From an uncultured virus (IMG/VR IMGVR_UViG_3300030329_003992) (taxonomy: Duplodnaviria > Heunggongvirae > Uroviricota > Caudoviricetes): a DNA stretch of 64,000 nucleotides. Under the pieces are notes generated by a model. That model searched no databases. It was not told the DNA's origin and saw only the letters and a program-made list of their open reading frames with translations. Numbering within the stretch: the stretch's first letter is position 1; every line of letters starts with the position of its first letter. Of the stretch, positions 1-64,000 are shown piece after piece. The stretch is taken from the IMG/VR virus record IMGVR_UViG_3300030329_003992; one strand, 5' to 3'. The position numbers were made by a program, and so were the translations under genes.

Positions 1-996
1 GTGACTATCAATCCGAAAATGGAATCAAAGGAAATGAAAAGAAAGTCTTTAATCAATGAATTAAGACAGAAACATTTGCAAGAAAAGGCTCCACCAGGGA
101 GAGAAGATCAAGTTAAGTCTTTGAAAAGTAAAGTAGGAAAAGATGGTGCTTATGCAATTGCTTGGGCACAACATAATAAACATGGTAAACCGAGCAAAGA
201 AAAAGAAGAAGAAGTTGTTTCTAAAGAAGTTAGAAAAGTTGACTTTGTAGATGGTATTACAGAAGAATTAACAAATAAAGATGGTCATACTTTTGTTATT
301 AGTGATAGAGGTATTAAAGGTAAAAGTCAAGATAAAGTAAGAATGCATGTCCAAGATAAGAGTGGTAAGAAGATTAAAGATTGGGGATCTCATGTTTCAT
401 TAGACCAAGCTAGAAAGTTTGCTAAGTCCAGAGGATTTAATGAAATGTCTGGTGATATGGCATATCGTGCAATGGATAAAGCTGAGAAAAAAAGCAGGGG
501 TGAAATGTCAGTTAATGATCCTGAAAAAGCTAAAAGAAAAGCAAAACAAGCACAAAAATTTGCTGACTATTCTATAAAGAAAACACTTAATAAAGAAGAT
601 AAAGATCCTTGTTGGAAAGGTTATAAACAAGTAGGAATGAAAAAGAAAAATGGTAAAAAAGTTCCTAATTGTGTTCCAGAAGAACAAGTAAATGAAAAGT
701 ATGATGAAATGAAAAATGTAGTTCAATCAAGAATGTCACCATTGGAAATAGTAAAGGCATTGAAAGATAAGGTTGACTCTGTAGATCCTTCAGAAATGAG
801 AGGAAGTTCTTGGTCAGACTATGAACAAGGTCTTCAAGAGTTGGAGAAGATGGTACAACCAGGAAGAAATGCATTAATGTATAGAATAAGAGATTTAGAT
901 ACAGGAGACTCGGGGGAGATTGAGAATTTTGTATTTGTAATGGTAGATAAAATACCTAAATATAAGGAAATGGGCTATCAGGTAGTAGCTGATTAA
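1..996 (+). CDS. 5'-truncated, highly charged modular T4-like protein (possible head/internal protein)
   Basis: Frame open from the window edge; K/E-rich; contains DPCWKGYKQVGMKKKNGKKVPNCVPEE and AYAIAW modules I recall from T4-like phage proteins. Confidence 0.55.
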   Translation: MTINPKMESKEMKRKSLINELRQKHLQEKAPPGREDQVKSLKSKVGKDGAYAIAWAQHNKHGKPSKEKEEEVVSKEVRKVDFVDGITEELTNKDGHTFVISDRGIKGKSQDKVRMHVQDKSGKKIKDWGSHVSLDQARKFAKSRGFNEMSGDMAYRAMDKAEKKSRGEMSVNDPEKAKRKAKQAQKFADYSIKKTLNKEDKDPCWKGYKQVGMKKKNGKKVPNCVPEEQVNEKYDEMKNVVQSRMSPLEIVKALKDKVDSVDPSEMRGSSWSDYEQGLQELEKMVQPGRNALMYRIRDLDTGDSGEIENFVFVMVDKIPKYKEMGYQVVAD

Positions 997-1013
997 TTTA
1001 TAAAGGAGACAAA

Positions 1014-1175
1014 ATGGCTGAATCAGGAAAGAAAACTGAATCAAAAAAACCAGAAGCGCCAAAAGCGAAACCTGCTCCACCACCTCCTGCACCAAAAAAG
1101 GATGATGGAAAGTGGAAAGAGTTGGGATTTAGATCTCAGGCGGCTTATCAAAAATTTTTAGACAAAGGTTTATAA
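1014..1175 (+). CDS. Small Lys/Pro-rich protein, 53 aa (absent from the ORF track)
   Basis: AAGGAG at 1003-1008, ATG 1014, MAESGKKTESKKPEAPKAKPAPPPPAPKKDDGKWKELGFRSQAAYQKFLDKGL, TAA 1173-1175; fills the gap between neighbours. Confidence 0.8.
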   Translation: MAESGKKTESKKPEAPKAKPAPPPPAPKKDDGKWKELGFRSQAAYQKFLDKGL

Positions 1176-1184
1176 GGAGTACAT

Positions 1185-1427
1185 ATGGCTTTATGGGGAG
1201 CAGACGATAGCGCGGGTAGCAAACCAAAATGGTTAACCGCATCAGAAAAAACAGGTTGTTTAGGTGCCGATGCAACAGAAACGGCGGCATCAAGTAAAGT
1301 AAATCATCAAGGCTGGACAGTTGCTGCCGGTGGTAATGGTAATGCAAATGCAATGAGAGAAACATTGGTTTGTGTTAATATGACATCTGACGTCGGCGCT
1401 GGTGACGATTCTGATCTTGGTGCATAA
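1185..1427 (+). CDS. Small probable virion protein (MALWG N-terminus)
   Basis: AAGGAG RBS; MALWG start and HQGW/RETLV motifs resemble small T4-like structural proteins. Confidence 0.55.
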   Translation: MALWGADDSAGSKPKWLTASEKTGCLGADATETAASSKVNHQGWTVAAGGNGNANAMRETLVCVNMTSDVGAGDDSDLGA

Positions 1428-1453
1428 TTTTTTAATTTAGGAGATTTTAAATA

Positions 1454-1747
1454 ATGGCTGATAAAAAAATAACAGACTTGAATGCAGCAACTGCTGCAAG
1501 TATTGATGATTTAGTAATGATCGTCAATGATCCTACTGGTAATTCTCCTGCTAACCAAAAGATTACTGTTCAAAACTTCTTTAAACTTCCTACTGGAACT
1601 ACAGCTGAAGTTGGAGCTTGGACTAATCTAGCGGCAGGACAATTAGCTTGGATTAGTGATGGAAACGCTGGTGCAGCAACACTCGGTGTTTATGATGGAG
1701 CGGCATGGAAAGTTGTAACAATGGGAGCTACTGCGTCCGCAAGTTAA
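1454..1747 (+). CDS. Small probable virion/fibre-associated protein
   Basis: AGGAG RBS; MADKKITDL start and YDGAAW end typical of fibre adaptor-like proteins. Confidence 0.55.
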   Translation: MADKKITDLNAATAASIDDLVMIVNDPTGNSPANQKITVQNFFKLPTGTTAEVGAWTNLAAGQLAWISDGNAGAATLGVYDGAAWKVVTMGATASAS

Positions 1748-1777
1748 TATTATATTATTTTTATTTGAAAGGTTATT

Positions 1778-1978
1778 ATGAGTGTTGACAGTAAAGATTT
1801 GGCAATGGATGATGTATTTAAAAAGCGTGAAGAGTTGGTGAATACTAATAAAGTATTAGGAGAAAAATTCACCAACCTTCAACAAGAGTTAGTGAATACT
1901 GAAAAACAAATTCACATGGTTAATGGTGCACTTAATGTAATTGATCTATTAATCAATGATAATAAAGATGAGGAATGA
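1778..1978 (+). CDS. Hypothetical coiled-coil protein
   Basis: AAAGG RBS; heptad-like sequence; ATGA overlap with next gene. Confidence 0.6.
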   Translation: MSVDSKDLAMDDVFKKREELVNTNKVLGEKFTNLQQELVNTEKQIHMVNGALNVIDLLINDNKDEE

Positions 1979-2370
1979 GATTTGATAATCTCGAAGAAGA
2001 TAATATAAATCTTTATTGCATGAAACATTATGACAATCCTCAATGTAATACTGAAGTTGAGTATTATGAGGACTTGAAAAAAATTACTTATATTAAGAGA
2101 CTTTTTAATCATTATAGATTGACAGGTGAATTAAAAACTAGATTAATCTTAAATCATTTTATAGTTTTTACTAATGTTTTTCCAGTTGAGCATGCAGTTA
2201 GAATATTATTTTTTAAAATGAATTCTGAATATTATTCAATACTGAAAGGATTCTTAGTATACTTGTTTATGATGCCAAAGGTTGTGAAAGGTATAAGAGG
2301 AGAAAACATAATTTCATCTGATATTTTTATCGATGAAAATGTTATAGAACAATTAAGGAATCTAAAATGA
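1975..2370 (+). CDS. Conserved T4-like phage hypothetical protein
   Basis: KHYDNPQC, EDLKKITYIKRLF and LILNH motifs recalled from marine T4-like myoviruses. Confidence 0.7.
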   Translation: MRFDNLEEDNINLYCMKHYDNPQCNTEVEYYEDLKKITYIKRLFNHYRLTGELKTRLILNHFIVFTNVFPVEHAVRILFFKMNSEYYSILKGFLVYLFMMPKVVKGIRGENIISSDIFIDENVIEQLRNLK

Positions 2371-3047
2371 GTATCGTAGGATCAGGTGTAGATTATTATC
2401 TAGCATATCAATTTATTAAAAAATTATCCACACCATTCAAAGATACTGATGCTTACAAGTTAGGTATCATTGATGATAAGGGTAAGGTATTGAAGAAAAG
2501 AAGTCAACTGACTTCTAAAGAAAAAGAATCATACAAACTAATGGACACATTAGTTTTTAATTTAAAAAAATTTTTAGCAAAAGTTCCTGGTGGACAATCC
2601 AAGATAGGAACTCTTACTGCCGCATTGTTTCTACTAAAGGAAGATATTCTTAGACATTCTTCTCTTAATCAATTAGAAGAACAATATAAAGAATTTGTGA
2701 ACTCTCAAAAATGTTATGATCTTTTAAAAGAATATCAAGAACCAATAAATAATTTTTTAAAAGAATCTGGACCTGGTACAGTAGCAACAGGTCAAGCGGG
2801 GTTAGGTTCAAATCCCCCTGGTCCAAAGAAGTTTGCAGGAGCAAGAGTATTTAAAGTTCCTACATCTACTTTTTTAAAAGCAAGAATGGGTAAGAAAAAA
2901 TATGAACCATATCGAAAAATATTGGGTGAAATTGATAATGGCGAAGAAATAAGACAATACGGAAGAAAGTATTATAAAGAACCAATTATCTTAGAAGATG
3001 AAACTACAGGTGCTATGTGTTATTTGAGATATGGTAAGAAAGGATAA
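2367..3047 (+). CDS. Conserved T4-like phage hypothetical protein
   Basis: YQFIKKLSTPFKDTDAYKLGIIDDKG and LVFNLKK motifs; ATGA-coupled. Confidence 0.7.
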   Translation: MSIVGSGVDYYLAYQFIKKLSTPFKDTDAYKLGIIDDKGKVLKKRSQLTSKEKESYKLMDTLVFNLKKFLAKVPGGQSKIGTLTAALFLLKEDILRHSSLNQLEEQYKEFVNSQKCYDLLKEYQEPINNFLKESGPGTVATGQAGLGSNPPGPKKFAGARVFKVPTSTFLKARMGKKKYEPYRKILGEIDNGEEIRQYGRKYYKEPIILEDETTGAMCYLRYGKKG

Positions 3048-3049
3048 AA

Positions 3050-3481
3050 ATGTTACCTCTATTAGTACCTATGTTGACAAATGTTATTGGTGGTCTTGTT
3101 GCGGAAACTGCAACTGATCTTGCCAAAGAGCATGTTACTGACATGATTGAAAAAGTAATTCCACCTGAAGCAATGCAAATAGTGGATAAATTAGTTGAAG
3201 CAGATCCTAGTCAACCATGTTCTGGTATGGTTGATTTAATTTCAAGAATGGCTGATCCTGATGATTTAGATGTTCCTGTTCCACCAATGCCAAGTGCTGA
3301 TCAAATGTTGGGATGGTCTGAATCAATGGCTCCAGCGGCAGGACAAATAGTAGGAACTGCTATGGTGTCAGCGGCAGCGGCCATGAACACGTCAACATCA
3401 AATGAATTACATTTAACAATTAGACATGATAGTGAAACTGGTGCGTGGTCTTTTGAAGAACATGCCCATCCTCACTCATAA
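3050..3481 (+). CDS. Hypothetical protein with hydrophobic N-terminus
   Basis: AAGGA RBS; 143 aa ORF in operon. Confidence 0.6.
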   Translation: MLPLLVPMLTNVIGGLVAETATDLAKEHVTDMIEKVIPPEAMQIVDKLVEADPSQPCSGMVDLISRMADPDDLDVPVPPMPSADQMLGWSESMAPAAGQIVGTAMVSAAAAMNTSTSNELHLTIRHDSETGAWSFEEHAHPHS

Positions 3482-3492
3482 GGGAGATAGTT

Positions 3493-3825
3493 ATGGCAGG
3501 TATTCAAGAAACAAAAGAAGTACTTAAATTTATTTTTTCATTGTCGGAAGCAGTGAATAAATCCATGGAGGATGATGACTTTAGTTGGTCTGATGCGAGA
3601 TATTTTCTTGAACCACTAAAGGCATTGAAGCCCGCATTAAATGATATAGATCAAGTTATTCCAGAAGTAATGGATTTGGACGAATCTGAATTAGATGAAT
3701 TAGTTGCTTATGCAAAAGAAGAATTTGATTTGGATGATGATGCGGCAGAAGAAAAAGTAGAACGTGTTGTTGATTGCGGTGTAGAACTACTTAAACTTTT
3801 CACAGAGTTAAAAAAGCCAGAATAA
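3493..3825 (+). CDS. Acidic hypothetical protein
   Basis: GGGAG RBS; 110 aa, D/E-rich. Confidence 0.65.
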   Translation: MAGIQETKEVLKFIFSLSEAVNKSMEDDDFSWSDARYFLEPLKALKPALNDIDQVIPEVMDLDESELDELVAYAKEEFDLDDDAAEEKVERVVDCGVELLKLFTELKKPE

Positions 3826-3830
3826 ATAAC

Positions 3831-3859
3831 TTGACAATTTCCTCTTTGGGGTGTATACT
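3831..3859 (+). promoter_or_regulatory. Sigma70-type (early) promoter of the primase operon
   Basis: TTGACA 3831-3836, 17-bp spacer, TATACT 3854-3859, A-rich upstream. Confidence 0.85.
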
Positions 3860-3886
3860 TACAGTGTAACTTTTCAAAGAGGAAAT
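3837..3886 (+). promoter_or_regulatory. 12-bp inverted repeat able to sequester the primase RBS
   Basis: ATTTCCTCTTTG (3837-3848) is the exact reverse complement of CAAAGAGGAAAT (3875-3886), which contains GAGG just upstream of ATG 3889. Confidence 0.7.
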
Positions 3887-3888
3887 AT

Positions 3889-4887
3889 ATGAGTTTATTC
3901 ACTGATCAAAAGTATCTTAATATTCTATCTTCACAACTGCCTCTCTTTAAAAAGAAGGGAGATCATTTGTGGAACTTTCGTTGTCCCATCTGCGGTGACT
4001 CACGCAAAAACAAAACAAAAACTAGAGGGTATGTTTACAGAAAACAAAACAATCTATTTTTTAAGTGTCACAACTGCGGGGATGGAAGATCTGTATCCAA
4101 CTTAATTAAATTTTTAGATACAGATTTACATAAGCAATATGTTCTAGAAGTATACAAAGATTCACAAAATAGATTTACACAACCAAAAGAAAAACCTCAA
4201 TATAATTTTAGAAGACCCACTTTTAAGAAAAAGAAACAAGTAAAGTTACCTACCATAAAATCATTATCAGATGATCATTACGCTAAATCATATCTAGTTA
4301 AAAGAAAGATACCAGATAAGTTTCTTAGTTTAATTTATTATGCGGAAGACTTTTCTTCTTGGGTCAAACAATATGATGAAGAATATAAAGGTGACTCTGA
4401 TCCAAGAATATTAATTCCATTTTTTGATAAACATGGAAACTTAATTGCTGCTCAAGGTAGAGCTCTTAATAATACTAAATTAAGATATATCACTATAAAA
4501 ATTGAGAAGGATGCACAGAAATTATATGGACTTGATAGAGCAAATTTAAATAAAAAAGTTTATGTGGTTGAAGGTCCAATAGATTCTATGTTCTTGGATA
4601 ATTGCGTTGCCATGGCTGGATCAGATGTTTCTGATCTTTCATCCATAAAGGATAAGGTTATTATATATGATAATGAACCAAGAAACAGAGAGATAGTGAA
4701 AAAGATGGAAAAAACTATTGAAAATCAAACACCTATATGTATTTGGCCATCCGACTTGAAATTTAAGGATATTAATGATATAATAATATCAGGTGTTAGT
4801 AAAGATAGTATCAAAGATATTATAGATAGTAATACATATGTTGGTCCACCAGCAATCTTAAAGTTAAATTTTTGGAGAAAGATATGA
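3889..4887 (+). CDS. gp61: T4 gp61-type DNA primase
   Basis: Zn ribbon NFRCPICGDS...FKCHNC; QGRAL; TOPRIM VVEGPIDSMF, YDNEPRN, KDIND. Confidence 0.95.
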   Translation: MSLFTDQKYLNILSSQLPLFKKKGDHLWNFRCPICGDSRKNKTKTRGYVYRKQNNLFFKCHNCGDGRSVSNLIKFLDTDLHKQYVLEVYKDSQNRFTQPKEKPQYNFRRPTFKKKKQVKLPTIKSLSDDHYAKSYLVKRKIPDKFLSLIYYAEDFSSWVKQYDEEYKGDSDPRILIPFFDKHGNLIAAQGRALNNTKLRYITIKIEKDAQKLYGLDRANLNKKVYVVEGPIDSMFLDNCVAMAGSDVSDLSSIKDKVIIYDNEPRNREIVKKMEKTIENQTPICIWPSDLKFKDINDIIISGVSKDSIKDIIDSNTYVGPPAILKLNFWRKI

Positions 4888-5069
4888 AAAAATATCTAGT
4901 AGTTTTAGAATCACCAGAAGGTGAATTAGTAAGAGAAGTTCATGAAGCAAATGATATAACAGATGCTAAAGTAAAAGTCTTTGGAATACCTGTTGACTCT
5001 GATGGTAAACATGGAGACAAAACAAAGTATGTAGATCATACATTTTTGAGAGCGGTTGAACAATTATGA
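4884..5069 (+). CDS. Small hypothetical protein
   Basis: GGAG RBS at 4874-4877; ATGA overlap with the primase stop puts the start at 4884. Confidence 0.6.
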   Translation: MKKYLVVLESPEGELVREVHEANDITDAKVKVFGIPVDSDGKHGDKTKYVDHTFLRAVEQL

Positions 5070-5542
5070 ATATATTTTTCTTAGATAAAGATCCAATCAC
5101 TGCAGCACAATATCATTGTGATAAACATTGTGTTAAAATGATATTGGAATCTGCACAACTTCTATCTACTGCACATAGAATATTAGATGAAGATGATGCA
5201 CATCCTAACTTATATAAAGTAGCCCATAAGAATCATCCAAGTACAATTTGGACTAGATCTTCAGAGGATCACTATATATGGTTGTATGAATTGTTTAGAA
5301 ATTTATCTATTGAATTTAGTAATAGATATAGTAAAGTACATTTGTCATGGGAAAAGTTAGGTTTTATTCTTGACTCTTTACCAAAAAATATTAAAGATAA
5401 TGGATGGATAGACCCCCCTCAATGTATGCCTGATTACTGTAAAAAGTCTGATACTGTTGAAGCATACAGAACATATTACAAGTCAGAGAAAGCAAGTTTC
5501 TGTACTTGGAAAACACAACAACCCATATGGTGGAATGAATAG
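5066..5542 (+). CDS. Pyrimidine-dimer DNA glycosylase/endonuclease V-like family protein
   Basis: MNIFFLD...HCDKHCVKMILESAQLLSTAH, HKNHPSTIW, PPQCMPD, AYRTYY; family is commonly annotated DenV-like, activity not shown here. Confidence 0.7.
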   Translation: MNIFFLDKDPITAAQYHCDKHCVKMILESAQLLSTAHRILDEDDAHPNLYKVAHKNHPSTIWTRSSEDHYIWLYELFRNLSIEFSNRYSKVHLSWEKLGFILDSLPKNIKDNGWIDPPQCMPDYCKKSDTVEAYRTYYKSEKASFCTWKTQQPIWWNE

Positions 5543-6254
5543 TATAAATCATGAAGGAGTTAATTTTCATTTCTGTACTGGTGAAAGAAAACCCGCAAGA
5601 CAATTAGTTTTAGATTATCATTATTCTGGTAGATGTCATAACAATCCAGTTATGGTTGGAAGTCTACATTTAGATGGTGGACTGTTTGGTGATAAAGGTG
5701 AGATAGTTGCTGCATGTATATTTGGTTTGTCAAATAATAATACATGGGCAGTTAAAAAAGTAAATGTTATTGAGTTAGTTAGACTAGTAAGAAAAGAAGG
5801 TATTAAAGCACCCTTGAGTTGGCTCATATCAAAGACTATCAAAGCATTAAAGCAAAAGGGTGGTTATGATATCGCTATATCCTATGCTGATGCAACACAA
5901 GAACATCATGGAGGAATCTATCAAGCATGTTCATGGAACTATCATACATACAGAGAACCAGGTGAAGATGGTTTAATTATTGATGGGGAGTTTGTTCCAC
6001 GCAGAAGTGTTTCAACTAGATTTGGAACTTATTCAAAAGGTAAACTAAGTGAAATGTTTGATGAAGTTAGAGATGATCCTGGTATTCTTGCATTTGCTGG
6101 TGAAGTAGAAAAAGTTAAAAAAGTTGAATGGAAAGAACACATAGATAAAGGTAAGTACTTGTATTGGATTTCTTTAAATAAAAAAGGAAAACATATAGCA
6201 ACCAAAGAATTAAATTTTGAGATGAATCCTTATCCAAAACCTGAAAGGAAATAA
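5535..6254 (+). CDS. Mom-like (GNAT-fold) DNA modification protein
   Basis: HYSG, ELVRLV and ISYADATQEHHGGIYQACSWNY match the Mu Mom-family pattern SYAD..H.G.IYQA..W.Y; start placed at ATG 5535. Confidence 0.75.
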   Translation: MNSINHEGVNFHFCTGERKPARQLVLDYHYSGRCHNNPVMVGSLHLDGGLFGDKGEIVAACIFGLSNNNTWAVKKVNVIELVRLVRKEGIKAPLSWLISKTIKALKQKGGYDIAISYADATQEHHGGIYQACSWNYHTYREPGEDGLIIDGEFVPRRSVSTRFGTYSKGKLSEMFDEVRDDPGILAFAGEVEKVKKVEWKEHIDKGKYLYWISLNKKGKHIATKELNFEMNPYPKPERK

Positions 6255-6907
6255 TGAAACCTGGAGATGAAGCATTTACATATTTTAATGATCCAACATT
6301 TCCAATTGGAAAATATATAGATCCAGATGAAGTAAAAAATATTTTGGAATTGGGTGCTAGAGATGGGGAAGAATCTGTTAGATTAAGTCAATATTATAAT
6401 GCAAATGTGTATGCATTTGAGTGTAATCCAAATATTTTAGAATTATGTTCTAATACAATTGAAGGCCATGAGAATGTAGAACTTATAAAAAAAGCAGTTT
6501 GGCATGAGAATACTGAAATAACATTTCATCCAGTTATTAATGGAAACTATGGAGCTTCTTCATGTTTTAAATCTAATAATTCTTATCCATATGAATCTCC
6601 ATTTCAACAAACAGAAGTTAAAGTAGAAGCAATAAAATTAAGTGATTGGTTGGATGATAGAAATTTGTCAATAGATCTTTTGTGTGTAGACTTGCAAGGT
6701 GCAGAAAAAAATGCTTTACTTGGAATGGGAGAACATCTCAATGACGTAAAATATATAATAACAGAAGGACAAACAAAACCCATATATCATGAATCATCAA
6801 TGCTTAGTGAAATAACTGAAATATTAAATAATTATAATTTTATTTTAAAAGAATCGAAAATTGTAAATGAATACTTTGGAGATTTCTTTTTTATTAAGGA
6901 AATATGA
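6254..6907 (+). CDS. FkbM-family SAM methyltransferase
   Basis: ILELGARDG, VYAFECNP, IDLLCVDLQGAE, VKYIITE. Confidence 0.85.
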   Translation: MKPGDEAFTYFNDPTFPIGKYIDPDEVKNILELGARDGEESVRLSQYYNANVYAFECNPNILELCSNTIEGHENVELIKKAVWHENTEITFHPVINGNYGASSCFKSNNSYPYESPFQQTEVKVEAIKLSDWLDDRNLSIDLLCVDLQGAEKNALLGMGEHLNDVKYIITEGQTKPIYHESSMLSEITEILNNYNFILKESKIVNEYFGDFFFIKEI

Positions 6908-7887
6908 AACTTACTATTTTTCAAGAAAGATTACCACTTCCTGTTGAAGGATATGGTGGTACAGAAAGGGTATCCCAAGCACATTTTATTGGTCAATGTG
7001 AATTAAACGTTCATGAAGTTACTTTAGTCTGTAGAAGTGAGTCTACAATATCTCATCCAAATGGAAATGTAATTAAATTAGATGAAAATATATTACAAGA
7101 TCTTAGAAAAGGAAAAAGAAAAGTAAAAGATTATATTCCAGATGGTGATGTTATTCTAGTACAATTTCCTGAATCAACAGATCCAATGGATTTGACAGAT
7201 ACAAATTATACTAGGGTTTCTGTTTGTAATGGTGATGTTGGAGAAGCTTCAGGAAGTAAATATCAAGTGTTTGTTTCTCAAGGTCAAAAAGCAGCACATG
7301 AAATGATGAGATCTGACTATAGTGAAAATAAATTTGTAGTTCATAATGGTATATTACCAAATGATTTTGATCTTGTCAAAGAAAGAAAAGAAATAGTTTG
7401 GTTTAGTTCTTTGGATGGAAGAAAGGGACATCATTTAATTCCGTATATTTCTGAAACAGTTGGTGATATAAAAGTAGCAGGATCACATGGTCAGTTTCAT
7501 CATCCAAATGTTTATTGGTATGGAGAATTAAAAACAGAAAAAGAAAAGAGTGTGTTTTTATCTGATGCAGAAGTTTATATTCATACCGCACAAACACCAC
7601 ATTTCAATGAACCTTTTGGTTTAACATTAGTTGAAGCACAATTTTGTGGAGTACCAGTTGTATGTCTCAATTCAGGTGGAGTTTCAGAAGTTGTCTTTGA
7701 TACAGATTATGTTTTTACAAATGTCAATGATCTTATTAAATGTTTACAAGATAAACCATATTTGAAACATGAACCACAAGCAATTAGACGTTGGAGTATT
7801 TCTAAATTTAACCACACCGCTTTAGCTGAAAGATATAATAAAATATTTTATGAAGTTTTGATGAATGAAAATAAACATAATATATAG
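6904..7887 (+). CDS. Glycosyltransferase, GT4 (GT-B) family
   Basis: YGGTER, VVHNGI, RKG, EPFGLTLVEAQFCGVPVV (EX7E), GGVSEVV. Confidence 0.9.
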   Translation: MKLTIFQERLPLPVEGYGGTERVSQAHFIGQCELNVHEVTLVCRSESTISHPNGNVIKLDENILQDLRKGKRKVKDYIPDGDVILVQFPESTDPMDLTDTNYTRVSVCNGDVGEASGSKYQVFVSQGQKAAHEMMRSDYSENKFVVHNGILPNDFDLVKERKEIVWFSSLDGRKGHHLIPYISETVGDIKVAGSHGQFHHPNVYWYGELKTEKEKSVFLSDAEVYIHTAQTPHFNEPFGLTLVEAQFCGVPVVCLNSGGVSEVVFDTDYVFTNVNDLIKCLQDKPYLKHEPQAIRRWSISKFNHTALAERYNKIFYEVLMNENKHNI

Positions 7888-8581
7888 AACTTGTGATGTT
7901 GTAGAAGCAGTACACGGAACATCCCGCCCATTTGGTTTATCAAAAACAAATTTAATTAATGTTTGTTTTAAGTCATTAGTCAATTCACTACGAGATATTG
8001 AATTTGATATGACTATATTGGGTGATAGATTAACCAATGAAAGAATAGAATTTTTTCAACCATGGTGTCATAATTTATACAATGGTGAACTTGGTAATGG
8101 AAAATCCATCGCTGAATGTTTTACTTTAGCTTCCAAATTGCCTGATGATGAGTGGGTTTATTTTTGTGAAGATGATTATTTACATCAGAATTTTTCTTTA
8201 AAATGGATACTTGATTTTATTCAAAATTTTAATTATGAAAATCTTTTTATTCATCCCGTTGATTATCCAGACAGATATACAAGATTAGAAGATGTTAATA
8301 CTAGGTGGCATTTATTTAAAAGTAATCACTGTCATTGGAGACAGATATATAATACAACATATACTTTTTTATGTCAAGTGAAAACATTTAAAAAATTTTT
8401 TGATATCTTTATGAAGTCTGCACCTGATTGGAATGATGGATTGTTTTCAGAACAAGTTTATAAAAGAAATGATGTTCTTTGTTTAAGTCCCATACCTTCT
8501 TTGGCGTGTCATATGCATGAAGTATGTATGAGTCCTTTTGTTGATTGGAAAAAAATTATAATGGAGTTACAAAATGATTGA
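7865..8581 (+). CDS. GT-A-like glycosyltransferase
   Basis: WVYFCEDDYLH (DxD-like) and SPIPSLACH. Confidence 0.65.
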   Translation: MKINIIYRTCDVVEAVHGTSRPFGLSKTNLINVCFKSLVNSLRDIEFDMTILGDRLTNERIEFFQPWCHNLYNGELGNGKSIAECFTLASKLPDDEWVYFCEDDYLHQNFSLKWILDFIQNFNYENLFIHPVDYPDRYTRLEDVNTRWHLFKSNHCHWRQIYNTTYTFLCQVKTFKKFFDIFMKSAPDWNDGLFSEQVYKRNDVLCLSPIPSLACHMHEVCMSPFVDWKKIIMELQND

Positions 8582-9362
8582 AGAAAAAAAAGTACACCAA
8601 CATGGTTTTGTTAAATTACTTGAAGTCATGGGTGATGATGAAGAAGTGGTTAATGCAGCAAGAATAAGTTATGGTAAAGGAACTAAAAAGTTTTCTGAAA
8701 CTAGAAACTTAATTAGGTATCTGATGAGACACAAACATACATCACCTTTTGAAATGTGTGAAGTAAAGTTTCATTTAAAATTACCAATCTTTATAATGCG
8801 TCAGTTAGTTAGACATAGAACTGCAAATATAAATGAATACTCTGGCAGGTATTCTGAAATGTCAGATGAATTTTATATACCAGAAAATGAGTACATTCAA
8901 AAACAATCCAAGACAAACAATCAAGGTAGAGGTGATGAATCAGAAGAAAAAGGATTAGTAAAATTTGAAATGAATAGATCTGCAGATGGTGCTTATCACG
9001 CTTATCAACATATGTTAAATTATGATATTGCAAGAGAGTTGGCAAGAACAGTACTACCAGTTTCTAACTATACTGAATGTATTTGGAAAATAGATTTACA
9101 TAACTTTTTTCATATGGTTCATCTAAGATCTGATTCACATGCTCAAATAGAAATTCAAGATTATTCTAATGCAATGTATAGTTTAGTTGAACCTCACTTT
9201 CCAATTTGTTGTGAAGCGTTTGAAGATTATGTTGTTAATGCAAGATCATTTAGTGCAGAAGAAATGAGAATAATTAAAGATCAATTAGATGGAAGTTGGG
9301 TAATGGATAAGTATAATTTGTCTAAAAGAGAACGTGAAGAATTCTTATGGAAACTGAAGTAA
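8574..9362 (+). CDS. thyX: Flavin-dependent thymidylate synthase ThyX
   Basis: AARISY, HTSPFEM, RQLVRHRTANINEYSGRY (ThyX motif), ELARTVLP, LRSDSHAQIEI. Confidence 0.97.
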   Translation: MIEEKKVHQHGFVKLLEVMGDDEEVVNAARISYGKGTKKFSETRNLIRYLMRHKHTSPFEMCEVKFHLKLPIFIMRQLVRHRTANINEYSGRYSEMSDEFYIPENEYIQKQSKTNNQGRGDESEEKGLVKFEMNRSADGAYHAYQHMLNYDIARELARTVLPVSNYTECIWKIDLHNFFHMVHLRSDSHAQIEIQDYSNAMYSLVEPHFPICCEAFEDYVVNARSFSAEEMRIIKDQLDGSWVMDKYNLSKREREEFLWKLK

Positions 9363-10219
9363 AAAAATTAGGAGTAGGTTTTACTTGCACCAATGATGGT
9401 ATCATTGCCGCTAGAGATGCGGGAACAGAATCAATTGGCGATTGGGTTATGTTGACATCTATTCCAGAAAATTTTTATAAATTAACTAATGATAAAATTT
9501 ATGATATACATCAACATTGGGCATTTGATAATAACCCATATGTTGACAGATCAGTGACCGCAGAACAACACGCACAATCTGGTATGAGTTTTGAAGGTGT
9601 TCCAGTATTTGATACACCAATAGGTAAACTTATAGACTTCAAACCATGTTGGTTTAAATCTTTTAGAGAGCATCCTGTTATGCTTTCTTTACATGATAAC
9701 TTTATGGCATATCTTGGAAGTGATCAATTAGGTTTTTTAAGACATCCAAGATTATATAAGTTTGAAGATTCAGAAATGATTCCCAATAGACTTATTATTC
9801 ATGCAGAGGGTGCAAAAAATAAACGTGTACCTAGAATCATGAATGATGATGTTGTTCAATATATACTTGACAAATACAAAAACTATGATATAATACAAGT
9901 AGGTGGATCTTCTGATAAAGTAATAGAAGGAACTGTAAACAATTTGGGAATGGATTATTGGGAAGTTGTTGAATTGATTGCATCATGTTCTATTTTTATT
10001 GGCATAGATTCAGGACCATTTCATATAGCACAAGCATATCCTAGAATTAATAGAAAATTAATAGTAACAACAGACCAATTAGAAAAAAAAGATTGGATGC
10101 CCGATGGTTGGATTTTGGATCAACAACATGATCCATCATTGTGGTATGATTGGGATACAATGTTTTATAATGAATTAGATAGAGATGTTGGATTAACAAC
10201 AAGTTACTTAAAAATATGA
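9347..10219 (+). CDS. GT9-like (heptosyltransferase-related) glycosyltransferase
   Basis: IGD, DNNPYVD, IIQVG, FIGIDSGPFHIA. Confidence 0.7.
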   Translation: METEVKKLGVGFTCTNDGIIAARDAGTESIGDWVMLTSIPENFYKLTNDKIYDIHQHWAFDNNPYVDRSVTAEQHAQSGMSFEGVPVFDTPIGKLIDFKPCWFKSFREHPVMLSLHDNFMAYLGSDQLGFLRHPRLYKFEDSEMIPNRLIIHAEGAKNKRVPRIMNDDVVQYILDKYKNYDIIQVGGSSDKVIEGTVNNLGMDYWEVVELIASCSIFIGIDSGPFHIAQAYPRINRKLIVTTDQLEKKDWMPDGWILDQQHDPSLWYDWDTMFYNELDRDVGLTTSYLKI

Positions 10220-10226
10220 GGTAAGC

Positions 10227-11051
10227 ATGACATTAACTGTGACAGATAAACAAGAGGGTGAACTTACTCAATTTGGTATGCATTTTAGACAAGATAAAAT
10301 AGGAGATGGATTAATTTATTCATCTTGTCCAGAAAATTTTTATAATGCGGGCAAAGGAAAAATACTTGATGCAAAAAGGGCATGGTTCTTTGACCACAAT
10401 CCCTATGTTGTTAGAAGTGGAAGAGCAAGAATGACAATTGATATGCAAAGTTTTGCAGATCAAACAACATTTTTTAATTATGGCAGAAGTGGTTTGCCAT
10501 GTTTTTTATCTGTAGCTGATAGATTTAATACTAAGTTTGGTGTTCCTACAAGATTAAGGCATCCAAGATTATATAAGTATGAAGATATTAATAAAATTCC
10601 AAACAAAGTAGTTGTACATACAACTGGTGATGTGAAAGAACCAATTGCACTTTATGAAGATAGAGGTGCGACTATGGATGAGGAAGTAAAAGATGTTATT
10701 GCTGAAAATTATAAACAATATGACATAGTACAAATAGGAGGAAAAGATGATAGTCCTTTTGAAAGAGGATGTATTGATAAAAGAGGATTACCTATTTGGG
10801 ATTCAGTAAAAGAAATAGCAGAGGCAGCAATTTTTATTGGTGTTGATAGTGGTCCAATGAACATTGCTTTATGTTATCCAAGAACACAAATAAGATGTTA
10901 TGAACCACAATTTCCTGCGATGGTTTGGGAAAATTTTTATATTCCAATGGATGCAAATTTTCCACATAATCAATGGAAAGATTGGGGAATTAAAATATTT
11001 AATAGATATGATGCAGATTTAGGTGTTTCTTATTCTTACTTAAAGATATGA
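10227..11051 (+). CDS. GT9-like glycosyltransferase, paralog of the preceding gene
   Basis: IGD, DHNPYV, IVQIG, FIGVDSGPMNIA; shares LRHPRLYK and the SYLKI C-terminus with 9347-10219. Confidence 0.7.
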   Translation: MTLTVTDKQEGELTQFGMHFRQDKIGDGLIYSSCPENFYNAGKGKILDAKRAWFFDHNPYVVRSGRARMTIDMQSFADQTTFFNYGRSGLPCFLSVADRFNTKFGVPTRLRHPRLYKYEDINKIPNKVVVHTTGDVKEPIALYEDRGATMDEEVKDVIAENYKQYDIVQIGGKDDSPFERGCIDKRGLPIWDSVKEIAEAAIFIGVDSGPMNIALCYPRTQIRCYEPQFPAMVWENFYIPMDANFPHNQWKDWGIKIFNRYDADLGVSYSYLKI

Positions 11052-11542
11052 TTAAAACAATTTCTTATAAAGGAAAAATATATCCTGAATTTCAAGCAAA
11101 TGGATTTGCTGCAAAATACATACATCCCTTTGCTAAAGAAGTTTGCACTGGTATGGGTTTTGATATTGGATGTAATAGAAAAGAATGGTGTTTTCCTGGA
11201 GCAGTTCCAATTGATTTAGAGTTTGATGATGAATGGCATGCTTTAAATTTACCATATGATGTTGATTATATTTTTAGTTCACATATGTTAGAACACGTTG
11301 ATGGTGATTGGGTTGACGTTTTAGATTATTGGACTCAGCATTTAAATACAGGTGGTACTTTGTTTTTATATCTTCCACATTACAATCAAGAATATTGGAG
11401 GCCGTGGAACGATAGAAAACATAGATATATATTTACAGCAGAAATTATTGAAGACTACATGAAGGACCGAGGATATGTTAAAATATTCTCATCGCAAAAA
11501 GATTTAAATGACTCATTTGCGGTCATGGGAATGAAAATATGA
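11048..11542 (+). CDS. Class I SAM-dependent methyltransferase
   Basis: GFDIGC, DYIFSSHMLEH, GGTLFLYLP. Confidence 0.85.
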   Translation: MIKTISYKGKIYPEFQANGFAAKYIHPFAKEVCTGMGFDIGCNRKEWCFPGAVPIDLEFDDEWHALNLPYDVDYIFSSHMLEHVDGDWVDVLDYWTQHLNTGGTLFLYLPHYNQEYWRPWNDRKHRYIFTAEIIEDYMKDRGYVKIFSSQKDLNDSFAVMGMKI

Positions 11543-12483
11543 GAGAAGAAATAAGAATTAGATATAAACAAATTATGGGAATTAATCCAGCCCATGCACC
11601 AGGCCAAGGTGAAAATCAAAAGACTATGGGTAATGATCCAAGAAATATGCATCAAGCACCATGGAGAATAGGTGATTTAGTTTCTTTGATGATTTGTGCA
11701 AATTTTAAAAAATTAGTTAATAATTCATATGTTAAGTATGAATATGTTGATGAACTTCATAAAAGTATGAGAGCTGATATCATATTTAAAAATGTAATAA
11801 ATGAAACAATACTCCATATTGATGATGAAGTTAAGGGTGATTTTAGTGATGTTTATGATCCAGGATTACTTTGGTTAGCGGCACCATATTATGTAAAAAC
11901 ATATGGCTATGATATTATTCCAGAATTAAATTGGGATGATGATGAGTATGATGGACCAGATTTACCAAAAGGTGAGTACATTATTTTTTGTCCTTTGACG
12001 GATGCTCAATATAATCTTGAAAGAAATATGTCACAAGAGTTAGTTGAGTCTATGTGTTTGAAATTAAAAGAAAAATTTGGTGATAGTCTATATGTTATAG
12101 TAAATCCTAATAATGAAAACCTCGTAGATTCAAATAATATAAATAGAATTATCTCGGATAGAATATATGATTTAGCATACATCATAGCACATTCAAAATG
12201 CTTCATTGGTGGTGACACAGGATTCAGTCATTTAGCAGGAAGCTCACGGTTAAAACAACAAATATGTCTTGGTTGGCCAAAACAAAGAATTGAGAAGTTT
12301 AATTATTCTGATTGGCCTTGGTTTTTTATTAATCCATTTTCCCTACAGGGACAATTTATGAATCATACTTGGGATATGTACCCACAAGTTGATAAATCAG
12401 TAACAGATTATCATGAATTTCTACTTGAAAATAATACATTGAGTGAAGCACAAATAGATAAATTAATAACAATAATAGAATAG
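11539..12483 (+). CDS. GT9-like glycosyltransferase
   Basis: RIGD and FIGGDTGFSHLA. Confidence 0.6.
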   Translation: MREEIRIRYKQIMGINPAHAPGQGENQKTMGNDPRNMHQAPWRIGDLVSLMICANFKKLVNNSYVKYEYVDELHKSMRADIIFKNVINETILHIDDEVKGDFSDVYDPGLLWLAAPYYVKTYGYDIIPELNWDDDEYDGPDLPKGEYIIFCPLTDAQYNLERNMSQELVESMCLKLKEKFGDSLYVIVNPNNENLVDSNNINRIISDRIYDLAYIIAHSKCFIGGDTGFSHLAGSSRLKQQICLGWPKQRIEKFNYSDWPWFFINPFSLQGQFMNHTWDMYPQVDKSVTDYHEFLLENNTLSEAQIDKLITIIE

Positions 12484-12494
12484 AAGGAATAGAA

Positions 12495-14456
12495 ATGCCA
12501 TTACCTACAGAGTATCAATCATTCATCCATCTTTCCAGATATGCAAGATGGGATTATGAAAAGAAAAGACGTGAAACATGGGAAGAAACAGTTAATAGAT
12601 ATTTTGATTTTTTTGCCGATCACTTAAAAGAAAACCATGGATTTAAATTAGACAATGGAGAAAGAATTAAGATACAAGATGCGGTAATTGATCTAAAAGT
12701 TATGCCTTCTATGAGATGTTTGATGACTGCGGGCGAAGCTCTTAAAAAAGAAAATACAGCAGGATATAATTGTTCTTATATTAAAGTAGATAATCAAAGA
12801 TCTTTTGATGAAATTTTATATGTATTAATGAATGGAACAGGAGTAGGATTTTCTGTTGAAGATGAATATACAAATCAATTACCAGTTGTTCCAGATGAGT
12901 TATATGAAACTGATACAGTAGTTGTTGTAGCTGATTCTAAATTAGGTTGGGCTAAAGCACTGAAAGAATTAGTTTCTTTATTGTATGGTGGACATATAGC
13001 AAAGTGGGATGTTTCTAAAGTAAGAGCGGCAGGTACACCACTTAAAACATTTGGCGGCCGTGCGTCTGGACCAGAACCTTTAGTTGATTTATTTAATTTT
13101 GTCATAAATACATTTAAGAACGCAACAGGAAGAAAGTTAAAGTCTATTGAGTGTCATGATATCGTTTGTAAAATCGCAGAAATTGTTGTCGTGGGCGGTG
13201 TTAGGCGTTCTGCTCTTATCAGTCTTTCTAATCTTAATGATCGTGAAATGCGATTCGCAAAATCAGGATCTTGGTGGGAAGCTAACGTACAACGAGCACT
13301 CGCAAACAATTCGGTTAACTATAAAGAAAAGCCAGACGTTGGTACTTTCATGCGAGAGTGGCTCAGTCTCTACGATAGTAAATCCGGGGAACGGGGGATT
13401 TATAGCAGTCTGTCGGCCCAAAAGCATGTTGAACAATTAAACAAACAGGAAACAGATGGAGATGGAAATTTTATTCAGCGACGAGAACCAAGAACAGACT
13501 TTGGAACTAACCCCTGCAGTGAGATCATCCTTAGAAGCAGAGAGTTCTGCAATCTTAGTGAAGTCGTTATCAGAAGATCAGACGATGTCCAATCTTTGGA
13601 AGAAAAAGTTAGATTTGCAACTATCATTGGCACCTTCCAATCCACTCTTACCAATTTCAAATACTTGTCAAGAGAATGGAAACGAAATTGTGACGACGAG
13701 CGACTTCTTGGAGTATCTCTTACAGGAATAATGGACAATCCTTTAACTAACGGAACTAAAAAGGGATTAGATGAATTACTTGAAAGACTTAAAAAGGTGG
13801 CAGTGGAAACTAACAAAGAGTATGCAGAGAAACTTGGAATTCCTAGAAGCGCCGCCATTACTTGTGTCAAACCCTCTGGCACTGTTAGTCAGTTGGTCGA
13901 TAGCGCTAGTGGTATTCATTCCCGTCACAATCCTTATTATATCAGAACTGTGAGAGCAGACAACAAAGATCCATTGTGCGTGTTCATGAAAGAAGCAGGA
14001 TTTCCTAATGAACCAGATGTAACTAAACCACAACATACAAGTGTATTTTCTTTTCCTATGGAAAGTCCAAAAGGTGCGGTGTGTAGACAAGATGTATCAT
14101 CACAAAAACAATTAGATCTTTGGCATACATATGCTAAAAAGTGGTGTGAACATAAACCATCAGTAACTATTTCAGTTAAAGAAGATGAATGGGTAGATAC
14201 TGCTGCATGGGTGTATGAAAAATTTGATGACATTTCTGGTATTAGTTTTTTACCTTTTAGTGATCATAGTTATCAACAAGCACCATATCAAGATTGTACT
14301 AAAGAAGAATATGAAGAACTATTAAAAACAATGCCAAAAAATGTTGATTGGTCTGACTTATCAAAATATGAAGAACAAGATTATACGGCAGGAGCACAAG
14401 AATTAGCTTGTGCTGCAGATGGTGGATGTGAAGTAGTAGATCTACCAACAACATAA
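12495..14456 (+). CDS. nrdJ: Class II (adenosylcobalamin-dependent) ribonucleotide reductase
   Basis: YNCS, GTGVGFSVE, GGVRRSA, GTNPCSEI, FCNLSEV, TCVKPSGTVSQL, C-terminal CAADGGC; no adjacent small subunit. Confidence 0.93.
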   Translation: MPLPTEYQSFIHLSRYARWDYEKKRRETWEETVNRYFDFFADHLKENHGFKLDNGERIKIQDAVIDLKVMPSMRCLMTAGEALKKENTAGYNCSYIKVDNQRSFDEILYVLMNGTGVGFSVEDEYTNQLPVVPDELYETDTVVVVADSKLGWAKALKELVSLLYGGHIAKWDVSKVRAAGTPLKTFGGRASGPEPLVDLFNFVINTFKNATGRKLKSIECHDIVCKIAEIVVVGGVRRSALISLSNLNDREMRFAKSGSWWEANVQRALANNSVNYKEKPDVGTFMREWLSLYDSKSGERGIYSSLSAQKHVEQLNKQETDGDGNFIQRREPRTDFGTNPCSEIILRSREFCNLSEVVIRRSDDVQSLEEKVRFATIIGTFQSTLTNFKYLSREWKRNCDDERLLGVSLTGIMDNPLTNGTKKGLDELLERLKKVAVETNKEYAEKLGIPRSAAITCVKPSGTVSQLVDSASGIHSRHNPYYIRTVRADNKDPLCVFMKEAGFPNEPDVTKPQHTSVFSFPMESPKGAVCRQDVSSQKQLDLWHTYAKKWCEHKPSVTISVKEDEWVDTAAWVYEKFDDISGISFLPFSDHSYQQAPYQDCTKEEYEELLKTMPKNVDWSDLSKYEEQDYTAGAQELACAADGGCEVVDLPTT

Positions 14457-14464
14457 AGGAACAT

Positions 14465-15481
14465 ATGAGAATTCATGAAAAAGAATATGTGACTATACCA
14501 AAAGTTATATTAAACTTAAAACTTGCAAGTTTATATGCATACAATACTAGAACTGAACAACCTTCTTTTAAAAAAGATATAAAAAATAAAACAGATTTTT
14601 TTAATCTAATCCAAGGAGATGTTGCAGATTTTAAAAGTTATGGATTAAATTTTGCAGAATTACATTTTAATATTCCAAAATTCTCTAAAAATAATTCAAT
14701 AACAATGAAGTCAATGTATGGTTGCATTTTAGATTTATGCAACCATACTGGTGGATCATCAACCTATGGCTTTAAATCAAACATTTGGTTTGATCTTGAT
14801 TTGAGAAAAGGAAATGATGTAAAAGAACAAACAACTTTAGTTGAACAACTTCTTCGTTCATACAAAGAAAGAGAAGATTATTATGGTGGAGTTAATCTAA
14901 TAGTTGATTCTAGAGTTGAACCAGAAACACTACAAATTGTAGAAAAATTTTTGGTTACAAAAGCTCTAAAATCAAAATTAGAAAGAGGTTTGTCTTTTGA
15001 ATTTGACGTAAAAGATGTTCTAGATCTTAATGAAAAACAAATTGGTGAACAGATAAAGTCATGGCTTTTGTTTTTGAAATCTTTTTGTCAAAGAAAAAGA
15101 TTGCATATTTCTTGGGAAACTAACACTTTGATTGATGATTTTCAAAAAATTTTTTCAGAAGGAATGTCATACCATCTAGAAAATTTTGATATACCTGTAA
15201 CTTTATCTCCGTACTATCAGTATCAAGAAGAAAAAGATATAAAAGTTCATGATACTTATGAATCAAAAAGAAATTATGGTGTGACATTAGATCACGCACA
15301 ATCTATGTTGGGGAAAAAAGCAATTCCTTTTTCTTGGGGCCATTATGTAAACAGTAATTATTCCTATAAAAATGTCATGAATGACGTTTATCATGATGGT
15401 GTTTCTAAACAAAGAAGTATAGAATCTTTACAATCAGTTCATCTTAGAGATTTGTATAATAGACATTTGAAGCATTTATAA
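14465..15481 (+). CDS. Hypothetical protein, 338 aa
   Basis: AAGGA RBS, long ORF; no motif recognised. Confidence 0.6.
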   Translation: MRIHEKEYVTIPKVILNLKLASLYAYNTRTEQPSFKKDIKNKTDFFNLIQGDVADFKSYGLNFAELHFNIPKFSKNNSITMKSMYGCILDLCNHTGGSSTYGFKSNIWFDLDLRKGNDVKEQTTLVEQLLRSYKEREDYYGGVNLIVDSRVEPETLQIVEKFLVTKALKSKLERGLSFEFDVKDVLDLNEKQIGEQIKSWLLFLKSFCQRKRLHISWETNTLIDDFQKIFSEGMSYHLENFDIPVTLSPYYQYQEEKDIKVHDTYESKRNYGVTLDHAQSMLGKKAIPFSWGHYVNSNYSYKNVMNDVYHDGVSKQRSIESLQSVHLRDLYNRHLKHL

Positions 15482-15491
15482 AAATAAATTT

Positions 15492-15508
15492 CCTAAATAT
15501 TATAAGTA
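15492..15508 (+). promoter_or_regulatory. Possible T4-like late promoter(s) ahead of the tail module
   Basis: CCTAAATA 15492-15499 and TATAAGTA 15501-15508, near-matches to TATAAATA, in the gap before the structural genes. Confidence 0.4.
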
Positions 15509-15533
15509 CTATAATATTATATTTGGGAGAGAA

Positions 15534-15869
15534 ATGGCTCAGTCATTAAATTTAACAATTGATCAAGGTTCTGATTTTTTAGTAAATTTGACAGTTACAG
15601 ATGAATCTGGTGTTGCTTATGATCTAACACAATGGACTGCAAATTCTTCTTTTAGAAAACATCATACCGCCTCTACATATTATGATTTTACTACAGAAAA
15701 TGTAGTTCCTGGAAATGGCAACTTAAACATATTAATGCCCGGTGTTAATTCAGCTGCAATACCAGCTGGAAGATATGTTTATGATGTTGTTCTAAAATCT
15801 ACATCAAATACTGCGGTTAAAAGAGTCTTACAAGGTACAGTAAAAGTAGATCCGAAAGTATCTCGATAG
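15534..15869 (+). CDS. Small Ig-like baseplate/fibre attachment protein
   Basis: NLTIDQGSDF...GRYVYDV...RVLQGTV.V.P.V pattern. Confidence 0.7.
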   Translation: MAQSLNLTIDQGSDFLVNLTVTDESGVAYDLTQWTANSSFRKHHTASTYYDFTTENVVPGNGNLNILMPGVNSAAIPAGRYVYDVVLKSTSNTAVKRVLQGTVKVDPKVSR

Positions 15870-15870
15870 T

Positions 15871-18800
15871 ATGGCTCAAGTTACGGTTCAAACGCCTGAT
15901 AGAGTTCAGGTAAAAGTTTCAGCCAATACTGTTCAATCTGCTTTTACAGTTGGTGATCCTGCCTTACGAACAATTGCGCCCTCTGGTTCTGAAACAATAG
16001 TAAATTTAGAAGGTAATACTAATGTAGCAGTAGCTGGTTCTTTAGCTAGTGTTATTAATTATTTCAGTGCTTTAGATGTAGATTTTGGTGTAGCAGGAAC
16101 TGGCGCAAATAATGATGTAGTTTTTGGTACTGCTTCTGTCAGAATAAATGGTAGGAGAGCACCAAACTATGTTCATGTCACTGATACAAATGGTTATATA
16201 AAAATAGGTGATGCAACACTAACACAAACTGGTGGAAAATTTTCATTAGGTGGAGACACATTAATTAATCTATCTAATTTGGAAGATGTTCCTTCAATAT
16301 CATCTGGTGATGCAGGTAAAGTATTAACTGTTAATTCTACAGAAGATGGTTATGAATATTCTACTGTTTCTGGTGGAGGTGGCGGAGGTGGTGCAACAAC
16401 CTATACTGCCTTAACTGATACTCCAGGTTCTTTGGGTACGGCAGGACAAGTGGTATCAGTTAATTCTACTGGAACTGCATTAGAATTTTCAACTATTAAT
16501 ATTCCAACAGTTGATAAAGCAACAATAGATGCTTTACTTATTAATGCAGCAACTTTAGATGGAAAAGATTCTACAGATTTACAAAATTATAATAATCTAT
16601 CAAACGCACCAACAATTCCATCCACAACTGGTGAATTAACTAATGATTCTGGATTCATTACAATTTCAGATGTACCAACATCATTAAGTGAATTAACTAA
16701 TGATACTAATTTTGCTAATGTAAGTTATGTTGATTCTCAAGTATCAGATCTGGTAAATAGTGCACCAGAAACAATGAATACTTTACAAGAACTATCAAAC
16801 GCATTACAAAATAATCCACAAACTGTTCAAACAATTTTAGATCAATTAGGAACCAAAGCTAATACTGCAATGTTAGCAGATATTGCAACCAATCCTACTT
16901 ATTATAATTTGACAAACAGACCCGTTATTTCTACAGTAGGTTTAACTGGTGAGTGGGAAGACATACTTTTTAAACCAGAATTATATACTCAACTTGAAGT
17001 TGCTGAAAAAATTGCAAATACAGTCACACAAAGTTATGTTAACGCATTATCTATAAATGCTGCAACTGTAGATAATAGAGACGCAACTAATTTTTTTGAA
17101 AGAAATAATCCACAATTTCCTTCATTGATTGGTGACTTTTCCAATGTTGATGCTAATACTAATTTAGCAGATGGAATGGTATTAATGTATCATTCTGCTA
17201 ATGATACTTTTGTTATGGGTAATGCATTAGGAACAGCAACAATAGGACAATTATTCAATGTTGATGTTGGAGTTGATAATATTACTTCTCCAGGTTATTT
17301 TATAAAATCAACTGGTAATGAAGGATCTGCGGAATGGGCAGCAGATTTATTAGAATTTGCAGATCTATCAAATACACCAACAACCATATCAGGTTATGGT
17401 ATTACAGATGCTTTTGATGGTGAATTTTCTTCTTTAACAAATACACCAACAACAATGTTGGGTTATGGTATTACAGATGCGTTTGATGGTGCATATTCAT
17501 CATTAGTTGGTGAACCAACTAAGTTAAGTGAATTTCAATATGATATTCATCCTAGTGTAAATTTATCTATAGCAAACACAGTTACATTTGATTTTATTCA
17601 ATCATTAAATGCAAATGTTGCATTTTTAAATGGACAAAATGGTGATCATTATCTTGACTATACAAATTTTACAAACAAACCATTAGGGTTGAGTGAATTT
17701 AATTATGATATACATCCTACTGTAAATTTATCTATAGCAAACACAGTTACTTCTGCGTTTGTTTCATCATTAAATGCAAATTCTGCTATAGCAAACAATG
17801 CTTTAAATCTTGGTGGTCAAAATGCATCTTATTATTTGAATTGGGAAAATTTTACAAATAAACCAACTGCGGTAAGTGATTTTACAAATGATTTAAATTT
17901 TGCTACACAGACATATGTAAATGATCAAATGTCTGGTTCAATAAATGCCTCATACTTAGGAACACAATTACCTTCATATTATTTGGATTATGACAATTTT
18001 ATAAACACACCATCAATCCCAGCGGCAGGTAATATTGATATTGGAGATTTAAAAGATGTTTCTAATACTGCACCATCAACAGGACAAGTATTAAAATGGG
18101 ATGGAAATCAATGGGGCCCAGGTGCTGATATTGTCGGTTCTGGTGGAGGCGGTGGCGGAGGCGGTTCAGGAAATGCAGATACATTAGATGGTTTTGATGG
18201 TTCATATTATTTGGATTGGACTAATGTATATGGCAAACCAACGGCGTTAAGTGATTTTACAAATGATTTAGATTTATCAAGTTTTGCTAATACTGTACAC
18301 TATGCTAATACTGCCTATGTTAATAATACAATTTTAGATATTGTTACAAAGTCATATGTTGATACTTTAAATTTAGAATATACTGCGTTAGCAAATACAC
18401 CAACATTATTAAGTCAATTTACAAATGATCCAGTTTTTGCTAATACAGATTATGTCAATACAACAATTGAATCTATTGTTACAAAATCATATGTAGAATC
18501 TTTTAATGTCAACTCTGCGTTCTTGGATGGTGAAACAAAAAGTTACTATCTTGATTATCAAAATTTTACAAACACTCCAACAATACCTACTAATTTAAGT
18601 GAGTTGGCTAATGATGTAAATTTTGTTGATACCACTTATGTTACAAGTGTTATAGAACCAAAAGCAAATACTACAATGCTAAGTGATTATGCATTGACAT
18701 CATATGTTGATACTAAAGTTGCTAATGTTGTTGATTCCGCTCCTGAGACATTAGATACATTAAAAGAATTGTCTGATGCTTTAGGTGCTGATGAAAATTT

Positions 18801-21800
18801 TTCAACAACAATGACAACCCAGCTAGGACTAAAAGCAAATACAGCAATGTTGTCAAATGTTGCAACCACAGGTGATTATACAGATTTATCAAACTTACCA
18901 GACTTAGATAATTTATCATCAATTCCTACTGCGTTAAGTCAGTTAGCAAATGATACTAACTTCATAGATCAAACTTTTGTTGAAAGTAAATTAGATATTA
19001 AAGCTAATACTGCAATGTTAGCAGATGTTGCTACTTCTGGATCATATACAGACTTGATTAATATTCCATCTTTAGCAGGAAATATAAGTGACCTAACAGA
19101 TGATGTTGGAATAGTAACAAGATCAAACATAAGTGATTATGGAATAGGAACTTTAGAAAATGTTGCAAATGGTGCAAATTCTACATCAACTTCTAATGGA
19201 ATGGTTCTTCTTTTTATTGCTAACAATTCATTAGAAACTGGTGGATTATGGACACCATCTACTATTGGTCAAATAAGTCAAGGTGTATTTCAAAGTTTTA
19301 CGGGAACACAATTATTAGGTTTAATTTCTACAGTAGGGACACCTGTTCCTGATTTTGATGCAGATAAGTTGGATAGTCAACAAGGATCATATTATCTTGA
19401 TTATCAAAATTTTACAAGTACCCCAACTAATCTTGATCAATTTAATAATGATCAAGAAAAATTAACAGATCATGATGGTAATTATATTGTATCAGAAAAT
19501 GCTGGTGTAGATACTATTGTAACTGAAGCTTCTGGTCCTGGTTTTGTTACATTAACAAATACAGTTACTACAATAGGATCAACAGTTAACAAAACATATA
19601 TTGATTTATTACAATCAAATGCAGGAACATTAAATTTTACACAAAAGACATTAACAGAAGCAGGTGATACTATTGTTACAGAAATAGCAGAACCAATACT
19701 TACGGAAAACTCTGGTGCTAAAGAATCATCATATTTTCTAGATTATACTAATTTACAAAATACACCTAATACTATTTCTGGTGTAGCAAATGTAGCACTA
19801 ACAGGAAATATTCATTCACTAAATGATGTCTCTGATGTATTACCAACTGATGGACAAATTTTAAAATGGTCTTCTTCAAATAGTTCATGGTATGCAGCAG
19901 ATGATGGTGGAGGTTCCGGTGGTGGCGGAGGCGGAGGATCTTTTTCTGGATTTGCGAATACATTAATTATTGGAACTCCAACTACTGACTATGGCGGTAG
20001 TTTATTACAAGATGGTGCAACAGTTGTTATGAAAGCAAATTCTACTGTAGCGGATGGGTTTGATATTTTAAATGAAACAATTTTAAATATTAGAAACAAT
20101 ACTTATGTGAGACACGCACAATTTACAATGTCAGTAACGGGTGAAGCCTCAGGACACTCTGGACACAATCACTCACCATTAACAGTTAATTTTACAGATA
20201 CGGGTGATTATACTCTAGCAAGTCCAACACATGAATGGACTTTTCAAACATCATCAGGGGATCAGACAAGTGGTGAAACAAATCCATCATTTACTTGGAA
20301 TGAAGCTAATGGTGGAGAGTTTCAAATTTCTCACAAAGTTTATAGTAATGATGTAGAATATCCTGGAAGTGCTGGTAGTTTTTCAATACATACAGCAAAT
20401 GTTGTTGTTACTACTCCACTACCTGTTCCAAGTTTTGTTGCGGACGTAACTACTTTTGATTTAGATGGTGGAGGAACACAAGTTACTTTTACAAATAATT
20501 CACAATCAGCTAATAGATTTTTATTTGATTTTGGAGATGGTACTACGTGGCCAACGGGTGGACAGCCAGATGATCCTACTGGTTCAGGAGCAGGAAATGC
20601 CGCTTGGTTAGAAACTTCAGCACCAGTTTCACACACATATACTGGAACAGTTGATCAAAGATTTACAGTAAAATTATATGCGTGGCATACAAGTCATGAT
20701 AGTTATACACCACATTCTAGTCACGTTATTAATCAAACTAGAACTAATTATTTAAGTGGGTATGTTGCAGCAACACCATCATTTACTTTTACTACTTTAA
20801 CAGGAAACAATCAAGCACCAGAAGATCAACCCGATGGATCAAATATTGAAGGACACAAAGTTACACTTACAAATACTACTTCAGGTGTAGGTAATTTTGG
20901 TCAACAATTTACATGGAAATTTGATGATGATGCTACTAACGCTTCATGGATTCAAGCACCTGGTGGTTCAACAGGAGAATCTTTAACTATAGATTCTCAA
21001 TCTGGTTCTCCTGGTGATTATAATGTAGATGTTGTTAGATATTTTAGACGTCAAAATACAAGTGTTCATGCAGCAATTGTTTATAAAGTAAAATTACAAG
21101 TTGTTACTGGACATTCAAATTCACCTTTTGAAACCGCAGAAACAGAAGTAGAAGTTTATAAAGATCCAAGAGCAAATTTTAGTTTTGGAATGAAAAATAA
21201 TCCTACAGGTCATGGTAGTTATAGTGCAACAAGTGTAGGATTTTTATTTACGGGATATGATGGTTTAGATTATAACATTGTAACATTTAATGATGATTCT
21301 GAAAATGTAAATGCTTGGCAATGGGATTTTAATAATGCGGGATCAATAGATCAATCTACCCAAGGTCCACATGATTATCAATATACAACATCTGGACAAA
21401 AATCTGTTAAGTTAATAGCAACAGGAACAACCTCAGAAAGTGCAACAGATGATACAGAAACTAAATCTGCTGCAATAACAATTAATCCTGCACCAAGTGC
21501 ACCAAATGGTATGTCTGGTAGTTTAAGTATAACAAACGGAACAACTGGTACTTCACCAAAAATAGCAACAGGAGCAACAGACAATAGTGGTGGTTCAATA
21601 CCAGCGGCAGGACAATCAGCAAAGAGAATTGTTAGTTCTGGTGATGTTGTTTCATCAACTTCAGATTGGTTTAGAGCATGGCCTGGTAATACAGACACAA
21701 CTGGTTCTGTAATGTCAATTATAAATGGTTCAATTGACAGTACAATAACTTTAGCAGTTTCTGGAAATGCACAAACATCTGGTACTTTAGAAATTACTCA

Positions 21801-23055
21801 AGAATCAGATGCTAATAGTTTAGACGCTTCATCATTTCCAAATAATTTTTTCAAAATATTAAAAGCTAAAGTTAAAAAAGCAAGTAATTCAGTTGGTTAT
21901 AATACTTTTGCATTAAGACATACTGATGCACTTGGTACATCAAATGTTTCTGAATCAGGTTGGATGCAAGATGATTTTAATGATACACCAGTTATTAATT
22001 CTGCGTGGACAGTAACACAAGTTACACCTGGAACATTGAGATATGTTTCTGGAATACCATATTATAATTCTGGTGCACAAGTTAGAATAAGTCAAATGAC
22101 AATAGAAAAAATTTGTGGACAAATGTATAGAGATACTTCATCTTTTGTAACAGTGCAAAATGCTACTGGTTCATCTATGAGTGGTTCTGTAACATTTAAT
22201 TATGCTGATACATTGGGACAAGATATTCCAAATGCAAATTCTTTATCAGCACAGAATATATCACCAATGTCAATTAACATTAACGGATCTGGGGAAGGAT
22301 TGGGAACAATAAAAGCAAGTTGTGTTAATATCAATGGTTCTAGTGCAGAAGTTATTAATTCACAACAAATTAAATATTGGTTTACTTCTATTAGTTTTGA
22401 TGAAACAAATTTACCAAGTTCTCATTCAGCGGGGGCTACATTAAAAAGAGTTGAGTTGGGATTGAGTGGAGCAACTCCTTCATTTACCCCAGCAAATTTT
22501 TCATCTACTTCTCCATGGAACAGTCAGACATCAACAATAACTGGAACAGATGAAGCAGTTACTTTACCTAATGGAGTTAATCATAACACTACTGACTATA
22601 GTGGATTTTTACCAGTTGGTCCTAATTATTCTTCAGGAAGAAGTGGAATACAATATGTAACATTTGCTTTTAATAAGCAAGCAACTTGGCAATTTACACT
22701 TACTATTTCTGGAACAGTTAGTTCAGCACATGCTGCAATGCCAGGAACAATTTTAGATGATGCGTGTAGTGATAAAAATGGATGGTGTGATATGTCTGTT
22801 GGTTATGATGGTTTTGGTATTCCTGGAGCGGGAAGTAGTAGTCCTAGTCCAAATGGTGTAAATGGTTGTGGGGATAATGATACCACAGGACCAGTGCCTC
22901 TAAATACTGCAATGACAAATAAAGAAATTCATTGTTTTTTGATATCTAATTCATCTGGATCAGGAAACCAAGGAAGTTGTATGTTGTTGAGATTTGGACT
23001 TTCTTCCGGACAATCAATCACATCGATTAAAGTTGATACTAGATCATACGCATAG
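15871..23055 (+). CDS. Giant tail-fibre-like virion protein (2394 aa) with PKD-like domains
   Basis: Repeats YYLDYxNFTNxP, PTxLSxFxND, DSAPETLDTLKEL, GQVLKWDG, poly-Gly hinges; PKD-like FTNNS...FDFGDG and WQWDF...HDYQY in the C-terminal half. Confidence 0.8.
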   Translation: MAQVTVQTPDRVQVKVSANTVQSAFTVGDPALRTIAPSGSETIVNLEGNTNVAVAGSLASVINYFSALDVDFGVAGTGANNDVVFGTASVRINGRRAPNYVHVTDTNGYIKIGDATLTQTGGKFSLGGDTLINLSNLEDVPSISSGDAGKVLTVNSTEDGYEYSTVSGGGGGGGATTYTALTDTPGSLGTAGQVVSVNSTGTALEFSTINIPTVDKATIDALLINAATLDGKDSTDLQNYNNLSNAPTIPSTTGELTNDSGFITISDVPTSLSELTNDTNFANVSYVDSQVSDLVNSAPETMNTLQELSNALQNNPQTVQTILDQLGTKANTAMLADIATNPTYYNLTNRPVISTVGLTGEWEDILFKPELYTQLEVAEKIANTVTQSYVNALSINAATVDNRDATNFFERNNPQFPSLIGDFSNVDANTNLADGMVLMYHSANDTFVMGNALGTATIGQLFNVDVGVDNITSPGYFIKSTGNEGSAEWAADLLEFADLSNTPTTISGYGITDAFDGEFSSLTNTPTTMLGYGITDAFDGAYSSLVGEPTKLSEFQYDIHPSVNLSIANTVTFDFIQSLNANVAFLNGQNGDHYLDYTNFTNKPLGLSEFNYDIHPTVNLSIANTVTSAFVSSLNANSAIANNALNLGGQNASYYLNWENFTNKPTAVSDFTNDLNFATQTYVNDQMSGSINASYLGTQLPSYYLDYDNFINTPSIPAAGNIDIGDLKDVSNTAPSTGQVLKWDGNQWGPGADIVGSGGGGGGGGSGNADTLDGFDGSYYLDWTNVYGKPTALSDFTNDLDLSSFANTVHYANTAYVNNTILDIVTKSYVDTLNLEYTALANTPTLLSQFTNDPVFANTDYVNTTIESIVTKSYVESFNVNSAFLDGETKSYYLDYQNFTNTPTIPTNLSELANDVNFVDTTYVTSVIEPKANTTMLSDYALTSYVDTKVANVVDSAPETLDTLKELSDALGADENFSTTMTTQLGLKANTAMLSNVATTGDYTDLSNLPDLDNLSSIPTALSQLANDTNFIDQTFVESKLDIKANTAMLADVATSGSYTDLINIPSLAGNISDLTDDVGIVTRSNISDYGIGTLENVANGANSTSTSNGMVLLFIANNSLETGGLWTPSTIGQISQGVFQSFTGTQLLGLISTVGTPVPDFDADKLDSQQGSYYLDYQNFTSTPTNLDQFNNDQEKLTDHDGNYIVSENAGVDTIVTEASGPGFVTLTNTVTTIGSTVNKTYIDLLQSNAGTLNFTQKTLTEAGDTIVTEIAEPILTENSGAKESSYFLDYTNLQNTPNTISGVANVALTGNIHSLNDVSDVLPTDGQILKWSSSNSSWYAADDGGGSGGGGGGGSFSGFANTLIIGTPTTDYGGSLLQDGATVVMKANSTVADGFDILNETILNIRNNTYVRHAQFTMSVTGEASGHSGHNHSPLTVNFTDTGDYTLASPTHEWTFQTSSGDQTSGETNPSFTWNEANGGEFQISHKVYSNDVEYPGSAGSFSIHTANVVVTTPLPVPSFVADVTTFDLDGGGTQVTFTNNSQSANRFLFDFGDGTTWPTGGQPDDPTGSGAGNAAWLETSAPVSHTYTGTVDQRFTVKLYAWHTSHDSYTPHSSHVINQTRTNYLSGYVAATPSFTFTTLTGNNQAPEDQPDGSNIEGHKVTLTNTTSGVGNFGQQFTWKFDDDATNASWIQAPGGSTGESLTIDSQSGSPGDYNVDVVRYFRRQNTSVHAAIVYKVKLQVVTGHSNSPFETAETEVEVYKDPRANFSFGMKNNPTGHGSYSATSVGFLFTGYDGLDYNIVTFNDDSENVNAWQWDFNNAGSIDQSTQGPHDYQYTTSGQKSVKLIATGTTSESATDDTETKSAAITINPAPSAPNGMSGSLSITNGTTGTSPKIATGATDNSGGSIPAAGQSAKRIVSSGDVVSSTSDWFRAWPGNTDTTGSVMSIINGSIDSTITLAVSGNAQTSGTLEITQESDANSLDASSFPNNFFKILKAKVKKASNSVGYNTFALRHTDALGTSNVSESGWMQDDFNDTPVINSAWTVTQVTPGTLRYVSGIPYYNSGAQVRISQMTIEKICGQMYRDTSSFVTVQNATGSSMSGSVTFNYADTLGQDIPNANSLSAQNISPMSININGSGEGLGTIKASCVNINGSSAEVINSQQIKYWFTSISFDETNLPSSHSAGATLKRVELGLSGATPSFTPANFSSTSPWNSQTSTITGTDEAVTLPNGVNHNTTDYSGFLPVGPNYSSGRSGIQYVTFAFNKQATWQFTLTISGTVSSAHAAMPGTILDDACSDKNGWCDMSVGYDGFGIPGAGSSSPSPNGVNGCGDNDTTGPVPLNTAMTNKEIHCFLISNSSGSGNQGSCMLLRFGLSSGQSITSIKVDTRSYA

Positions 23056-23066
23056 GAGATTAGAAA

Positions 23067-26000
23067 ATGGCAATTGATCAATCAGTACTTGTTAATAGAA
23101 TTGACAAAAAAGTAAACTATGGTTTAGCAAGAACAGATTATTCTTCTATTAAGAGTGTTATTGCAGAATCAATAACATCACCATTTCCAAATCCTGCTCA
23201 TACTTTATGGATGGATAGTGATTTAATTCCAGAAAATAGACCAAGTGTAAATTCTAATACCGTTGTTATACATCAGTATAATACTGCTGCAACTTATGGT
23301 TTTGGTAATGCACAGATAGGTGGTGTTTTAGAAATGACTCCCGATCCAACAGTTATTTCCAAAAGATGTTGGTTGGCGTGTACAACTCCTGGAAATCCAG
23401 ATAGTACAAGATTAGTTGATTGGTTGCGTGTTACTTTTGGATCACAATACTTTCCAAAATTTTGTGTAGGTCCAAGAAGTTATACAACTAATTCTGATGG
23501 TTCTATTAATCCTGGTGCAGGATCTGGATTGGGATCTGGTAATTATGATTTACAAGTTTCAGGTAGTTCTTCAGCAACATATAGAAATATAAGTTCTGTA
23601 AAAAATGGTGAAGAATATTATTTTGATACAGAAGCAGGAGTTTTAGTTTTTGCTGGTGATGATCTACCAAGCAATGTTGATAGCAGTGATTATTCTGTTT
23701 ATCTTTATCTTGCAGGAAGATATGTTGGACCAAAAGGATTTAAAAATGCAAATTGGAATGATATTGTTACTATAGATTATAGTCAATTAAATATTCCTTC
23801 TACTCCATACTTATCATTTATTGGTGAAGTGAATGATCCATCTTTTAATAATGGCGGAACTAATGTAAGTAGTTTATTATTTGATGTTGATAGCGGATTT
23901 GCTTTGGATCATTACGCTGCAAATAATACAGTTAAAGTTAGAATGGAGAGTACATTTAAAACATGGAAAATATATGAAGGTGTAACATCTCCAACTAGTT
24001 CTGATATTATAGCACAAGCAGTTGATACTATTTCTCTTTATGGAGGAACAGGAGTATCTTTGACTGCAAATACTGTAACGGGTTCTAAAGCATTAACAAT
24101 TAATCAAGATCCAAATTACCTTACACCTTTTGCTAATACTTCAAGGTATGCACAAACATTATCATCTAATGAATATGAAATTTTAGTTGATGCTTCTGGT
24201 GATAATATTGTTATGGAACAATCACAGTTTCTTACAGAAGATGGTGATACTTTAACAGATCAAGATGGTACACCAAATGCATTGGTCTTTGAAGATTCTG
24301 AAATGAAAATTCAAATGGATGATCAAACTGGTGCATATTATTTGGACTATGAAAATTTTATCAACAAACCAAGTTTAGTAAGTTATTTTGTAAATGATTC
24401 AGGTTATGCAACAGAAGCAGAAGTACATAACCATACAACTTTAGCAATCAATACACAGGTAAATAAAGAATTTGTTAATGCGTTATCAATTGATTATCAC
24501 TCTTTATCAGCTACACCACAAAATTTAAGTGACTTCAATAATGATTTAACTTTAGCATCTTTTGCTAATGATACAAATTTTGCAGATACAAATTATGTAG
24601 ATACTACAATTGTGTCTACTGTTTCAAATACTTTTGTTGAAGGTCTTCAAGTTGATTATAGAACTCTTGCACATACCCCAACTGCACTAAGTGACTTTGC
24701 AAATGATGTTAATTTTGCTACAACATCTTATGTTACAGATACAGTTTCAAATACTTATGTTGAAGGTTTACAAGTTGATTACAGAACACTTTCACATATT
24801 CCAACTGCATTAAGTGAGTTTGCTAATGATGTAAATTTTGTAGATCAAAACTACGTGGATGTAAAAGTTGCTGCAGTTGTTGATTCTGCACCTGCTACAT
24901 TGGATACTTTAAATGAATTGGCGGCAGCATTAAATGATGATGCTGATTTTGCAACAACAGTTACTACACAGTTAGGATTAAAAGCAAATACTGCAATGTT
25001 AAGTGAAGTTGGAAAGTATGGGAGATGGGATGATTTAATTGGAACAGCACCCCCACTTAGTACATTTGCGAATGATGTAAACTTCATAGATCAAAACTAT
25101 GTAGATACTAATCTTATATTAAAAGCAAATACTGCAATGTTAAGTGAAGTCGGAAAGTATGGAAGATGGTCTGATTTAACAGGCACTCCATCTGATATTA
25201 GTATATTCAATAATGATGCAAATTATGCTTCAACATCTGATATAACTAATACAGTTTCAAATACTTATGTTGAAGGTTTACAAGTTGACTATAGAACTCT
25301 AGCTCATATTCCAACAAATTTAAGTGACTTTGCAAATGACGTAAACTTTGTAGATCAAAACTATGTGGATACTAGTCTTGTTTTAAAAGCAAATACTTCA
25401 ATGTTAAGTGAAGTTGGAAAGTATGGAAGATGGACTGATTTAACAGGTACACCACCTGGACTTAGTACATTTGCAAATGATGTTAATTTTGCTACAACAT
25501 CTTATGTTACGGACACAGTTTCAAATACTTATATTGAAGGTTTGCAAGTTGACTATAGGACTCTAGCACATACTCCAACTATACCATCTACTTTAGTATC
25601 ACTAACTAATGTTACACAAAATTTATTAGCAAATGGTGATGTTTTAACATATGAGTCTGATAATACAAGATGGATTAATAAACCATTGGATTGGGATTAT
25701 ATACATAATAAACCTAATGATCTCAATGCGTTCAATAATGGTCCAGGATATGTCACAGAGAGTGGATTACTAAATACTATAAGTCTAGGAAATTTGTCTA
25801 ATGTTGGATCAGGTGCAGATTCAAGTTCTAATGGTTACTTTCTTAGTTATTTAACAGATTACAGTGAATGGAGACCGATTGCGGTTTCTCAAGTAGCTAG
25901 TGGAGTTTTAGAATCTTTATCTGGAACTGATGTTTTAAATTTAGTTAAAACTGCGGATGGTACAGGTTCAGGATTAGATTCAGATTTTCTTGATGGACAC

Positions 26001-26501
26001 CAAAGTACTTATTTTACAGATGGTACTAATATTACTTTTACTGGTGCAGATATAGATGTAGGAACTGGTGATATAAGTACAGAATCAGGAACTTTAGCAG
26101 TTGGTAATACAACACCAGCCGTTCCTGTACAATTAGGATCTTTGGGATTTGATGAAAAATTTTTGTTTATACAGACTGCTGGCACCCAAATAACTTTTGA
26201 TGAATGGGATGCAACAAAATTTAGAGCAGCAAAATATTTAATAACAATCGAGGATCAGAATCAAGATGATGTCGCGGAGACTGCTGATCCTGGATATTTG
26301 GCGTTTGAAGCTTTAGTCTTACATGATGGAACGAGTGCATATATGACAACTTATGGTGAAGTTGATTCAGGCGTAGATGATAGTTGGTCAAATATTACAT
26401 GGGAAACAAATTTAGATTCCAGTAATAAAGTAAGACTGATGGTTGTATCAACTAGCGCGCAGACTAGAATTAAAGCATCTCGGCAAATGCTAACATTATA
26501 A
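23067..26501 (+). CDS. Repeat-rich tail fibre/structural protein (1144 aa)
   Basis: AGGAG RBS; DSAPATLDTLNELAAAL, GSGLDSDFLDG, C-terminal RAAKYLI...LHDG...TYG domain. Confidence 0.8.
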   Translation: MAIDQSVLVNRIDKKVNYGLARTDYSSIKSVIAESITSPFPNPAHTLWMDSDLIPENRPSVNSNTVVIHQYNTAATYGFGNAQIGGVLEMTPDPTVISKRCWLACTTPGNPDSTRLVDWLRVTFGSQYFPKFCVGPRSYTTNSDGSINPGAGSGLGSGNYDLQVSGSSSATYRNISSVKNGEEYYFDTEAGVLVFAGDDLPSNVDSSDYSVYLYLAGRYVGPKGFKNANWNDIVTIDYSQLNIPSTPYLSFIGEVNDPSFNNGGTNVSSLLFDVDSGFALDHYAANNTVKVRMESTFKTWKIYEGVTSPTSSDIIAQAVDTISLYGGTGVSLTANTVTGSKALTINQDPNYLTPFANTSRYAQTLSSNEYEILVDASGDNIVMEQSQFLTEDGDTLTDQDGTPNALVFEDSEMKIQMDDQTGAYYLDYENFINKPSLVSYFVNDSGYATEAEVHNHTTLAINTQVNKEFVNALSIDYHSLSATPQNLSDFNNDLTLASFANDTNFADTNYVDTTIVSTVSNTFVEGLQVDYRTLAHTPTALSDFANDVNFATTSYVTDTVSNTYVEGLQVDYRTLSHIPTALSEFANDVNFVDQNYVDVKVAAVVDSAPATLDTLNELAAALNDDADFATTVTTQLGLKANTAMLSEVGKYGRWDDLIGTAPPLSTFANDVNFIDQNYVDTNLILKANTAMLSEVGKYGRWSDLTGTPSDISIFNNDANYASTSDITNTVSNTYVEGLQVDYRTLAHIPTNLSDFANDVNFVDQNYVDTSLVLKANTSMLSEVGKYGRWTDLTGTPPGLSTFANDVNFATTSYVTDTVSNTYIEGLQVDYRTLAHTPTIPSTLVSLTNVTQNLLANGDVLTYESDNTRWINKPLDWDYIHNKPNDLNAFNNGPGYVTESGLLNTISLGNLSNVGSGADSSSNGYFLSYLTDYSEWRPIAVSQVASGVLESLSGTDVLNLVKTADGTGSGLDSDFLDGHQSTYFTDGTNITFTGADIDVGTGDISTESGTLAVGNTTPAVPVQLGSLGFDEKFLFIQTAGTQITFDEWDATKFRAAKYLITIEDQNQDDVAETADPGYLAFEALVLHDGTSAYMTTYGEVDSGVDDSWSNITWETNLDSSNKVRLMVVSTSAQTRIKASRQMLTL
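24530..25590 (+). repeat. Shuffled internal coding repeats
   Basis: TVSNTxxEGLQVDYRTL x4 and LKANT(A/S)MLSEVGKYGRWxDL x3 with near-identical DNA, e.g. AAAGCAAATACTGCAATGTTAAGTGAAGT at about 24981 and 25122. Confidence 0.85.
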
Positions 26502-26504
26502 ATA
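26497..26504 (+). promoter_or_regulatory. T4-type late promoter (gp55 consensus)
   Basis: Exact TATAAATA overlapping the upstream stop, about 50 bp before ATG 26552. Confidence 0.65.
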
Positions 26505-26551
26505 GATTAGATATAATATTTTTATATTGAAAATTTAAAGGAGCTAATAAA

Positions 26552-28807
26552 ATGTCTTGGAAAGCTTTCAGAGTAAGAAAAGGTCTGCATTCAGACGCAA
26601 AAATTAAAATAGATGGTGACGGTTCAGCGGGATCAGCTATTGAAAATCGTGGAGCATTATCAGTATCATCAAGTCCATCATTGGATAGTGCAACTACCCA
26701 TGACCAAGGTGGAGCGGTCTTGGTATTGGATAATGATAAACAAATATCATTTCGTACTGGTTTTGAATTAAAAGAGGATATAAAATCTTCTGTTGATGTT
26801 AGAGCTGGTTTTGGTATACATTTTTCTAATGTTGATGTTCTGACTTCATCAGCTGGTCAAACCGATGGTCCTCATGGAAATGGTAAATTGCATTACATTG
26901 GTCAAGGGGGTGTAATTGATTTAGCACCACCTGGAACATTAAGTGCTACATCATCTCAATCCGCTGGTACTAGAACAACATATACTGCGGCACAGCCAGA
27001 TGGACATACTCACGTCATTACTGCAGCAGATGATATTTCAGGTTCTACTTATGATTCAGATGCAACATCTTTGTTAAAATCAGATACTAATGGTAAACTT
27101 AAATTAAGACAGTTTGAAACAAGTGGTAATGCAACAATTGGCGGTAATTTTGAAATAACTGGTGACTTAACAGTTTTGGGTACAACTTCAACCGCTTCAT
27201 CACAAAATACAACAATTGGTGATACAGTTATTGCTCTTAATTATACAGCAACAGGTCAAGACGCAATCCCAGCTACAAATGATACTGGACTTTTATTATG
27301 TGCAAAAGCTGGTACTGGTGCAGATAAATACGCAAATGGTGTTATGTTGTGGGACCAAGACTTCGCACAAGGCCATGGTAGATTTGCACTTGTTCAAGGA
27401 GCATATCAATCAGAAACAACTGGTGGACATTTAACAAATGCGGTGGGAGTTGGTGCTCCTGCATCAGATGATCTAACCGCATCTGGATCATTAACTTGGG
27501 CAGATTTAAAATCTGGACCTATTGTAGTAGAAAGTCCTGGAGCAGGTGGTGAAGGTTTAAATATTGGCGGAAATGCAACTGGTGGTTGGGTAAATATTGC
27601 TTCTGGATTAGTGGCAACATCTTCTGGTGGATCTGACGCAGGATCAATTGTTACAGCAGGTGGTATTGCAGCAGGAGAAAATTTAATTTTATCAAAAACA
27701 AGTGGAACTGCACTTGATGTTCAATCAGCTGATAATGCAACAGGTCCAACGGCGGCCGCTTTATTAGTTGCTGGTGGTATTCATATTGGAAAAGACATAT
27801 TAACAACTGGAAGAATTATTGGTACTCCTACAAATCAAGTAGCAATTACTGTACCAGATGCTAATATAACATCCACGACAGCAGTTACTCAAACAGCAGG
27901 TGCGTGGGATGCGTCATTTCAAACTGGTGGTGGAGCGAGAATTGCTGATCATCTTTCAGTAGGTGCTGGAATTTATGTAACAACTACAATGAATGCAGCA
28001 ACTATTACTGCAGAATCAACTGCTGATAACTCAACCACTGCTGGAACCCCTGCGGCCTTTGATACTGGTGCTAGTCTTGTAACTGCTGGATCTCTTGGTG
28101 CAGGTAAAGGTGCGGTAATTCAAGCGGGTAGTTCTGGCAGAGGTATTTTAACAGATGGTTTTTATAAATCTACAGATGATGAAGATTTTAATGAGTTTGG
28201 AGACATGACTACATGGACGGCGGCAGGATCAGGTACAGCCGGCGCTAATCCTTCTATTTCAACTGAAGGTGGTGCAGCAATTAAAAAGAGTCTTGGTGTT
28301 GGTGGAACACTCCATGTTGGTGAAGGTATTAAAATTTATAATAAAGCAACAACTGCTGGTGGAGCAACCGCAACTGGTGAAGTTATGACAGAAATACTTC
28401 CATTTTCATCAGCTGCAATTGCTAATGGTGGAACATTAACAGAAGTAGTAAGTTGGGACACTGGAGCATCTGCGGGTTATGATGGATTGTGTTTTGCGGA
28501 AGTTGCTGCAGTTATGAGTAAAACTGTATCTGGAACTGTTTATTATCAAATGTCTAAATTGTTAATTGCTTCAAGACCAAATGCAGGACCAACAACTGTT
28601 CAACCAGTAGAAATAACAGAATATGCAACTCTTGGAGTTGATGATACTAATTTTGCTGATTCTGATATATCATGGGATTGTGAACAAGACGGAACAACTA
28701 CGTCTAAACTTACATTAAAGTTAGCAAATAATTCTTCAGCTAATGATCCAATTACAGTACATGGAACCATTACTCTATATCGTAGAGCTGTAGCTCATGC
28801 AACTTAA
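26552..28807 (+). CDS. Gly/Ala/Thr-rich tail fibre protein
   Basis: AAGGAG RBS; FRVRKG N-terminus; GDLTVLGT and GGIxxG beta-helix-type repeats. Confidence 0.75.
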   Translation: MSWKAFRVRKGLHSDAKIKIDGDGSAGSAIENRGALSVSSSPSLDSATTHDQGGAVLVLDNDKQISFRTGFELKEDIKSSVDVRAGFGIHFSNVDVLTSSAGQTDGPHGNGKLHYIGQGGVIDLAPPGTLSATSSQSAGTRTTYTAAQPDGHTHVITAADDISGSTYDSDATSLLKSDTNGKLKLRQFETSGNATIGGNFEITGDLTVLGTTSTASSQNTTIGDTVIALNYTATGQDAIPATNDTGLLLCAKAGTGADKYANGVMLWDQDFAQGHGRFALVQGAYQSETTGGHLTNAVGVGAPASDDLTASGSLTWADLKSGPIVVESPGAGGEGLNIGGNATGGWVNIASGLVATSSGGSDAGSIVTAGGIAAGENLILSKTSGTALDVQSADNATGPTAAALLVAGGIHIGKDILTTGRIIGTPTNQVAITVPDANITSTTAVTQTAGAWDASFQTGGGARIADHLSVGAGIYVTTTMNAATITAESTADNSTTAGTPAAFDTGASLVTAGSLGAGKGAVIQAGSSGRGILTDGFYKSTDDEDFNEFGDMTTWTAAGSGTAGANPSISTEGGAAIKKSLGVGGTLHVGEGIKIYNKATTAGGATATGEVMTEILPFSSAAIANGGTLTEVVSWDTGASAGYDGLCFAEVAAVMSKTVSGTVYYQMSKLLIASRPNAGPTTVQPVEITEYATLGVDDTNFADSDISWDCEQDGTTTSKLTLKLANNSSANDPITVHGTITLYRRAVAHAT

Positions 28808-28850
28808 TAATGATTAATTATGAAAAATTTTTGGAAGGAAAAATTGAAAT

Positions 28851-29069
28851 ATGGCATCAGTAGATTTTCGAGTAAGAAAAGGTATAGACGCACAACATTT
28901 AGTTTTGCAGGATCAATCAACTGATCCTGCAAATGTTACAGATCAAACTAAAATTTTTGCTAAAACGGCAGGTGGAGGTGGAAGTGGTATCTTTTTTAGA
29001 GATGGTGTTGAAGATTCTGAAGAATTAGTCAGTCGTAAAAAAGCTATAACATTTAGTTTGGTGTTCTGA
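28851..29069 (+). CDS. Small fibre adaptor-like protein
   Basis: DFRVRKG N-terminus shared with 26552; GGSGIFF and ELVSRKKAITFSLVF end. Confidence 0.6.
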   Translation: MASVDFRVRKGIDAQHLVLQDQSTDPANVTDQTKIFAKTAGGGGSGIFFRDGVEDSEELVSRKKAITFSLVF

Positions 29070-29070
29070 C

Positions 29071-29421
29071 ATGGCAATGGCGGCATACAATGTACCAGGA
29101 ACATATCAAGCAACAGAAACAAATTATTTCTATGTTCCAGCAGGCAAGACCTATGCCATAACTACCGCATTCTTTTCTAATAGACACGCAACACAAGATT
29201 GTGCTTTGAGTGTTTGGGTAACAGACGAATCTCCTTCCACAATTTATAACGCTGGAAATCCGAATGATAAATATTTGTATATAAAAGAATTGCAGATTCC
29301 TGCAACTGATACATATATTAATGATACACAAAGAATGATATTAGATGCGGGTTGGGGATTTTTTTGGATTGCAGATACGGGCAATAGAGTTAATGCTATA
29401 ATAAGTTATATGGAGATTTAA
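29071..29421 (+). CDS. Small virion/fibre connector protein
   Basis: YYV/VP...IPATDT...ILDAG...ISYMEI type fold, similar to 34993-35373. Confidence 0.55.
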   Translation: MAMAAYNVPGTYQATETNYFYVPAGKTYAITTAFFSNRHATQDCALSVWVTDESPSTIYNAGNPNDKYLYIKELQIPATDTYINDTQRMILDAGWGFFWIADTGNRVNAIISYMEI

Positions 29422-32400
29422 TGGCAGCGTTTCTTAAAGCTTCAGCTGATGCGGGATTAAGTGTACAAGCACTTGCTGCGGGTGAAGATAGTGAAGTTCA
29501 ATTTAATCAAGCGGATAATTTAGGCGCTTCAACTAATTTTAGATATCTAAGATTAACAGCAAAATTAATTTTAGGTGCTACTGATTCTCCAGGTTATTTT
29601 AATGTAGCAACAGTCAATGCTTCAACATTAAAAACAAACACACTTCAAAAATCTGACGCTGGGGATGGTCATCTAACAGCAAATATTGATACTGGTAATG
29701 TCACAACTTTATTTGTAACATCTGTATTTGAAACCCCAGAAGCAAATATAACAGTTGCCAATGTAGGAACAATTTATAATACCAGTAGGATTGAAACCCC
29801 AGAAGCAAATATTACAACTGCTAATGTAATTACTCTCTATGCAACATCAAAAGCAGAAACACCTGAAGCAAATATTACAGTAGCAAATGTTGATACTTTA
29901 TATCTAACAACTTATGGTGATATTAATAAAGTAGATATTTCAGAAGCTAATGTAACAGTAGCAAACATAGCAACTGCTTATATTGAAAATCTAACAATTG
30001 ATACTCAACTTCAAGTTGGATCATCATCTACAATAATCACAGAAGATAAAGTTGATGCTGAACAAGTAAATTCTACAACAGCAAATATAGCAACTGCTTA
30101 TATAACATCTAAAGGTGAAATAAATGAAGCAAACATAACAGTTGCTAATGTATCAACACTTTATGTTACCGGTCCTACCAATTTTCAAGATTCATTATAT
30201 GTTGGTCAAAACATTGAAATTACTGGTAATTTAACAGTATTTGGTGATACTACAACTATTGAATCAACAACAATTACTGTTGATGATAAAAATCTAGAAT
30301 TAGCATCTGTTGCAAGTCCTACTGATACTACTGCAGATGGTGCTGGAATTACAATAAAAGGTGCTACTGATAAAACTATTCTTTATACAGATGGTACAAA
30401 ATCTTTTGATCTTAATCAACAATTAAATGTTAATGCAGATGGTGCAACAGAAATAAGAATTGATGGTACTAGATTAGCAAATTCAACAAATATCAATGTT
30501 GATAGTATTAATCTTAATATTGCTAATGTAGAAACTATTAATGTAGTTACCGCTTATGTAACAGGAACATTAGACGTTCCTAAAATTGATGTAGAAGAAG
30601 CTAATGCAACAGTAGCAAATATAGCAACTGCATACATTACAACTAATGCAGTAATTAATAAAGAAGATGTTGAGGAATCAAATGTTACTGTAGCAAATAT
30701 AGCAACTGCTTATGTAACAACTTCAACTATAGCGGACGCAACATTAAGTACTGCTAAAGTTTCAGATCTGACCGCAACAAGAGTTACTTTTGCTGGAACA
30801 GATGGTGAATTAACAGATGATGCAGAACTTTCGTTTGTTTCTCCCAGATTAACGGCTGGTGAATTTACAACTCCCGAAGCAAATTTAACAGTCGCTAATG
30901 TTGGTACTTTATTTGTATCTGGTGATGCAACAGTACATGGTGATATCACAATTGGTGGTGAAATTAATCTTGGTGATGCTGATACAGATAGTTTAACAAT
31001 TGCAGCAGATTTAACATCACATATTATTCCAAACGCTACAGACACTTACGATCTTGGAACTGATGCGAAAAGATGGAAAGATATTTATCTTTCTGGTGCA
31101 TCACATGCAGCAACAAAAATAACTACACCAGAAGCAAATATTACAGTAGCAAATGTAGCAACAATATACGTTACAGAATCAATGTCTGTTCCAAAGTTAG
31201 GTACAGATGAAGCAAATGTAACAGTAGCAAATATATCAACCGCTTATATCACAACTAATGCGGTAATTGAAAAAGAGGATGTAAATGAATCTAATGTACT
31301 AGTTTCAAATACCGCAACCCTCTACGTCACAACTGCAGCAACTGTAGCAGATGCAACATTAACCACTGCCAAAGTATCAGATTTAACTTCTGGTCGAGTA
31401 GTTTTAGCTGGAACGGATGGTGAAATTGAAGATAGTTCTAATTTAACTTTTGATGGAACTACGTTAGATTCTGCAGCAAGAATAACAACTCCTGAAGCAA
31501 ATATAACTGTTGCTAATGTTGGTACTTTATATGCGACAACATTAGATGTGCCTAAACTTGATACTGATGAAGCAAATGTACTTGTTGCTAATATTGGTAC
31601 TTTATATGCAACTACTGAAGTTGTTACTGGAACAATCAAAGCAAGTGATGGAACATCAGCAATAACCATAGCAGATAGTACTGGAAAAGTAACACTATCA
31701 GGTGATTTACAAGTTGATGGAACAACCACAACTTTAAATAGTACAACATTAGATGTAGATGATATTAATATTACAGTTGCTAAAGGTGCAGCAGATGGTG
31801 CGGCAGCAGATGGAGCTGGTCTTAATGTTGATGGAGCAGGTGCAACTTTAACTTATACTGACTCAACCAAATCATGGGATGTTAATCAACAATTTAATAT
31901 TAATGCGTCTGGTGCAACAGAGCTAAGATTAGAAGGAACTAGATTAGCAAATACAACAAACATTAATATTGATAGTATTGATCTTAATATTGCTAATATA
32001 GAAACTGCTAATGTTGGAACAATTTACAATACAAAAAGAATTGAATCACCGGAAGTAAATGTAACAGTAGCAAATGTAGCAACACTTTATGTTACTTCTT
32101 CTGCAACAATCCCGACAATTTCTTCAGATAAAATTTCCACACCAGAAGCAAACATAACAATTGCTAATGTTACTACTGCTTATATTACAACCAATGCGGT
32201 AATTGAAAAAGAAGATGTAAATGAAGCAAATGTATTAGTATCAAATACTGGAACTCTTTATGTAACAACTGCAGCAACTGTAGCAGACGCAACATTAACA
32301 ACTGCTAAAGTTTCTGACTTAACTTCTGGTAGAGTAGTTCTAGCAGGAGCAGATGGTGAAATTGAAGATAGTGATTCATTAACTTTTGATGGAACTACAT

Positions 32401-34988
32401 TAAATTCTGCATCAAAAATAACAACCGCTGAAGCGAATGTGACTGTTGCTAATGTTGGAACCGCATACATTACAACCGCAGCAACAATATTTAAAGAAGA
32501 TGTTGAAGAAGCAAACATAACAGTCGCTAATGTTGGAACTCTTTATGCTACAAGCGTTACAGCAAGTTCTATTGATGCTACAATTTCTGGTGATATTAAA
32601 ACTAGTACAATTAAAGCATCAGATGATACCACTTCATTAACTATAGCAGATAGTACTGGAAAAGTAACAGTAAGTTCCGCAATAACAATTCCTGAAGCAA
32701 ATGTAACAGTCGCTAATGTAGCAACAATGTATGTTACAGAAAATGCTACTATAGCAACTGCTAAAGTTTCTGACTTAACTGAAACTAGAGTAGTTCTGGC
32801 AGGAACAGATGGTGAACTTGAAGATCACGCAAGTTTAACTTTTGATGGTACAACACTTGATTCTGCAGTAAGAATTACTACACCTGAAGCAAATGTTACA
32901 GTTGCTAATGTAGGTACACTTTATGCAACAACCAATGCGGTAATTAATAAAGAAGATGTTTCAGAAGCAAATATCACGGTTGCTAATGTATCCACACTTT
33001 ATGTAACAAATGAAGCAGTATTACCTGGAATTAATGTTACTAAAATAGATGTTCCAGAAGCAAATATAACAGTTGCCAATGTTGGAACTGCATATATTAC
33101 AACTGGTTCAGTTATAAATGAAGCGAATATTACAGTAGCAAATGTCACCACATTATATGCATCTGGTGCAACAATTGATGATATCACAACCAACAAAGGA
33201 ATAGTTGTTGGAGAAAATTTAACTGTATCTGGAAACTTAACTGTATCTGGAACCACTACAACAATTTCTTCAACTACAATTAATGTAGATGATAAAAATT
33301 TAGAATTAGGTGCGGTCGATACACCTACAGATACTACAGCAGATGGTGGTGGTATTACACTTAAAGGTGCAACAGATAAAACTTTTAATTGGGTTGATTC
33401 TACTGATTCTTGGACATCTTCAGAAAATTTAGATTTAGCATCTGGTAAAACAATTAAAATTAATGGAACAGATATCCTAAGTTCAACTACTTTGGGATCT
33501 GGTGTAACATCATCTTCTCTTACATCTTTAGGAACAATAGCAAGTTTAAATGCAACATATGCTAACTTAACAAAATTTGATGCACCAGAAGCAAATCTAA
33601 CAGTCGCTAATGTAGGTACATTATATGCTTCAACATTTAATGTAGATGATCTTACAGCAGATTCAGTTACAGTCGGTTCTGGAACAACTCATATAAGATC
33701 AAGCGAAATAAATGTATCAACATTAAATGTTGTAACAATTCATACCACAACAGAAGGCACAATTGCAGGTCGTGATCAAAGGGGAGGCCATGCAATTATT
33801 TCTGGTGGTGTAGTACACGCATCTGCACAACTTGCTGCAAATACTGTAGCTGGTGCGGGTCTTCCACATTTTAAAGTTACAGTAGGAAATAAAACAGCAA
33901 AAAATCCTTACTATAATAAAGGTGGATCAAAATGTTATTATATTGATGGAATAGAACAACCAACTTTACAACTTGGTCCTGGTAAATATGTTTTTGATAC
34001 TTCTGATTCTTCATTGGCGGCAGAAACACCTGGAGATGAAAATACTAATCATCATATGAAGTTTTATACTCATAATGATAAAACCAGAAGACTCTATAGT
34101 ATGACAGAAGATGGTATGAATAGAGCAATGTACACTGGTGATGATTGGAATGGACATACTTTTCATTGGCATGATGGACCTGTTGGTACAGCAAATTCTC
34201 ATACACACTTAGAAATTGGTTATTGGACTTATGGAAATAATGAAACTCCTGCGGGATTAGCACAAATTTCATATCAATGTAATAACCATGATTTCATGGG
34301 ATCGACTGTAGACATTGTTGGTTCCGCTAATGGTATTTTTTATAATAGAGCAGAATTAACTACAACTAATATTACTACTGCGAATATTGAGACACTATAT
34401 GTAACAAGTAAACTTGGCGGTTCCGCGACCGGAATGGGCGAAGCTTCATGTGTACCAGAAGCAAATATTACTGTAGCTAATGTTGCGACACTTTATGTTA
34501 CAGAAAAACTTGCGGCACAGCAAGAAGCGAATATTTCTGTAGCAAACATTGTTACTCTTTATGCAACTACTTCAACTACAGATGTTGCAATATCAAACAT
34601 TTCAAATGTTGTAACAGTAAATGCAGCAACTGCTTATGTCTCTTCAGTTGTATCTGATAGTTTAACGTCTGGTAGAGTTATAATAGCAGGAACTGGTGGG
34701 GTATTAGAAGATAATGGTAATCTTACTTTTGATGGAACTACATTAGATTCTGCAGCAAGAATTACTACACCAGAAGCAAATATTCAAGTTGCTAATGTTG
34801 GTACTGTTCATGTTACTTCTGGAATAAATATTCCCGAGGGAGGTATTACTTTAACTCAATATGGTGGAGCTTTAAGTTCTTCAACTAATAAATTATGGGC
34901 TAATTCAACAGGAGCATTTTTTGGTACAACCAGAATTGATGGAGCAACTGTAGATGATGCCACCGCTTTGGCAATAGCACTAGGATAG
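29421..34988 (+). CDS. Long beta-helical tail fibre protein (1855 aa)
   Basis: About 25-30 EANITVANV-type repeats; GNLTVxG/VDDKNLEL/ADGAGI modules; DLTSGRVV modules; DDATALAIALG end. Confidence 0.8.
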   Translation: MAAFLKASADAGLSVQALAAGEDSEVQFNQADNLGASTNFRYLRLTAKLILGATDSPGYFNVATVNASTLKTNTLQKSDAGDGHLTANIDTGNVTTLFVTSVFETPEANITVANVGTIYNTSRIETPEANITTANVITLYATSKAETPEANITVANVDTLYLTTYGDINKVDISEANVTVANIATAYIENLTIDTQLQVGSSSTIITEDKVDAEQVNSTTANIATAYITSKGEINEANITVANVSTLYVTGPTNFQDSLYVGQNIEITGNLTVFGDTTTIESTTITVDDKNLELASVASPTDTTADGAGITIKGATDKTILYTDGTKSFDLNQQLNVNADGATEIRIDGTRLANSTNINVDSINLNIANVETINVVTAYVTGTLDVPKIDVEEANATVANIATAYITTNAVINKEDVEESNVTVANIATAYVTTSTIADATLSTAKVSDLTATRVTFAGTDGELTDDAELSFVSPRLTAGEFTTPEANLTVANVGTLFVSGDATVHGDITIGGEINLGDADTDSLTIAADLTSHIIPNATDTYDLGTDAKRWKDIYLSGASHAATKITTPEANITVANVATIYVTESMSVPKLGTDEANVTVANISTAYITTNAVIEKEDVNESNVLVSNTATLYVTTAATVADATLTTAKVSDLTSGRVVLAGTDGEIEDSSNLTFDGTTLDSAARITTPEANITVANVGTLYATTLDVPKLDTDEANVLVANIGTLYATTEVVTGTIKASDGTSAITIADSTGKVTLSGDLQVDGTTTTLNSTTLDVDDINITVAKGAADGAAADGAGLNVDGAGATLTYTDSTKSWDVNQQFNINASGATELRLEGTRLANTTNINIDSIDLNIANIETANVGTIYNTKRIESPEVNVTVANVATLYVTSSATIPTISSDKISTPEANITIANVTTAYITTNAVIEKEDVNEANVLVSNTGTLYVTTAATVADATLTTAKVSDLTSGRVVLAGADGEIEDSDSLTFDGTTLNSASKITTAEANVTVANVGTAYITTAATIFKEDVEEANITVANVGTLYATSVTASSIDATISGDIKTSTIKASDDTTSLTIADSTGKVTVSSAITIPEANVTVANVATMYVTENATIATAKVSDLTETRVVLAGTDGELEDHASLTFDGTTLDSAVRITTPEANVTVANVGTLYATTNAVINKEDVSEANITVANVSTLYVTNEAVLPGINVTKIDVPEANITVANVGTAYITTGSVINEANITVANVTTLYASGATIDDITTNKGIVVGENLTVSGNLTVSGTTTTISSTTINVDDKNLELGAVDTPTDTTADGGGITLKGATDKTFNWVDSTDSWTSSENLDLASGKTIKINGTDILSSTTLGSGVTSSSLTSLGTIASLNATYANLTKFDAPEANLTVANVGTLYASTFNVDDLTADSVTVGSGTTHIRSSEINVSTLNVVTIHTTTEGTIAGRDQRGGHAIISGGVVHASAQLAANTVAGAGLPHFKVTVGNKTAKNPYYNKGGSKCYYIDGIEQPTLQLGPGKYVFDTSDSSLAAETPGDENTNHHMKFYTHNDKTRRLYSMTEDGMNRAMYTGDDWNGHTFHWHDGPVGTANSHTHLEIGYWTYGNNETPAGLAQISYQCNNHDFMGSTVDIVGSANGIFYNRAELTTTNITTANIETLYVTSKLGGSATGMGEASCVPEANITVANVATLYVTEKLAAQQEANISVANIVTLYATTSTTDVAISNISNVVTVNAATAYVSSVVSDSLTSGRVIIAGTGGVLEDNGNLTFDGTTLDSAARITTPEANIQVANVGTVHVTSGINIPEGGITLTQYGGALSSSTNKLWANSTGAFFGTTRIDGATVDDATALAIALG
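29731..34800 (+). repeat. Dispersed EANITVANVxTLY coding repeats
   Basis: Recurrent GAAGCAAATxTxACxGTxGCxAAT-like DNA, 5-residue periodicity in protein. Confidence 0.85.
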
Positions 34989-34992
34989 AATT

Positions 34993-35373
34993 ATGGCAAA
35001 TACATTCAAAGTAAAAACATTAAGCGCAATAAAATCAGATTCTGCAGATACTTTATACAGTTGTGCACAATCTACAACGGCAGTTTTATTGGGTTTGACA
35101 GTTACAAATACAAATACATCAACAGCAATTACTTGTACTGCTACGTTAGAATCAGATACAGCAGAAACTAAAACAGTTGCGTCAGCAGATGATACAACTG
35201 AAACAAATACAAATGTTACTCTTTTACCAGCAACAGAAATTCCAATAGCATCTTCTCTTGAATTTTTCTCTGGTCAAAAAGTAGTATTACAAGCAACAGA
35301 CAAATTAAAAGTACAAACAAATAAATCAGGTTTATCAATGGATTGTACTTTAAGTTTAATGGAAATTACCTAA
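34993..35373 (+). CDS. Small fibre connector protein (MANTFK type)
   Basis: MANTFK start, IPxxSSLE...KVVL...DKL, SLMEIT end; follows the ALAIALG-terminated fibre. Confidence 0.65.
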   Translation: MANTFKVKTLSAIKSDSADTLYSCAQSTTAVLLGLTVTNTNTSTAITCTATLESDTAETKTVASADDTTETNTNVTLLPATEIPIASSLEFFSGQKVVLQATDKLKVQTNKSGLSMDCTLSLMEIT

Positions 35374-36164
35374 TGAAATTTATAGGTTCTGAATTCAGCA
35401 CAAATATTGGTCATTTCGCAATGCGTGCACCAGTAGCAAATACTACTGATGGTGCAAGCTTTGGTTTTTCATCTGCGGGTGAACATATGATCAGAATTGA
35501 TTCAACAGGAGTATTTTTAGCAAATGCAACTATTGCGGGTGACTTAACAGTACAAGGAACTACAAGTTCACAAGGAGAATCAGAATCCTCTGATATTGTT
35601 TTGACACCTGGTTCAGCACCTACTTCAACAACAAATAAATTATATAATCTAAGTTCAGGTGGATTAACTTTTTCAGGTTCAAAAGTAATAACCACAACTG
35701 CGACACCTGGTGCAGCACAAATATATTTTGGTGATGATAATGGAGATATAATAACATCATCCAATTGCCAGTTTAATTTAACATCTACAAATGTATTAAC
35801 AATTACTGGTGATATTAGTGCAACAGGTGACCTTATAACAGAAGCATCTGATTCAAGATTAAAAGATGTTTCAGGTGTTATAACAGACGGGTTAAGCAGA
35901 ATTGAAAATATTAATCCAGTTGAATTTAAATGGAATGAAGAAGCACAAACCAAATATGATGCAGATGATAATCCTCATGTTGGTTTAATTGCACAAGAAG
36001 TTGAAGCAACGGTTCCAGAAATAGTTAAACCATCTCCATGGAATGGACAATACAAAACATTACAATATGAAAAAATGGTTCCAATATTATTATCAGCCAT
36101 TAAAGAATTGAATGAAAAGGTAGAAAAACTAGAACAACAATTGGAAAAACATAACCATGAATAG
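35373..36164 (+). CDS. Tail fibre protein with C-terminal peptidase S74 intramolecular chaperone
   Basis: ASDSRLK, PVEFKW, GLIAQEVE, YEKMVPILLSAIKEL; start placed at the TAATG overlap. Confidence 0.88.
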   Translation: MKFIGSEFSTNIGHFAMRAPVANTTDGASFGFSSAGEHMIRIDSTGVFLANATIAGDLTVQGTTSSQGESESSDIVLTPGSAPTSTTNKLYNLSSGGLTFSGSKVITTTATPGAAQIYFGDDNGDIITSSNCQFNLTSTNVLTITGDISATGDLITEASDSRLKDVSGVITDGLSRIENINPVEFKWNEEAQTKYDADDNPHVGLIAQEVEATVPEIVKPSPWNGQYKTLQYEKMVPILLSAIKELNEKVEKLEQQLEKHNHE

Positions 36165-37380
36165 GCAAATAGAATATAGTCCAACTTTAAATGATAAATG
36201 TTTTCCATTAATTGAAGTTGATGAAAATGTAGTTACAATAAAACTTTTCATGGATGTTTTTGATGGAGATGCAGTAGAGCATAAAGCAGGAGGATTGCCA
36301 CCACTAGGATATAATTATGCAAATAATGTATCTGGACATACTGTGATGACAAGACATAATCTTCATATTAGTGAAGGTCAAACTTATGAAATTTTTAATG
36401 GTGATATTTGGGCAGATGATGCATCAAAACAAGGAAGATGGTTTAAATTTGTTGGTGGAGCTCAAATAAAAAGAAGTGAAGATAAAAAATATGTACAATT
36501 TAGAACAACAGTTTTTGATAGAAATATGGAAGATCCGTCTGAAGGATATGAAGTAGGAAAACCTGATACTCCTGAATGGATAGATTGTTCTTTTTGGTCA
36601 TTTGATTATTCCTTTTCTGGAATGAATTTCTTTTCACCATATAATTTATTATTAGAAACCAAATCATCCCGTATGTCAGGTATGAGACATGAAGCAAGAC
36701 AAAATTTTGTTTTTAAACCTGTACAAACACAACACATTGAAGGTAAAACATATTATTCTACTTCAGAATTTTCTAAAAGAATTGGTGGAATGTTTTTGTT
36801 TGATAAAGATGATGATTTTAGAAATGCTTCTTGGTTTGTTAAAACATATGGAACTCCAAATGATGTTGATACTTCATATTATAAACCAGAAGGTGATATA
36901 GCAGATTCATTGTGGAGAAGAAATGATCAACTTTTAGTTAATTATCAGCAACTTCCAAATCCTGCTATTCATTTACAAATGCCAGAGACAGTCCAAAGAG
37001 ATGCATTAGTAAAAGGAAAAATTTCATTAATAGATATAAGCGATCAATTGTTGATGGAAAATGGTGATATTTTTATTACTGATGGTGTTCAAGAATCAAA
37101 TATAGATATAAATTGGCCAAGTGATTATATAGATTCAAACACAAAAGAAGCTGTAAATTCTTATGTTTACAATAAAGATGTTACAGTTTATATAAAAACA
37201 GATTCAGGATATATTTCTAAAAATAAAATAAATTTAATTAATGGTAAGGGTGAATTTTATTTTAGAGCATTGGATTTACAAATAGATGATGAAGCAGAAA
37301 TAAAAATAGGATTTAAAACTTTTAGTAATGTTTTAAGTCATACAATAAAAGTAAATTCAGGGTCAATGGGGAGTCAGTAA
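36157..37380 (+). CDS. Hypothetical tail-associated protein with beta-rich C-terminal domain
   Basis: 407 aa ORF between fibre genes; C-terminal GYISKNKI...GKGEFYFRALDL...KIGFK. Confidence 0.55.
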   Translation: MNRQIEYSPTLNDKCFPLIEVDENVVTIKLFMDVFDGDAVEHKAGGLPPLGYNYANNVSGHTVMTRHNLHISEGQTYEIFNGDIWADDASKQGRWFKFVGGAQIKRSEDKKYVQFRTTVFDRNMEDPSEGYEVGKPDTPEWIDCSFWSFDYSFSGMNFFSPYNLLLETKSSRMSGMRHEARQNFVFKPVQTQHIEGKTYYSTSEFSKRIGGMFLFDKDDDFRNASWFVKTYGTPNDVDTSYYKPEGDIADSLWRRNDQLLVNYQQLPNPAIHLQMPETVQRDALVKGKISLIDISDQLLMENGDIFITDGVQESNIDINWPSDYIDSNTKEAVNSYVYNKDVTVYIKTDSGYISKNKINLINGKGEFYFRALDLQIDDEAEIKIGFKTFSNVLSHTIKVNSGSMGSQ

Positions 37381-37964
37381 TGGCTTTTAAGGTAGGAACA
37401 ACCACAATAGTAGATCACCCATTAGATGTCCATTTAATCGATTTTAAAGCAGTAGTTCATGATGATTTTTCTACATATTCTGATGAGACGTGGAAATGTG
37501 AAGATAAAATTATAGCACAATTTAAATTTTGCAAATGTTCAAATGCATTTGGTGTAGTTTGTCCTAGTTATCCAACTTGGGGATATGATCAAACTGGTAA
37601 TTGTAATCCAATTAACGCTGGTGACATGCCAGCACATTATAGTCATCATAGAAGTCAACCCCCAGAAACAAATTTTCATACTTATTGGTGTTGTATATCA
37701 TGCACTTGTGCTTTAAATGCGACTTGTTCAGGTTGTATTTGTCATTGTTATAAATCTTGGGCAAGTACTACCGCAGATGGGTTTTTGTACTTTTTTGATT
37801 TATGTGAATCTTTTCAAAACATATGTCCAGGGTTTTGGAAGACAGGAGGATATGGTAATTCTTTTCAATTGGACGAATATGATTTAGATAAAAGTGGTTA
37901 TTTTATTTGTGACAGATATTGTACCGCAAAAGGATTTGGTGTAACACAAAACCCAGGGACATAA
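37380..37964 (+). CDS. Cys-rich fibre-like protein (17 Cys in 194 aa)
   Basis: MAFKVG start; CKC, CCISCTC, CICHC; TAATG-coupled. Confidence 0.65.
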   Translation: MAFKVGTTTIVDHPLDVHLIDFKAVVHDDFSTYSDETWKCEDKIIAQFKFCKCSNAFGVVCPSYPTWGYDQTGNCNPINAGDMPAHYSHHRSQPPETNFHTYWCCISCTCALNATCSGCICHCYKSWASTTADGFLYFFDLCESFQNICPGFWKTGGYGNSFQLDEYDLDKSGYFICDRYCTAKGFGVTQNPGT

Positions 37965-37966
37965 CT

Positions 37967-39562
37967 ATGGCATTTAAAATTAATAACAAATATTTATATT
38001 CTACTGCGTTTGATGGTACTTCTGATAAAAGTTCACCAGTTATGCCGTTTGCAAAAACAGATGGTACATTTCCTATAGTTAATAGTTCCGTTACTACTTG
38101 TTTAGCTCCACCACCAGCTTGTTCTCCTACTTCATCTCTTGGATCTGGAACCGCTAGAAGATTTATGTCTAATAGAGATGGTGATGTAGCAACTGCAGAT
38201 GTTTCTCCATTTACTTATTTTAGAAAATTACAATGTGATATGGCAACTGGTGGGTCAAATCCAAATGGAGAAAATTTTTGTTTAGTTTCTCTTGATGATG
38301 TGGTAGGTTATGATGGGGGTGAATATGGGGGAGTTTCATCAACTACAAATTTTGTTGATCCAAACAATACATCAAACTTTCTTTTACCACCAATCCAATG
38401 TCAATCATCTGGTAGTAGAAAACTAAGTAATCTTTTTCACGGTTGGGCTGAGTCTGATTATGCAAGAAATTGGTTAGGAATTAATGGACCTCTCGGTGGA
38501 CCAAGAGCTGATCCAGTAGGAACTAGCGGATCAGGGCATGGATGTCGAGATTTTCCAGATTTATGTAAAGGTTCTTTGTGGGTTACGCCTTGGGGTTATA
38601 AAAAATATTCAGCAGAAATGACTTCATTTTATACTCATAGTGTAGGTGATTACGTAGAAACTTCTACTGGCAATGTTACAGCTAACAAATGTTGTGGAAC
38701 AATAACAAATGGTTCTGTAATGTGGAGAAATTGTTTCCACAATGCAACAAATTTTTTATGGCAACGTTGGACATCTGGTTACGGGGTAGATAGTACTAAT
38801 AGTCAAGTTACACCTGCTAGATTTGAATCTGGATGTGGTTCTATGGCAGTTGATGGTGGATCTCCATTTGCAGCAAAAAGATTCATGACGAGGATTTCTG
38901 TTGGTAGATGGGCTCCAGGATATCAAGTTAGACAAAATTGGTCTGGTTGTTGGCAGACTACAGATGAAACTTCAATTGATGGAGTAACTTCTTCTCCAAG
39001 TCAAATTCTTCCAGATAATTCTTACATTACAGGATGCCATGACAAAGGATCTAATTGTTTAAATTCAGGAAATTTTTCTTCTTATTCTTGGCATGGTGAA
39101 AACAAACTTTATGATCAATGGAATAATTGTAGTGCAACAAATAGTTGGGCGGTAGGGCAGCAATCAGCATGTGCGGATGGTACTTTTGATGGTGATTGGA
39201 TTTTTCCTCATTGTTATCATTGGCATGATCCGGCTCCACCAAAAGGGTTTCATGTTGGTATTGGATTTGAAGCGGATTTTAGTGATATTTGCTCTGATCG
39301 AGGATGCGCATCCCAAGGTGGAATGTATGGAATGATGGCAAATTCTATAATGTTAGAAAATCAATGGAATTTAACTTTCGCAACTTCATATCCTGCTAAT
39401 GTTGATTTTAAATATTGGAATGGAAATTTATGTTCATCTGGTGGATGTTGTAGTTTAGGAAAGGTTCCTCATTCTGGAACATTTTCACAAACAGCAAATA
39501 TTACTTTTAATTTTCAAAATAATGATGCTTGTTCTGGAATAACTTCTATAGCATATTCATAA
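37967..39562 (+). CDS. Cys/Trp/Gly/Ser-rich fibre-like protein
   Basis: Start placed at ATG 37967 (MAFKIN, like its neighbour); about 23 Cys and 17 Trp by hand count. Confidence 0.65.
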   Translation: MAFKINNKYLYSTAFDGTSDKSSPVMPFAKTDGTFPIVNSSVTTCLAPPPACSPTSSLGSGTARRFMSNRDGDVATADVSPFTYFRKLQCDMATGGSNPNGENFCLVSLDDVVGYDGGEYGGVSSTTNFVDPNNTSNFLLPPIQCQSSGSRKLSNLFHGWAESDYARNWLGINGPLGGPRADPVGTSGSGHGCRDFPDLCKGSLWVTPWGYKKYSAEMTSFYTHSVGDYVETSTGNVTANKCCGTITNGSVMWRNCFHNATNFLWQRWTSGYGVDSTNSQVTPARFESGCGSMAVDGGSPFAAKRFMTRISVGRWAPGYQVRQNWSGCWQTTDETSIDGVTSSPSQILPDNSYITGCHDKGSNCLNSGNFSSYSWHGENKLYDQWNNCSATNSWAVGQQSACADGTFDGDWIFPHCYHWHDPAPPKGFHVGIGFEADFSDICSDRGCASQGGMYGMMANSIMLENQWNLTFATSYPANVDFKYWNGNLCSSGGCCSLGKVPHSGTFSQTANITFNFQNNDACSGITSIAYS

Positions 39563-39599
39563 CAACTATATATACTATTAACATTGAGGAAAGTAAAAA

Positions 39600-40433
39600 A
39601 TGGCTTTAAGATTTGGTGATACTGGAAAAAATATAAGACGTGATTTAGAAGTTAAATCAGATGGTTCTGTCTCTGTTTCTGCACAGATGATAGATCCTAG
39701 AACAATTCCAGGTGCTTACATATCAGGACAATTTTTCTTAAATGGCGTTAATATTAGTTCCACTGGTGATAATACAGACACGCAGACAGGAGCTTCTTTA
39801 AGACCATATAGTATTACTGATATAGGATTATTACAATATTCTTCATCTTGGTCGACACATCACAATGTATTATCAATAAAATATTCAAGAAATTGTAACT
39901 GTAAATGCAAATGTCAATGTAAGTGTAAATGCAAATGTAAGTGTAAATGCAAATGTAAGTGTAAATGCAAGTGCAAATGCAAGTGTAAATGTAAATGTAA
40001 ATGTGCTTGTAAGTGCAAGTGTAAATGTAAGTGTAAATGTGCTTGTGCTTGTTGGAGTGATTCAAGACTTAAAAATAATATAGAAGGTATGGAAGATGAT
40101 CAAAGTCTTGAAAAAATAAAACAAATTCAAGCTATTATGTTTAAATATAATGAAAAAGGTTTAGAATTTTATGAGGATGGATTAGTTCAAGCTCCAGCAG
40201 AAGGAGAAGATAATCCAGATGCACCATTAACAGAAGTTGCTAATGAAAATACAGTACAACAATTAGGATTTATGGCAGAAGAAATTGAACAAGTATTTCC
40301 TGAAATTGTTGATATGGTAGAATTAGAAAATCAAGAGTACAGAGCAGTTACATATGTACAAATGATTCCTGTTTTGTTGGAAGCAATTAAACAATTAAAT
40401 AAAAAGGTGGAAGATTTAGAAGACAAGGAGTGA
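39600..40433 (+). CDS. (Cys-X) repeat protein fused to a peptidase S74 chaperone domain
   Basis: GAGG RBS; 27 alternating Cys directly followed by WSDSRLKNNI, FKYN, GFMAEEIE, YVQMIPVLLEAIKQL. Confidence 0.85.
   Translation: MALRFGDTGKNIRRDLEVKSDGSVSVSAQMIDPRTIPGAYISGQFFLNGVNISSTGDNTDTQTGASLRPYSITDIGLLQYSSSWSTHHNVLSIKYSRNCNCKCKCQCKCKCKCKCKCKCKCKCKCKCKCKCKCKCACKCKCKCKCKCACACWSDSRLKNNIEGMEDDQSLEKIKQIQAIMFKYNEKGLEFYEDGLVQAPAEGEDNPDAPLTEVANENTVQQLGFMAEEIEQVFPEIVDMVELENQEYRAVTYVQMIPVLLEAIKQLNKKVEDLEDKE
39894..40052 (+). repeat. Hexamer coding repeat (TGY-NNN) encoding 27 Cys with 21 Lys, 3 Ala, 1 Asn, 1 Gln between them
   Basis: Read directly; TGT/TGC and AAA/AAG vary, with a recurring 18-bp unit TGTAAGTGTAAATGCAAA. 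Confidence 0.97.
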
Positions 40434-40437
40434 TATT

Positions 40438-41094
40438 ATGAATATTATGACACTTAACAATTATGGTGTTAGAAAACCAAATCTTGTAATTTATGAAGGA
40501 TGTTTTGATGTAAAGCAATGTGATGAATTACAAGAGTTGCAAAAAGGCAGAGATATAATCAAAGCTGAAAATGATGAAATAGTTCTTTCTAATTATAGAC
40601 ATACAAAAGATTTATATTCTTATGATAAATGTTTTCTTGATGAGACGATACATGAAAAACAAGAAGGAGATAATCAACCAAAAGATATTGTTTCTAAACT
40701 TCCAGAAAATTTAGAAGAACATTTAATGCAATATGTTTTTGATGCAAATGTAAAACAATTTGGTTATGAAATTTGGGGTATGGAATCAGACCCAATTATA
40801 TTGACTTTTAAAGAAAATGATTACTATGATTTTCATGAAGATATTTTATGGTATGATAATGAACCGAATGATAGAAAATTAAAAGGTTATGTTTTTCTGT
40901 CAGATAACACTATTTGTAAAGGTGGAGATTTAGTTTTTGATAAACATGCTGAATTATCATCACCATTGGGTGCTTATAATGTAAGAGGAAATTTAATTTT
41001 ATTTCCATCTTTTTTAAGTTACGCTTTTACTAAAGTAAAACAAGGATTTTTCCAAGTTCTTACTTTTGATATTATTGGACCAAATTTGAAGTGA
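40438..41094 (+). CDS. PKHD/P4H-like 2OG-Fe(II) oxygenase homolog, distal His missing
   Basis: FHED, RKL, GGDL, FPSFLSY, GP end. Confidence 0.7.
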   Translation: MNIMTLNNYGVRKPNLVIYEGCFDVKQCDELQELQKGRDIIKAENDEIVLSNYRHTKDLYSYDKCFLDETIHEKQEGDNQPKDIVSKLPENLEEHLMQYVFDANVKQFGYEIWGMESDPIILTFKENDYYDFHEDILWYDNEPNDRKLKGYVFLSDNTICKGGDLVFDKHAELSSPLGAYNVRGNLILFPSFLSYAFTKVKQGFFQVLTFDIIGPNLK

Positions 41095-41100
41095 GGTATT

Positions 41101-41649
41101 ATGTTATATGATCATATAGTTTTTCCTGGAGCAATTGATGAAATTATTGATGAATCACAAATGGTTCTTGAGGATTTAAAATCAAAGGGTTCATCATCTT
41201 CAGGTGTAGGTAAAAATGTTGATGTTAGTTGGTACGGCGGTGGTTATGTTAGTAATATTGAAGATAATGTTTTTTATTATTTTAAAAGAGCGAATCTTAT
41301 AAATTTTGGTTATAGTATTGATTATACTGAAGCATGTAGATGGGAACAATATAAACAAGGTGGAAGTTATTCCTTGAGAAAAGAATTGAATCATTTTTAT
41401 CAAAATCATATTGATAGAAAATTGGTTGCAGTAGTAAATATGAATGATTCTTTTGATCCAAAAAAGGATGGTGGTGGAATTATTCTATATGAATCTGATA
41501 GAAAAAGAACACCAGTTGATGATATTTTTTATAAAAAAAGAGGATCTATAGTGGTCTTTAATGTTTTTACAGGATATGAAATAGAAGAAGTTAAATGTGA
41601 AAATTTACAATACTTATTTTGTTTTTGTGTAGGAGATAAATGGCGTTAA
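41101..41649 (+). CDS. Degenerate PKHD-like 2OG-Fe(II) oxygenase homolog
   Basis: DRKL, GGG, RGSIVVF, G.KWR end; no HxD...H triad. Confidence 0.6.
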   Translation: MLYDHIVFPGAIDEIIDESQMVLEDLKSKGSSSSGVGKNVDVSWYGGGYVSNIEDNVFYYFKRANLINFGYSIDYTEACRWEQYKQGGSYSLRKELNHFYQNHIDRKLVAVVNMNDSFDPKKDGGGIILYESDRKRTPVDDIFYKKRGSIVVFNVFTGYEIEEVKCENLQYLFCFCVGDKWR

Positions 41650-43661
41650 ATCATATAGCAATATTAGGAAACAGTTTAGAGTCTAGATTAATGGCTCTTT
41701 GTGTTAAGTTAGCTGAACCTGATATGGAAGTTAAAATATATACAAATGGTCAAGACTATTCAATGAACATTCTTAGACCTGTAGGAAATTCTTTATGTGC
41801 ACAAGGACTTAAATTTTTACATGATTATTGTGGAATTAATAAAGAAACTTTTTGGACAAGAACTAATTCTACTCTTGCGATGGGAGAAGCATTTCAACAT
41901 AATAAACAGGATGGTTCTACAGAAAATGTATATTTACCATTACTAGGATCACATTTTCCAAATAGATTAGTTCATTATCAATGCGCAATAAAAAATTTTC
42001 ATCCAGATCTAGAGGAGAATGAACAATTTAGATTATTCTTAGAATATATTTTAATGAAATATCCAAATTCTAAAAATGCTATTACTGATACTTTAACTTG
42101 GTTTGCACCAGACAAGTATCATGCGGATAAACATTTAGAACACTTTTTTAATTTGGAAAATGCTATAATAGCTTCTGCTCCTGATGCAGATGATTTTCAA
42201 GTTGCGGAGGGAATGCCTGTTTGTTATGATTTTGATAGTATTAAATCTTTAATGGATGAAAAAATTACATCACTAAACATTCCAATAATTACTGATACAA
42301 TTCAAAGTATAACCGTTGAGCAATCAACTTCTCCTTATCTTGGTGCAGGAATGGTTTATGATCCAAATCTTGATGAATATGTTTCACGAGATCAAATTAA
42401 TGTTTTGAAAAATGAATATGATTCTTCTTTAAATACTTTGGGAAATGTTTTTGGAGAAGATGTTTATGGTGAAGGTGGATTGGAATATCATGCAACAAAT
42501 TTATTAGGAAAAGATTACAAAAATATTACAAAAATAACAATTGGCGGAACAGAATTTGATGTAGATTTTGTGGTTGATTGTGGTTGTACACATTCTCAAG
42601 TTGAAGATTTTATAGAAACTGATGGACCAAAAACTTCTATAAATGAAACATTTCCTTGGACACAATATAAAGAATATGAATCTTCAAGACATCATATGCA
42701 ATGTCATACTTTGTTTTATACAGACGGAATACCAAATGGTGCAAGATGTCACGAGGTTTATAGAAATAAAACAATTCATAAAGAATTTCAATTAGTTGAC
42801 GCACCTGTTGATGGTGTTACAGGACTTCATGCTAGTAAATACTTGGCTGGAGCAAAAGGAGACATTACAACAGTTTCTTTAAGTGGAAGAAATGTTCAAG
42901 ACAACCATCTTATAAATGATAAATTTAATTCTAATTATGTTAAATTTGATTTAAAACGTCAAGCGTTGAATCCAGCAATGAATGAGGATTCTGTTAATTT
43001 GTTTAGATATGCGTATATGGTACAAAAGAAAATATCTAATATTAATAAAGACCCAAGAAATCTACCAATATATTTGGGTTCAATACAATCTGTTTGGTAT
43101 GCTAATAGAAACGCATTTAAAAGAATGGCTTATTATGTTTGGGATAATAATACCATTGGCCCAGGATGGGAGTGGGCTAATAGTGTTCCGACATTTTTTC
43201 AAAACTTATTTGATTCTTGGAATGGTGGATTACCAAGATTACCAGGTATTGTAGATTATGCTGGGCAATCATTTTCATCTACATTCATTACGAAAGATTA
43301 TATCAATGAAGGAAGAATGCCTGGGTTGTCAGGTTATGGTGGATATATGGATAGAGAATGGGCATATGTTGCAGAAGCTAGGGGTAAAGTAACACAAGAT
43401 TTTTCTTCTAAATTTACTGGTGAACATGCTGACATTTTTGAGGATCTTAGGTTAATATCTATTTTACTTAAATATAAGTTTTATGAATTTGGATCATTAA
43501 CATTTGAAGAATTCAGATCTAGACATTTAGTTGGTGATGATTCTTTAAATCCTATTACTGGTAATCATATTGTTTTAGAGGATGGAACAGGAAAATTATT
43601 AACAAAGCATAGGTATATTCAAATGAAAGAATATGCAACTTCAGAAGATAGTTCTATATGA
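41640..43661 (+). CDS. Highly divergent tryptophan-halogenase-like protein
   Basis: HIAILG N-terminal strand, RTNSTLAMG (cf. KTGATVKLG), DFVVDCG; lacks GxGxxG, catalytic Lys and WxWxIP. Confidence 0.5.
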   Translation: MALNHIAILGNSLESRLMALCVKLAEPDMEVKIYTNGQDYSMNILRPVGNSLCAQGLKFLHDYCGINKETFWTRTNSTLAMGEAFQHNKQDGSTENVYLPLLGSHFPNRLVHYQCAIKNFHPDLEENEQFRLFLEYILMKYPNSKNAITDTLTWFAPDKYHADKHLEHFFNLENAIIASAPDADDFQVAEGMPVCYDFDSIKSLMDEKITSLNIPIITDTIQSITVEQSTSPYLGAGMVYDPNLDEYVSRDQINVLKNEYDSSLNTLGNVFGEDVYGEGGLEYHATNLLGKDYKNITKITIGGTEFDVDFVVDCGCTHSQVEDFIETDGPKTSINETFPWTQYKEYESSRHHMQCHTLFYTDGIPNGARCHEVYRNKTIHKEFQLVDAPVDGVTGLHASKYLAGAKGDITTVSLSGRNVQDNHLINDKFNSNYVKFDLKRQALNPAMNEDSVNLFRYAYMVQKKISNINKDPRNLPIYLGSIQSVWYANRNAFKRMAYYVWDNNTIGPGWEWANSVPTFFQNLFDSWNGGLPRLPGIVDYAGQSFSSTFITKDYINEGRMPGLSGYGGYMDREWAYVAEARGKVTQDFSSKFTGEHADIFEDLRLISILLKYKFYEFGSLTFEEFRSRHLVGDDSLNPITGNHIVLEDGTGKLLTKHRYIQMKEYATSEDSSI

Positions 43662-44491
43662 GAATATTTAAACAATTTGTACCTGAAGACTCAACCATTT
43701 ATTTAAGAACTACATTTGAAGAGATTCATGCAAGATATTATGCTCATTTATGTGTATCAAAAAAACGTCCTGATACAATGAAGTCAGAATATATGTGGAC
43801 TCTAAGACAAAGAGATGCGCGGGATGGATCATTTCAAATTGATGATTATTCAAACATAAGAAGCGTTCTCATAGCAATGAATGAAAAATTTAGATCATTA
43901 GGATATGAAAAAGAAGATTATCCAATTAAAGATATAAGATTTAAAAGATATACAGATAGAGAATCAAGCCTAGCTTCTGATGGTTATCAGTTTAATAAAT
44001 CTAAATATTCAATTCCAGTTAACATTATGAATGACGGACTTACAAGTAATTTAAAACAAGAAATTAATGATGGAAAAGTTTCAAAAAATATTATAGTTTA
44101 TTTGTCTAGAATAAATACTGGCAGATGGAAACAAAAACCATCAAAAAGAACCAAAACATGGTTATATTCTAATGATTGTGTTGCGACTGTGTGGGTAAAA
44201 CCAACAACTATCTATGTTAAAAAAAGTAATAGTGATGAATCTGTGAAAAGTATTCAAGTTAGAAGGGGCGATTTAACAATAGCAGATCATGAAGAAGTAT
44301 TTCTTGGTGATATAGTTGGTGACTTTGCTGAAGCATTTCATGTTATATACAAAGATTCACCCCTCAATCCACTTGAGAAGGGTGGATATAATTTTGTTTA
44401 TACACAACAAGAAGTAGTTGATTCACAAAATAAAATGGATGGAATGGTTTGGGAACCTACGGAAACTCCCTTTTCTGATATGGAAGGATAA
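43658..44491 (+). CDS. Hypothetical protein, possibly a degenerate 2OG-oxygenase fold
   Basis: IYV...VRRGDLTI...AFHVIY loosely resembles phage 2OG-like proteins; no HxD. Confidence 0.4.
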   Translation: MRIFKQFVPEDSTIYLRTTFEEIHARYYAHLCVSKKRPDTMKSEYMWTLRQRDARDGSFQIDDYSNIRSVLIAMNEKFRSLGYEKEDYPIKDIRFKRYTDRESSLASDGYQFNKSKYSIPVNIMNDGLTSNLKQEINDGKVSKNIIVYLSRINTGRWKQKPSKRTKTWLYSNDCVATVWVKPTTIYVKKSNSDESVKSIQVRRGDLTIADHEEVFLGDIVGDFAEAFHVIYKDSPLNPLEKGGYNFVYTQQEVVDSQNKMDGMVWEPTETPFSDMEG

Positions 44492-44492
44492 A

Positions 44493-46223
44493 ATGTTTGT
44501 TGAAAATATTATTGTAGTTGGTGGTGGAACTTCTGGGTGGATGACAGCATATTGGATGAAAAAGTTATTACCCGGTTTAAAAATTAAAGTTATTGCAAGT
44601 CCTGAAATTGACATTTTAGGTGCGGGTGAAGGTGGATTGCCAGTATTTTTAGGATGGTTTAAACAATGTGAAGTTGATCTAAAAGAATTCTTTCAAAAAA
44701 CTGGAGCAACAGTTAAATTGGGTATTGATTATAGAGATTGGTACGCCAAAGGTGAAAATTTTCTTCATCCATTTACAGGTGATTTAATTACTGTTGGTGG
44801 AGTAGAACATCCATCAAAAGAAGAAGATCCTGGAGAGGAAGAAGAAGATCCAGATATGGATGTAGAACATGAATTTGAAGAAAATCCTGAATTAGAAGTA
44901 GAAAACGCAAATAAACAAATCAGACGGGCCTATATAAATGGAATTTATGCGAGTCCAGAATTAAATTATTTAGAATGGACAAGTCCTTTCATGGAAGATG
45001 GTATTCCAAATCACTCATTAGAAAAGTTAATGGAAATATTATCTGATAATCAAATGAGCGGTGTAAGCTTACATTTTGACGCAGTTAAAGTTGGAGAATT
45101 TTTTAAAGAAAAATGTTTAGATCTGGGTGTTGAATATTTTAGTGAAACAGTTTTAGACATTGAAACCGATGGGGAAGGTTCTGTTACAGAAGTTATTACA
45201 AAAGATAGAAAGTTTGAATGTGATCTTATTTTTGATTGTTCAGGACAAAGAAGATTAATTTCAAGTAAATTTGATGATGATAATGATTGGTGGCCTTTTG
45301 GTTTTTTAACTGTAAATAGTGCATTACCTTTTGTTTTAGAAAATCCTGAAGGTGCGGATCTTGATATGTGGACAACTGCACAAGCAATGGATTTTGGTTG
45401 GATGTGGAAAATACCATTGCAACATAGACAAGGTTGTGGTTATGTTTTTGATGACAGATTTATTGATTTTGATCTTGCTCAACAAGAAGTAGAAACATTT
45501 TTAAGAAGAAAAATTAATCCACTGAAAAAGATAAGTTTTCAAGCGGGTTACTTGGAAAAACCTTGGGCAAAAAATTGTATTAGTATAGGAATGTCACAAA
45601 GTTTTGTTGAACCTTTAGAAGCTACGGCTTTGGGTTCAGTTTGTGTTCAACATTTTATGTTAAGAGATTTAATTCAAGGATTGGTATCTAAATTTGAAGA
45701 AAAACCAGTTTCAAAATTTGATGGATGGGAAGAAATTAATTGGGATGAGGGTGATTATAAAATTGCACAATTAGAATATAATGCTTTATGTGGAAATATC
45801 ATTAGAGAAATTGCTGATTTTGTCCATGGTCATTATTATTCACCAAGAAAAGATACTGAATTTTGGGATAGTAGAAAAGAACTATTTAGCATGGGAGATG
45901 AAGATTACTCTGGATCAGGAGAATCTATGTCTCATAAAATGAAAATGTGGAAAACTCATCCTGTTTATTATGAACCAGAAACACAAGCACAGAAGATATA
46001 TAATGAATTTAATTTACTATGTGTATTTGATGGGTTACATATATATGATAGAGAAGAAAGAAAACTTTTGTTAGAAAACCATCCGTTCATGCAGAAATGG
46101 ATGACACCACAAAATCTTGAAGATTTTAAACAATATTTTTCTAACATGAAAACTTCTTTAAATGAAGACAGATTAACCCAATTAGAATACTTAAAAAAAT
46201 ATGAGTTGCTTGCTAAAACCTAG
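44493..46223 (+). CDS. Flavin-dependent tryptophan halogenase-family protein
   Basis: VVGGGTSGW, GAGEG, GATVKLGI (catalytic-Lys position), DLIFDCSG, GWMWKIP, FVEPLEAT; start placed at ATG 44493. Confidence 0.9.
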   Translation: MFVENIIVVGGGTSGWMTAYWMKKLLPGLKIKVIASPEIDILGAGEGGLPVFLGWFKQCEVDLKEFFQKTGATVKLGIDYRDWYAKGENFLHPFTGDLITVGGVEHPSKEEDPGEEEEDPDMDVEHEFEENPELEVENANKQIRRAYINGIYASPELNYLEWTSPFMEDGIPNHSLEKLMEILSDNQMSGVSLHFDAVKVGEFFKEKCLDLGVEYFSETVLDIETDGEGSVTEVITKDRKFECDLIFDCSGQRRLISSKFDDDNDWWPFGFLTVNSALPFVLENPEGADLDMWTTAQAMDFGWMWKIPLQHRQGCGYVFDDRFIDFDLAQQEVETFLRRKINPLKKISFQAGYLEKPWAKNCISIGMSQSFVEPLEATALGSVCVQHFMLRDLIQGLVSKFEEKPVSKFDGWEEINWDEGDYKIAQLEYNALCGNIIREIADFVHGHYYSPRKDTEFWDSRKELFSMGDEDYSGSGESMSHKMKMWKTHPVYYEPETQAQKIYNEFNLLCVFDGLHIYDREERKLLLENHPFMQKWMTPQNLEDFKQYFSNMKTSLNEDRLTQLEYLKKYELLAKT

Positions 46224-46416
46224 AAAAATAAAAAAATTTAAAATAAAAAAAGTAAACAATCCTAAAGTAAAAGCTGAGCGTCAATATAAAGAGTTAAGTA
46301 TTGACAGATGCAAAAAAATTACTTGTGTGAGGGCATATTCTTTTGATAGAAGAATAAGTTACAAATTAACTTATGGCGATATGTTTATGACACACGAAAT
46401 AAAAGGGATGGAATAA
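46201..46416 (+). CDS. Small basic hypothetical protein
   Basis: Fills the gap; TAATG-coupled to the radical SAM gene. Confidence 0.45.
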   Translation: MSCLLKPRKIKKFKIKKVNNPKVKAERQYKELSIDRCKKITCVRAYSFDRRISYKLTYGDMFMTHEIKGME

Positions 46417-47765
46417 TGTCAGTAGATAAAGATTTAACTTATACATTGATCTGTGATGATGGGGCAAAGTTTTATTATAAACCTCATGTAAGTTCTTTAA
46501 AAGATGAAGAAGGAAAAGACTTGTATAGTATGAATCCAGTTGCCATTAGGAAAGTTAATAAATGGTATATGGAATCCCCTGGAGAAGGTTGTGGCGGTGT
46601 TGAGGTTAATCCTATTCATCCACTTTTTAATCCTGGAAAAAAGACAAGAGCACCAGGAAGACTTAAAATCCAATTAGGATTAAAATGTAATTATTCATGC
46701 GAGTATTGTTCTCAAGCGTCATTTGTTCCAGACGCAACAGTAACAGATAGTGATGATTTAGAAGAATTTATGCAAAGGTTGGATGATAGATTAGATCTAG
46801 CAGGATGTGGTACTGTAGAATTGTGGGGTGGTGAACCATTATTATATTGGAAAAAAATTAAAGCATTGGTTCCTTTTTTAAAAGGGAGGGTCGCAGAAGA
46901 TTGTGAATTTACTATTGTTACAAATGGCAGTTTAATAAATCAAGAAAAGATTGATTTTTTTAAAGAACATAAAATAGATATAACTATGAGTCATGATGGA
47001 CCTGGATATCATTTGAGAGGTCCTGATCCATTAGACAATCCTAGAAAATTTAGATTTATTCAACAGATGGTAGATTTAAATGATCAAGAAGAACTTGGGT
47101 TTTCTTTTAGTATGGTTTGGACAAAAGAAAACACAAAAGATTTTGATCATACTGTAAATTGGTTTGCCGATAAATTTAAAGATAAAAATGTTCCAGTGAG
47201 TGCAGAAGGTATTGTGGAAGCATATGATATAGACACTGCTATGAATGAAAAAACTGGAAAGTTTGATTATTCTGGTTTAGAAGATTTAGAAGAAAGATTT
47301 TTTAAAGGTTTAACTGAAGGTAATAGACCATTGATGAAAGTATTCACTTCTGTTGATAAAATAAATGAGTTTTATGGTACTCTTATACATAAAAAAGATA
47401 GCGATTATGTTGGTCAAAAATGTGGTATGGATCAGGATGATGATTTGGCAGTTGATTTAAAAGGAAATGTTTTAACTTGTCAAAATGTTGGATTGGAGAA
47501 AAAACATCTATCAGGCCATATGGATAAAATGGAAGAAGTTAGGACAAAATCAAGTCAACATTGGACTTGGAGAAAAGAATGTAGAAGTTGTCCAGTTGTT
47601 CAATTGTGTCAAGGTTCTTGTATGTTTTTAAAAGGAAAAGAATTTGCACAAACTTGTTGGAATGAATACGCATATAACATGGCACATTTAAGAGCAGCAA
47701 TTAAATTCATAACTGGTAAAACAATTGTTGATATAGAAGGAAAACAAGAACGACCTGAATTATAG
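46416..47765 (+). CDS. Radical SAM protein with C-terminal SPASM domain (peptide/protein maturase type)
   Basis: CNYSCEYC, WGGEPLL, VTNG, SHDG; C-terminal KCG...TCQ...CRSCPVVQLCQGSC...C. Confidence 0.9.
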   Translation: MSVDKDLTYTLICDDGAKFYYKPHVSSLKDEEGKDLYSMNPVAIRKVNKWYMESPGEGCGGVEVNPIHPLFNPGKKTRAPGRLKIQLGLKCNYSCEYCSQASFVPDATVTDSDDLEEFMQRLDDRLDLAGCGTVELWGGEPLLYWKKIKALVPFLKGRVAEDCEFTIVTNGSLINQEKIDFFKEHKIDITMSHDGPGYHLRGPDPLDNPRKFRFIQQMVDLNDQEELGFSFSMVWTKENTKDFDHTVNWFADKFKDKNVPVSAEGIVEAYDIDTAMNEKTGKFDYSGLEDLEERFFKGLTEGNRPLMKVFTSVDKINEFYGTLIHKKDSDYVGQKCGMDQDDDLAVDLKGNVLTCQNVGLEKKHLSGHMDKMEEVRTKSSQHWTWRKECRSCPVVQLCQGSCMFLKGKEFAQTCWNEYAYNMAHLRAAIKFITGKTIVDIEGKQERPEL

Positions 47766-47772
47766 GAATATT

Positions 47773-48432
47773 ATGTATAATAGAAATGATATGTCTAATG
47801 GTGATGATTATGATGCAGTAAAATCAGATGGTGGAGCTATGCATGGTCCATTTTTTGGTTCTGATATGGACTATCATATAATCAATTATAAAAAATCCCC
47901 ATATGTAATTTATGATAACTTTTTTCATTCAACATTATGTGATAAATTACTCAATATCACAGAACAATTCCCATACAAAAAATATAATGATGGAAAATCT
48001 AGATTTGAATACATAAGTTTAAATGAAAATTTAGAAAGAAAAGATTTAAGATGGATTAAAAGACCATTAACAGAATTAGTAGAGGATGCTAACAATACTA
48101 ATTTTATGGTTGATATTAATTCAGTAGAATTTTTTAACCTATTTAAATTTGAAATAGGAGATCATAGAGGGTGGCGTCATGATTGTGATTGGTTTTTTAA
48201 CGGATTAGCTTTTGATAAAAAACTTACAGTAATAATAGAATTAAATGAGCCAGATGATTATGAAGGTGGAGAATATGGTGAATATATGAGTACAATTCCA
48301 TTCCCCAAACAACACTTAAATAGAGGTAGTGTTTTAATTATACCTGCATATTACTATTATAACATAGATGATATTTTAGCAGGTACTAGAAAAATGTTAA
48401 TTGCTAATGTGATAGGTCCAAAATTTAGATGA
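47773..48432 (+). CDS. PKHD-like 2OG-Fe(II) oxygenase homolog with altered metal ligands
   Basis: KKLTVII, DYEGGE, RGS, GTRK, GPKFR; RHD in place of HxD and Tyr at the distal His. Confidence 0.7.
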   Translation: MYNRNDMSNGDDYDAVKSDGGAMHGPFFGSDMDYHIINYKKSPYVIYDNFFHSTLCDKLLNITEQFPYKKYNDGKSRFEYISLNENLERKDLRWIKRPLTELVEDANNTNFMVDINSVEFFNLFKFEIGDHRGWRHDCDWFFNGLAFDKKLTVIIELNEPDDYEGGEYGEYMSTIPFPKQHLNRGSVLIIPAYYYYNIDDILAGTRKMLIANVIGPKFR

Positions 48433-49124
48433 TTACAAGTCCAAACCAAATAAACACGCATAGACATACCTCATTAGAGGAACATAATTATAATGAAATG
48501 TCTGATGCAAGAAAACCTTATTTTTTTAAAAGACAAATATTTTCAGATTCAGAGTGTGACTTGTTGTGGTCATATTGGAATGAGGATGAATGTTTTGTTG
48601 AAGATGATGTCACTCCTGACAGTCCATGGTACAAATATTTTAGAGAGTTGAGAAGTAGAAAACATATGTTTTTGGAGGGAAATTTTAATTCAACTCCACC
48701 AAAGAAAGGACTTCTTACAGAAATTCCTTATGATTTACTATGGTTAGAAAAAAGAATACATTATTATGTTGAACAAGCAAACAAGGAATGTTTCTATTTA
48801 GATATTAGTTTTGGATTAATGTCTAAACAATTAATGTATTATGGTGTAGGTGATTGGTTTCAACCACATGATGATACAAATCATTGGGATAATCATCATT
48901 ATGATAGAAAGTTAACAATTATAATTCAATTGTCTGATGGTGAAGACTATGAAGGTGGATATACTACAGTTGGTGAACCAGGAGAATTTGAACAACCAAA
49001 ACATCAAAAAGAACGTGGAAGTATTTTTATATTCCCTACATTTTTAACTCATGCAGTTAGTAAAATAACAAGTGGTGAAAGAAAGGCATTTATATGTTGG
49101 TACATTGGCCCGAAGTTCCGGTAA
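48429..49124 (+). CDS. PKHD-type 2OG-Fe(II) oxygenase, intact
   Basis: PHDD, RKLTIIIQLS, YEGG, FPTFLTHAV, SGERK, GPKFR. Confidence 0.9.
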   Translation: MITSPNQINTHRHTSLEEHNYNEMSDARKPYFFKRQIFSDSECDLLWSYWNEDECFVEDDVTPDSPWYKYFRELRSRKHMFLEGNFNSTPPKKGLLTEIPYDLLWLEKRIHYYVEQANKECFYLDISFGLMSKQLMYYGVGDWFQPHDDTNHWDNHHYDRKLTIIIQLSDGEDYEGGYTTVGEPGEFEQPKHQKERGSIFIFPTFLTHAVSKITSGERKAFICWYIGPKFR

Positions 49125-50002
49125 AATCAGATTTACATATCGTTGAAAATGGACTTGGTAAAGTTGCGTTATGGTCAAATATTATTCATGATTTAAAAAA
49201 GAAAGATCCCGAGAAAAGAATATCAATCCAATCCCCTTGGCCTGATTTGTATGATAAACATAAGGACATTTATAGTTCTATTCATGTCATGGATCAATCC
49301 GTAGATTATAAAAAATATTTTGATAAGATGATTTATCATGAACCATATAAATCTCATTATTTAAAAAAAGATATACACATGACAAAAGCATGGAGAGATA
49401 TGTATGATCTACCTGATGGTGATACTTGCATTGATCTTCATGTTTCAGAACCAGATGCTTTATATTGTAATCAAATCATTTCTAATATGCAAGAAAAACC
49501 TTATGTACTTTTACAATTAAAAGGTGGAACAAATGTAGGACAAAAAGCATATTCTCCTGATCATCAAGGTTTTATGAAAGCAAGAAATTATGAAATGGAT
49601 TATGAGTTGGTTACAGAATTATATAATAATTATAATAAAGATTATTTCTTTTTGATAATAAGAACAAAGAATGATCCTTATAGTCCTAGTTTAGAAAATT
49701 ATCCTGAACTTGGTTTTTTAGAAGATGAGAAAATTTCAGTGTTACATGCCATAGCACAAAACTGTAAAACTTTTATATCTATAGATAGTTGTGTACAACA
49801 TTTTTGTTCACAAAGGGGTAATATAAAAAAAGGTGTGGTGATGTGGGGAGCACCTACTGATCCAATAACAATTGGACATGATTGGAATGTTAACTTAATG
49901 TCTGAACATCCTTCTAAAGTTAGTGTAGAAGTGAATACAGTTATGGAAGCATTTGAATCTATCATAAAACCTAATAAAAAAATAGATGAATCAACTAAGT
50001 AA
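49094..50002 (+). CDS. GT9-like glycosyltransferase
   Basis: GLGK, EPY, LLQxxGG, FISIDSCVQH, GVVMWG; start uncertain. Confidence 0.65.
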   Translation: MLVHWPEVPVKSDLHIVENGLGKVALWSNIIHDLKKKDPEKRISIQSPWPDLYDKHKDIYSSIHVMDQSVDYKKYFDKMIYHEPYKSHYLKKDIHMTKAWRDMYDLPDGDTCIDLHVSEPDALYCNQIISNMQEKPYVLLQLKGGTNVGQKAYSPDHQGFMKARNYEMDYELVTELYNNYNKDYFFLIIRTKNDPYSPSLENYPELGFLEDEKISVLHAIAQNCKTFISIDSCVQHFCSQRGNIKKGVVMWGAPTDPITIGHDWNVNLMSEHPSKVSVEVNTVMEAFESIIKPNKKIDESTK

Positions 50003-50747
50003 TGAATATAAGAAATATCTTTTTGATTACGCTGATGAGGGAAATTATATTGAAGACTTTTTATCTGCAGAAGAAAGAATAGAATCATATAATTTAACCA
50101 GAGTTAGTGAAAAAGATATATTAGGTAGAAGATCAAGTATTCATAAAGTTTTTGATAATAGATTTAATAAAAAATTACATTTCAGAGTTATTCCTCAATT
50201 ATATCCTAAAGAAAATCCTGACAATTTTAGAATTGACGGCATGTGTTTGTTAGATTTGTCAGAACCAACTAAACCACATATTGATGGTTATTATCCAGAA
50301 CAAGGAAATTATTACATAATAAAAATTTGTATAACTCCAATTGCTTTTGATACAGAAGAAGAAAATGTTGAAAACATAAGAACAACATTTATAACTTTTG
50401 ATCAACATTACAATGAATATGTTCGTGGTGGTATTGAAGTAGACAGAGCAATGGAAACTGACAGTCTTCCAGATAGTTGGCAGGATATGCATGGTAATAA
50501 TTTACAAAATCATAATGAATCATTCATTCCAGAAGATTCCCCAAAAGAAGATTTTAGACACGTTGTATATCAATTTGATGGTGAAATGCAATATGGTTTA
50601 AACATACAAAATAAATTTGATATGAAGTTGGGTGATATGGCTACAATTAATCCTTATCAAATGCACATGACAAAAGATTATGCTCTAAGTCCAATTGATG
50701 GAAAATGGGTTTTTAGATTTAGTATTTTAAGAAAAAAATATGAATAG
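49986..50747 (+). CDS. Divergent 2OG-Fe(II)/cupin-like oxygenase (paralog 1)
   Basis: PHID...GLNI...LGD...QMH. Confidence 0.55.
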   Translation: MNQLSNEYKKYLFDYADEGNYIEDFLSAEERIESYNLTRVSEKDILGRRSSIHKVFDNRFNKKLHFRVIPQLYPKENPDNFRIDGMCLLDLSEPTKPHIDGYYPEQGNYYIIKICITPIAFDTEEENVENIRTTFITFDQHYNEYVRGGIEVDRAMETDSLPDSWQDMHGNNLQNHNESFIPEDSPKEDFRHVVYQFDGEMQYGLNIQNKFDMKLGDMATINPYQMHMTKDYALSPIDGKWVFRFSILRKKYE

Positions 50748-51954
50748 ACCAAAACATTATTGTCCAATTCCTTTTTTTAGTATTGAATTATATGATGACC
50801 ATGTGGCCAAATTGTGCTGTAATAGCGGAAGGAGATTTTATTTTGAAAAAGATTTAAAAGATTTTTGGCATGGTGACGCAATAGAGTCTGTAAGAGAAAA
50901 GATGACCAATGACGAATGGAATTCAGATTGTCAATTGTGTTATGATAGAGAAGATTTGTTTAATCATTCAAAAAGAGTTGATGAAATTAAACAGATGGGA
51001 AATAATCATTTGAAAAAACCTTTAGCAATGCCAACTCATCTGCAATTAAATTTATCAAATGTTTGTAATTTAAAATGTATCATGTGCGCACCAAAGTACT
51101 CAACAAAATGGAATGAAGATGTAGAGTCATTAGGTAAATTGAGAGAGAATTTGTATGTAGAGCCCGTAAAGAAAATATCAGAAAAAGTTTTAACAACAAC
51201 TATAAGAGATTTTATAAACACAAGATCTTTTGCTGAAAAAACTATAGAAATATATGGAGGAGAACCATTTCTATCTAAAGAGTTTTGGAGAATCGTTGAC
51301 AATACTCCTTATCAAAAGTTAAGAAATGTTAGATTTAAATGTAATACAAATGGCACTATCATGAATGATGCTATCATGAAGAATTTAAAAAAGTTTAAAA
51401 AGAATATAATAAATATGAGCATTGATGGGGTGGGAGAAATATTTGAATTTCAAAGATTTCCTGCAAAATGGGAAAAGGTTGAAAAAAACATGAACATATT
51501 AAAAAAATATGGTGATAAATACAGATTTAAATTTACAGTTGATTTATATTATACACTATCATCATTTAACGCAGTTGGATTGTCAGAGTTCATTGATTAT
51601 TGTAAAGAAAAAGGTTGGAGATATTATATTAATGTTGCGGACAATGAACCACTTCCTGATGACGTACCTTTTTTAAACAGAAGAACAAAATCAAAAGTAC
51701 AAGAATATGGCGGTAAAGGATTCACTCATCCATGTATGCTTCCCCAAGAAGTTAAAGAAAAAATATTAAATGAAATTGAAGGTAAAGTAGATAATCTTTA
51801 CTGGAAAAAAATAAAGAATTCTTTTTTTGACACAAAAGGATTTAGTTTAGAAAAGTTGAACAACTTCAAAAATTATTGTGATTTGATAAAAGAAGTTAGG
51901 GGATTAGATTTTTTGGAAATGTTAAAGAGAAGGTATAATTATGAGTATACTTAA
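50740..51954 (+). CDS. Radical SAM protein with N-terminal twitch/SPASM-like Cys cluster
   Basis: N-terminal CPIPF...LCC...CQLC; CNLKCIMC; GGEPF; NTNGT; SIDG. Confidence 0.9.
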   Translation: MNRPKHYCPIPFFSIELYDDHVAKLCCNSGRRFYFEKDLKDFWHGDAIESVREKMTNDEWNSDCQLCYDREDLFNHSKRVDEIKQMGNNHLKKPLAMPTHLQLNLSNVCNLKCIMCAPKYSTKWNEDVESLGKLRENLYVEPVKKISEKVLTTTIRDFINTRSFAEKTIEIYGGEPFLSKEFWRIVDNTPYQKLRNVRFKCNTNGTIMNDAIMKNLKKFKKNIINMSIDGVGEIFEFQRFPAKWEKVEKNMNILKKYGDKYRFKFTVDLYYTLSSFNAVGLSEFIDYCKEKGWRYYINVADNEPLPDDVPFLNRRTKSKVQEYGGKGFTHPCMLPQEVKEKILNEIEGKVDNLYWKKIKNSFFDTKGFSLEKLNNFKNYCDLIKEVRGLDFLEMLKRRYNYEYT

Positions 51955-52714
51955 TAATGATGTTTTAGTTCAAGAGACTCCAACAAAATTGACTTTGGAA
52001 AAGGTTTTAAATTATGTTATAGATAAAACAGGCATTAACATAACAAAGTATCCAACTGTAAATCAATTAAGAGAGGGTGATGTTAAATATGGTGGAGAAA
52101 CAACCAAATTTAAAATGGATGTAAAAAAATTTAATAAAGATTTTAAATATTGGTTTCAAGATATTGCTGGTAAAAATGGGTTTACAAGTAACTGTAAAGT
52201 TGAATGCTCTTTAAAACAATTAACTCCCAAGAGTCACCAAGTTCATACAGATAGTGACAATTCTTTTGGTGATCATCATACAGTATTTGCTAGATTTTCT
52301 ATCCCATTGTCAGTATCACCACCAACAATATATTATGATAAATGTATGTTTGATGATGAATTTTATACTAGGGTATCAAAAACTAAATTCAAAACAATTA
52401 CAAAACAAGGACGTTGGGAAGAATTTGAACAAGAAGAATTTGTTGATTTGACAACACAAGAAAGAATGCCAATATCTGGTGAGGCTTATACTCAAGAAGA
52501 TATGAAAAATAATAAAATTACTCACATAGGACCAGAACAAGTTTTTGGTTTGAACATATATAAAATTTGTGAATGGGAACCAGGAACAATTCAGTTTTTT
52601 CCTTGTTCCTTATTACATAGTAGTTCAGATCATATACAATGGAATGAAGAAGAATTTGTAAACAAGTATTTCTTGACAGGAGTTTTATATGACCAGAATG
52701 TTACGCGTCATTGA
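51941..52714 (+). CDS. Divergent 2OG-Fe(II)/cupin-like oxygenase (paralog 2)
   Basis: VHTD, IPL, GLNI...WEPG...LLHSS. Confidence 0.6.
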   Translation: MSILNNDVLVQETPTKLTLEKVLNYVIDKTGINITKYPTVNQLREGDVKYGGETTKFKMDVKKFNKDFKYWFQDIAGKNGFTSNCKVECSLKQLTPKSHQVHTDSDNSFGDHHTVFARFSIPLSVSPPTIYYDKCMFDDEFYTRVSKTKFKTITKQGRWEEFEQEEFVDLTTQERMPISGEAYTQEDMKNNKITHIGPEQVFGLNIYKICEWEPGTIQFFPCSLLHSSSDHIQWNEEEFVNKYFLTGVLYDQNVTRH

Positions 52715-53849
52715 TAAGATAAGAGTTATTGGTGCGGGTACAACAGGACTTATTTTTGCGACATATTTCAAAAAAATGCTTCCTGATATTGAAATAGATT
52801 TGTATTATGATCCTAATAAGAAACCTTTAGTTGTTGGTGAAAGCATGCAACCTTACATGAGGTTTTTCTTTGAAAAGGTATTTGATGATGAATCTTGGAT
52901 GGATCAAACAAACGCAACTTATAAGTTTTATATAAAACATGATGGTTGGGCAAATGAAAATAGTTCTATGATATTTCCATTGTGTGATGATAGATTTGAT
53001 GATATTGAAGAATGCGAAAGAGAGATATTTTCTGCTGATAAAAATAATGTACCAGAGTGCTCATCAAGACACGCATGGCAAATGCAATCAGTTTTACTTC
53101 AACCAATATTGATTGAAAAATGTAAAGAGTTGGGAGTAAATTTAATTGAAGAAAATTATGATTTTTCTAACACAGATATATTTGCTATAGATTGTAGAGG
53201 TTTTGATGGTTTGGGTGGAGAGGTCATTTCACCTTTAATAATAAATGATACCGCTATAGCAGGTCATGTTAATCATTTTAAAGATACAGAACAAAGATAT
53301 TATACAAGAACTAATGCAACAGATAATGGATGGTTTTGGGAAATACCATTACAAAATAAAGTTGGTGTTGGTAGAGTTTACTGTTCAAAATATAATACAG
53401 AAGATGAAATAAAAAAACAATTGAATGAACAATATGGATTGGATACTTTTTTAAAAGTTCCCTTTAAAACCAAATACAAAGAAACTGTTTGTACTATGCA
53501 TACTTTAAAAGTTGGTTCTGCGGCAGCTTTCATAGAACCTTTGGAAGCAACAACTTTATTATTAGTAGTTTATTCTTGTTACCTTTTTAAAGAAATGTTG
53601 AAATCTTTTTCATTCAGATTAGATGATGATTTTGTTAAACATTATAATTTAAATTTTAAACAAATGATACAAAATCATATAGTTTTTATAGAAAGTTTTT
53701 ATGGTTTATCAGATAGAAATGATTCTCCGTATTGGAACGAAATAGATAAGCATAGAAAACAATTCAGAGATTCACATGAATGGCCTGAATTTTATGGTGA
53801 GTATATAAAGAAAAAAATGTACGATGGATTATCATATAACATTAAGTGA
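52689..53849 (+). CDS. Compact tryptophan halogenase-family flavoprotein
   Basis: VIGAGTTG, VGES, NATYK, IDCRGF, GWFWEIP, FIEPLEAT. Confidence 0.88.
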   Translation: MTRMLRVIDKIRVIGAGTTGLIFATYFKKMLPDIEIDLYYDPNKKPLVVGESMQPYMRFFFEKVFDDESWMDQTNATYKFYIKHDGWANENSSMIFPLCDDRFDDIEECEREIFSADKNNVPECSSRHAWQMQSVLLQPILIEKCKELGVNLIEENYDFSNTDIFAIDCRGFDGLGGEVISPLIINDTAIAGHVNHFKDTEQRYYTRTNATDNGWFWEIPLQNKVGVGRVYCSKYNTEDEIKKQLNEQYGLDTFLKVPFKTKYKETVCTMHTLKVGSAAAFIEPLEATTLLLVVYSCYLFKEMLKSFSFRLDDDFVKHYNLNFKQMIQNHIVFIESFYGLSDRNDSPYWNEIDKHRKQFRDSHEWPEFYGEYIKKKMYDGLSYNIK

Positions 53850-54399
53850 TACCAAACTTAGAAACGGTGTTATGAAGTTTAAAGAAGGCACTGTTAAACT
53901 AAGCGGTAAAATATTAGACATGGGATGTGGTGACATGCCATATCATAATGATCTGGGATCTGATGATGTGGTTGGTATTGATCTTCCAGATGATTTGAGA
54001 TTAAAAAGTACTTGGTCTAGATTTGAAGATAATGAATTTGATTGTGTTATTTCTTTTGGTGTTTTGCATTGGTTAGGAAATAAAAATTGGTTACAAGAAT
54101 CATATAGAGTTTTAAAAGATGGTGGTCTGTTTCATCATTACTTTTGGGAAAGAAAACAAATAGAAAAACCAGAAATAAGATTGTCAATGAGTGGTATGCC
54201 AACTCCATATAAGAGATCACAACAAGAAGCGTATGATGAATTTACTAAAGTAGGATTTAAAGTTGATCAATGTATAGATGTGAATCCTAAGATAATAGGT
54301 GCTAATCCCATGTTTAGGTTTCTCAAGATAAATAGTTTGAAATCTATTTTTGAAAAACAACCTAAAATACATTTTCTCAGAATTTGGGGAACAAAATGA
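53824..54399 (+). CDS. Class I SAM-dependent methyltransferase
   Basis: ILDMGCG, VGID, FDCVISFGVLHW, RVLKDGG. Confidence 0.88.
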   Translation: MDYHITLSDTKLRNGVMKFKEGTVKLSGKILDMGCGDMPYHNDLGSDDVVGIDLPDDLRLKSTWSRFEDNEFDCVISFGVLHWLGNKNWLQESYRVLKDGGLFHHYFWERKQIEKPEIRLSMSGMPTPYKRSQQEAYDEFTKVGFKVDQCIDVNPKIIGANPMFRFLKINSLKSIFEKQPKIHFLRIWGTK

Positions 54400-55247
54400 A
54401 TAAATTTACAACAGTTGATTTAAATGAAGATCAAATTAAAAATCTAAAAAGTTTAGAAGAATATACTAAATCATTCTTTTCAAACAATGAAATTTTTAAT
54501 GAATCAAATATAATTAATGTTAAAGAATTTCCTCAAGAGAGAAAGCATGTGGATGGTGGTATGTTTAAAAAATCACTAACGTATTCTGTTGGTGTTGTGG
54601 AAATGTATGAAACAATAACTAAAAATAATAATTCAATATACAGTAATTTTTACCAAGTGACAGAAGATGATGTTGATCTTTCAATATTTCAAAACTTTGT
54701 GGGTAGTTTTCATGATACAATTAAAAATCATGGTAATGAATTAAATCTTGATGAAGAAAATGTTGGAATAACTTTACAACTTTGTGAATATCCTTTAGCA
54801 CCAAATACAATGGTTACTAATCTGGATGTTGAAAATGCTGCATTCTCTTTTACTGTTTCAACTGATTGTAAAATATATTTTGAACCTCATGATGAATTTA
54901 TGCTAAGTAATAGTGGATTGTTGGTTACAGGCAACCATCCTTATTTCATGTTAAATTATAGAGACAAAACTTTATATGTTTTTTCAATTTTCATTATACA
55001 TGATGAAGAAGTTGATATTGAACCAGAACCAGAACCAGAAAAAAGAAATGTTAAATTAGAATATAGACCACCTTGGGGTAGACCAAAAGAAAATGAAGAA
55101 TTGACAGACCCCGCACAACAAACTTCTAAAACTAAAATGAATAAAGTTAAAATGGTTCCTGATGTAGAAAGAGTTGGAAGAAAAGATAGTCAATGGGGAG
55201 TAGATAAGTATACAGTTAGACCAAAAAGAAAAGATGATAAGACCTAA
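54396..55247 (+). CDS. Hypothetical protein
   Basis: ATGA-coupled start at 54396; EPEPEP linker and charged tail. Confidence 0.55.
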   Translation: MNKFTTVDLNEDQIKNLKSLEEYTKSFFSNNEIFNESNIINVKEFPQERKHVDGGMFKKSLTYSVGVVEMYETITKNNNSIYSNFYQVTEDDVDLSIFQNFVGSFHDTIKNHGNELNLDEENVGITLQLCEYPLAPNTMVTNLDVENAAFSFTVSTDCKIYFEPHDEFMLSNSGLLVTGNHPYFMLNYRDKTLYVFSIFIIHDEEVDIEPEPEPEKRNVKLEYRPPWGRPKENEELTDPAQQTSKTKMNKVKMVPDVERVGRKDSQWGVDKYTVRPKRKDDKT

Positions 55248-55977
55248 ATTACATACTTCAGTTTGGGATAAAAAAGAGATAGAAAATATATATAATAATT
55301 TAGATATTAACATTGAAGACAAAATTGATTATGCGGGGCGGCCAGTACATTGGAGTCAAGATTGTTTTGAAAAAAATAAACAATGGATATTTAATAAATT
55401 AAAGACATTATATACAGATATTAAGTATCATGAACTACAAGGTGAATTAATTGTTGCACCATGGCCTGCACCAATGCATCTTGATGCACAACATTCTAAT
55501 AAAAGACCTTTTTTACAAGTAGTCATACCATTAAAGTTCATAGGATCATTTGATAATTATAAATGGCAGGGATTATTTGTTTTTAAACAATATTGTGTTC
55601 ATGATAATCCAGAGGGATATGAGTGGCATATCATAGATAAGAATCCATATTTAAAAAGGTGGAAACTAAAAAAGATATTGCGTTCTTTACCTTGGTCAGA
55701 TGTTGATGGTAATAGAGTAAAACTAACAAACAAAAGATTGCATTCTGGTGAAGATTTTGGTGATGAAAAATATCATCAAGTCATTAAGAGTAAAAGATGG
55801 TTGGATGGATTTGAAATTGATTCATATTTTCCTTATGACATAGGTGATATGTTAGTGTTTAGTCCATATGTTTTACATTGTTCTGGTGATTTTACTAAAG
55901 ATAATATAGAGAAGAAAGTTTTCTTTAGAGTAAGAATTTATAAAGATGCAAAAATAAAAACTGGATATGCCATATAA
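55234..55977 (+). CDS. Divergent 2OG-Fe(II)/cupin-like oxygenase (paralog 3)
   Basis: MHLD, VVIPL, GFEI...IGD...VLHCSGDF. Confidence 0.6.
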   Translation: MIRPKLHTSVWDKKEIENIYNNLDINIEDKIDYAGRPVHWSQDCFEKNKQWIFNKLKTLYTDIKYHELQGELIVAPWPAPMHLDAQHSNKRPFLQVVIPLKFIGSFDNYKWQGLFVFKQYCVHDNPEGYEWHIIDKNPYLKRWKLKKILRSLPWSDVDGNRVKLTNKRLHSGEDFGDEKYHQVIKSKRWLDGFEIDSYFPYDIGDMLVFSPYVLHCSGDFTKDNIEKKVFFRVRIYKDAKIKTGYAI

Positions 55978-56560
55978 TTTAAATAAACCAATATTAAAAC
56001 CCCTGAATGATTCTTATTATGAAAAGGCGGTAGAATATTTAAAAATTAATGATGATGTTTCACTTGAGAAGAATCTAGAATATATAAAAGAAAAGTGGGG
56101 GTTATATGATTTAAAATTTGAAGGGACTGATACCGAAACTCCCATTAGTTTTAAATACACAGGTACTCCTGATGTTGTTTATGAATATGGAAAAACAGGC
56201 AAAGACTTAGGAATTAAATATATTGATGTTAGTCAAAAAACCATAGATTTGTATCATAAAATTCTTGAAACAGATAAAAATAGTTTGTTAATTGATTATC
56301 AAAATAGTTTGGACATAAGTGAGGTGGTATCAGAATCTTTTAAATTGGAGTCATATATAAATGTTTTTCCATCAGAATATAAAACAGATTCTTCTAAATA
56401 TAGTATTTTACATACAGACGCAAAAGGTCTGATGTTAGAGTACCAATCAATTGATATTGAAATAAATCAAATAGTTTTCTTTCCAAGTTCTGTCAGATAT
56501 AAATTTTCACAACCAAATGAAAATAAGTTTTATATAAAAACACTAGTACATGAAAATTGA
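55967..56560 (+). CDS. Hypothetical protein with a possibly degenerate 2OG-like C-terminus
   Basis: IVFFPSSVRY resembles the FPSxxxH strand with His replaced by Tyr. Confidence 0.4.
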   Translation: MPYNLNKPILKPLNDSYYEKAVEYLKINDDVSLEKNLEYIKEKWGLYDLKFEGTDTETPISFKYTGTPDVVYEYGKTGKDLGIKYIDVSQKTIDLYHKILETDKNSLLIDYQNSLDISEVVSESFKLESYINVFPSEYKTDSSKYSILHTDAKGLMLEYQSIDIEINQIVFFPSSVRYKFSQPNENKFYIKTLVHEN

Positions 56561-57533
56561 TATACCTACAATAGATTTTCTTTCAAAGGATGTTGAGCAA
56601 CAAGTTTGGGATGCCTTCACTAACTATGGCATGGCTCAATTTGCCAATCTTCATACTCCATGGAAACCAGATTTAGAAAAGTTCTTTTATTATGTTGTTA
56701 AGTTTTTTGATTTACCAGTAAATACAAAACACAAATATGCTGATGTCATGCAGTTTAAAAATCTTGGTTACATTTGGCCAGAGAGAGAAAAACTGGTGTT
56801 GAGTAATCCAGGAGACATGAAGGAAACTTTTAACTTTGTTGAAAAAAGTAAAATGCCAGAAATTTACTGGCCAAAAGAGATACCAGAGTTGAGAGAATAT
56901 GCTGAAAGATTTATAAGAATAAGTACATTAATTTCTTATGATTTACTTTATGTTTTTGAAAAACTTTTACAGCAACCAAGAGGACATTTTGTAGAGAAAC
57001 ATCTTCATGCAATTAGTGGTATGAGAATGATTCATTATCCTAAGTGGGAAAAAGAAATAGAAAAAAATCAATTTAGATGTGGAGCACATACAGATTTTGA
57101 TACATTTACTATATTGTATAGAGATGATTGTGAAGGACTACAAATATATTTAAATGATCAATGGTATGATGTTCCTGTAGTCAAAGATACCATAGTTGTT
57201 ATGTCAGCGGATATGTTACAGAGATGGTCTAATGGGAGATTTAAATCAACCCTACATAGAGTAGGTAATATTTCAATGGACAGATCAAGATATACTTTGA
57301 CTCATTTTGTTGGTCCTGCGAATGATACTATGATAAACAATTTAACAGATGAAGAAAACAAATATGAATCTTTGATGTCATCTGAATTTTTAGATTGGAG
57401 ATATAAGTATCAATTTGTAGATAATAAATTTGTAGAGATAGATAATTGTATCGCTACACAAAAAGAAACAATAAATGAGTATCATGATTTTGAAAGAATA
57501 CCAGAACATGATCAACCTCATTATTGGAGATAA
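56550..57533 (+). CDS. Isopenicillin N synthase-like 2OG-Fe(II) oxygenase
   Basis: IPTID, FFDLP, DMKETF, MRMIHYP, GAHTDF, GLQI, LQRWSNGRFKSTLHRV, RYT. Confidence 0.92.
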   Translation: MKIDIPTIDFLSKDVEQQVWDAFTNYGMAQFANLHTPWKPDLEKFFYYVVKFFDLPVNTKHKYADVMQFKNLGYIWPEREKLVLSNPGDMKETFNFVEKSKMPEIYWPKEIPELREYAERFIRISTLISYDLLYVFEKLLQQPRGHFVEKHLHAISGMRMIHYPKWEKEIEKNQFRCGAHTDFDTFTILYRDDCEGLQIYLNDQWYDVPVVKDTIVVMSADMLQRWSNGRFKSTLHRVGNISMDRSRYTLTHFVGPANDTMINNLTDEENKYESLMSSEFLDWRYKYQFVDNKFVEIDNCIATQKETINEYHDFERIPEHDQPHYWR

Positions 57534-57534
57534 A

Positions 57535-57756
57535 ATGACATTTCAATTATATGAAGAACTTCTAGCAGAAGAAATAGGAAAGACTAGAGATTATATTGAT
57601 AAAATAAAACAACAAAAAACAACAAATGTTAAAGAAATTATTTTGCCTGAACAATTAAAGTGTTATATTAAGGGTCTTGAATTTTCTATACAACTTCTAG
57701 ACTCTGTTAGAAAACATTATGAAAAAAAGTTAATGGATGAGGATAGCAGGGATTGA
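57535..57756 (+). CDS. Small hypothetical protein
   Basis: GGAG RBS; start placed at ATG 57535. Confidence 0.55.
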   Translation: MTFQLYEELLAEEIGKTRDYIDKIKQQKTTNVKEIILPEQLKCYIKGLEFSIQLLDSVRKHYEKKLMDEDSRD

Positions 57757-58309
57757 TTACTCACTAACAAGTCCAGCTATAACGGTATATAATGGAACCG
57801 AATGGAATTATGACAATGTTGACCATTATTGTCTTGCTAATAATAATAAGCAAGTCGAGCGGTGGTCCACCCTTCAAAATGTAAATGTTACTTTATATCC
57901 TGAATATTCTTGTGAATTGGATAGATATGAAAAACTAGCAGATTGGGTTATACATATTATAGTTACACCCTTCATGAGACCTGATTTTGTAGTCTTGGAA
58001 GATTATGCATATGCTGCAACAGGTAGAGTTTTTAACATTGCAGAAAATGTTGCTATCCTAAAATATAAATTAAAAAAATGGGGAATTAAGTATCATTTAG
58101 TTCCACCAACTGTTATTAAGAAATTTGCAACAGATAAAGGCAATGCTAATAAGGAACTTATGTATAAACATTTTTGTGAAGAAACTAAAAAAGAAATAAA
58201 CTTGACAATTTCTCCAAACTCTGGTACTATAAAGAATCCAACATCAGATATTGTTGATTCCTATTATATATGCAAGTATGGTGAAAAAAACTTGACATTG
58301 GAACAATAA
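57737..58309 (+). CDS. RuvC-like (RNase H fold) Holliday junction resolvase
   Basis: AGIDYSLTSP, VLEDY, PTVIKKFATDKGNANK, DIVDS. Confidence 0.8.
   Translation: MRIAGIDYSLTSPAITVYNGTEWNYDNVDHYCLANNNKQVERWSTLQNVNVTLYPEYSCELDRYEKLADWVIHIIVTPFMRPDFVVLEDYAYAATGRVFNIAENVAILKYKLKKWGIKYHLVPPTVIKKFATDKGNANKELMYKHFCEETKKEINLTISPNSGTIKNPTSDIVDSYYICKYGEKNLTLEQ
58202..58230 (+). promoter_or_regulatory. Sigma70-type promoter inside the RuvC-like CDS
   Basis: TTGACA 58202-58207, 17 bp, TGn-TACTAT 58225-58230. Confidence 0.65.
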
Positions 58310-58320
58310 GGTGGTATTAT
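58292..58320 (+). promoter_or_regulatory. Sigma70-type promoter at the end of the RuvC-like CDS
   Basis: A-tract, TTGACA 58292-58297, 17 bp, TGn-TATTAT 58315-58320. Confidence 0.7.
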
Positions 58321-58645
58321 GGAGATAAAGTTTAAAGACAAAGTAATGAATTGTCTGTTCAACACTGTTACTGAACTTGGAAGTTCAACAGAACAAACTA
58401 CAGATTTTAAATGGACAAATGCTGATCTTTTTTGTAAGACAGAAACAGATGTTGTTGTTAAATTTCGCATATCTTTTGATGAAGATGGTGCTGTTCAAGG
58501 CAGAGTAACTTCATGGAAAATTAATGATGATGGAGAACCAGAACCAATTGAACTAAAAACTCTTTTAAATCATCCAGATATGCCAGAAGAAATGGAAGAA
58601 AAACTAACAGACGAAGGCCCACCAAAAGACTATTTAATGAACTAA
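58319..58645 (+). CDS. Acidic hypothetical protein
   Basis: ORF TAATG-coupled to the next gene; start may be 58346. Confidence 0.55.
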   Translation: MEIKFKDKVMNCLFNTVTELGSSTEQTTDFKWTNADLFCKTETDVVVKFRISFDEDGAVQGRVTSWKINDDGEPEPIELKTLLNHPDMPEEMEEKLTDEGPPKDYLMN

Positions 58646-59088
58646 TGGCAAATCCGTTAACTGATGAAAAAGAATTTAAAAGGTGGCAAGATGCAATATT
58701 GGAACCGCCAGAATGGGTATTGAAAAGAGAAAAAGATATGACAGTTAAAGTAGAATTGAGTGAACCCTATATGGGCAAACATAATGAAAAGAAAAATGTG
58801 TTTGTAAAATTAATTGAAAAGAAACCTAGTGCTAAATATGGTACTGTTTATATTGTTCAAGACAAGTCTGGTAGAAAAGGTTTATTCTTTAATTTTACAT
58901 ATAAACAAATAGAACCAAAAATTAAAGATATTGAAATAAATGATTGTTTTCTAATGTCAGCAACTTGTAAACATAGTCAAAGTAATTATGATGGTCAAGA
59001 ACAAACATATTTTAATAGAGTTAAAGTATTAAAGAATACTGGCAGTTTAGAAAATCCTACAAGAGACATATATGAGCATGGCTTATGA
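58645..59088 (+). CDS. Hypothetical protein, possible OB fold
   Basis: Beta-rich C-terminal half ending ATCKH...YDGQEQTYFNRVKV. Confidence 0.5.
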   Translation: MANPLTDEKEFKRWQDAILEPPEWVLKREKDMTVKVELSEPYMGKHNEKKNVFVKLIEKKPSAKYGTVYIVQDKSGRKGLFFNFTYKQIEPKIKDIEINDCFLMSATCKHSQSNYDGQEQTYFNRVKVLKNTGSLENPTRDIYEHGL

Positions 59089-60143
59089 GTGATAGACCAA
59101 AATTAACTGTCATTGAAGGTGGCAAAAAAGAAAAACAATTTCAAGACTTAACATTTGATGATCTTTTAGATCCTAAAGCAAATGGTGGCACTGAAATACA
59201 AGCGAGAAAATTGTTTAATAATTTTCCAGAACTTGTAAGAGAATTTAATTGGGTTTTGTCATATCAAAAAATCCCAATGGACCCCAAGAAACCATCAATA
59301 CTTTGGATGCATGAAACACCATTTGATGAAGGTGTAAGACAAGCATTCAAAGATCCCAATTATCATTTACAATTTAATAAAATAGTATTTGTTTCTTATT
59401 GGCAACAACAATTGTTTCATGCTTTATATAATATACCATGGGAACAATCAATTGTAATTGGTAATTCTATAGAACCAGTTCATGTTAAAGAAGGCGATTT
59501 TCAAGTACCAAGTTCAAGAAATGTTACAAAACTTGTGTATATATCTACACCACATAGAGGATTAGATATTTTATTGGATGTGATACAATCAGAAGAATTT
59601 GAAAGTAGATTTTGGGAACTTCATGTTTGTTCATCTTTTGAATTATATAATAGAAAAGAAAATGATGTACATTTTCAAAAACTATTTGATAGATGTAAAG
59701 AAGATAATAGAATTAAATACCATGGAACACTACCACATGATAGAGTTTTAAGTTTATTAAAAGAATCACATATATTAGCATACCCTTCCACATATATGGA
59801 AACATCATGTATAAGTGCCATGGAAGCGATGAGTACAATGTGTGCTATAGTTTGTCCTAATTATGGTGCCCTACCAGAAACAACGGCTAATTATAGTTTT
59901 TCATATAGTTATGAACCAGATCCAGAAAGACATAAAGTAATATTTTCTCATGTTTTAAAAGATGTTATTGATAACTGGTCATCTAATAATGTTATGCAAT
60001 TATTACAATATGGTAAAGTTTATTGTGATACTTTTTACAGATGGGATGTGAGATTACAAGTTTGGAAACAATTATTAGAGGGTGTGTATAATCTACATTA
60101 CCATGGTCAACAAAATCCTGAACCTACACCGGAGGCGGTCTGA
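59085..60143 (+). CDS. Glycosyltransferase, GT4-like
   Basis: GGTE, LWMHE, FVSYWQ, YISTPHRGL, YPSTYMETSCISAMEA, GALPET. Confidence 0.88.
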   Translation: MSDRPKLTVIEGGKKEKQFQDLTFDDLLDPKANGGTEIQARKLFNNFPELVREFNWVLSYQKIPMDPKKPSILWMHETPFDEGVRQAFKDPNYHLQFNKIVFVSYWQQQLFHALYNIPWEQSIVIGNSIEPVHVKEGDFQVPSSRNVTKLVYISTPHRGLDILLDVIQSEEFESRFWELHVCSSFELYNRKENDVHFQKLFDRCKEDNRIKYHGTLPHDRVLSLLKESHILAYPSTYMETSCISAMEAMSTMCAIVCPNYGALPETTANYSFSYSYEPDPERHKVIFSHVLKDVIDNWSSNNVMQLLQYGKVYCDTFYRWDVRLQVWKQLLEGVYNLHYHGQQNPEPTPEAV

Positions 60144-60427
60144 TGTCCTACTCAAGATGGTTATATTCTGACTTCTATACATATTGGTGCAGTTCCAAGG
60201 CCACTGATATTAATGAAGAATTATTTGCACTCCACGAAAAACTTGACAATCAGATCATGATAAGGTATGATGATGCATGTAGGATGGTTGAAGACAAAGA
60301 GTTCTTCATGGACTATCTTCAAGAGATAATTCGCGATGAGGCGGATTATCATGAATTGGTTTCATATTTAATACGATGGACGCAAGATGTCAAAGAACAT
60401 TATGAAAAGAAAGAAGGAAACACCTGA
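60143..60427 (+). CDS. Hypothetical protein
   Basis: GGAGG RBS; TGATG-coupled. Confidence 0.65.
   Translation: MSYSRWLYSDFYTYWCSSKATDINEELFALHEKLDNQIMIRYDDACRMVEDKEFFMDYLQEIIRDEADYHELVSYLIRWTQDVKEHYEKKEGNT
60243..60271 (+). promoter_or_regulatory. Sigma70-type promoter inside a CDS
   Basis: AAAAAC then TTGACA 60243-60248, 17 bp, TATGAT 60266-60271. Confidence 0.6.
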
Positions 60428-60908
60428 ACAAGTAGCAGAACGCATGGCTAAGTTGAGAGCCAAACGCAAACCCGCTCAATATAAGAACATCCACCCAACT
60501 GTTCTCGCACTCCCAGATGATCATAACTATTCTTTTAAAAATATAAAAGAATGGATTAAAGAATCAAAAGAATTAGTTTCTGCATATAATAAGACTGCAA
60601 GAAGTCGTGGTTTGACTCCACAAGAGAAACAAAAAGCATCCAATGCAGCAGATAATAAAAAAGCATATATTAGGTATATGGAACATTATCTGAAGCATGG
60701 TGATTGGATTAGTGAGTATTCTGGTAAGAATGAGGAACATAGAGTGATTCCAAGGTGTGTTGCTATGGCGTATGATTCCAATGGTAATCCAAAAAGAACA
60801 GTAGGTGTTTACTATCCAGACATTCATGCGGTATGGACAAAGGAATTAGAAAAACATCCTATACAAAGCGATATTGCGATAACTGATAAACAATTTACAT
60901 CAAAATGA
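60387..60908 (+). CDS. Conserved basic phage protein upstream of RNase H
   Basis: ERMAKLRAKR, IHPTVLALPDD, YLKHGDW; start 60387 or 60402. Confidence 0.65.
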   Translation: MSKNIMKRKKETPEQVAERMAKLRAKRKPAQYKNIHPTVLALPDDHNYSFKNIKEWIKESKELVSAYNKTARSRGLTPQEKQKASNAADNKKAYIRYMEHYLKHGDWISEYSGKNEEHRVIPRCVAMAYDSNGNPKRTVGVYYPDIHAVWTKELEKHPIQSDIAITDKQFTSK

Positions 60909-61801
60909 TTTTAGTTGATTATAGTCAGGTTTTTATTGGCGCATTTATGCAAGTAGTTAAGAACTACAAACCTGATGAAGACTTAGTGCGTCACATAGTA
61001 TTGAATACTATCAGAAACTATAAAAAACAATATAAAGATTATGGTGACATAGTTTTATGTTGTGATAGTTACAATACTTGGAGAAAACAATTCTTCCCAC
61101 AATACAAAGCTCCTAGAAAGATGAAGCGGGCTAAGGATGAAGAAAACTATGTATCTGGTGATTCTACATTCTCTTGGGAAGATTTATTCACTTCACTAAA
61201 TAAGGTCAGGGATGAGATAAAGAATCATTTACCTTACACAGTGATGCATATTGAAGAATGCGAAGCTGATGATATTATCGCAATCCTTTCTAAATATCTT
61301 CAAACTGAAGAAACTATACCAGCTGGTATGAATGGTATGTTTGAAGAAAAACAAAATGTAATGATTATCTCTAGTGATAAAGATTTTATTCAGTTACAAC
61401 AATATGACAATGTGAAACAATTTTCACCCATCGCTAAAAAGTTTATTACAGATAAAGATCCTAAATCATATCTAGATGAACATATATTAAGAGGCGATAA
61501 GAGTGATGGTATTCCAAATATTTTGAGTGATGATAATGTATTTGTTGAAGAACGCAGACAGATACCACTCACTAAAAAGAAAATTGCTGAATTGGATATG
61601 GATAACTTGTCAGAAAGTAATAACTACAGATATTCAAGAAACAAAACATTAATTGATCTATCATGCATTCCAGAGAGAATTGAAGAAAAAATTCTTACAG
61701 AATGGAAAGAGACAGATCAATGTAATTCTAAAAAAGATATGTTAAATTATTTTATGAAACATAGACTTAAAAACTTAATGGAAGTAATAGAGGAATTTTA
61801 A
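60905..61801 (+). CDS. rnh: T4-type RNase H (5'-3' exonuclease)
   Basis: ILVD, WRK.FP.YKA.R, EADDII, SSDKDFIQL, GDKSDGIPN, RNKTLIDL. Confidence 0.95.
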   Translation: MILVDYSQVFIGAFMQVVKNYKPDEDLVRHIVLNTIRNYKKQYKDYGDIVLCCDSYNTWRKQFFPQYKAPRKMKRAKDEENYVSGDSTFSWEDLFTSLNKVRDEIKNHLPYTVMHIEECEADDIIAILSKYLQTEETIPAGMNGMFEEKQNVMIISSDKDFIQLQQYDNVKQFSPIAKKFITDKDPKSYLDEHILRGDKSDGIPNILSDDNVFVEERRQIPLTKKKIAELDMDNLSESNNYRYSRNKTLIDLSCIPERIEEKILTEWKETDQCNSKKDMLNYFMKHRLKNLMEVIEEF

Positions 61802-61802
61802 T

Positions 61803-62285
61803 ATGGCAGATAGTATACCACATTTATTTCAATCTATCCAAGTCGCACCTAAAAAACACAAGGTAGATTTACTTAGAAGATTGAATGAACATTGTAAAGA
61901 AATTTTACATCACGCATTTCATCCTAATATAAAATTTCTTTTACCAGAAGGAACCCCGCCTTATGTTTTTAGGGGTACTCCGGAGGCTTTCCCGACATCT
62001 CTGTATCCTGAAGTTAGAACCTTTTATATATTCTGTGAAGGAGGTGGTGCTAACGTAAATCAGATCCGTAGAGAGGCAATTTTTATTCAATTGCTTGAAA
62101 AGATTCATCCTGACGAGGCAAAGGTCGTGATTGCCATGAAGGATAAAAAATTCAATGAACTTTATGATACCATCACGTATGATGTTGTTAGGGAAGCCTT
62201 TCCAGATATGTTGCCAGAGCGAGAGGTTAAGAAGAAGTCACCTGGAAAAAAGTCTGGTGGAAAAGGGCGGCAGCAAAAAACTTGA
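61803..62285 (+). CDS. Conserved T4-like protein following rnh
   Basis: LPEGTPPY, RREAIFIQLLEKIHPDEA, KDKK, VVREAFP. Confidence 0.75.
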   Translation: MADSIPHLFQSIQVAPKKHKVDLLRRLNEHCKEILHHAFHPNIKFLLPEGTPPYVFRGTPEAFPTSLYPEVRTFYIFCEGGGANVNQIRREAIFIQLLEKIHPDEAKVVIAMKDKKFNELYDTITYDVVREAFPDMLPEREVKKKSPGKKSGGKGRQQKT

Positions 62286-62310
62286 CATTTGCGATGCTTC
62301 TTGATATACT
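62282..62310 (+). promoter_or_regulatory. Strong sigma70-type promoter
   Basis: A-tract, TTGACA 62282-62287, 17 bp, TGn-TATACT 62305-62310. Confidence 0.85.
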
Positions 62311-62325
62311 AGGTTTGTACAGTGA

Positions 62326-62352
62326 TGAGAGTCCTCATGTAGAGGGCCCTCA
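62326..62352 (+). promoter_or_regulatory. GC-rich 5' leader stem-loop
   Basis: TGAGAGTCCTC-ATGTA-GAGGGCCCTCA; 10 of 11 positions pair, including one G-U. Confidence 0.5.
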
Positions 62353-62385
62353 ATGGCAAATTCAACCTTTCAAGAGAGATCAATA

Positions 62386-63216
62386 ATGAGAAAGATAATC
62401 CTTGCCCTATTGTTTAGTCTGGTAGTTACTCCTGTTTTTGGTAAGATCATCACCATGAATGGTGTGAAATATGAGGTTGTAAATCAACCTAATGGTGAAA
62501 TGTTATTTAAACCAGTTGACAGAAAACAAGGACCAAAGGTTACAAAACTTAAGCCACTTGGTTCAGTTTTAAATAGAGAACCAGTTAAGTCTGAAGTCAT
62601 AGAAAAGACTGAGACTGAAGCGGTTTATACTGAAGATATTTGTGATGATCCAATGGGTTGTCCACAAGATATAAAAACTGGTGATTGTCCAACTTGTAAA
62701 AAAGTTGCGGTGTATGAGAAGAAAGAAATACATAAAGTTCCTACCAATGAAAAGATAGAACATAAAATAATAAAGAATGTTGATTCATTTTATTTTCCAG
62801 AAGGAAAGTATGAATTGATTGAAAAGAAATCATATTATGATGGAAGACTATCACAACATTTAGTTTTTTATGGTGGATTAATGTTCGATTATAATAAAGT
62901 AAAACACAATAGTTACATTTGGACTGTTGAAGGTGGATCTCTTTATGTTGACCACGTTAATCATCCTAATGATAGCAAATCTTTTGCTTGTCCAATTCCA
63001 ACTACATTTTATACTACTGTAAAAGATGACGGGGAAGTTGTCAGCAACAAAGTACTTGAACAAGGAACTTGTGGTGGAATTAAAAGTTTATCATCAAGTT
63101 ATAAGTTTGATGGTGTTTATTTGACAAAAGTAAAGTTACTTGATCCTGGATGTGTTGCTGGTTGCAGTGTTGTAAAAAGAACAACTGAGGTTTTTGTTTA
63201 TGAATTTAAGGGATAA
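62386..63216 (+). CDS. Exported protein with signal peptide and Cys clusters
   Basis: MRKIILALLFSLVVTPVFG signal-like start at ATG 62386; CDDPMGC...CPTC and CVAGC. Confidence 0.7.
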   Translation: MRKIILALLFSLVVTPVFGKIITMNGVKYEVVNQPNGEMLFKPVDRKQGPKVTKLKPLGSVLNREPVKSEVIEKTETEAVYTEDICDDPMGCPQDIKTGDCPTCKKVAVYEKKEIHKVPTNEKIEHKIIKNVDSFYFPEGKYELIEKKSYYDGRLSQHLVFYGGLMFDYNKVKHNSYIWTVEGGSLYVDHVNHPNDSKSFACPIPTTFYTTVKDDGEVVSNKVLEQGTCGGIKSLSSSYKFDGVYLTKVKLLDPGCVAGCSVVKRTTEVFVYEFKG

Positions 63217-63291
63217 GGCCTGGTAGTTAAATGGATATAACAGGAGCCTTCTAAGCTCTCATTCTAGGTTCGATTCCTAGTCAGGCTACCA
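63217..63291 (+). tRNA. tRNA-Arg (anticodon UCU)
   Basis: Acceptor GGCCTGG/TCAGGCT; D arm GTTA/TAAC; anticodon arm GGAGC-CTTCTAA-GCTCT; T arm CTAGG-TTCGATT-CCTAG; encoded CCA 63289-63291. Confidence 0.95.
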
Positions 63292-63337
63292 TATCAACCT
63301 AAATATATGTAAGATCAATTACTTACTAAGGACTAAA

Positions 63338-63766
63338 ATGTGTAGGTTATTTTTGATAATGATTCCTTTGATGATATTTGTAGGATGTACACAAAAGGCA
63401 GAAGAAATTAAACCAAAGGATAATGTAGCAGTAACATTACCTCAAAAACAATTTAGTTGGCCAGAAGAAAGAAAAAACTTTTGGATATCACTATACTTTT
63501 CTAAAATGTCATGGCAACCAGATGTAAGACAAAGAATGTTGCCAGAAACACTTTTTGAAGTTTGTACTTGTATTATAGAGACATTTGAAAGAAGATATGA
63601 ATTAGAACATTTTGAGAAAGTTTTGAACTCTAATACTCCAACTGAAGCAGCACAACAAGAAGTGTGGCAAGTATCATATAATTGTAGTGTGCAAGGTATT
63701 ATGGAACAAAATAAAAGATTACAACAACAAAAAATAGAAAACCCAGACGCAAAGGACATGCTATGA
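63338..63766 (+). CDS. Predicted lipoprotein
   Basis: AAGGA RBS; hydrophobic leader with lipobox-like FVGC; CTC...C motif. Confidence 0.65.
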   Translation: MCRLFLIMIPLMIFVGCTQKAEEIKPKDNVAVTLPQKQFSWPEERKNFWISLYFSKMSWQPDVRQRMLPETLFEVCTCIIETFERRYELEHFEKVLNSNTPTEAAQQEVWQVSYNCSVQGIMEQNKRLQQQKIENPDAKDML

Positions 63767-63987
63767 TTTCAGTGAAAGTTTATGACAATAACACTAATAA
63801 AGCAATTTCAAAACTAAAGAATTTATTAGTAAATGAAGGACTCTTTAAAGAATTAAAAGATAGGAGACACTATACAAAACCATCTCTAAAGAAAAAATTG
63901 AAACGTGAAGAAGCAGAAAGACAGAGACAAAGAGACTTTAAAAAAGAGTTGAAAGCTCTGCAAAGAGATGAAATGATGTTTCAATGA
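63763..63987 (+). CDS. rpsU: Phage-encoded ribosomal protein bS21
   Basis: V.V..NN..KA...LK.....EG...ELK.RRHY.KPS..K..K...A pattern; 74 aa, basic. Confidence 0.88.
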   Translation: MISVKVYDNNTNKAISKLKNLLVNEGLFKELKDRRHYTKPSLKKKLKREEAERQRQRDFKKELKALQRDEMMFQ

Positions 63988-64000
63988 TCTCATTAATTAG

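Follow-up and report, generated by a model that had tools for sequence, protein, structure and literature searches.

Described systems offer a precedent for the locus analysed here in CrpC, a SPASM radical SAM enzyme that, in the available part of the source, installs ranthionine links on the Cys-repeat protein CrpA (PMC13692751). Pelagimyophages and cyanomyophages are in turn described, in the available part of PMC7029224, as carrying 'host recognition clusters' that combine tail fibres, glycosyltransferases and radical SAM cassettes. The pairing of a radical SAM enzyme with Cys-tailed fibres was not found described in the literature searched. The window, the whole 64,000-nucleotide stretch of DNA that was analysed, contains such a pair (Table 1; genes are named by their start coordinate). 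The reading we favour, and consider reasonably probable, is that the region is the distal tail-fibre (host-recognition) island of an uncultured marine T4-like myophage, with a substrate-enzyme pair at its core.

The region is tightly packed. Between 34993 and 58309 every ORF lies on the + strand and consecutive genes are spaced by -59 to +37 nt, the widest gap (37 nt) falling directly 5' of 39600. A scan of 34000-53999 gave six terminator-like sites, all intragenic, against 6.0 +/- 2.3 in shuffled sequence, in agreement with an earlier note that had described gap-free, co-oriented genes with no recognisable terminator.

Table 1. Coordinates of the features in the window
Feature	Position	Strand	Evidence
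Short tail-fibre protein, 263 aa, C-terminal self-cleaving S74 chaperone domain; first gene of the module	35373..36164	+	PF13884 1.4e-13
36157 ('P0') family, conserved third partner, all-beta, Ig-like C-terminal domain	36157..37380	+	hhalign, model
Small Cys-rich protein, 194 aa, 17 Cys	37380..37964	+	sequence
Cys- and Trp-rich protein, 531 aa, 23 Cys, 17 Trp	37967..39562	+	sequence
Short fibre paralog with Cys ladder, then self-cleaving S74 domain	39600..40433	+	PF13884 2.1e-10, residues 153-237
Cys ladder N98-C151 of 39600	39891..40052	+	27 Cys alternating with 21 K, 3 A, 1 Q, 1 N
Two 2OG-Fe(II) oxygenase paralogs	40438-41094, 41101-41649	+	PF13640 0.0042 and 8.4e-4, both below cutoff
673-aa protein, N-terminal half resembling Trp-halogenase family	41640..43661	+	hhalign
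277-aa protein	43658..44491	+	no match in Pfam, PHROG, NCBIfam
Trp_halogenase-family flavoprotein	44493..46223	+	PF04820 1.9e-76; phrog_2928 5.2e-88
Small basic ORF, 71 aa, ending at first base of radical SAM start codon	46201..46416	+	relatives
Radical SAM with full SPASM domain, partner of Cys-ladder fibres	46416..47765	+	Radical_SAM 2.4e-12
Two 2OG-Fe(II) oxygenase paralogs	47773-48432, 48429-49124	+	Pfam, PHROG, hhalign
GT9-like (heptosyltransferase-like) protein, lead only	49094..50002	+	ESM Atlas; no Pfam match
Probable 2OG/cupin-type oxygenase, paralog of 55234	49986..50747	+	invariant residues
Radical SAM, N-terminal twitch domain	50740..51954	+	NF033640 227.1 bits, cutoff 170
Probable 2OG/cupin-type oxygenase, final gene of conserved core	51941..52714	+	invariant residues
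Variable right-hand part: 52689, 53824, 54396, 55234, 55967, 56550	52689..57533	+	Pfam

Two genes of the module encode related short fibre proteins (hhalign of 39600 with the 35373 family, 100%). Fibre 35373 matches tail-fibre PHROGs (e.g. phrog_5668 at 4.5e-26), and among marine relatives with enough flank to include that gene a homolog heads the module (L194 begins later). All 27 Cys of the 277-aa protein 39600 fall in one run with Cys at every second residue, which opens N-C-N-C and stops immediately before W152, with Peptidase_S74 following from residue 153. The earlier note had listed three Cys-rich proteins, 37380, 37967 and the strictly alternating 39600, and their Cys counts are as it described. 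Every ladder Cys is invariant in 5/5 sequences (alignment A4). In comparisons of the ladder with five relatives, identity covers 39-43 of 44 residues, and a different codon encodes 15-19 of these identical residues; selection is therefore at the protein level, and the ladder is not a DNA microsatellite. The ladder is under purifying selection.

Whether (CX)n fibre genes and 46416 homologs occur together, the check that had been named beforehand, was answered positively from both the enzyme and the substrate sides. For the enzyme side, we took 80 bacterial genome loci with 46416 homologs (32-42% identity) and inspected -5 kb to +3 kb around each. A same-strand ORF with N-C-x-C-x-C was present in 55 of the 80, as against only 2 of the 3,947 other ORFs in these loci, and 44 of these 55 loci have the motif no more than 6 residues from the ORF end. 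Ten of the 25 loci without the motif have less than 2.4 kb of upstream DNA, and L113 and L182 bear variant tails. Related prophage families account for much of this co-occurrence, and the number of independent events is therefore below 55. For the substrate side, viral contigs were scanned for Cys-Lys codon repeats in frame. Of the 92 loci obtained, only five code for long S74 proteins with a (CX)n run and have flanks, the remainder being non-coding or short junk ORFs; the radical SAM gene is present in 5/5 of the former.

The pairing recurs in several settings. All 10 distinct marine relatives with flank reaching the fibre genes (radical SAM 61-76% identical) keep the ladder, with 25-30 Cys. 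In Achromobacter phage JWF, fibre gp28 carries N-C-N-C-D-C-N-C-N-C-S-C immediately before a Hint domain, with the radical SAM one gene downstream, and the side fibre of Ralstonia phage RSP15, with N-C-Q-C-G-N at its end, precedes a 36157-like gene and the radical SAM. Five further loci (L005-L009) have a 312-aa protein with C-N-C-A-C-N-C directly 3' of the enzyme. The bodies of the tail-bearing proteins form seven sequence clusters, and 7 of 15 sampled have tail-fibre PHROG matches, down to 5e-89. In every case the Cys tail forms the C-terminus of the mature protein, as a free end or once the S74 or Hint domain behind it has removed itself. Ladders in prophages have only 3-7 Cys, which alternate with N, D or A but never with K, and the reaction on the Lys-rich 27-Cys ladder may therefore be a different one. 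These comparisons support the SPASM enzyme and the Cys-repeat fibre proteins as a pair, across deep divergence and several phage lineages, and given its recurrence in many unrelated phages and prophages, host-recognition tips are probably chemically modified.

Both radical SAM assignments of the earlier note, SPASM-type 46416 and twitch-type 50740, proved to be above cutoff, with TIGR04085 at 34.6 bits (cutoff 27) for the former. The CX3CX2C motif and seven SPASM Cys are invariant in 30/30 sequences of the 46416 family. The model (pLDDT 85.6) gives as top folds anSME 4k39 (E 7.8e-12, TM 0.53/0.64) and CteB 5why, followed among the best by ChlB, TigE, SkfB and SuiB; anSME is also the second-best solved relative by sequence (9e-15). 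The best NCBIfam matches are all peptide maturases, namely PapB (2e-20), nif11, HxsB, QhpD and SCIFF, with scores far under the cutoffs of the named families (PapB 73 vs 340, SCIFF 50 vs 425, QhpD 61 vs 453, TIGR04463 31.5 vs 525). Judged from sequence and the predicted fold, 46416 is a SPASM enzyme of the peptide- or protein-modifying kind. Its modelled residues 1-80 form three short strands and no helices, and the protein is therefore predicted to have no canonical RRE leader-binding domain. A sister clade of 46416 belongs to chromosomal RiPP-like clusters, directly 3' of 71-aa ORFs with a D-C-G-C end. Homologs of the window's own 71-aa ORF, 46201 (40-63% identity), lie immediately 5' of the radical SAM in L078, L187, L194, L197 and L198, while none of at least 60 aa was found in L001, L189, L192 or L195.

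A third gene accompanies the enzyme and the Cys-tailed fibre. Protein 36157 aligns with the ~280-aa protein found after the Cys-tailed fibre in 34 prophage loci (hhalign 99.5%, E 8.5e-23), and the L170 member of the family matches phrog_290, a minor tail protein, at 1.5e-43. In its model (pLDDT 70.6), residues 265-405 align to intimin Ig-like domains (Z 9.7, rmsd 2.5, 91 aligned). Its role is probably structural or adhesive and not enzymatic. Neither 37380 nor 37967 has a family match in Pfam, PHROG or NCBIfam. An N-terminal M-A-F-K-x-G motif is common to these two and 39600, and 37380, which has positional equivalents in all marine relatives, is a candidate further substrate.

The remaining enzymes are less uniform than the earlier note had proposed. 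Of about ten 2OG-Fe(II)-like proteins, five are firm (40438, 41101, 47773, 48429 and 56550), 49986, 55234 and 51941 are probable, and 43658, 54396 and 55967 have no assignment. The anchor of the first group is 48429 (PF13640 1.2e-12, 49 bits, cutoff 27), to which 40438, 41101 and 47773 align as paralogs (hhalign 100%); 47773 also matches phrog_61 at 2.4e-8, 40438 and 41101 are conserved in all marine relatives, and 56550 is a DIOX_N/2OG-FeII_Oxy oxygenase (PF03171 5.3e-21). The families of 49986/55234 (hhalign 96.4%) and 51941 match no library family, and neither 49986 nor 51941 has a PDB match by sequence; they retain an invariant H-x-D...H plus basic residue (H98, D100, H227, K240 and R244 in 13/13 sequences for 49986; H102, D104, H226 and K242 in 8/8 for 51941), and an Atlas PhyH lead for 49986 is weak (0.90). 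By blastp, 43658 has a homolog in L078 only, and relatives have an ORF of ~190-290 aa at that place. Two of the three suggested Trp-halogenase-like proteins, 44493 and 52689 (4.7e-45), are secure by PF04820; 44493 contains, by eye, GGGTSG and W-x-W-x-I-P, which we take to be flavoprotein/halogenase-family motifs. The third, 41640, has no Pfam, PHROG or NCBIfam match and is halogenase-like in its N-terminal half only (hhalign 96.2%, E 2.1e-9 with the 44493 family; only 6% with 52689). The GT9-like label of 49094 is retained as an ESM Atlas lead (features 0.98 to a viral cluster with PF01075 in 43% of its members; structure TM 0.78 to a GT9 cluster), and the methyltransferase 53824 is confirmed (PF08241 2.5e-9). 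The twitch enzyme 50740 is conserved in all marine relatives and has only weak relatives in cultured phages (about 25% identity, KVP40-like vibriophages).

These genes bear on the rival explanation that survives best, though we consider it unlikely: the 17 kb would be an ordinary marine T4-like accessory island acting on small molecules, host LPS or DNA, placed among fibre genes merely since such phages gather cargo there, and at most the radical SAM alone would relate to the fibre. Published readings point this way, in the available parts of the sources: host recognition clusters have been interpreted as host-surface modification (PMC7029224), cyanophage tandem dioxygenase arrays with Trp halogenases as secondary-metabolite genes (PMC2938197) and 2OG oxygenases as modulating 2OG or repairing DNA (PMC3037559), but these are interpretations themselves. 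Members of the Trp-halogenase family were also found in 68 records of cultured phages (57 from cyanophages), none of which is among the 32 records with a 46416 homolog; Pelagibacter phage HTVC008M likewise has 2OG and halogenase genes amid structural genes without a 46416-type enzyme. Across marine relatives, conservation of the module does not extend to the right-hand 5 kb (52689-57533), whose genes are missing there or elsewhere in different order (a 52689 homolog lies 5' of the radical SAM in L192 and L196, and 53824/55234 homologs are in only some relatives). Set against this, the 17-gene core (35373-52714) keeps its content and order in marine relatives whose proteins are only 24-65% identical, which is unusual for a hyperplastic region. 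In addition, 2OG-like genes recur between fibre and radical SAM in unrelated prophages (PF13759/PF13640, E 1e-4 to 2e-6), and L106 has two Asp/Asn-hydroxylase-like genes 3' of the enzyme; the window's 2OG paralogs and these prophage families have no detectable relationship beyond the fold. The proposal that the entire 17 kb tailors fibre tips has partial support: the core is syntenic in the marine lineage, but the halogenase and 2OG families are also seen in phages without 46416. That of a precursor-maturase system with structural substrates is supported for the 46416/fibre pair by co-occurrence.

We give little credence to a second rival, in which the ladder is an enzyme-free metal-binding or disulfide core of a trimeric fibre needle, with Cys axial and Lys outward, and the radical SAM serves otherwise. 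A beta-strand with Cys on one face would account for the strict two-residue period, the ladder immediately precedes an S74 chaperone, which folds trimeric beta-structures, 46416 has no recognisable RRE, and in T4 gp37 metal ions at His-x-His sites line the fibre-tip axis. This explanation nevertheless leaves unaccounted for the SPASM enzyme beside tails in 55 of 80 loci, the JWF and RSP15 arrangements and the 10/10 marine pairings, and metal binding can coexist with enzymatic modification. It is very improbable that 46416 is anSME-like and converts ladder Cys to formylglycine, the aldehydes forming collagen/elastin-style imine cross-links with neighbouring Lys amines: the fold and sequence matches to anSME, the shared lack of an RRE and the Cys/Lys alternation, which would place aldehyde and amine side by side, speak for it, but the anSME family HMM scores 48.6 (cutoff 349), the sulfatase motif C/S-x-P/A-x-R is absent from the ladder of 39600, and Lys is absent from the prophage and JWF ladders, which precludes this chemistry as a general one.

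Under the favoured reading of a fibre island with a substrate-enzyme pair, self-removal of the S74 chaperone domain of 39600 would leave a fibre ending in the 27-Cys, mostly Lys-alternating ladder, which we infer to be modified post-translationally by 46416. The enzyme probably also acts on C-x-C motifs of the small Cys-rich neighbours 37380 and 37967. The most likely chemistry, on the precedent of the nearest characterised relatives, would be H-atom abstraction from a neighbouring residue to give Cys thioether cross-links; whether they join residues of one chain or link the three chains of the fibre to each other, these could yield a covalently stapled, reduction-proof tip, with the Ig-like 36157-family protein as its probable structural partner. 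The four PF13640-type 2OG paralogs flanking the radical SAM are probably hydroxylases of the same proteins. In the marine lineage, the remaining enzymes (halogenase-family proteins, twitch radical SAM, GT9-like protein, methyltransferase and other oxygenases) are co-inherited with the module, and halogen or sugar additions to the tip may be envisaged. CrpA and CrpB have an N-terminal stretch in common, according to the available part of PMC13692751, and the M-A-F-K-I-G N-termini shared among proteins of the window resemble that arrangement.

Homologs of 46416, the SPASM radical SAM (rSAM) enzyme of the window, are in most cases encoded beside proteins with Cys-alternating tails, whether loci are collected from the enzyme side or from the substrate side. 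Scanning viral contigs with 46416 returned nine loci: in four (62-63% identity) the entire gene order is conserved and a ladder protein with an alternating run of 49-57 residues is part of it, and in the other five (36-40% identity) the rSAM gene is directly followed by that of a 312-aa protein with C-N-C-A-C-N-C. A profile scan of bacterial loci, using one genome per prokaryote species, identified 154 relatives, for which 80 loci were kept. We found N-C-x-C-x-C in a same-strand ORF between -5 kb and +3 kb of the rSAM gene in 55 of the 80 loci, compared to 2 of 3,947 other ORFs (≥60 aa) in the same loci, and in 44 of these 55 no more than six residues separate the motif from the stop codon. 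Among the 25 misses, upstream DNA is shorter than 2.4 kb in 10, L113 and L182 have variant tails, and eight, from the Ramlibacter/Variovorax group, form a separate clade.

From the substrate side, viral contigs were searched for Cys-Lys codon repeats in frame, which turned up 92 loci. Five of these encode a long ladder-S74 protein and have flanking sequence, and each of the five carries the rSAM gene; the remainder are mostly non-coding microsatellites or junk ORFs from giant-virus and other contigs. From metagenomes came a further six diverged relatives (61-66% identity), together with two loci where the rSAM is 100% identical to that of the window, and the ladder protein is found in 10 of 10 distinct marine phage types with a flank reaching the fibre genes. 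The co-occurrence of (CX)n fibre genes with 46416 homologs proposed in the earlier note is thus seen on both counts (55/80 genome loci and 5/5 ladder-S74 loci). In the enzyme tree, the marine clade is placed with the loci encoding 72-88-aa Cys-tailed proteins and with a RiPP-like clade, and the large prophage clade stands apart, so the association spans the whole family.

Several of the non-marine neighbourhoods have features of their own. The sister rSAM clade (L105, L107-L110, L114, L116 and L121; Ramlibacter, Variovorax and others) sits in a non-phage RiPP-like chromosomal cluster, with an ATP-grasp-like gene and the gene of a 750-810-aa protein upstream of the rSAM gene; in L109 and L121, the start of the rSAM gene is overlapped or closely preceded by an ORF of 71 aa or 118 aa with D-C-G-C. 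In Bradyrhizobium and Rhodoplanes loci (L106, L112, L113 and L115), proteins of 72-88 aa, sometimes as a tandem pair, end in Asn/Asp/Ala-Cys ladders beside the rSAM gene. In another phage group (L005-L009, L123 and L129), the gene directly after that of the rSAM encodes a protein of ~300 aa that is Cys/Asn-rich in the middle and basic and helical in its C-terminal half; a 2OG oxygenase gene with a firm PF13759 match (6.3e-17) comes next.

The identification of 46416 as a SPASM radical SAM enzyme, made in the earlier note, agrees with its matches to PF04055 (E 2.4e-12) and to the SPASM family TIGR04085 (34.6 bits against a cutoff of 27), with its SPASM fold, and with cysteines that are invariant in 30 of 30 sequences: CX3CX2C (C91, C95, C98) and seven in the SPASM region (C336, C355, C389, C392, C398, C402, C414), the signature for two auxiliary clusters. 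Its top NCBIfam matches are all peptide maturases (PapB at 2.1e-20, nif11, HxsB, QhpD and SCIFF), every one far below cutoff; it scores 73.2 bits against 340 for PapB (NF047865), 61 against 453 for QhpD, 50.3 against 425 for SCIFF (TIGR03974), 48.6 against 349.45 for anSME (TIGR03942) and 31.5 against 525 for TIGR04463, the family of CrpC. By sequence, the best solved relatives are 8vpo (1e-21), anSME (9e-15) and CteB (4e-13). The structural model (pLDDT 85.6) has anSME 4k39 as its top Foldseek match (E 7.8e-12, TM 0.53/0.64), followed by CteB 5why (2.4e-11) and then ChlB, TigE, SkfB and SuiB. Because the first 80 residues of the model hold three short strands (9-13, 18-22 and 27-29) and no helices, 46416 appears to lack a canonical RRE, although the model could miss a divergent binding domain; no PqqD-type Pfam match was found in the protein. 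Both the class of this enzyme and its pairing with Cys tails are direct observations.

The lineages with the pair include T4-like phages, a siphovirus, the Ackermannviridae and many prophages. In the siphovirus, Achromobacter phage JWF, the annotation of fibre gp28 notes a similarity to T4 gp36 and a Hint domain; the tail N-C-N-C-D-C-N-C-N-C-S-C of this fibre abuts the Hint domain, and the rSAM gene lies one gene downstream, within the tail module. Ralstonia phage RSP15 (Ackermannviridae) encodes a ‘side tail fiber protein’ ending in N-C-Q-C-G-N, followed by a gene like 36157 (the conserved third partner), one more gene and the rSAM gene. In the genome loci, 7 of 15 sampled tail-bearing proteins have tail-fibre PHROG matches, two of them collagen-like (3e-82 and 5e-89), and Hint-like domains follow the ladder in L177 and L179. 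When 63 tail bearers were grouped by the sequences of their bodies, seven clusters resulted.

Prophages have a regular order of Cys-tailed fibre, ~280-aa protein, ~200-aa protein and rSAM, in which the ~280-aa family is homologous to 36157 (hhalign 99.5%, E 8.5e-23). The conserved C-terminal domain of the 36157 family models as Ig-like (intimin, Z 9.7, rmsd 2.5, 91 aligned), and one ~280-aa member matches the ‘minor tail protein’ phrog_290 (1.5e-43). For 36157 itself, there was no match in Pfam, PHROG or NCBIfam and no PDB relative by sequence, the whole model had no better Foldseek matches than GH2 beta-sandwich domains at TM 0.2, and BFVD matches were to uncharacterised phage proteins only. 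The ~200-aa prophage proteins have weak 2OG matches (PF13759/PF13640, 2e-6 to 2e-4; 3 of 5 just above the Pfam cutoff), and two Asp/Asn beta-hydroxylase-like genes come after the rSAM gene in Bradyrhizobium L106. When the 2OG paralogs of the window were compared with the prophage 2OG families, hhalign matches were non-significant (probability ≤4%).

In the window, the Cys tail belongs to 39600, a short tail-fibre protein which, like its ladderless paralog 35373, has tail-fibre PHROG matches and a C-terminal S74 domain. Its ladder (N98-C151) is a perfect two-residue repeat that opens with N-C-N-C-K-C and alternates 27 Cys with 21 Lys, 3 Ala, 1 Gln and 1 Asn. W152 comes next, and S153 is the first residue of the S74 domain, which starts with S-D-S-R-L-K. 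S74 and Hint fibre domains remove themselves, leaving the upstream residue as the new C-terminus, and S74 self-cleavage takes place at a conserved Ser in the endosialidase and T5 fibre cases. If the S74 domain of 39600 departs at its conserved Ser in this predicted manner, the ladder would become the extreme C-terminus of the mature fibre, and the Trp after it might then be the last residue, a notable position given that halogenase-family genes lie nearby. W-S-D directly follows the last Cys in seven of the nine ladders compared, and S-D-x-x-L-K follows the ladder Trp in seven of the nine; L198 has Leu in place of the Trp, and the S-D-x-x-L-K junction is missing in L189 and L001. The other two Cys-rich proteins counted in the earlier note, 37380 and 37967, were also confirmed. 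A common N-terminus, M-[A/S/T]-[F/L/I]-x-[I/V/F/L]-[G/N/...], is present in all small Cys-rich proteins and all ladder proteins of the window and of nine relatives, and a number of the small proteins have C-x-C at their C-terminus.

The ladder is under purifying selection at the protein level. Its codons are mixed (TGT/TGC and AAA/AAG), and comparison with five relatives shows 39-43 identities over 44 ladder residues, 15-19 of them written with another codon. An origin of the ladder as a DNA microsatellite was rejected on account of the mixed codons and of the 35-49% of identical residues that differ in codon between relatives. Ladders in the marine lineage have 25-30 Cys with mostly Lys at the alternating position, versus 3-7 Cys in prophages and JWF, where this position has Asn (177), Asp (39) and Ala (19) and never Lys. 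The Lys type is limited to one marine lineage and the Asn/Asp/Ala type is found everywhere else, amounting to a single transition. Both kinds open with an aromatic residue, one or two further residues and N-C-N-C, so the marine ladder looks like an expansion of a common Cys tail, and that of the window is the most extreme among the ladders compared.

The source of the window is an uncultured T4-like marine myophage with genes for a T4-type primase, an RNase H/flap nuclease and a B12-type ribonucleotide reductase, along with giant tail-fibre genes. The best identities of its RNase H are to cyanophage S-CREM1 (46%) and Methylophilales phage Melnitz (43%), megablast found no near-identical DNA for the 22-kb region among cultured phages, and G+C is ~30%. 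The co-oriented, tightly packed gene arrangement described in the earlier note is as stated, with terminator-like hairpins in 34000-53999 at chance level (6 observed versus 6.0 expected, all intragenic). The T4 late-promoter consensus was found 3 times versus 12 expected and is uninformative. In the fibre module, the 1855-aa protein consists of dozens of copies of a short motif of the P-E-A-N-(I/V)-T-V-A-N-V type. Ahead of the fibre genes is a second enzyme cluster, with a possible role in DNA hypermodification or glycosylation. The coordinates of these and other features are collected below.

Coordinates and assignments of features in the window (single numbers are gene starts; bits are followed by the family cutoff)
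Position (nt)	Feature	Assignment or detail
5457-12483	Second enzyme cluster	
within 5457-12483	Mom-like protein	PF25680, 3.6e-19
within 5457-12483	ThyX	6.2e-54
9347, within 5457-12483	Weak GT9 match	2.8e-4
within 5457-12483	FkbM methyltransferase, GT1 glycosyltransferase, another methyltransferase and several ORFs without assignment	
15871-40433	Fibre genes	
15871-34988	Giant fibre-module genes	Four, of 2394, 1144, 751 and 1855 aa
34993-58309	Co-oriented genes	+ strand for every ORF; consecutive-gene spacing -59 to +37 nt
35373	Ladderless S74 fibre paralog, 263 aa	PF13884, E 1.4e-13, 51.3 bits/22 (gathering score)
36157	Conserved third partner	
37380	Small Cys-rich protein	17 Cys
37967	Small Cys-rich protein	23 Cys and 17 Trp
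39600	Cys-ladder S74 fibre, 277 aa	PF13884, E 2.1e-10, 41.1 bits/22 (gathering score)
40053-40058	Trp after the last ladder Cys, then the S74 Ser	
40438-57533	Enzyme genes	
40438, 41101, 47773	Paralogs of 48429	hhalign 100%; PF13640-type
41640	Resembles the N-terminal half of the 44493-type halogenase family	hhalign 96%
44493	Trp-halogenase family	PF04820, 258 bits/21 (1.9e-76)
46416	SPASM rSAM	
48429	2OG oxygenase	49 bits/27
49094	GT9-like	Atlas lead
49986, 55234, 51941	2OG-like	Invariant H-x-D...H plus basic residue (K/R)
50740	N-terminal twitch rSAM	NF033640, 227.1 bits/170; residues 5-397 on profile 2-393 of 398
52689	Trp-halogenase family	PF04820, 154.7 bits/21 (4.7e-45)
53824	Methyltransferase	
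56550	DIOX_N/2OG-FeII_Oxy enzyme	75.3 bits/23
57737-60143	Just beyond the region: RuvC-like resolvase	phrog_159, 3.4e-34
57737-60143	GT1 glycosyltransferase	PF00534, 1.6e-9; phrog_2170, 2.9e-28
62353-63766	Two ORFs with N-terminal hydrophobic signal-like stretches, the second with a lipobox-like V-G-C (by eye)	No family match for either

The enzymes that the earlier note had placed in the island fared differently by family. The twitch-type radical SAM 50740, above cutoff and near full length, and the methyltransferase 53824 were recovered. Of the three supposed Trp-halogenase-like proteins, 44493 and 52689 belong to PF04820, a family that includes many members of unknown activity, whereas 41640 has no Pfam match and resembles one half of that family only. 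The count of about ten 2OG-Fe(II)-like proteins holds for 48429 with its three paralogs and for 56550; 49986, 55234 and 51941 are candidates by their H-x-D...H motif, with no Pfam, NCBIfam or PDB sequence match, a weak Atlas lead to PhyH (score 0.90) and, in profile searches, no solved relative of the 49986 and 51941 families. No family was assigned to 43658, 54396 and 55967. The GT9-like enzyme is retained as an Atlas lead only, and 49094 and the weak GT9 match at 9347 have no similarity to each other.

How much of the 17 kb belongs with the Cys ladder can be judged from its conservation. Seventeen genes from 35373 to 51941 (block 35373-52714) keep their content and order, at protein identities of only 21-68%, in the relatives with a flank covering the block (L187, L189, L192, L195, L197 and L198, with L194 from the small Cys proteins on). 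However, all of these syntenic relatives are one lineage, and the right-hand genes (52689-57533) are missing or elsewhere in them. Cultured phage records with the halogenase family number 68, of which 57 are cyanophages and the others include Pelagibacter phage HTVC008M; they do not overlap with the 32 records in which a 46416 homolog occurs. HTVC008M (L184; 57442-65157) has five 2OG genes and one Trp-halogenase gene amid baseplate, neck and terminase genes, with no such rSAM, which shows that late structural operons can carry these families where the SPASM enzyme is missing. Weighing the core synteny against the single lineage, the variable right side and the rSAM-free halogenase records, the fibre, the 36157 family and the rSAM are established as the unit, and the flanking 2OG paralogs probably belong to it. 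The competing explanation, that the 17-kb enzymes are an unrelated accessory island, agrees with the halogenase records and the variable right side, and has the kept order of the seventeen genes on the other side of the balance. The RiPP-like tip-tailoring pathway that the earlier note had drawn from the fibre Cys-rich proteins and all downstream enzymes (35373..57533) is therefore supported in part, strongly by co-occurrence for the SPASM enzyme with the Cys ladder, and weakly for the rest of the island.

Most likely, 46416 would link ladder Cys by thioethers, the chemistry of the characterised enzymes nearest to it; ranked second is that such links would staple the trimeric fibre tip, and third that the 2OG enzymes would hydroxylate the ladder or neighbouring residues. 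A streptococcal system reportedly makes Asn-Cys thioethers, which offers an N-x-x-C reading of N-C-N-C as a lead. It seems unlikely that all 17 genes of 35373-52714 are one multi-enzyme pathway building a chemically tailored fibre tip. In such a pathway, the SPASM enzyme would weld three chains of the 27-Cys/Lys ladder by thioethers, the 2OG paralogs would hydroxylate Lys or Asn, a halogenase-family flavoprotein would modify the Trp left C-terminal once S74 departs, and the GT9-like enzyme would put a sugar on the new hydroxyls; natural-product chemistry would then build a virus's receptor-binding organ. Alternatively, the ladder may be a metal or disulfide core made with no enzymatic step, an explanation that would suit its alternating Cys and has to be set against the co-occurrence with the SPASM enzyme. 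Weakest is an anSME-like conversion of Cys to formylglycine followed by Lys condensation: anSME (PDB 4k36-4k39) is the top fold match, acts directly on a Cys within proteins and lacks an RRE, a domain that is not seen in the 46416 model either, but 46416 falls far below the anSME cutoff, its neighbourhood has no sulfatase or sulfatase motif (C/S-x-P/A-x-R, which is also absent from the 39600 ladder), and most ladders contain no Lys, which rules this chemistry out as the general one.

Phage receptor-binding proteins are usually thought to be plain polypeptides with their specificity in the sequence. The enzyme-ladder pair is small, and if phages of several lineages have a dedicated rSAM that modifies the extreme fibre tip, host recognition and tip stability would hang on chemistry hidden from sequence-based host prediction and fibre engineering. 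A large class of substrate-less phage ‘auxiliary metabolic genes’ would then gain a concrete substrate, and RiPP-type enzymology would reach large structural virus proteins.

Among known systems, PapB/freyrasin (NF047865) and CteB/SCIFF (TIGR03974; PDB 5wgg/5why) similarly combine a full seven-Cys SPASM domain with a Cys-rich substrate encoded nearby, as is found here for the 55 genome loci, JWF, RSP15 and the 10 marine relatives. Unlike these systems, 46416 is below both cutoffs with no RRE in its model, and the putative substrate is a 277-aa virion fibre protein instead of an exported leader-core peptide. In quinohaemoprotein amine dehydrogenase, the flavin monooxygenase QhpG modifies a Trp of QhpC, the same subunit that carries the QhpD thioethers; halogenase-family flavoproteins beside the rSAM, and a Trp after the ladder, form a parallel. 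The differences are that 46416 is well under the QhpD cutoff, that the matches to QhpG are faint ones of the halogenase family (17.9 and 16.7 bits against 240, E ~1e-3), and that amine dehydrogenase genes are absent here. Fibres with an S74 or Hint domain include 39600 and 35373 (PF13884) as well as JWF gp28 and the proteins of L177 and L179 (Hint-like), and our literature search found no described case in which the end exposed by S74 or Hint is a Cys ladder.

According to the available part of Dieter et al. (2026, PMC13692751), QhpD is a SPASM rSAM that makes Cys thioethers inside a protein subunit, and CrpC, a SPASM rSAM of the archaeon Methanococcus voltae, makes ranthionine cross-links in the Cys-repeat protein CrpA; QhpC aside, this archaeal case is the only experimental precedent found for such a protein substrate. 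CrpC/CrpA resembles the system described here in having a SPASM rSAM gene beside a full-size protein with a C-terminal Cys repeat and in substrate paralogs with a common N-terminal stretch; the thioethers of CrpA sit on a protein, not a short peptide. It differs in being archaeal and cellular, not viral (phages are unmentioned in the same part of the paper), in the predicted RRE of CrpC, a domain not seen in the 46416 model, and in the CrpA repeat, a 17-residue motif with C-x-x-Q/D versus the strict C-x ladder of 39600; 46416 also scores far under the cutoff of the CrpC family TIGR04463.

On the phage side, the available text of Zaragoza-Solas et al. (2020, PMC7029224) describes a ‘host recognition cluster’ of pelagimyophages and cyanomyophages, placed between VrlC and the neck gene gp14, with fibres, glycosyltransferases and radical SAM cassettes read as host-surface (LPS) modification, and the layout of the window, fibre genes and then enzymes, matches its large fibre and enzyme island. 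Tandem dioxygenase and Trp halogenase arrays of cyanophages were read as secondary-metabolite genes in the portion available of Iyer et al. (2010, PMC2938197). Of the published ideas, the closest is also theirs: a prediction that collagen-like or tail-collar proteins are modified by hydroxylases encoded in the same bacterial operons. The phage of the window is like these systems, a marine T4-like phage with giant fibre genes and then many enzymes that look unrelated to fibres; a link from a SPASM rSAM to a Cys-tailed fibre is made in the available parts of neither paper. The corresponding part of Sullivan et al. (2010, PMC3037559) has 2OG oxygenases and prnA among the genes that occur sporadically in cyanophages, and papers on a Campylobacter phage and on cyanophage S-SCSM2R make no link between their radical SAM genes and fibres. 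A full-text literature search, covering main texts, found no paper linking a radical SAM enzyme to Cys-tailed fibres. Relative to what is in print, this is known chemistry, that of SPASM rSAM enzymes on Cys-rich substrates, newly applied to a viral receptor-binding fibre.

Follow-up and report, generated by a model that had tools for sequence, protein, structure and literature searches.

The 64,000-nucleotide stretch of uncultured-virus DNA analyzed here (hereafter the window) encodes a small tail-fiber-like protein in which cysteine occupies every second position of a 53-residue tract (the Cys-X tract) that runs up to a C-terminal S74 intramolecular chaperone domain. Our preferred reading, which we hold at a probability of roughly 0.55, is that the tract forms the Cys-lined core of a fiber stalk on the virion, a trimer that the S74 domain sets in register and that metal-thiolate or disulfide links hold locked; on a slightly favorable balance of evidence, the protein as a whole would be a small trimeric virion fiber, whisker, or fiber-tip protein of an uncultured marine T4-like myovirus. 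Comparisons among relatives indicate that the tract is under strong protein-level selection, both on its cysteines and on its length.

The Cys-X tract and its gene

Table 1. Features of the tract gene and its neighborhood (window coordinates)
Feature	Coordinates	Strand	Basis
Upstream neighbor, 194 aa, 8.7% Cys, start MAFKVG, syntenic in relatives	37380..37964	+	
Upstream neighbor, 531 aa, 4.3% Cys, start MAFKIN, syntenic in relatives	37967..39562	+	
GAGG ribosome-binding site, 10 nt ahead of ATG	39586..39589	+	direct sequence reading
Tract gene, 277 aa + stop, small tail-fiber-like protein	39600..40433	+	ORF list, full-length homologs
N-domain, residues 1-98	39600..39893	+	family alignments
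Cys-X tract, residues 99-151: 27 Cys, 21 Lys, 1 Asn, 1 Gln, 3 Ala	39894..40052	+	
Trp152, before predicted scissile bond	40053..40055	+	tract-variant alignment
S74 intramolecular chaperone domain, residues 153-277	40056..40430	+	Pfam PF13884, trimer model interface
Predicted nucleophile Ser153	40056-40058	+	
Lys158 of predicted dyad	40071-40073	+	
Conserved partner, 218 aa, with a weak, sub-cut-off resemblance to 2OG-Fe(II) oxygenases, downstream	40438..41094	+	
Conserved partner, 182 aa, with a weak, sub-cut-off resemblance to 2OG-Fe(II) oxygenases, downstream	41101..41649	+	
Radical SAM/SPASM enzyme, about 6 kb downstream of tract gene	46416..47765	+	

Residues 99-151 read C-N-C-K-C-K-C-Q-(C-K)14-C-A-(C-K)5-C-A-C-A-C and are followed by W152 and S153-D-S-R-L-K158, in exact agreement with an earlier note on this DNA that had reported 53 residues with 27 Cys and 21 Lys ahead of W-S-D-S-R-L-K. 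Codon usage within the tract is mixed (TGT 20, TGC 7, AAA 13, AAG 8). At the DNA level, Tandem Repeats Finder reports a period-6 array (24.5 copies, 77% match) and also a period-36 array; an 18-nt repeat occurs threefold within the tract; and TGYAAR in triplicate occurs 15 times in the window, all at 39918-40037, against an expectation of 0.01 and with none of 100 shuffles reaching 15.

Assembly support for the tract rests on contigs. A 1131-nt contig from run X8, which is only partly independent because it comes from the same study as a possible source run, though not flagged as one itself, spans 39500-40257 without gaps and with 9 base differences, 8 of them in the tract and all 9, by manual count, at third codon positions. 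Contigs of runs X7, X11, and X17 end inside the tract and thus say nothing about its length. An identical 27-unit tract is present in separate metagenome assemblies (L090, L110, L168, L188, L192, and L211), with 5 distinct DNA versions among 7 sequences. In RNA runs, only 6-7% of sampled words were present.

The N-domain is beta-rich, conserved in the family at ~80-105 aa, and begins M-A-[LI]-[KR]-[IF]-G in the family alignments. Its last strand, L-x-I-x-Y-x-x-N, leads into the tract, and its hydrophobic positions alternate in step with the Cys, so that the register is continuous from domain to tract: in the aligned pattern L-x-I-x-Y-x-[TQR]-x-C-x-C, Cys shares a face with the hydrophobic residues of the strand before it. 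PHROG tail-fiber families match the C-terminal part of the protein only.

Gene neighborhood and the radical SAM/SPASM enzyme

The tract gene ends a block of tail-fiber genes (PHROG tail-fiber matches for 15871, 23067, and 35343), and from this gene context we infer that its product is part of the virion particle. An N-terminal motif is common to the tract protein and the two preceding Cys-rich genes, and the gene order S74 fiber, ~400-aa protein, two proteins beginning MAF, tract protein, two small partners, and ~670-aa protein was found at all five IMG/VR loci read. The downstream radical SAM/SPASM gene combines a radical SAM core (PF04055, 47.8 bits) with a SPASM domain (TIGR04085, 34.6 bits against a cut-off of 27); its best NCBIfam matches, all far below their cut-offs, are PapB ranthipeptide (2.1e-20), SCIFF (1.6e-13), and Cys-rich peptide maturases; and in all four related contigs searched it lies ~6 kb downstream, at 62-76% identity.

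Possibly, this enzyme is a modifier of the Cys-rich proteins, and the tract might be a substrate scaffold whose Cys, and perhaps Lys, are modified by the downstream tailoring island, for example by radical SAM/SPASM thioether cross-links that would yield a covalently stapled, redox-insensitive fiber. The domain scores, a resemblance to peptide maturases that act on Cys, the retention of the gene in all four contigs, and the three consecutive Cys-rich proteins ahead of the island are all in keeping with such a role, to which we nevertheless give a small chance: the enzyme is five genes away from the tract gene; related T4-like phages can be expected to be syntenic simply by common descent; the adjacent 218-aa and 182-aa "2OG-like" proteins do not conserve the metal triad H-x-D...H and score below the Pfam cut-offs; and cyanophages without this fiber carry such dioxygenase/halogenase arrays, described as proposed makers of secondary metabolites (PMC2938197).

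Variation in the tract family

The same architecture was found in 25 of 143 scanned loci and in 3 database proteins (P0001-P0003), which together make up the full-length homologs. Across 19 distinct tract variants, Cys occupies 485 of 486 in-register positions; the Cys periodicity that the earlier note had wished to see checked in homologs is thus kept in relatives. At the X positions Lys is found 317 times in 486 (65%), the other residues being A, Q, N, L, W, V, D, R, F, G, I, and E; Pro, Ser, Thr, His, Tyr, and Met never occur there. Gly at just 2 of the 486, together with the absence of Pro, argues that the tract is an uninterrupted element.

The prevalence of Lys, about 21 per window chain, raises another explanation, in which the Lys face would be the working part, a polycationic adhesion rod on anionic host polymers, and Cys merely a small packing core. 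It accords with the location in a receptor-binding gene block and with T5 pb1, where a receptor site is unmasked upon departure of the chaperone (PMC4690869). However, A, Q, N, L, V, W, D, and E are all tolerated at X, whereas Cys hardly ever varies, which argues that selection on Cys is stronger than selection on charge; moreover, none of Ala, Ser, or Val ever appears in the Cys register, although any of them would pack as well. We consider a Lys-driven tract improbable.

Tract length is also confined, to 25-29 Cys-X units in 16 of the 19 variants, with a branch of 1.1 changes per site lying between two clades whose tracts have this length. Three database proteins have shorter tracts of 12 (P0002), 21, and 23 units compared with 25, 28, and 28 in near-identical siblings: either the length constraint is weaker than it looks, or assemblies collapse the repeat.

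Selection on the protein, not the DNA repeat

Between the window and L090, the tract has 19 synonymous and 0 of 54 amino-acid changes, compared with 77 of 200 amino-acid changes in the flanks (Fisher p 2.2e-10), which upholds the earlier note's argument for selection on the protein rather than slippage alone. Between the window and the near-identical strain L211, the tract has 16 synonymous and no amino-acid changes, compared with 8 synonymous and 8 amino-acid changes in 151 flank codons (p 2e-5). The Q and A positions inside the tract are identical in all three, and synonymous turnover is higher in the tract than in the flanks. The tract is an unusually clean case of an in-frame hexamer repeat whose length and amino-acid content are kept fixed while its synonymous sites turn over faster than the flanks.

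Were the tract instead a slippage-prone in-frame hexamer microsatellite, a length-variable spacer under little coding constraint, the excess synonymous turnover, the threefold 18-nt repeat, and the shorter variants beside longer siblings would all follow, and (TGYAAR)n is indeed common in noncoding DNA (73 of 78 six-unit IMG/VR loci are not the tract gene). But the codon counts largely refute this, with no amino-acid changes in the tract while the flanks differ at 38% of codons; the Q and A positions are kept and 25-29 units persist across deep branches; and the DNA repeat is itself broken up by mixed codons within a frame that stays open for 277 aa. We regard it as very unlikely.

The S74 domain and a clade without the cleavage dyad

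Pfam PF13884 (Peptidase_S74) matches residues 153-237 (E 2.1e-10, 41.1 bits, cut-off 22) over profile positions 1-57 of 58, opening at Ser153, and also matches 4 of 4 other dyad-bearing relatives tested. The earlier note had recognized a C-terminal S74 chaperone with its Ser-Lys motif directly after the tract, as the above-cut-off match confirms. The S-D-x-x-x-K motif is present in 13 of the 19 tract variants, preceded by W in 12 and by L in 1, and absent in 6. These six form a second, monophyletic clade, which keeps a tract of 25-29 units without this motif, and PF13884 matches none of the 3 members tested. The claim that the tract lies exactly at a cleavage site therefore holds in the window's clade and fails in the second. 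Judged by its sequences, the dyad-less clade shows that the tract can work with a retained C-domain, so the role of the tract would be independent of becoming the mature C-terminus.

In phages, S74 domains bring about the folding of the trimeric beta structure immediately ahead of them before cutting themselves off, and in the two accounts cited they are known solely as trimer chaperones of fibers and spikes (PMC8326128, PMC4690869). A helper Arg, together with an Asp, comes from the upstream passenger of a neighboring chain (T5 pb1 Arg1250, K1F Arg897; PMC4690869, PMC8326128). Residues 99-152 of the window protein contain many Lys and no Arg that could play this role, so the predicted cleavage is not assured.

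Other Cys-rich stretches directly precede S-D-x-x-L-K in five small S74 proteins (P0018, P0044, P0051, P0099, and P0041). For P0044, hhalign with the family aligned the S74 part alone and gave no support for a shared N-domain, and no P0018-related loci were found in IMG/VR. A scan of IMG/VR for (C-x)5 directly before [S]-D-x-x-L-K returned 4 loci, 2 belonging to the tract-protein family and 2 being short junk frames.

The earlier note had also offered a RiPP precursor, the tract being a modified, released core peptide and the S74 domain its self-removing follower; Cys-rich repeat precursors are, by NCBIfam family names, known partners of SPASM maturase-like enzymes such as the one in this gene block, but that gene 6 kb downstream is the sole link, and the idea is scarcely credible given the fiber-gene setting, a conserved, beta-rich N-domain of ~95 aa that is continuous in register with the tract and shares a motif with fiber-module neighbors, the fiber and spike chaperone role to which the cited sources confine S74 domains (PMC8326128, PMC4690869), the survival of the tract in the dyad-less clade, and the lack of any leader protease or exporter gene in Pfam and PHROG scans of the window.

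Structure models

The trimer model scored 0.69, compared with 0.00 for the best of 3 controls, on a scale whose mark is reached by 20 of 30 proteins solved as one-chain pairs and by 1 of 23 with a single-chain structure. It is the S74 domain that earns the pass, and its likeness to solved S74 trimers, perhaps memorized by the model, may account for the score. Run-to-run contact agreement was at least 47% and partner pLDDT at least 47, with model pLDDT under 50. The confident interface covers residues 151-277, with in-register contacts at 252-270 and the S74 C-terminal helix as trimer core; within the tract it takes in only residues 113, 115, 117, 129, 131, and 133, all six of them Cys. The trimer modeling proposed in the earlier note thus passed its controls through the S74 domain, and trimerization with Cys in the interface is modeled only.

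AlphaFold2 (AF2) monomers are unusable for interpretation: mean pLDDT was 50.9 for the whole protein (14-row alignment) and 49.5 for the N-domain (18 rows), with the tract as coil at about 33 and the N-domain strands at a low confidence of about 50. An ESM Atlas search with residues 1-152 gave best scores of 0.80, below the level that the tool calls meaningful, and phmmer of the tract protein against PDB sequences gave no matches. A PDB profile search returned two weak matches only, S74 6f45_A (E 0.018) and, second-best, a human MT1A fusion (E 0.03) that is compositional and not significant; with no metallothionein match in Pfam or NCBIfam either, we rejected membership in that family. The profile search retrieved no solved counterpart of a long, turnless, three-chain parallel beta stalk.

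Proposed mechanism

We infer the extended stalk geometry, the cleavage, and all of the cross-link and metal chemistry in the following scheme. Specifically, i) the S74 domain would trimerize first via its coiled coil and set the three chains in register; ii) the ~54-residue Cys-X tract would zip into an extended beta-type three-chain stalk, about 18 nm long if extended at a textbook value of roughly 3.3 Å per residue, with all Cys turned inward to the trimer axis, matching the phase of the hydrophobic side of the N-domain's last strand, and Lys or other X residues pointing outward; iii) in the window's clade, S74 would cleave the Trp152-Ser153 bond and so release itself, after which the protein would end in the stalk; iv) 25-29 layers of three Cys would lock the rod, whether by metal-thiolate bonds (Zn, Cu(I), or Cd type), in which Lys would offset the thiolate charge as it does in metallothioneins, or by inter-chain disulfides formed after lysis in oxic seawater; and v) the Lys shell would make this a soluble polycationic rod suited to contact with anionic cell surfaces. 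Metal-thiolate and disulfide locking seem to us about equally likely. Three Cys per layer is an odd number, which counts against disulfides, and metal in every layer would, on rough reasoning rather than computation, charge many atoms to a nutrient-poor host, which counts against metal.

More specifically, the stalk may be a linear metal-thiolate array or "thiolate wire," in which 25-29 three-Cys layers stacked along the fiber axis each bind a soft metal ion (Zn, Cu(I), or Cd), or share one between them, with the charge balanced by Lys. Such a wire would have no solved counterpart, and we regard it as a doubtful proposition. An Fe-S wire is unlikely on general grounds, since its iron-sulfur chain would lie exposed on a virion in oxic, extracellular surroundings, and Lys-Cys N-O-S bridges were set aside by reasoning, since within a strand Cys points to one side and Lys to the other. 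If metal-stapled, the stalk would be a thiolate route by which marine viruses could sequester trace metals, and would lend itself naturally as a template for conductive or metal-templating protein wires; if disulfide- or thioether-stapled, it would be a new way to kinetically stabilize a very short fiber after the chaperone has departed, and thioether stapling of the layers by the phage's own radical SAM/SPASM enzyme would, if true, be as novel as the thiolate wire.

Distribution and novelty

Among isolated phages, a collection of 50,697 records holds none with the N-domain or the neighboring genes, megablast of 35000-45000 gave no match, and tblastn of the tract protein matched 11 records by the S74 part alone. 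In a genome collection of 185,579 species, Y-x-x-N-C-N-C-K-C-K-C was found at 2 loci, both of them microsatellite junk and therefore no clue to the host. Only 3 full-length entries for the tract protein occur among 5.8 billion protein clusters; gene callers and assemblers break at the tract, which leaves the family nearly invisible in protein databases. Our literature search found no description of an alternating Cys or Cys-Lys repeat of this kind, or of a Cys-rich S74 phage protein. S74-assisted fibers are well known, but a strictly period-2 Cys stalk of fixed length is not, and the tract is probably a rod, cross-linked or metal-stapled, of a type so far undescribed.

Comparison with known systems

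The C-terminal cystine knot of collagen III is a cysteine staple of a trimeric fiber. Repetitive Cys patterns are also found in SCIFF, "Cys-every-fifth," and ranthipeptide precursors, and a SPASM enzyme likewise lies in the conserved block of the tract protein; SPASM-maturase precursors, however, are short peptides adjoining their maturase, whereas the tract protein has 277 aa and lies 6 kb from an enzyme whose maturase matches are far below cut-offs. In the P22 tailspike, reactive C-terminal cysteines take part in trimer assembly, and Cys near a C-terminal registration domain similarly help to align or lock three chains (PMC3357383); but this annulus has few cysteines and transient disulfides, described as absent from the native protein, compared with the 25-29 layers proposed for the tract protein.

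Metallothioneins resemble the tract in being very rich in Cys, in having C-x-C and C-K-C motifs, and in pairing Cys mainly with Lys, and Lys beside Cys tunes the thiol pKa and offsets cluster charge (PMC10243857). They form small monomeric globular clusters, however, rather than a strict period-2 tract in a fiber protein that is trimeric in the model, and no metallothionein family in Pfam or NCBIfam matches the tract protein.

With S74 fibers and spikes such as K1F endosialidase, T5 pb1, and the GA-1 neck appendage, the tract protein shares a C-terminal PF13884 domain opening with S-D-x-x-x-K, a predicted coiled-coil trimer, and a place in a fiber gene block (PMC4690869, PMC8326128). Unlike them, i) its passenger is tiny, at 152 aa; ii) a 53-residue Cys-X tract, rather than a triple beta-helix of ordinary composition, abuts the Ser; and iii) the window's tract is without the helper Arg, and the sister clade without both dyad and Pfam match.

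A further analogy is with T4 gp37, whose H-x-H pairs face the axis and bind iron in a needle with seven iron ions (PMC11705849, citing Bartual 2010), and with the "Ferrojan horse" idea for marine phages (10.1101/674382). The tract, too, would place ligand residues i and i+2 toward the three-fold axis of a trimeric fiber, and in a marine phage; the ligands of the tract would be thiolates rather than imidazoles, however, and continuous rather than a few spaced pairs, the tract protein having no H-x-H motif compared with 26 overlapping C-x-C. Should the linear metal-thiolate array prove true, the virions of abundant marine T4-like phages would be thiol ligands for trace metals, a sulfur analogue of the iron-carrying Ferrojan-horse H-x-H fibers.

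The tract protein and its gene neighborhood

Translation of 39600-40433 confirms exactly the 27 Cys and 21 Lys that an earlier note had counted in the alternating Cys-X tract. The open frame is preceded by GAGG 10 nt ahead of its start codon, and the Pfam S74 profile matches the product from profile position 1 (E 2.1e-10, 41.1 bits against a cut-off of 22), with S-D-S-R-L-K opening the match. Among the open-access papers and preprints listed by our searches, none describes such a tract: those on alternating Cys or Cys-Lys repeats do not concern phage, and those that combine S74, cysteine-rich and phage are not relevant. We place the tract protein in the S74 fibre class and regard its stalk as being of a new kind.

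Features of the window and domains of the tract protein (numbers alone are gene positions)
Feature	Position	Strand	Description
Mom-like DNA modification protein	5457-6254		PHROG 1384, E 6.7e-31; adjoins next gene
Methyltransferase-like gene	6254-6907		
Very long fibre proteins	15.9-35 kb		2394, 1144, 751, 1855 aa
Second small S74 fibre	35343/35373-36164		263-273 aa; PF13884 E 1.5e-13; A-S-D-S-R-L-K at residue 169 of TTG-started frame
Cys-rich neighbor 1	37380-37964		17 Cys in 194 aa; starts M-A-F-K-[VI]-[GN]
Cys-rich neighbor 2	37967-39562		23 Cys in 531 aa; also Trp- and Gly-rich; starts M-A-F-K-[VI]-[GN]
Tract-protein gene	39600-40433	+	Open frame, 277 codons
N-domain	residues 1-98		Ordinary-looking, beta-rich
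Cys-X tract	residues 99-151		C-N-C-K-C-K-C-Q-(C-K)14-C-A-(C-K)5-C-A-C-A-C; 27 Cys, 21 Lys
Trp152	residue 152		Directly after tract
S74 domain	residues 153-277		PF13884 (Peptidase_S74, 'chaperone of endosialidase')
Antisense ORF	39814-40065	-	83 aa; spans tract (H-K-H-I-Y-T-Y-I...)
Small downstream proteins	40438-41094; 41101-41649		2OG-Fe(II)-oxygenase-like matches below Pfam cut-offs, E 0.0042 and 0.00084
Tailoring-type island	41640-60143		~20 kb; Pfam/PHROG/NCBIfam matches
Island: 673-aa protein			No family match
Island: Trp_halogenase proteins	44418; 52689		
Island: radical SAM proteins	46416; 50740		46416 with SPASM domain
Island: 2OG oxygenases	47773; 48429; 56550		47773 by PHROG match only
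Island: methyltransferase	53824		
Island: GT1 glycosyltransferase	59085		

The window has a G+C content of ~32%, carries every long ORF on the + strand, and encodes T4-type replication genes (primase, thymidylate synthase, ribonucleotide reductase, and RNase H); the best tblastn identities of its RNase H are 46% to Synechococcus phage S-CREM1 and 43% to Methylophilales phage Melnitz. The second small S74 fibre, which has ordinary Cys-free sequence ahead of its cleavage site and is a useful internal comparison for the tract protein, is followed by a 407-aa protein and then by three consecutive genes for Cys-rich proteins, the tract gene being the third. All three products begin M-A-[FL]-[KR]-[VIF]-[GN], and their Cys content is 8.7%, 4.3%, and 9.7% compared with 0.2-0.9% in the large fibre proteins. 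The other two have no match in Pfam, PHROG, or NCBIfam; relatives carry two such Cys-rich genes at the same place, but the sequences change quickly, and the family of the 194-aa neighbor has just 2 invariant Cys.

The two small proteins lie directly 3′ of the tract gene in all relatives read. One of them has an invariant His133, but D, N, R, D, or R at the second position after it, and lacks a conserved distal His; the other does not keep, across relatives, the His that the window shows in H-I-D. With the H-x-D...H triad not conserved, we would not class either one as a dioxygenase, and a role as fibre partners or assembly factors instead of enzymes is possible. In 5 of 5 IMG/VR loci read, the genes from the S74 fibre to the ~670-aa protein stand in one and the same order. 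Isolated phages in the phage collection all lack the 407-aa and 673-aa neighbors, and of the tract protein they match no more than the S74 part. The island resembles the dioxygenase/halogenase arrays of cyanophage Syn9 (PMC2938197).

It is possible that the radical SAM/SPASM enzyme of the island thioether-staples Cys-rich fibre proteins. Encoded ~6 kb downstream of the tract gene, the enzyme has a SPASM domain of 34.6 bits (cut-off 27), and the families that it matches best, each far under its cut-off, are peptide maturases acting on Cys. Its gene is kept, with 62-76% identity, in 4 of 4 related contigs, although synteny among related phages is weak evidence for stapling.

Reality of the tract and size of the family

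As DNA, the tract forms an imperfect array of hexamers (period 6, 24.5 copies, 77% match; also period 36), and its codons are mixed (TGT 20, TGC 7, AAA 13, AAG 8). Runs of three successive TGYAAR hexamers number 15 in the window and fall entirely within the tract; the expectation for the window is 0.01, and 0 of 100 shuffles gave 15. The antisense ORF is a by-product of the repeat; a similar one is found in relatives too (for example 2870-3184 of locus L057).

We checked the tract DNA against assembled contigs of public runs. A 1131-nt contig from run X8, which is unflagged as a possible source yet belongs to the same study as a flagged run, spans 39500-40257 gap-free with 9 base differences from the window, 8 of them inside the tract and, by our count, all 9 at third codon positions. 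Contigs from runs X7, X11, and X17 stop inside the tract, which is uninformative because k-mer assemblers stop at repeats. More telling than the run contigs, the identical 27-unit tract is encoded in six other metagenome loci (L090, L110, L168, L188, L192, and L211), and these six and the window use 5 different DNA versions.

A word-indexed protein search yielded three full-length relatives (P0001-P0003). Scanning IMG/VR for (TGYAAR)6 gave 78 loci, 5 of which are the tract gene and 73 unrelated, the latter mostly stop-to-stop frames shorter than 60 residues and many in giant-virus bins. Hexamer microsatellites like these, 6-20 units long and apparently non-coding, are common in AT-rich viral contigs (L001-L078), many of them GVMAG bins. 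A DNA pattern for N-C-N-C-K-C-K-C found 21 IMG/VR loci, some on the same contigs as in the (TGYAAR)6 scan, and at least 122 metagenome loci; the tract-protein family accounts for 25 of 143 loci among the matches listed. The Cys periodicity described in the earlier note is thus kept by homologs, with tract architecture in at least 25 loci and 3 database proteins. An exhaustive profile search of 1.84 billion representatives returned 15,392 S74 proteins at E up to 1e-3, only one representative, P0001, matching at full length, and the gene calls of P0155 and P0156 start just past the tract. Breaks in contigs and gene calls at this point leave the family under-represented among database proteins. 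In P0004 (305 aa, from a 1232-nt contig) the C-terminal half of a tract-family S74 domain is fused to a PALP (PF00291) enzyme, probably a chimeric assembly.

Two clades, with and without the protease motif

The window, 25 loci, and 3 proteins provide 19 distinct tract variants. In 13 of these the tract is followed by W (once L) and then S-D-x-x-L-K; in the other 6 it is followed by sequences such as F-N-L-G-T-D-N-D-G, with neither Ser nor Lys of the dyad. PF13884 matches 4 of 4 other dyad-bearing proteins scanned and 0 of 3 dyad-less ones, even at E up to 1; the rest of the dyad-less C-domain is still alignable with the S74 domain. In a tree built from the flanks alone, a branch of 1.1 changes per site divides two clades, each of them well supported (100/100). 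Placement exactly at the predicted autocleavage site, as the earlier note had it, therefore holds for the dyad clade and fails for the dyad-less one, and so characterizes a single clade and not the tract as such. Since the dyad-less clade keeps the tract, the tract works also before a C-domain that probably stays attached. The further suggestion that the tract protein is a RiPP precursor fits poorly with its conserved folded N-domain, with the position of its gene in the fibre module, and with a clade that lacks the cleavage dyad.

Selection on the tract

Cys occupies 485 of 486 in-register positions in the 19 variants, the sole exception being one Trp in P0001. The 486 X positions hold K 317, A 50, Q 33, N 26, L 20, W 14, V 7, D 6, R 4, F 3, G 2, I 2, and E 2, and none holds P, S, T, H, Y, or M. 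There are 25-29 Cys-X units in 16 of 19 variants, and this range is kept in both clades; the short tracts of P0002 (12 units), P0003 (21), and P0001 (23), each with a near-identical sibling of 25 or 28, are either real slippage variants or collapsed assemblies.

Between the window and L090, the 54 tract codons show 0 amino-acid and 19 synonymous changes, as against 77 amino-acid changes in 200 flank codons (Fisher p 2.2e-10), bearing out the earlier argument for selection on the protein over simple slippage; the same counts contradict any reading of the tract as a pure microsatellite spacer. In L211, a near-identical strain, the 54 tract codons differ from the window by 0 amino-acid and 16 synonymous changes and the 151 flank codons by 8 and 8 (tract synonymous excess p 2e-5). 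Synonymous sites therefore turn over faster in the tract than in its flanks, most simply explained by exchange between repeat units. As judged from these comparisons, the amino-acid sequence is frozen, Q and A places included, and so is the length.

Cysteines beside other S74 domains

Unrelated small S74 proteins from metagenomes (P0018, P0044, P0051, P0099, P0041, and P0124) likewise have Cys-rich stretches abutting S-D-x-x-L-K, but these differ in their spacing: P0018 has C-x-C with N-W-S-C-P, P0044 has C-Q-x repeats, and G-C-G-A-C occurs among the others. Of 133 motif-bearing hits that extend at least 20 residues upstream of the motif, in a ranking biased by the Cys columns of the query profile, 7 have at least 4 Cys in the 30 residues before the motif (2 of the 7 being tract family) and 92 have none. 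Such proteins suggest that a Cys clamp beside an S74 chaperone is a recurrent solution.

Geometry and a model for the stalk

All members share the strand L-x-I-x-Y-x-[T/Q/R]-x-C-x-C leading into the tract, and in this register an amphipathic beta strand would run on into the tract, with Cys on its hydrophobic face and the X residues on its polar one. At X, Pro never occurs and Gly hardly ever, which argues for a single unbroken element. AF2 models of the monomer were too poor to use (mean pLDDT 50.9 and 49.5). The three-copy model, a check proposed in the earlier note, passed with a score of 0.69 compared with 0.00 for the best of 3 controls, at a mark reached by 20 of 30 proteins solved as one-chain pairs and 1 of 23 solved as single chains; contact agreement between runs was at least 47%, and pLDDT at least 47. 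The S74 domain makes up the confident interface, its helices touching in register at residues 252-270, and this part resembles solved S74 trimers, a likeness that may explain the pass. From the tract, the confident interface includes residues 113, 115, 117, 129, 131, and 133 alone, all Cys; at pLDDT <50, their fit to a Cys-inward register is a hint and no more.

In phage S74 proteins, as described in PMC8326128 and PMC4690869, the C-terminal domain trimerises, templates the trimeric beta structure immediately upstream, and then cuts at the Ser via a Ser-Lys dyad. We propose that the S74 domain would bring three tracts into register from their C-terminal ends, and that the tracts would then zip up with Cys on the axis. 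The 63 lysines would need a strong core to hold the stalk together, for which there are two candidates: (a) metal-thiolate bonding of the axial Cys, and (b) inter-chain disulfides, which would form post-lysis in oxic seawater. In favor of (a), the fibre has to fold in the reducing cytoplasm, which has metals available. We would give the two candidates about equal weight.

As a precedent for (b), reactive C-terminal cysteines assist trimer assembly of the P22 tailspike (PMC3357383). For (a), the proposed arrangement, in which Cys i and i+2 would face the trimer axis, has the same geometry as the H-x-H iron sites in T4 gp37, where residues i and i+2 face the axis of a trimeric fibre (PMC11705849); and Lys-flanked Cys, as in the tract, are the signature of metallothionein, in which Lys offsets the negative charge of the cluster and tunes thiol pKa (PMC10243857).
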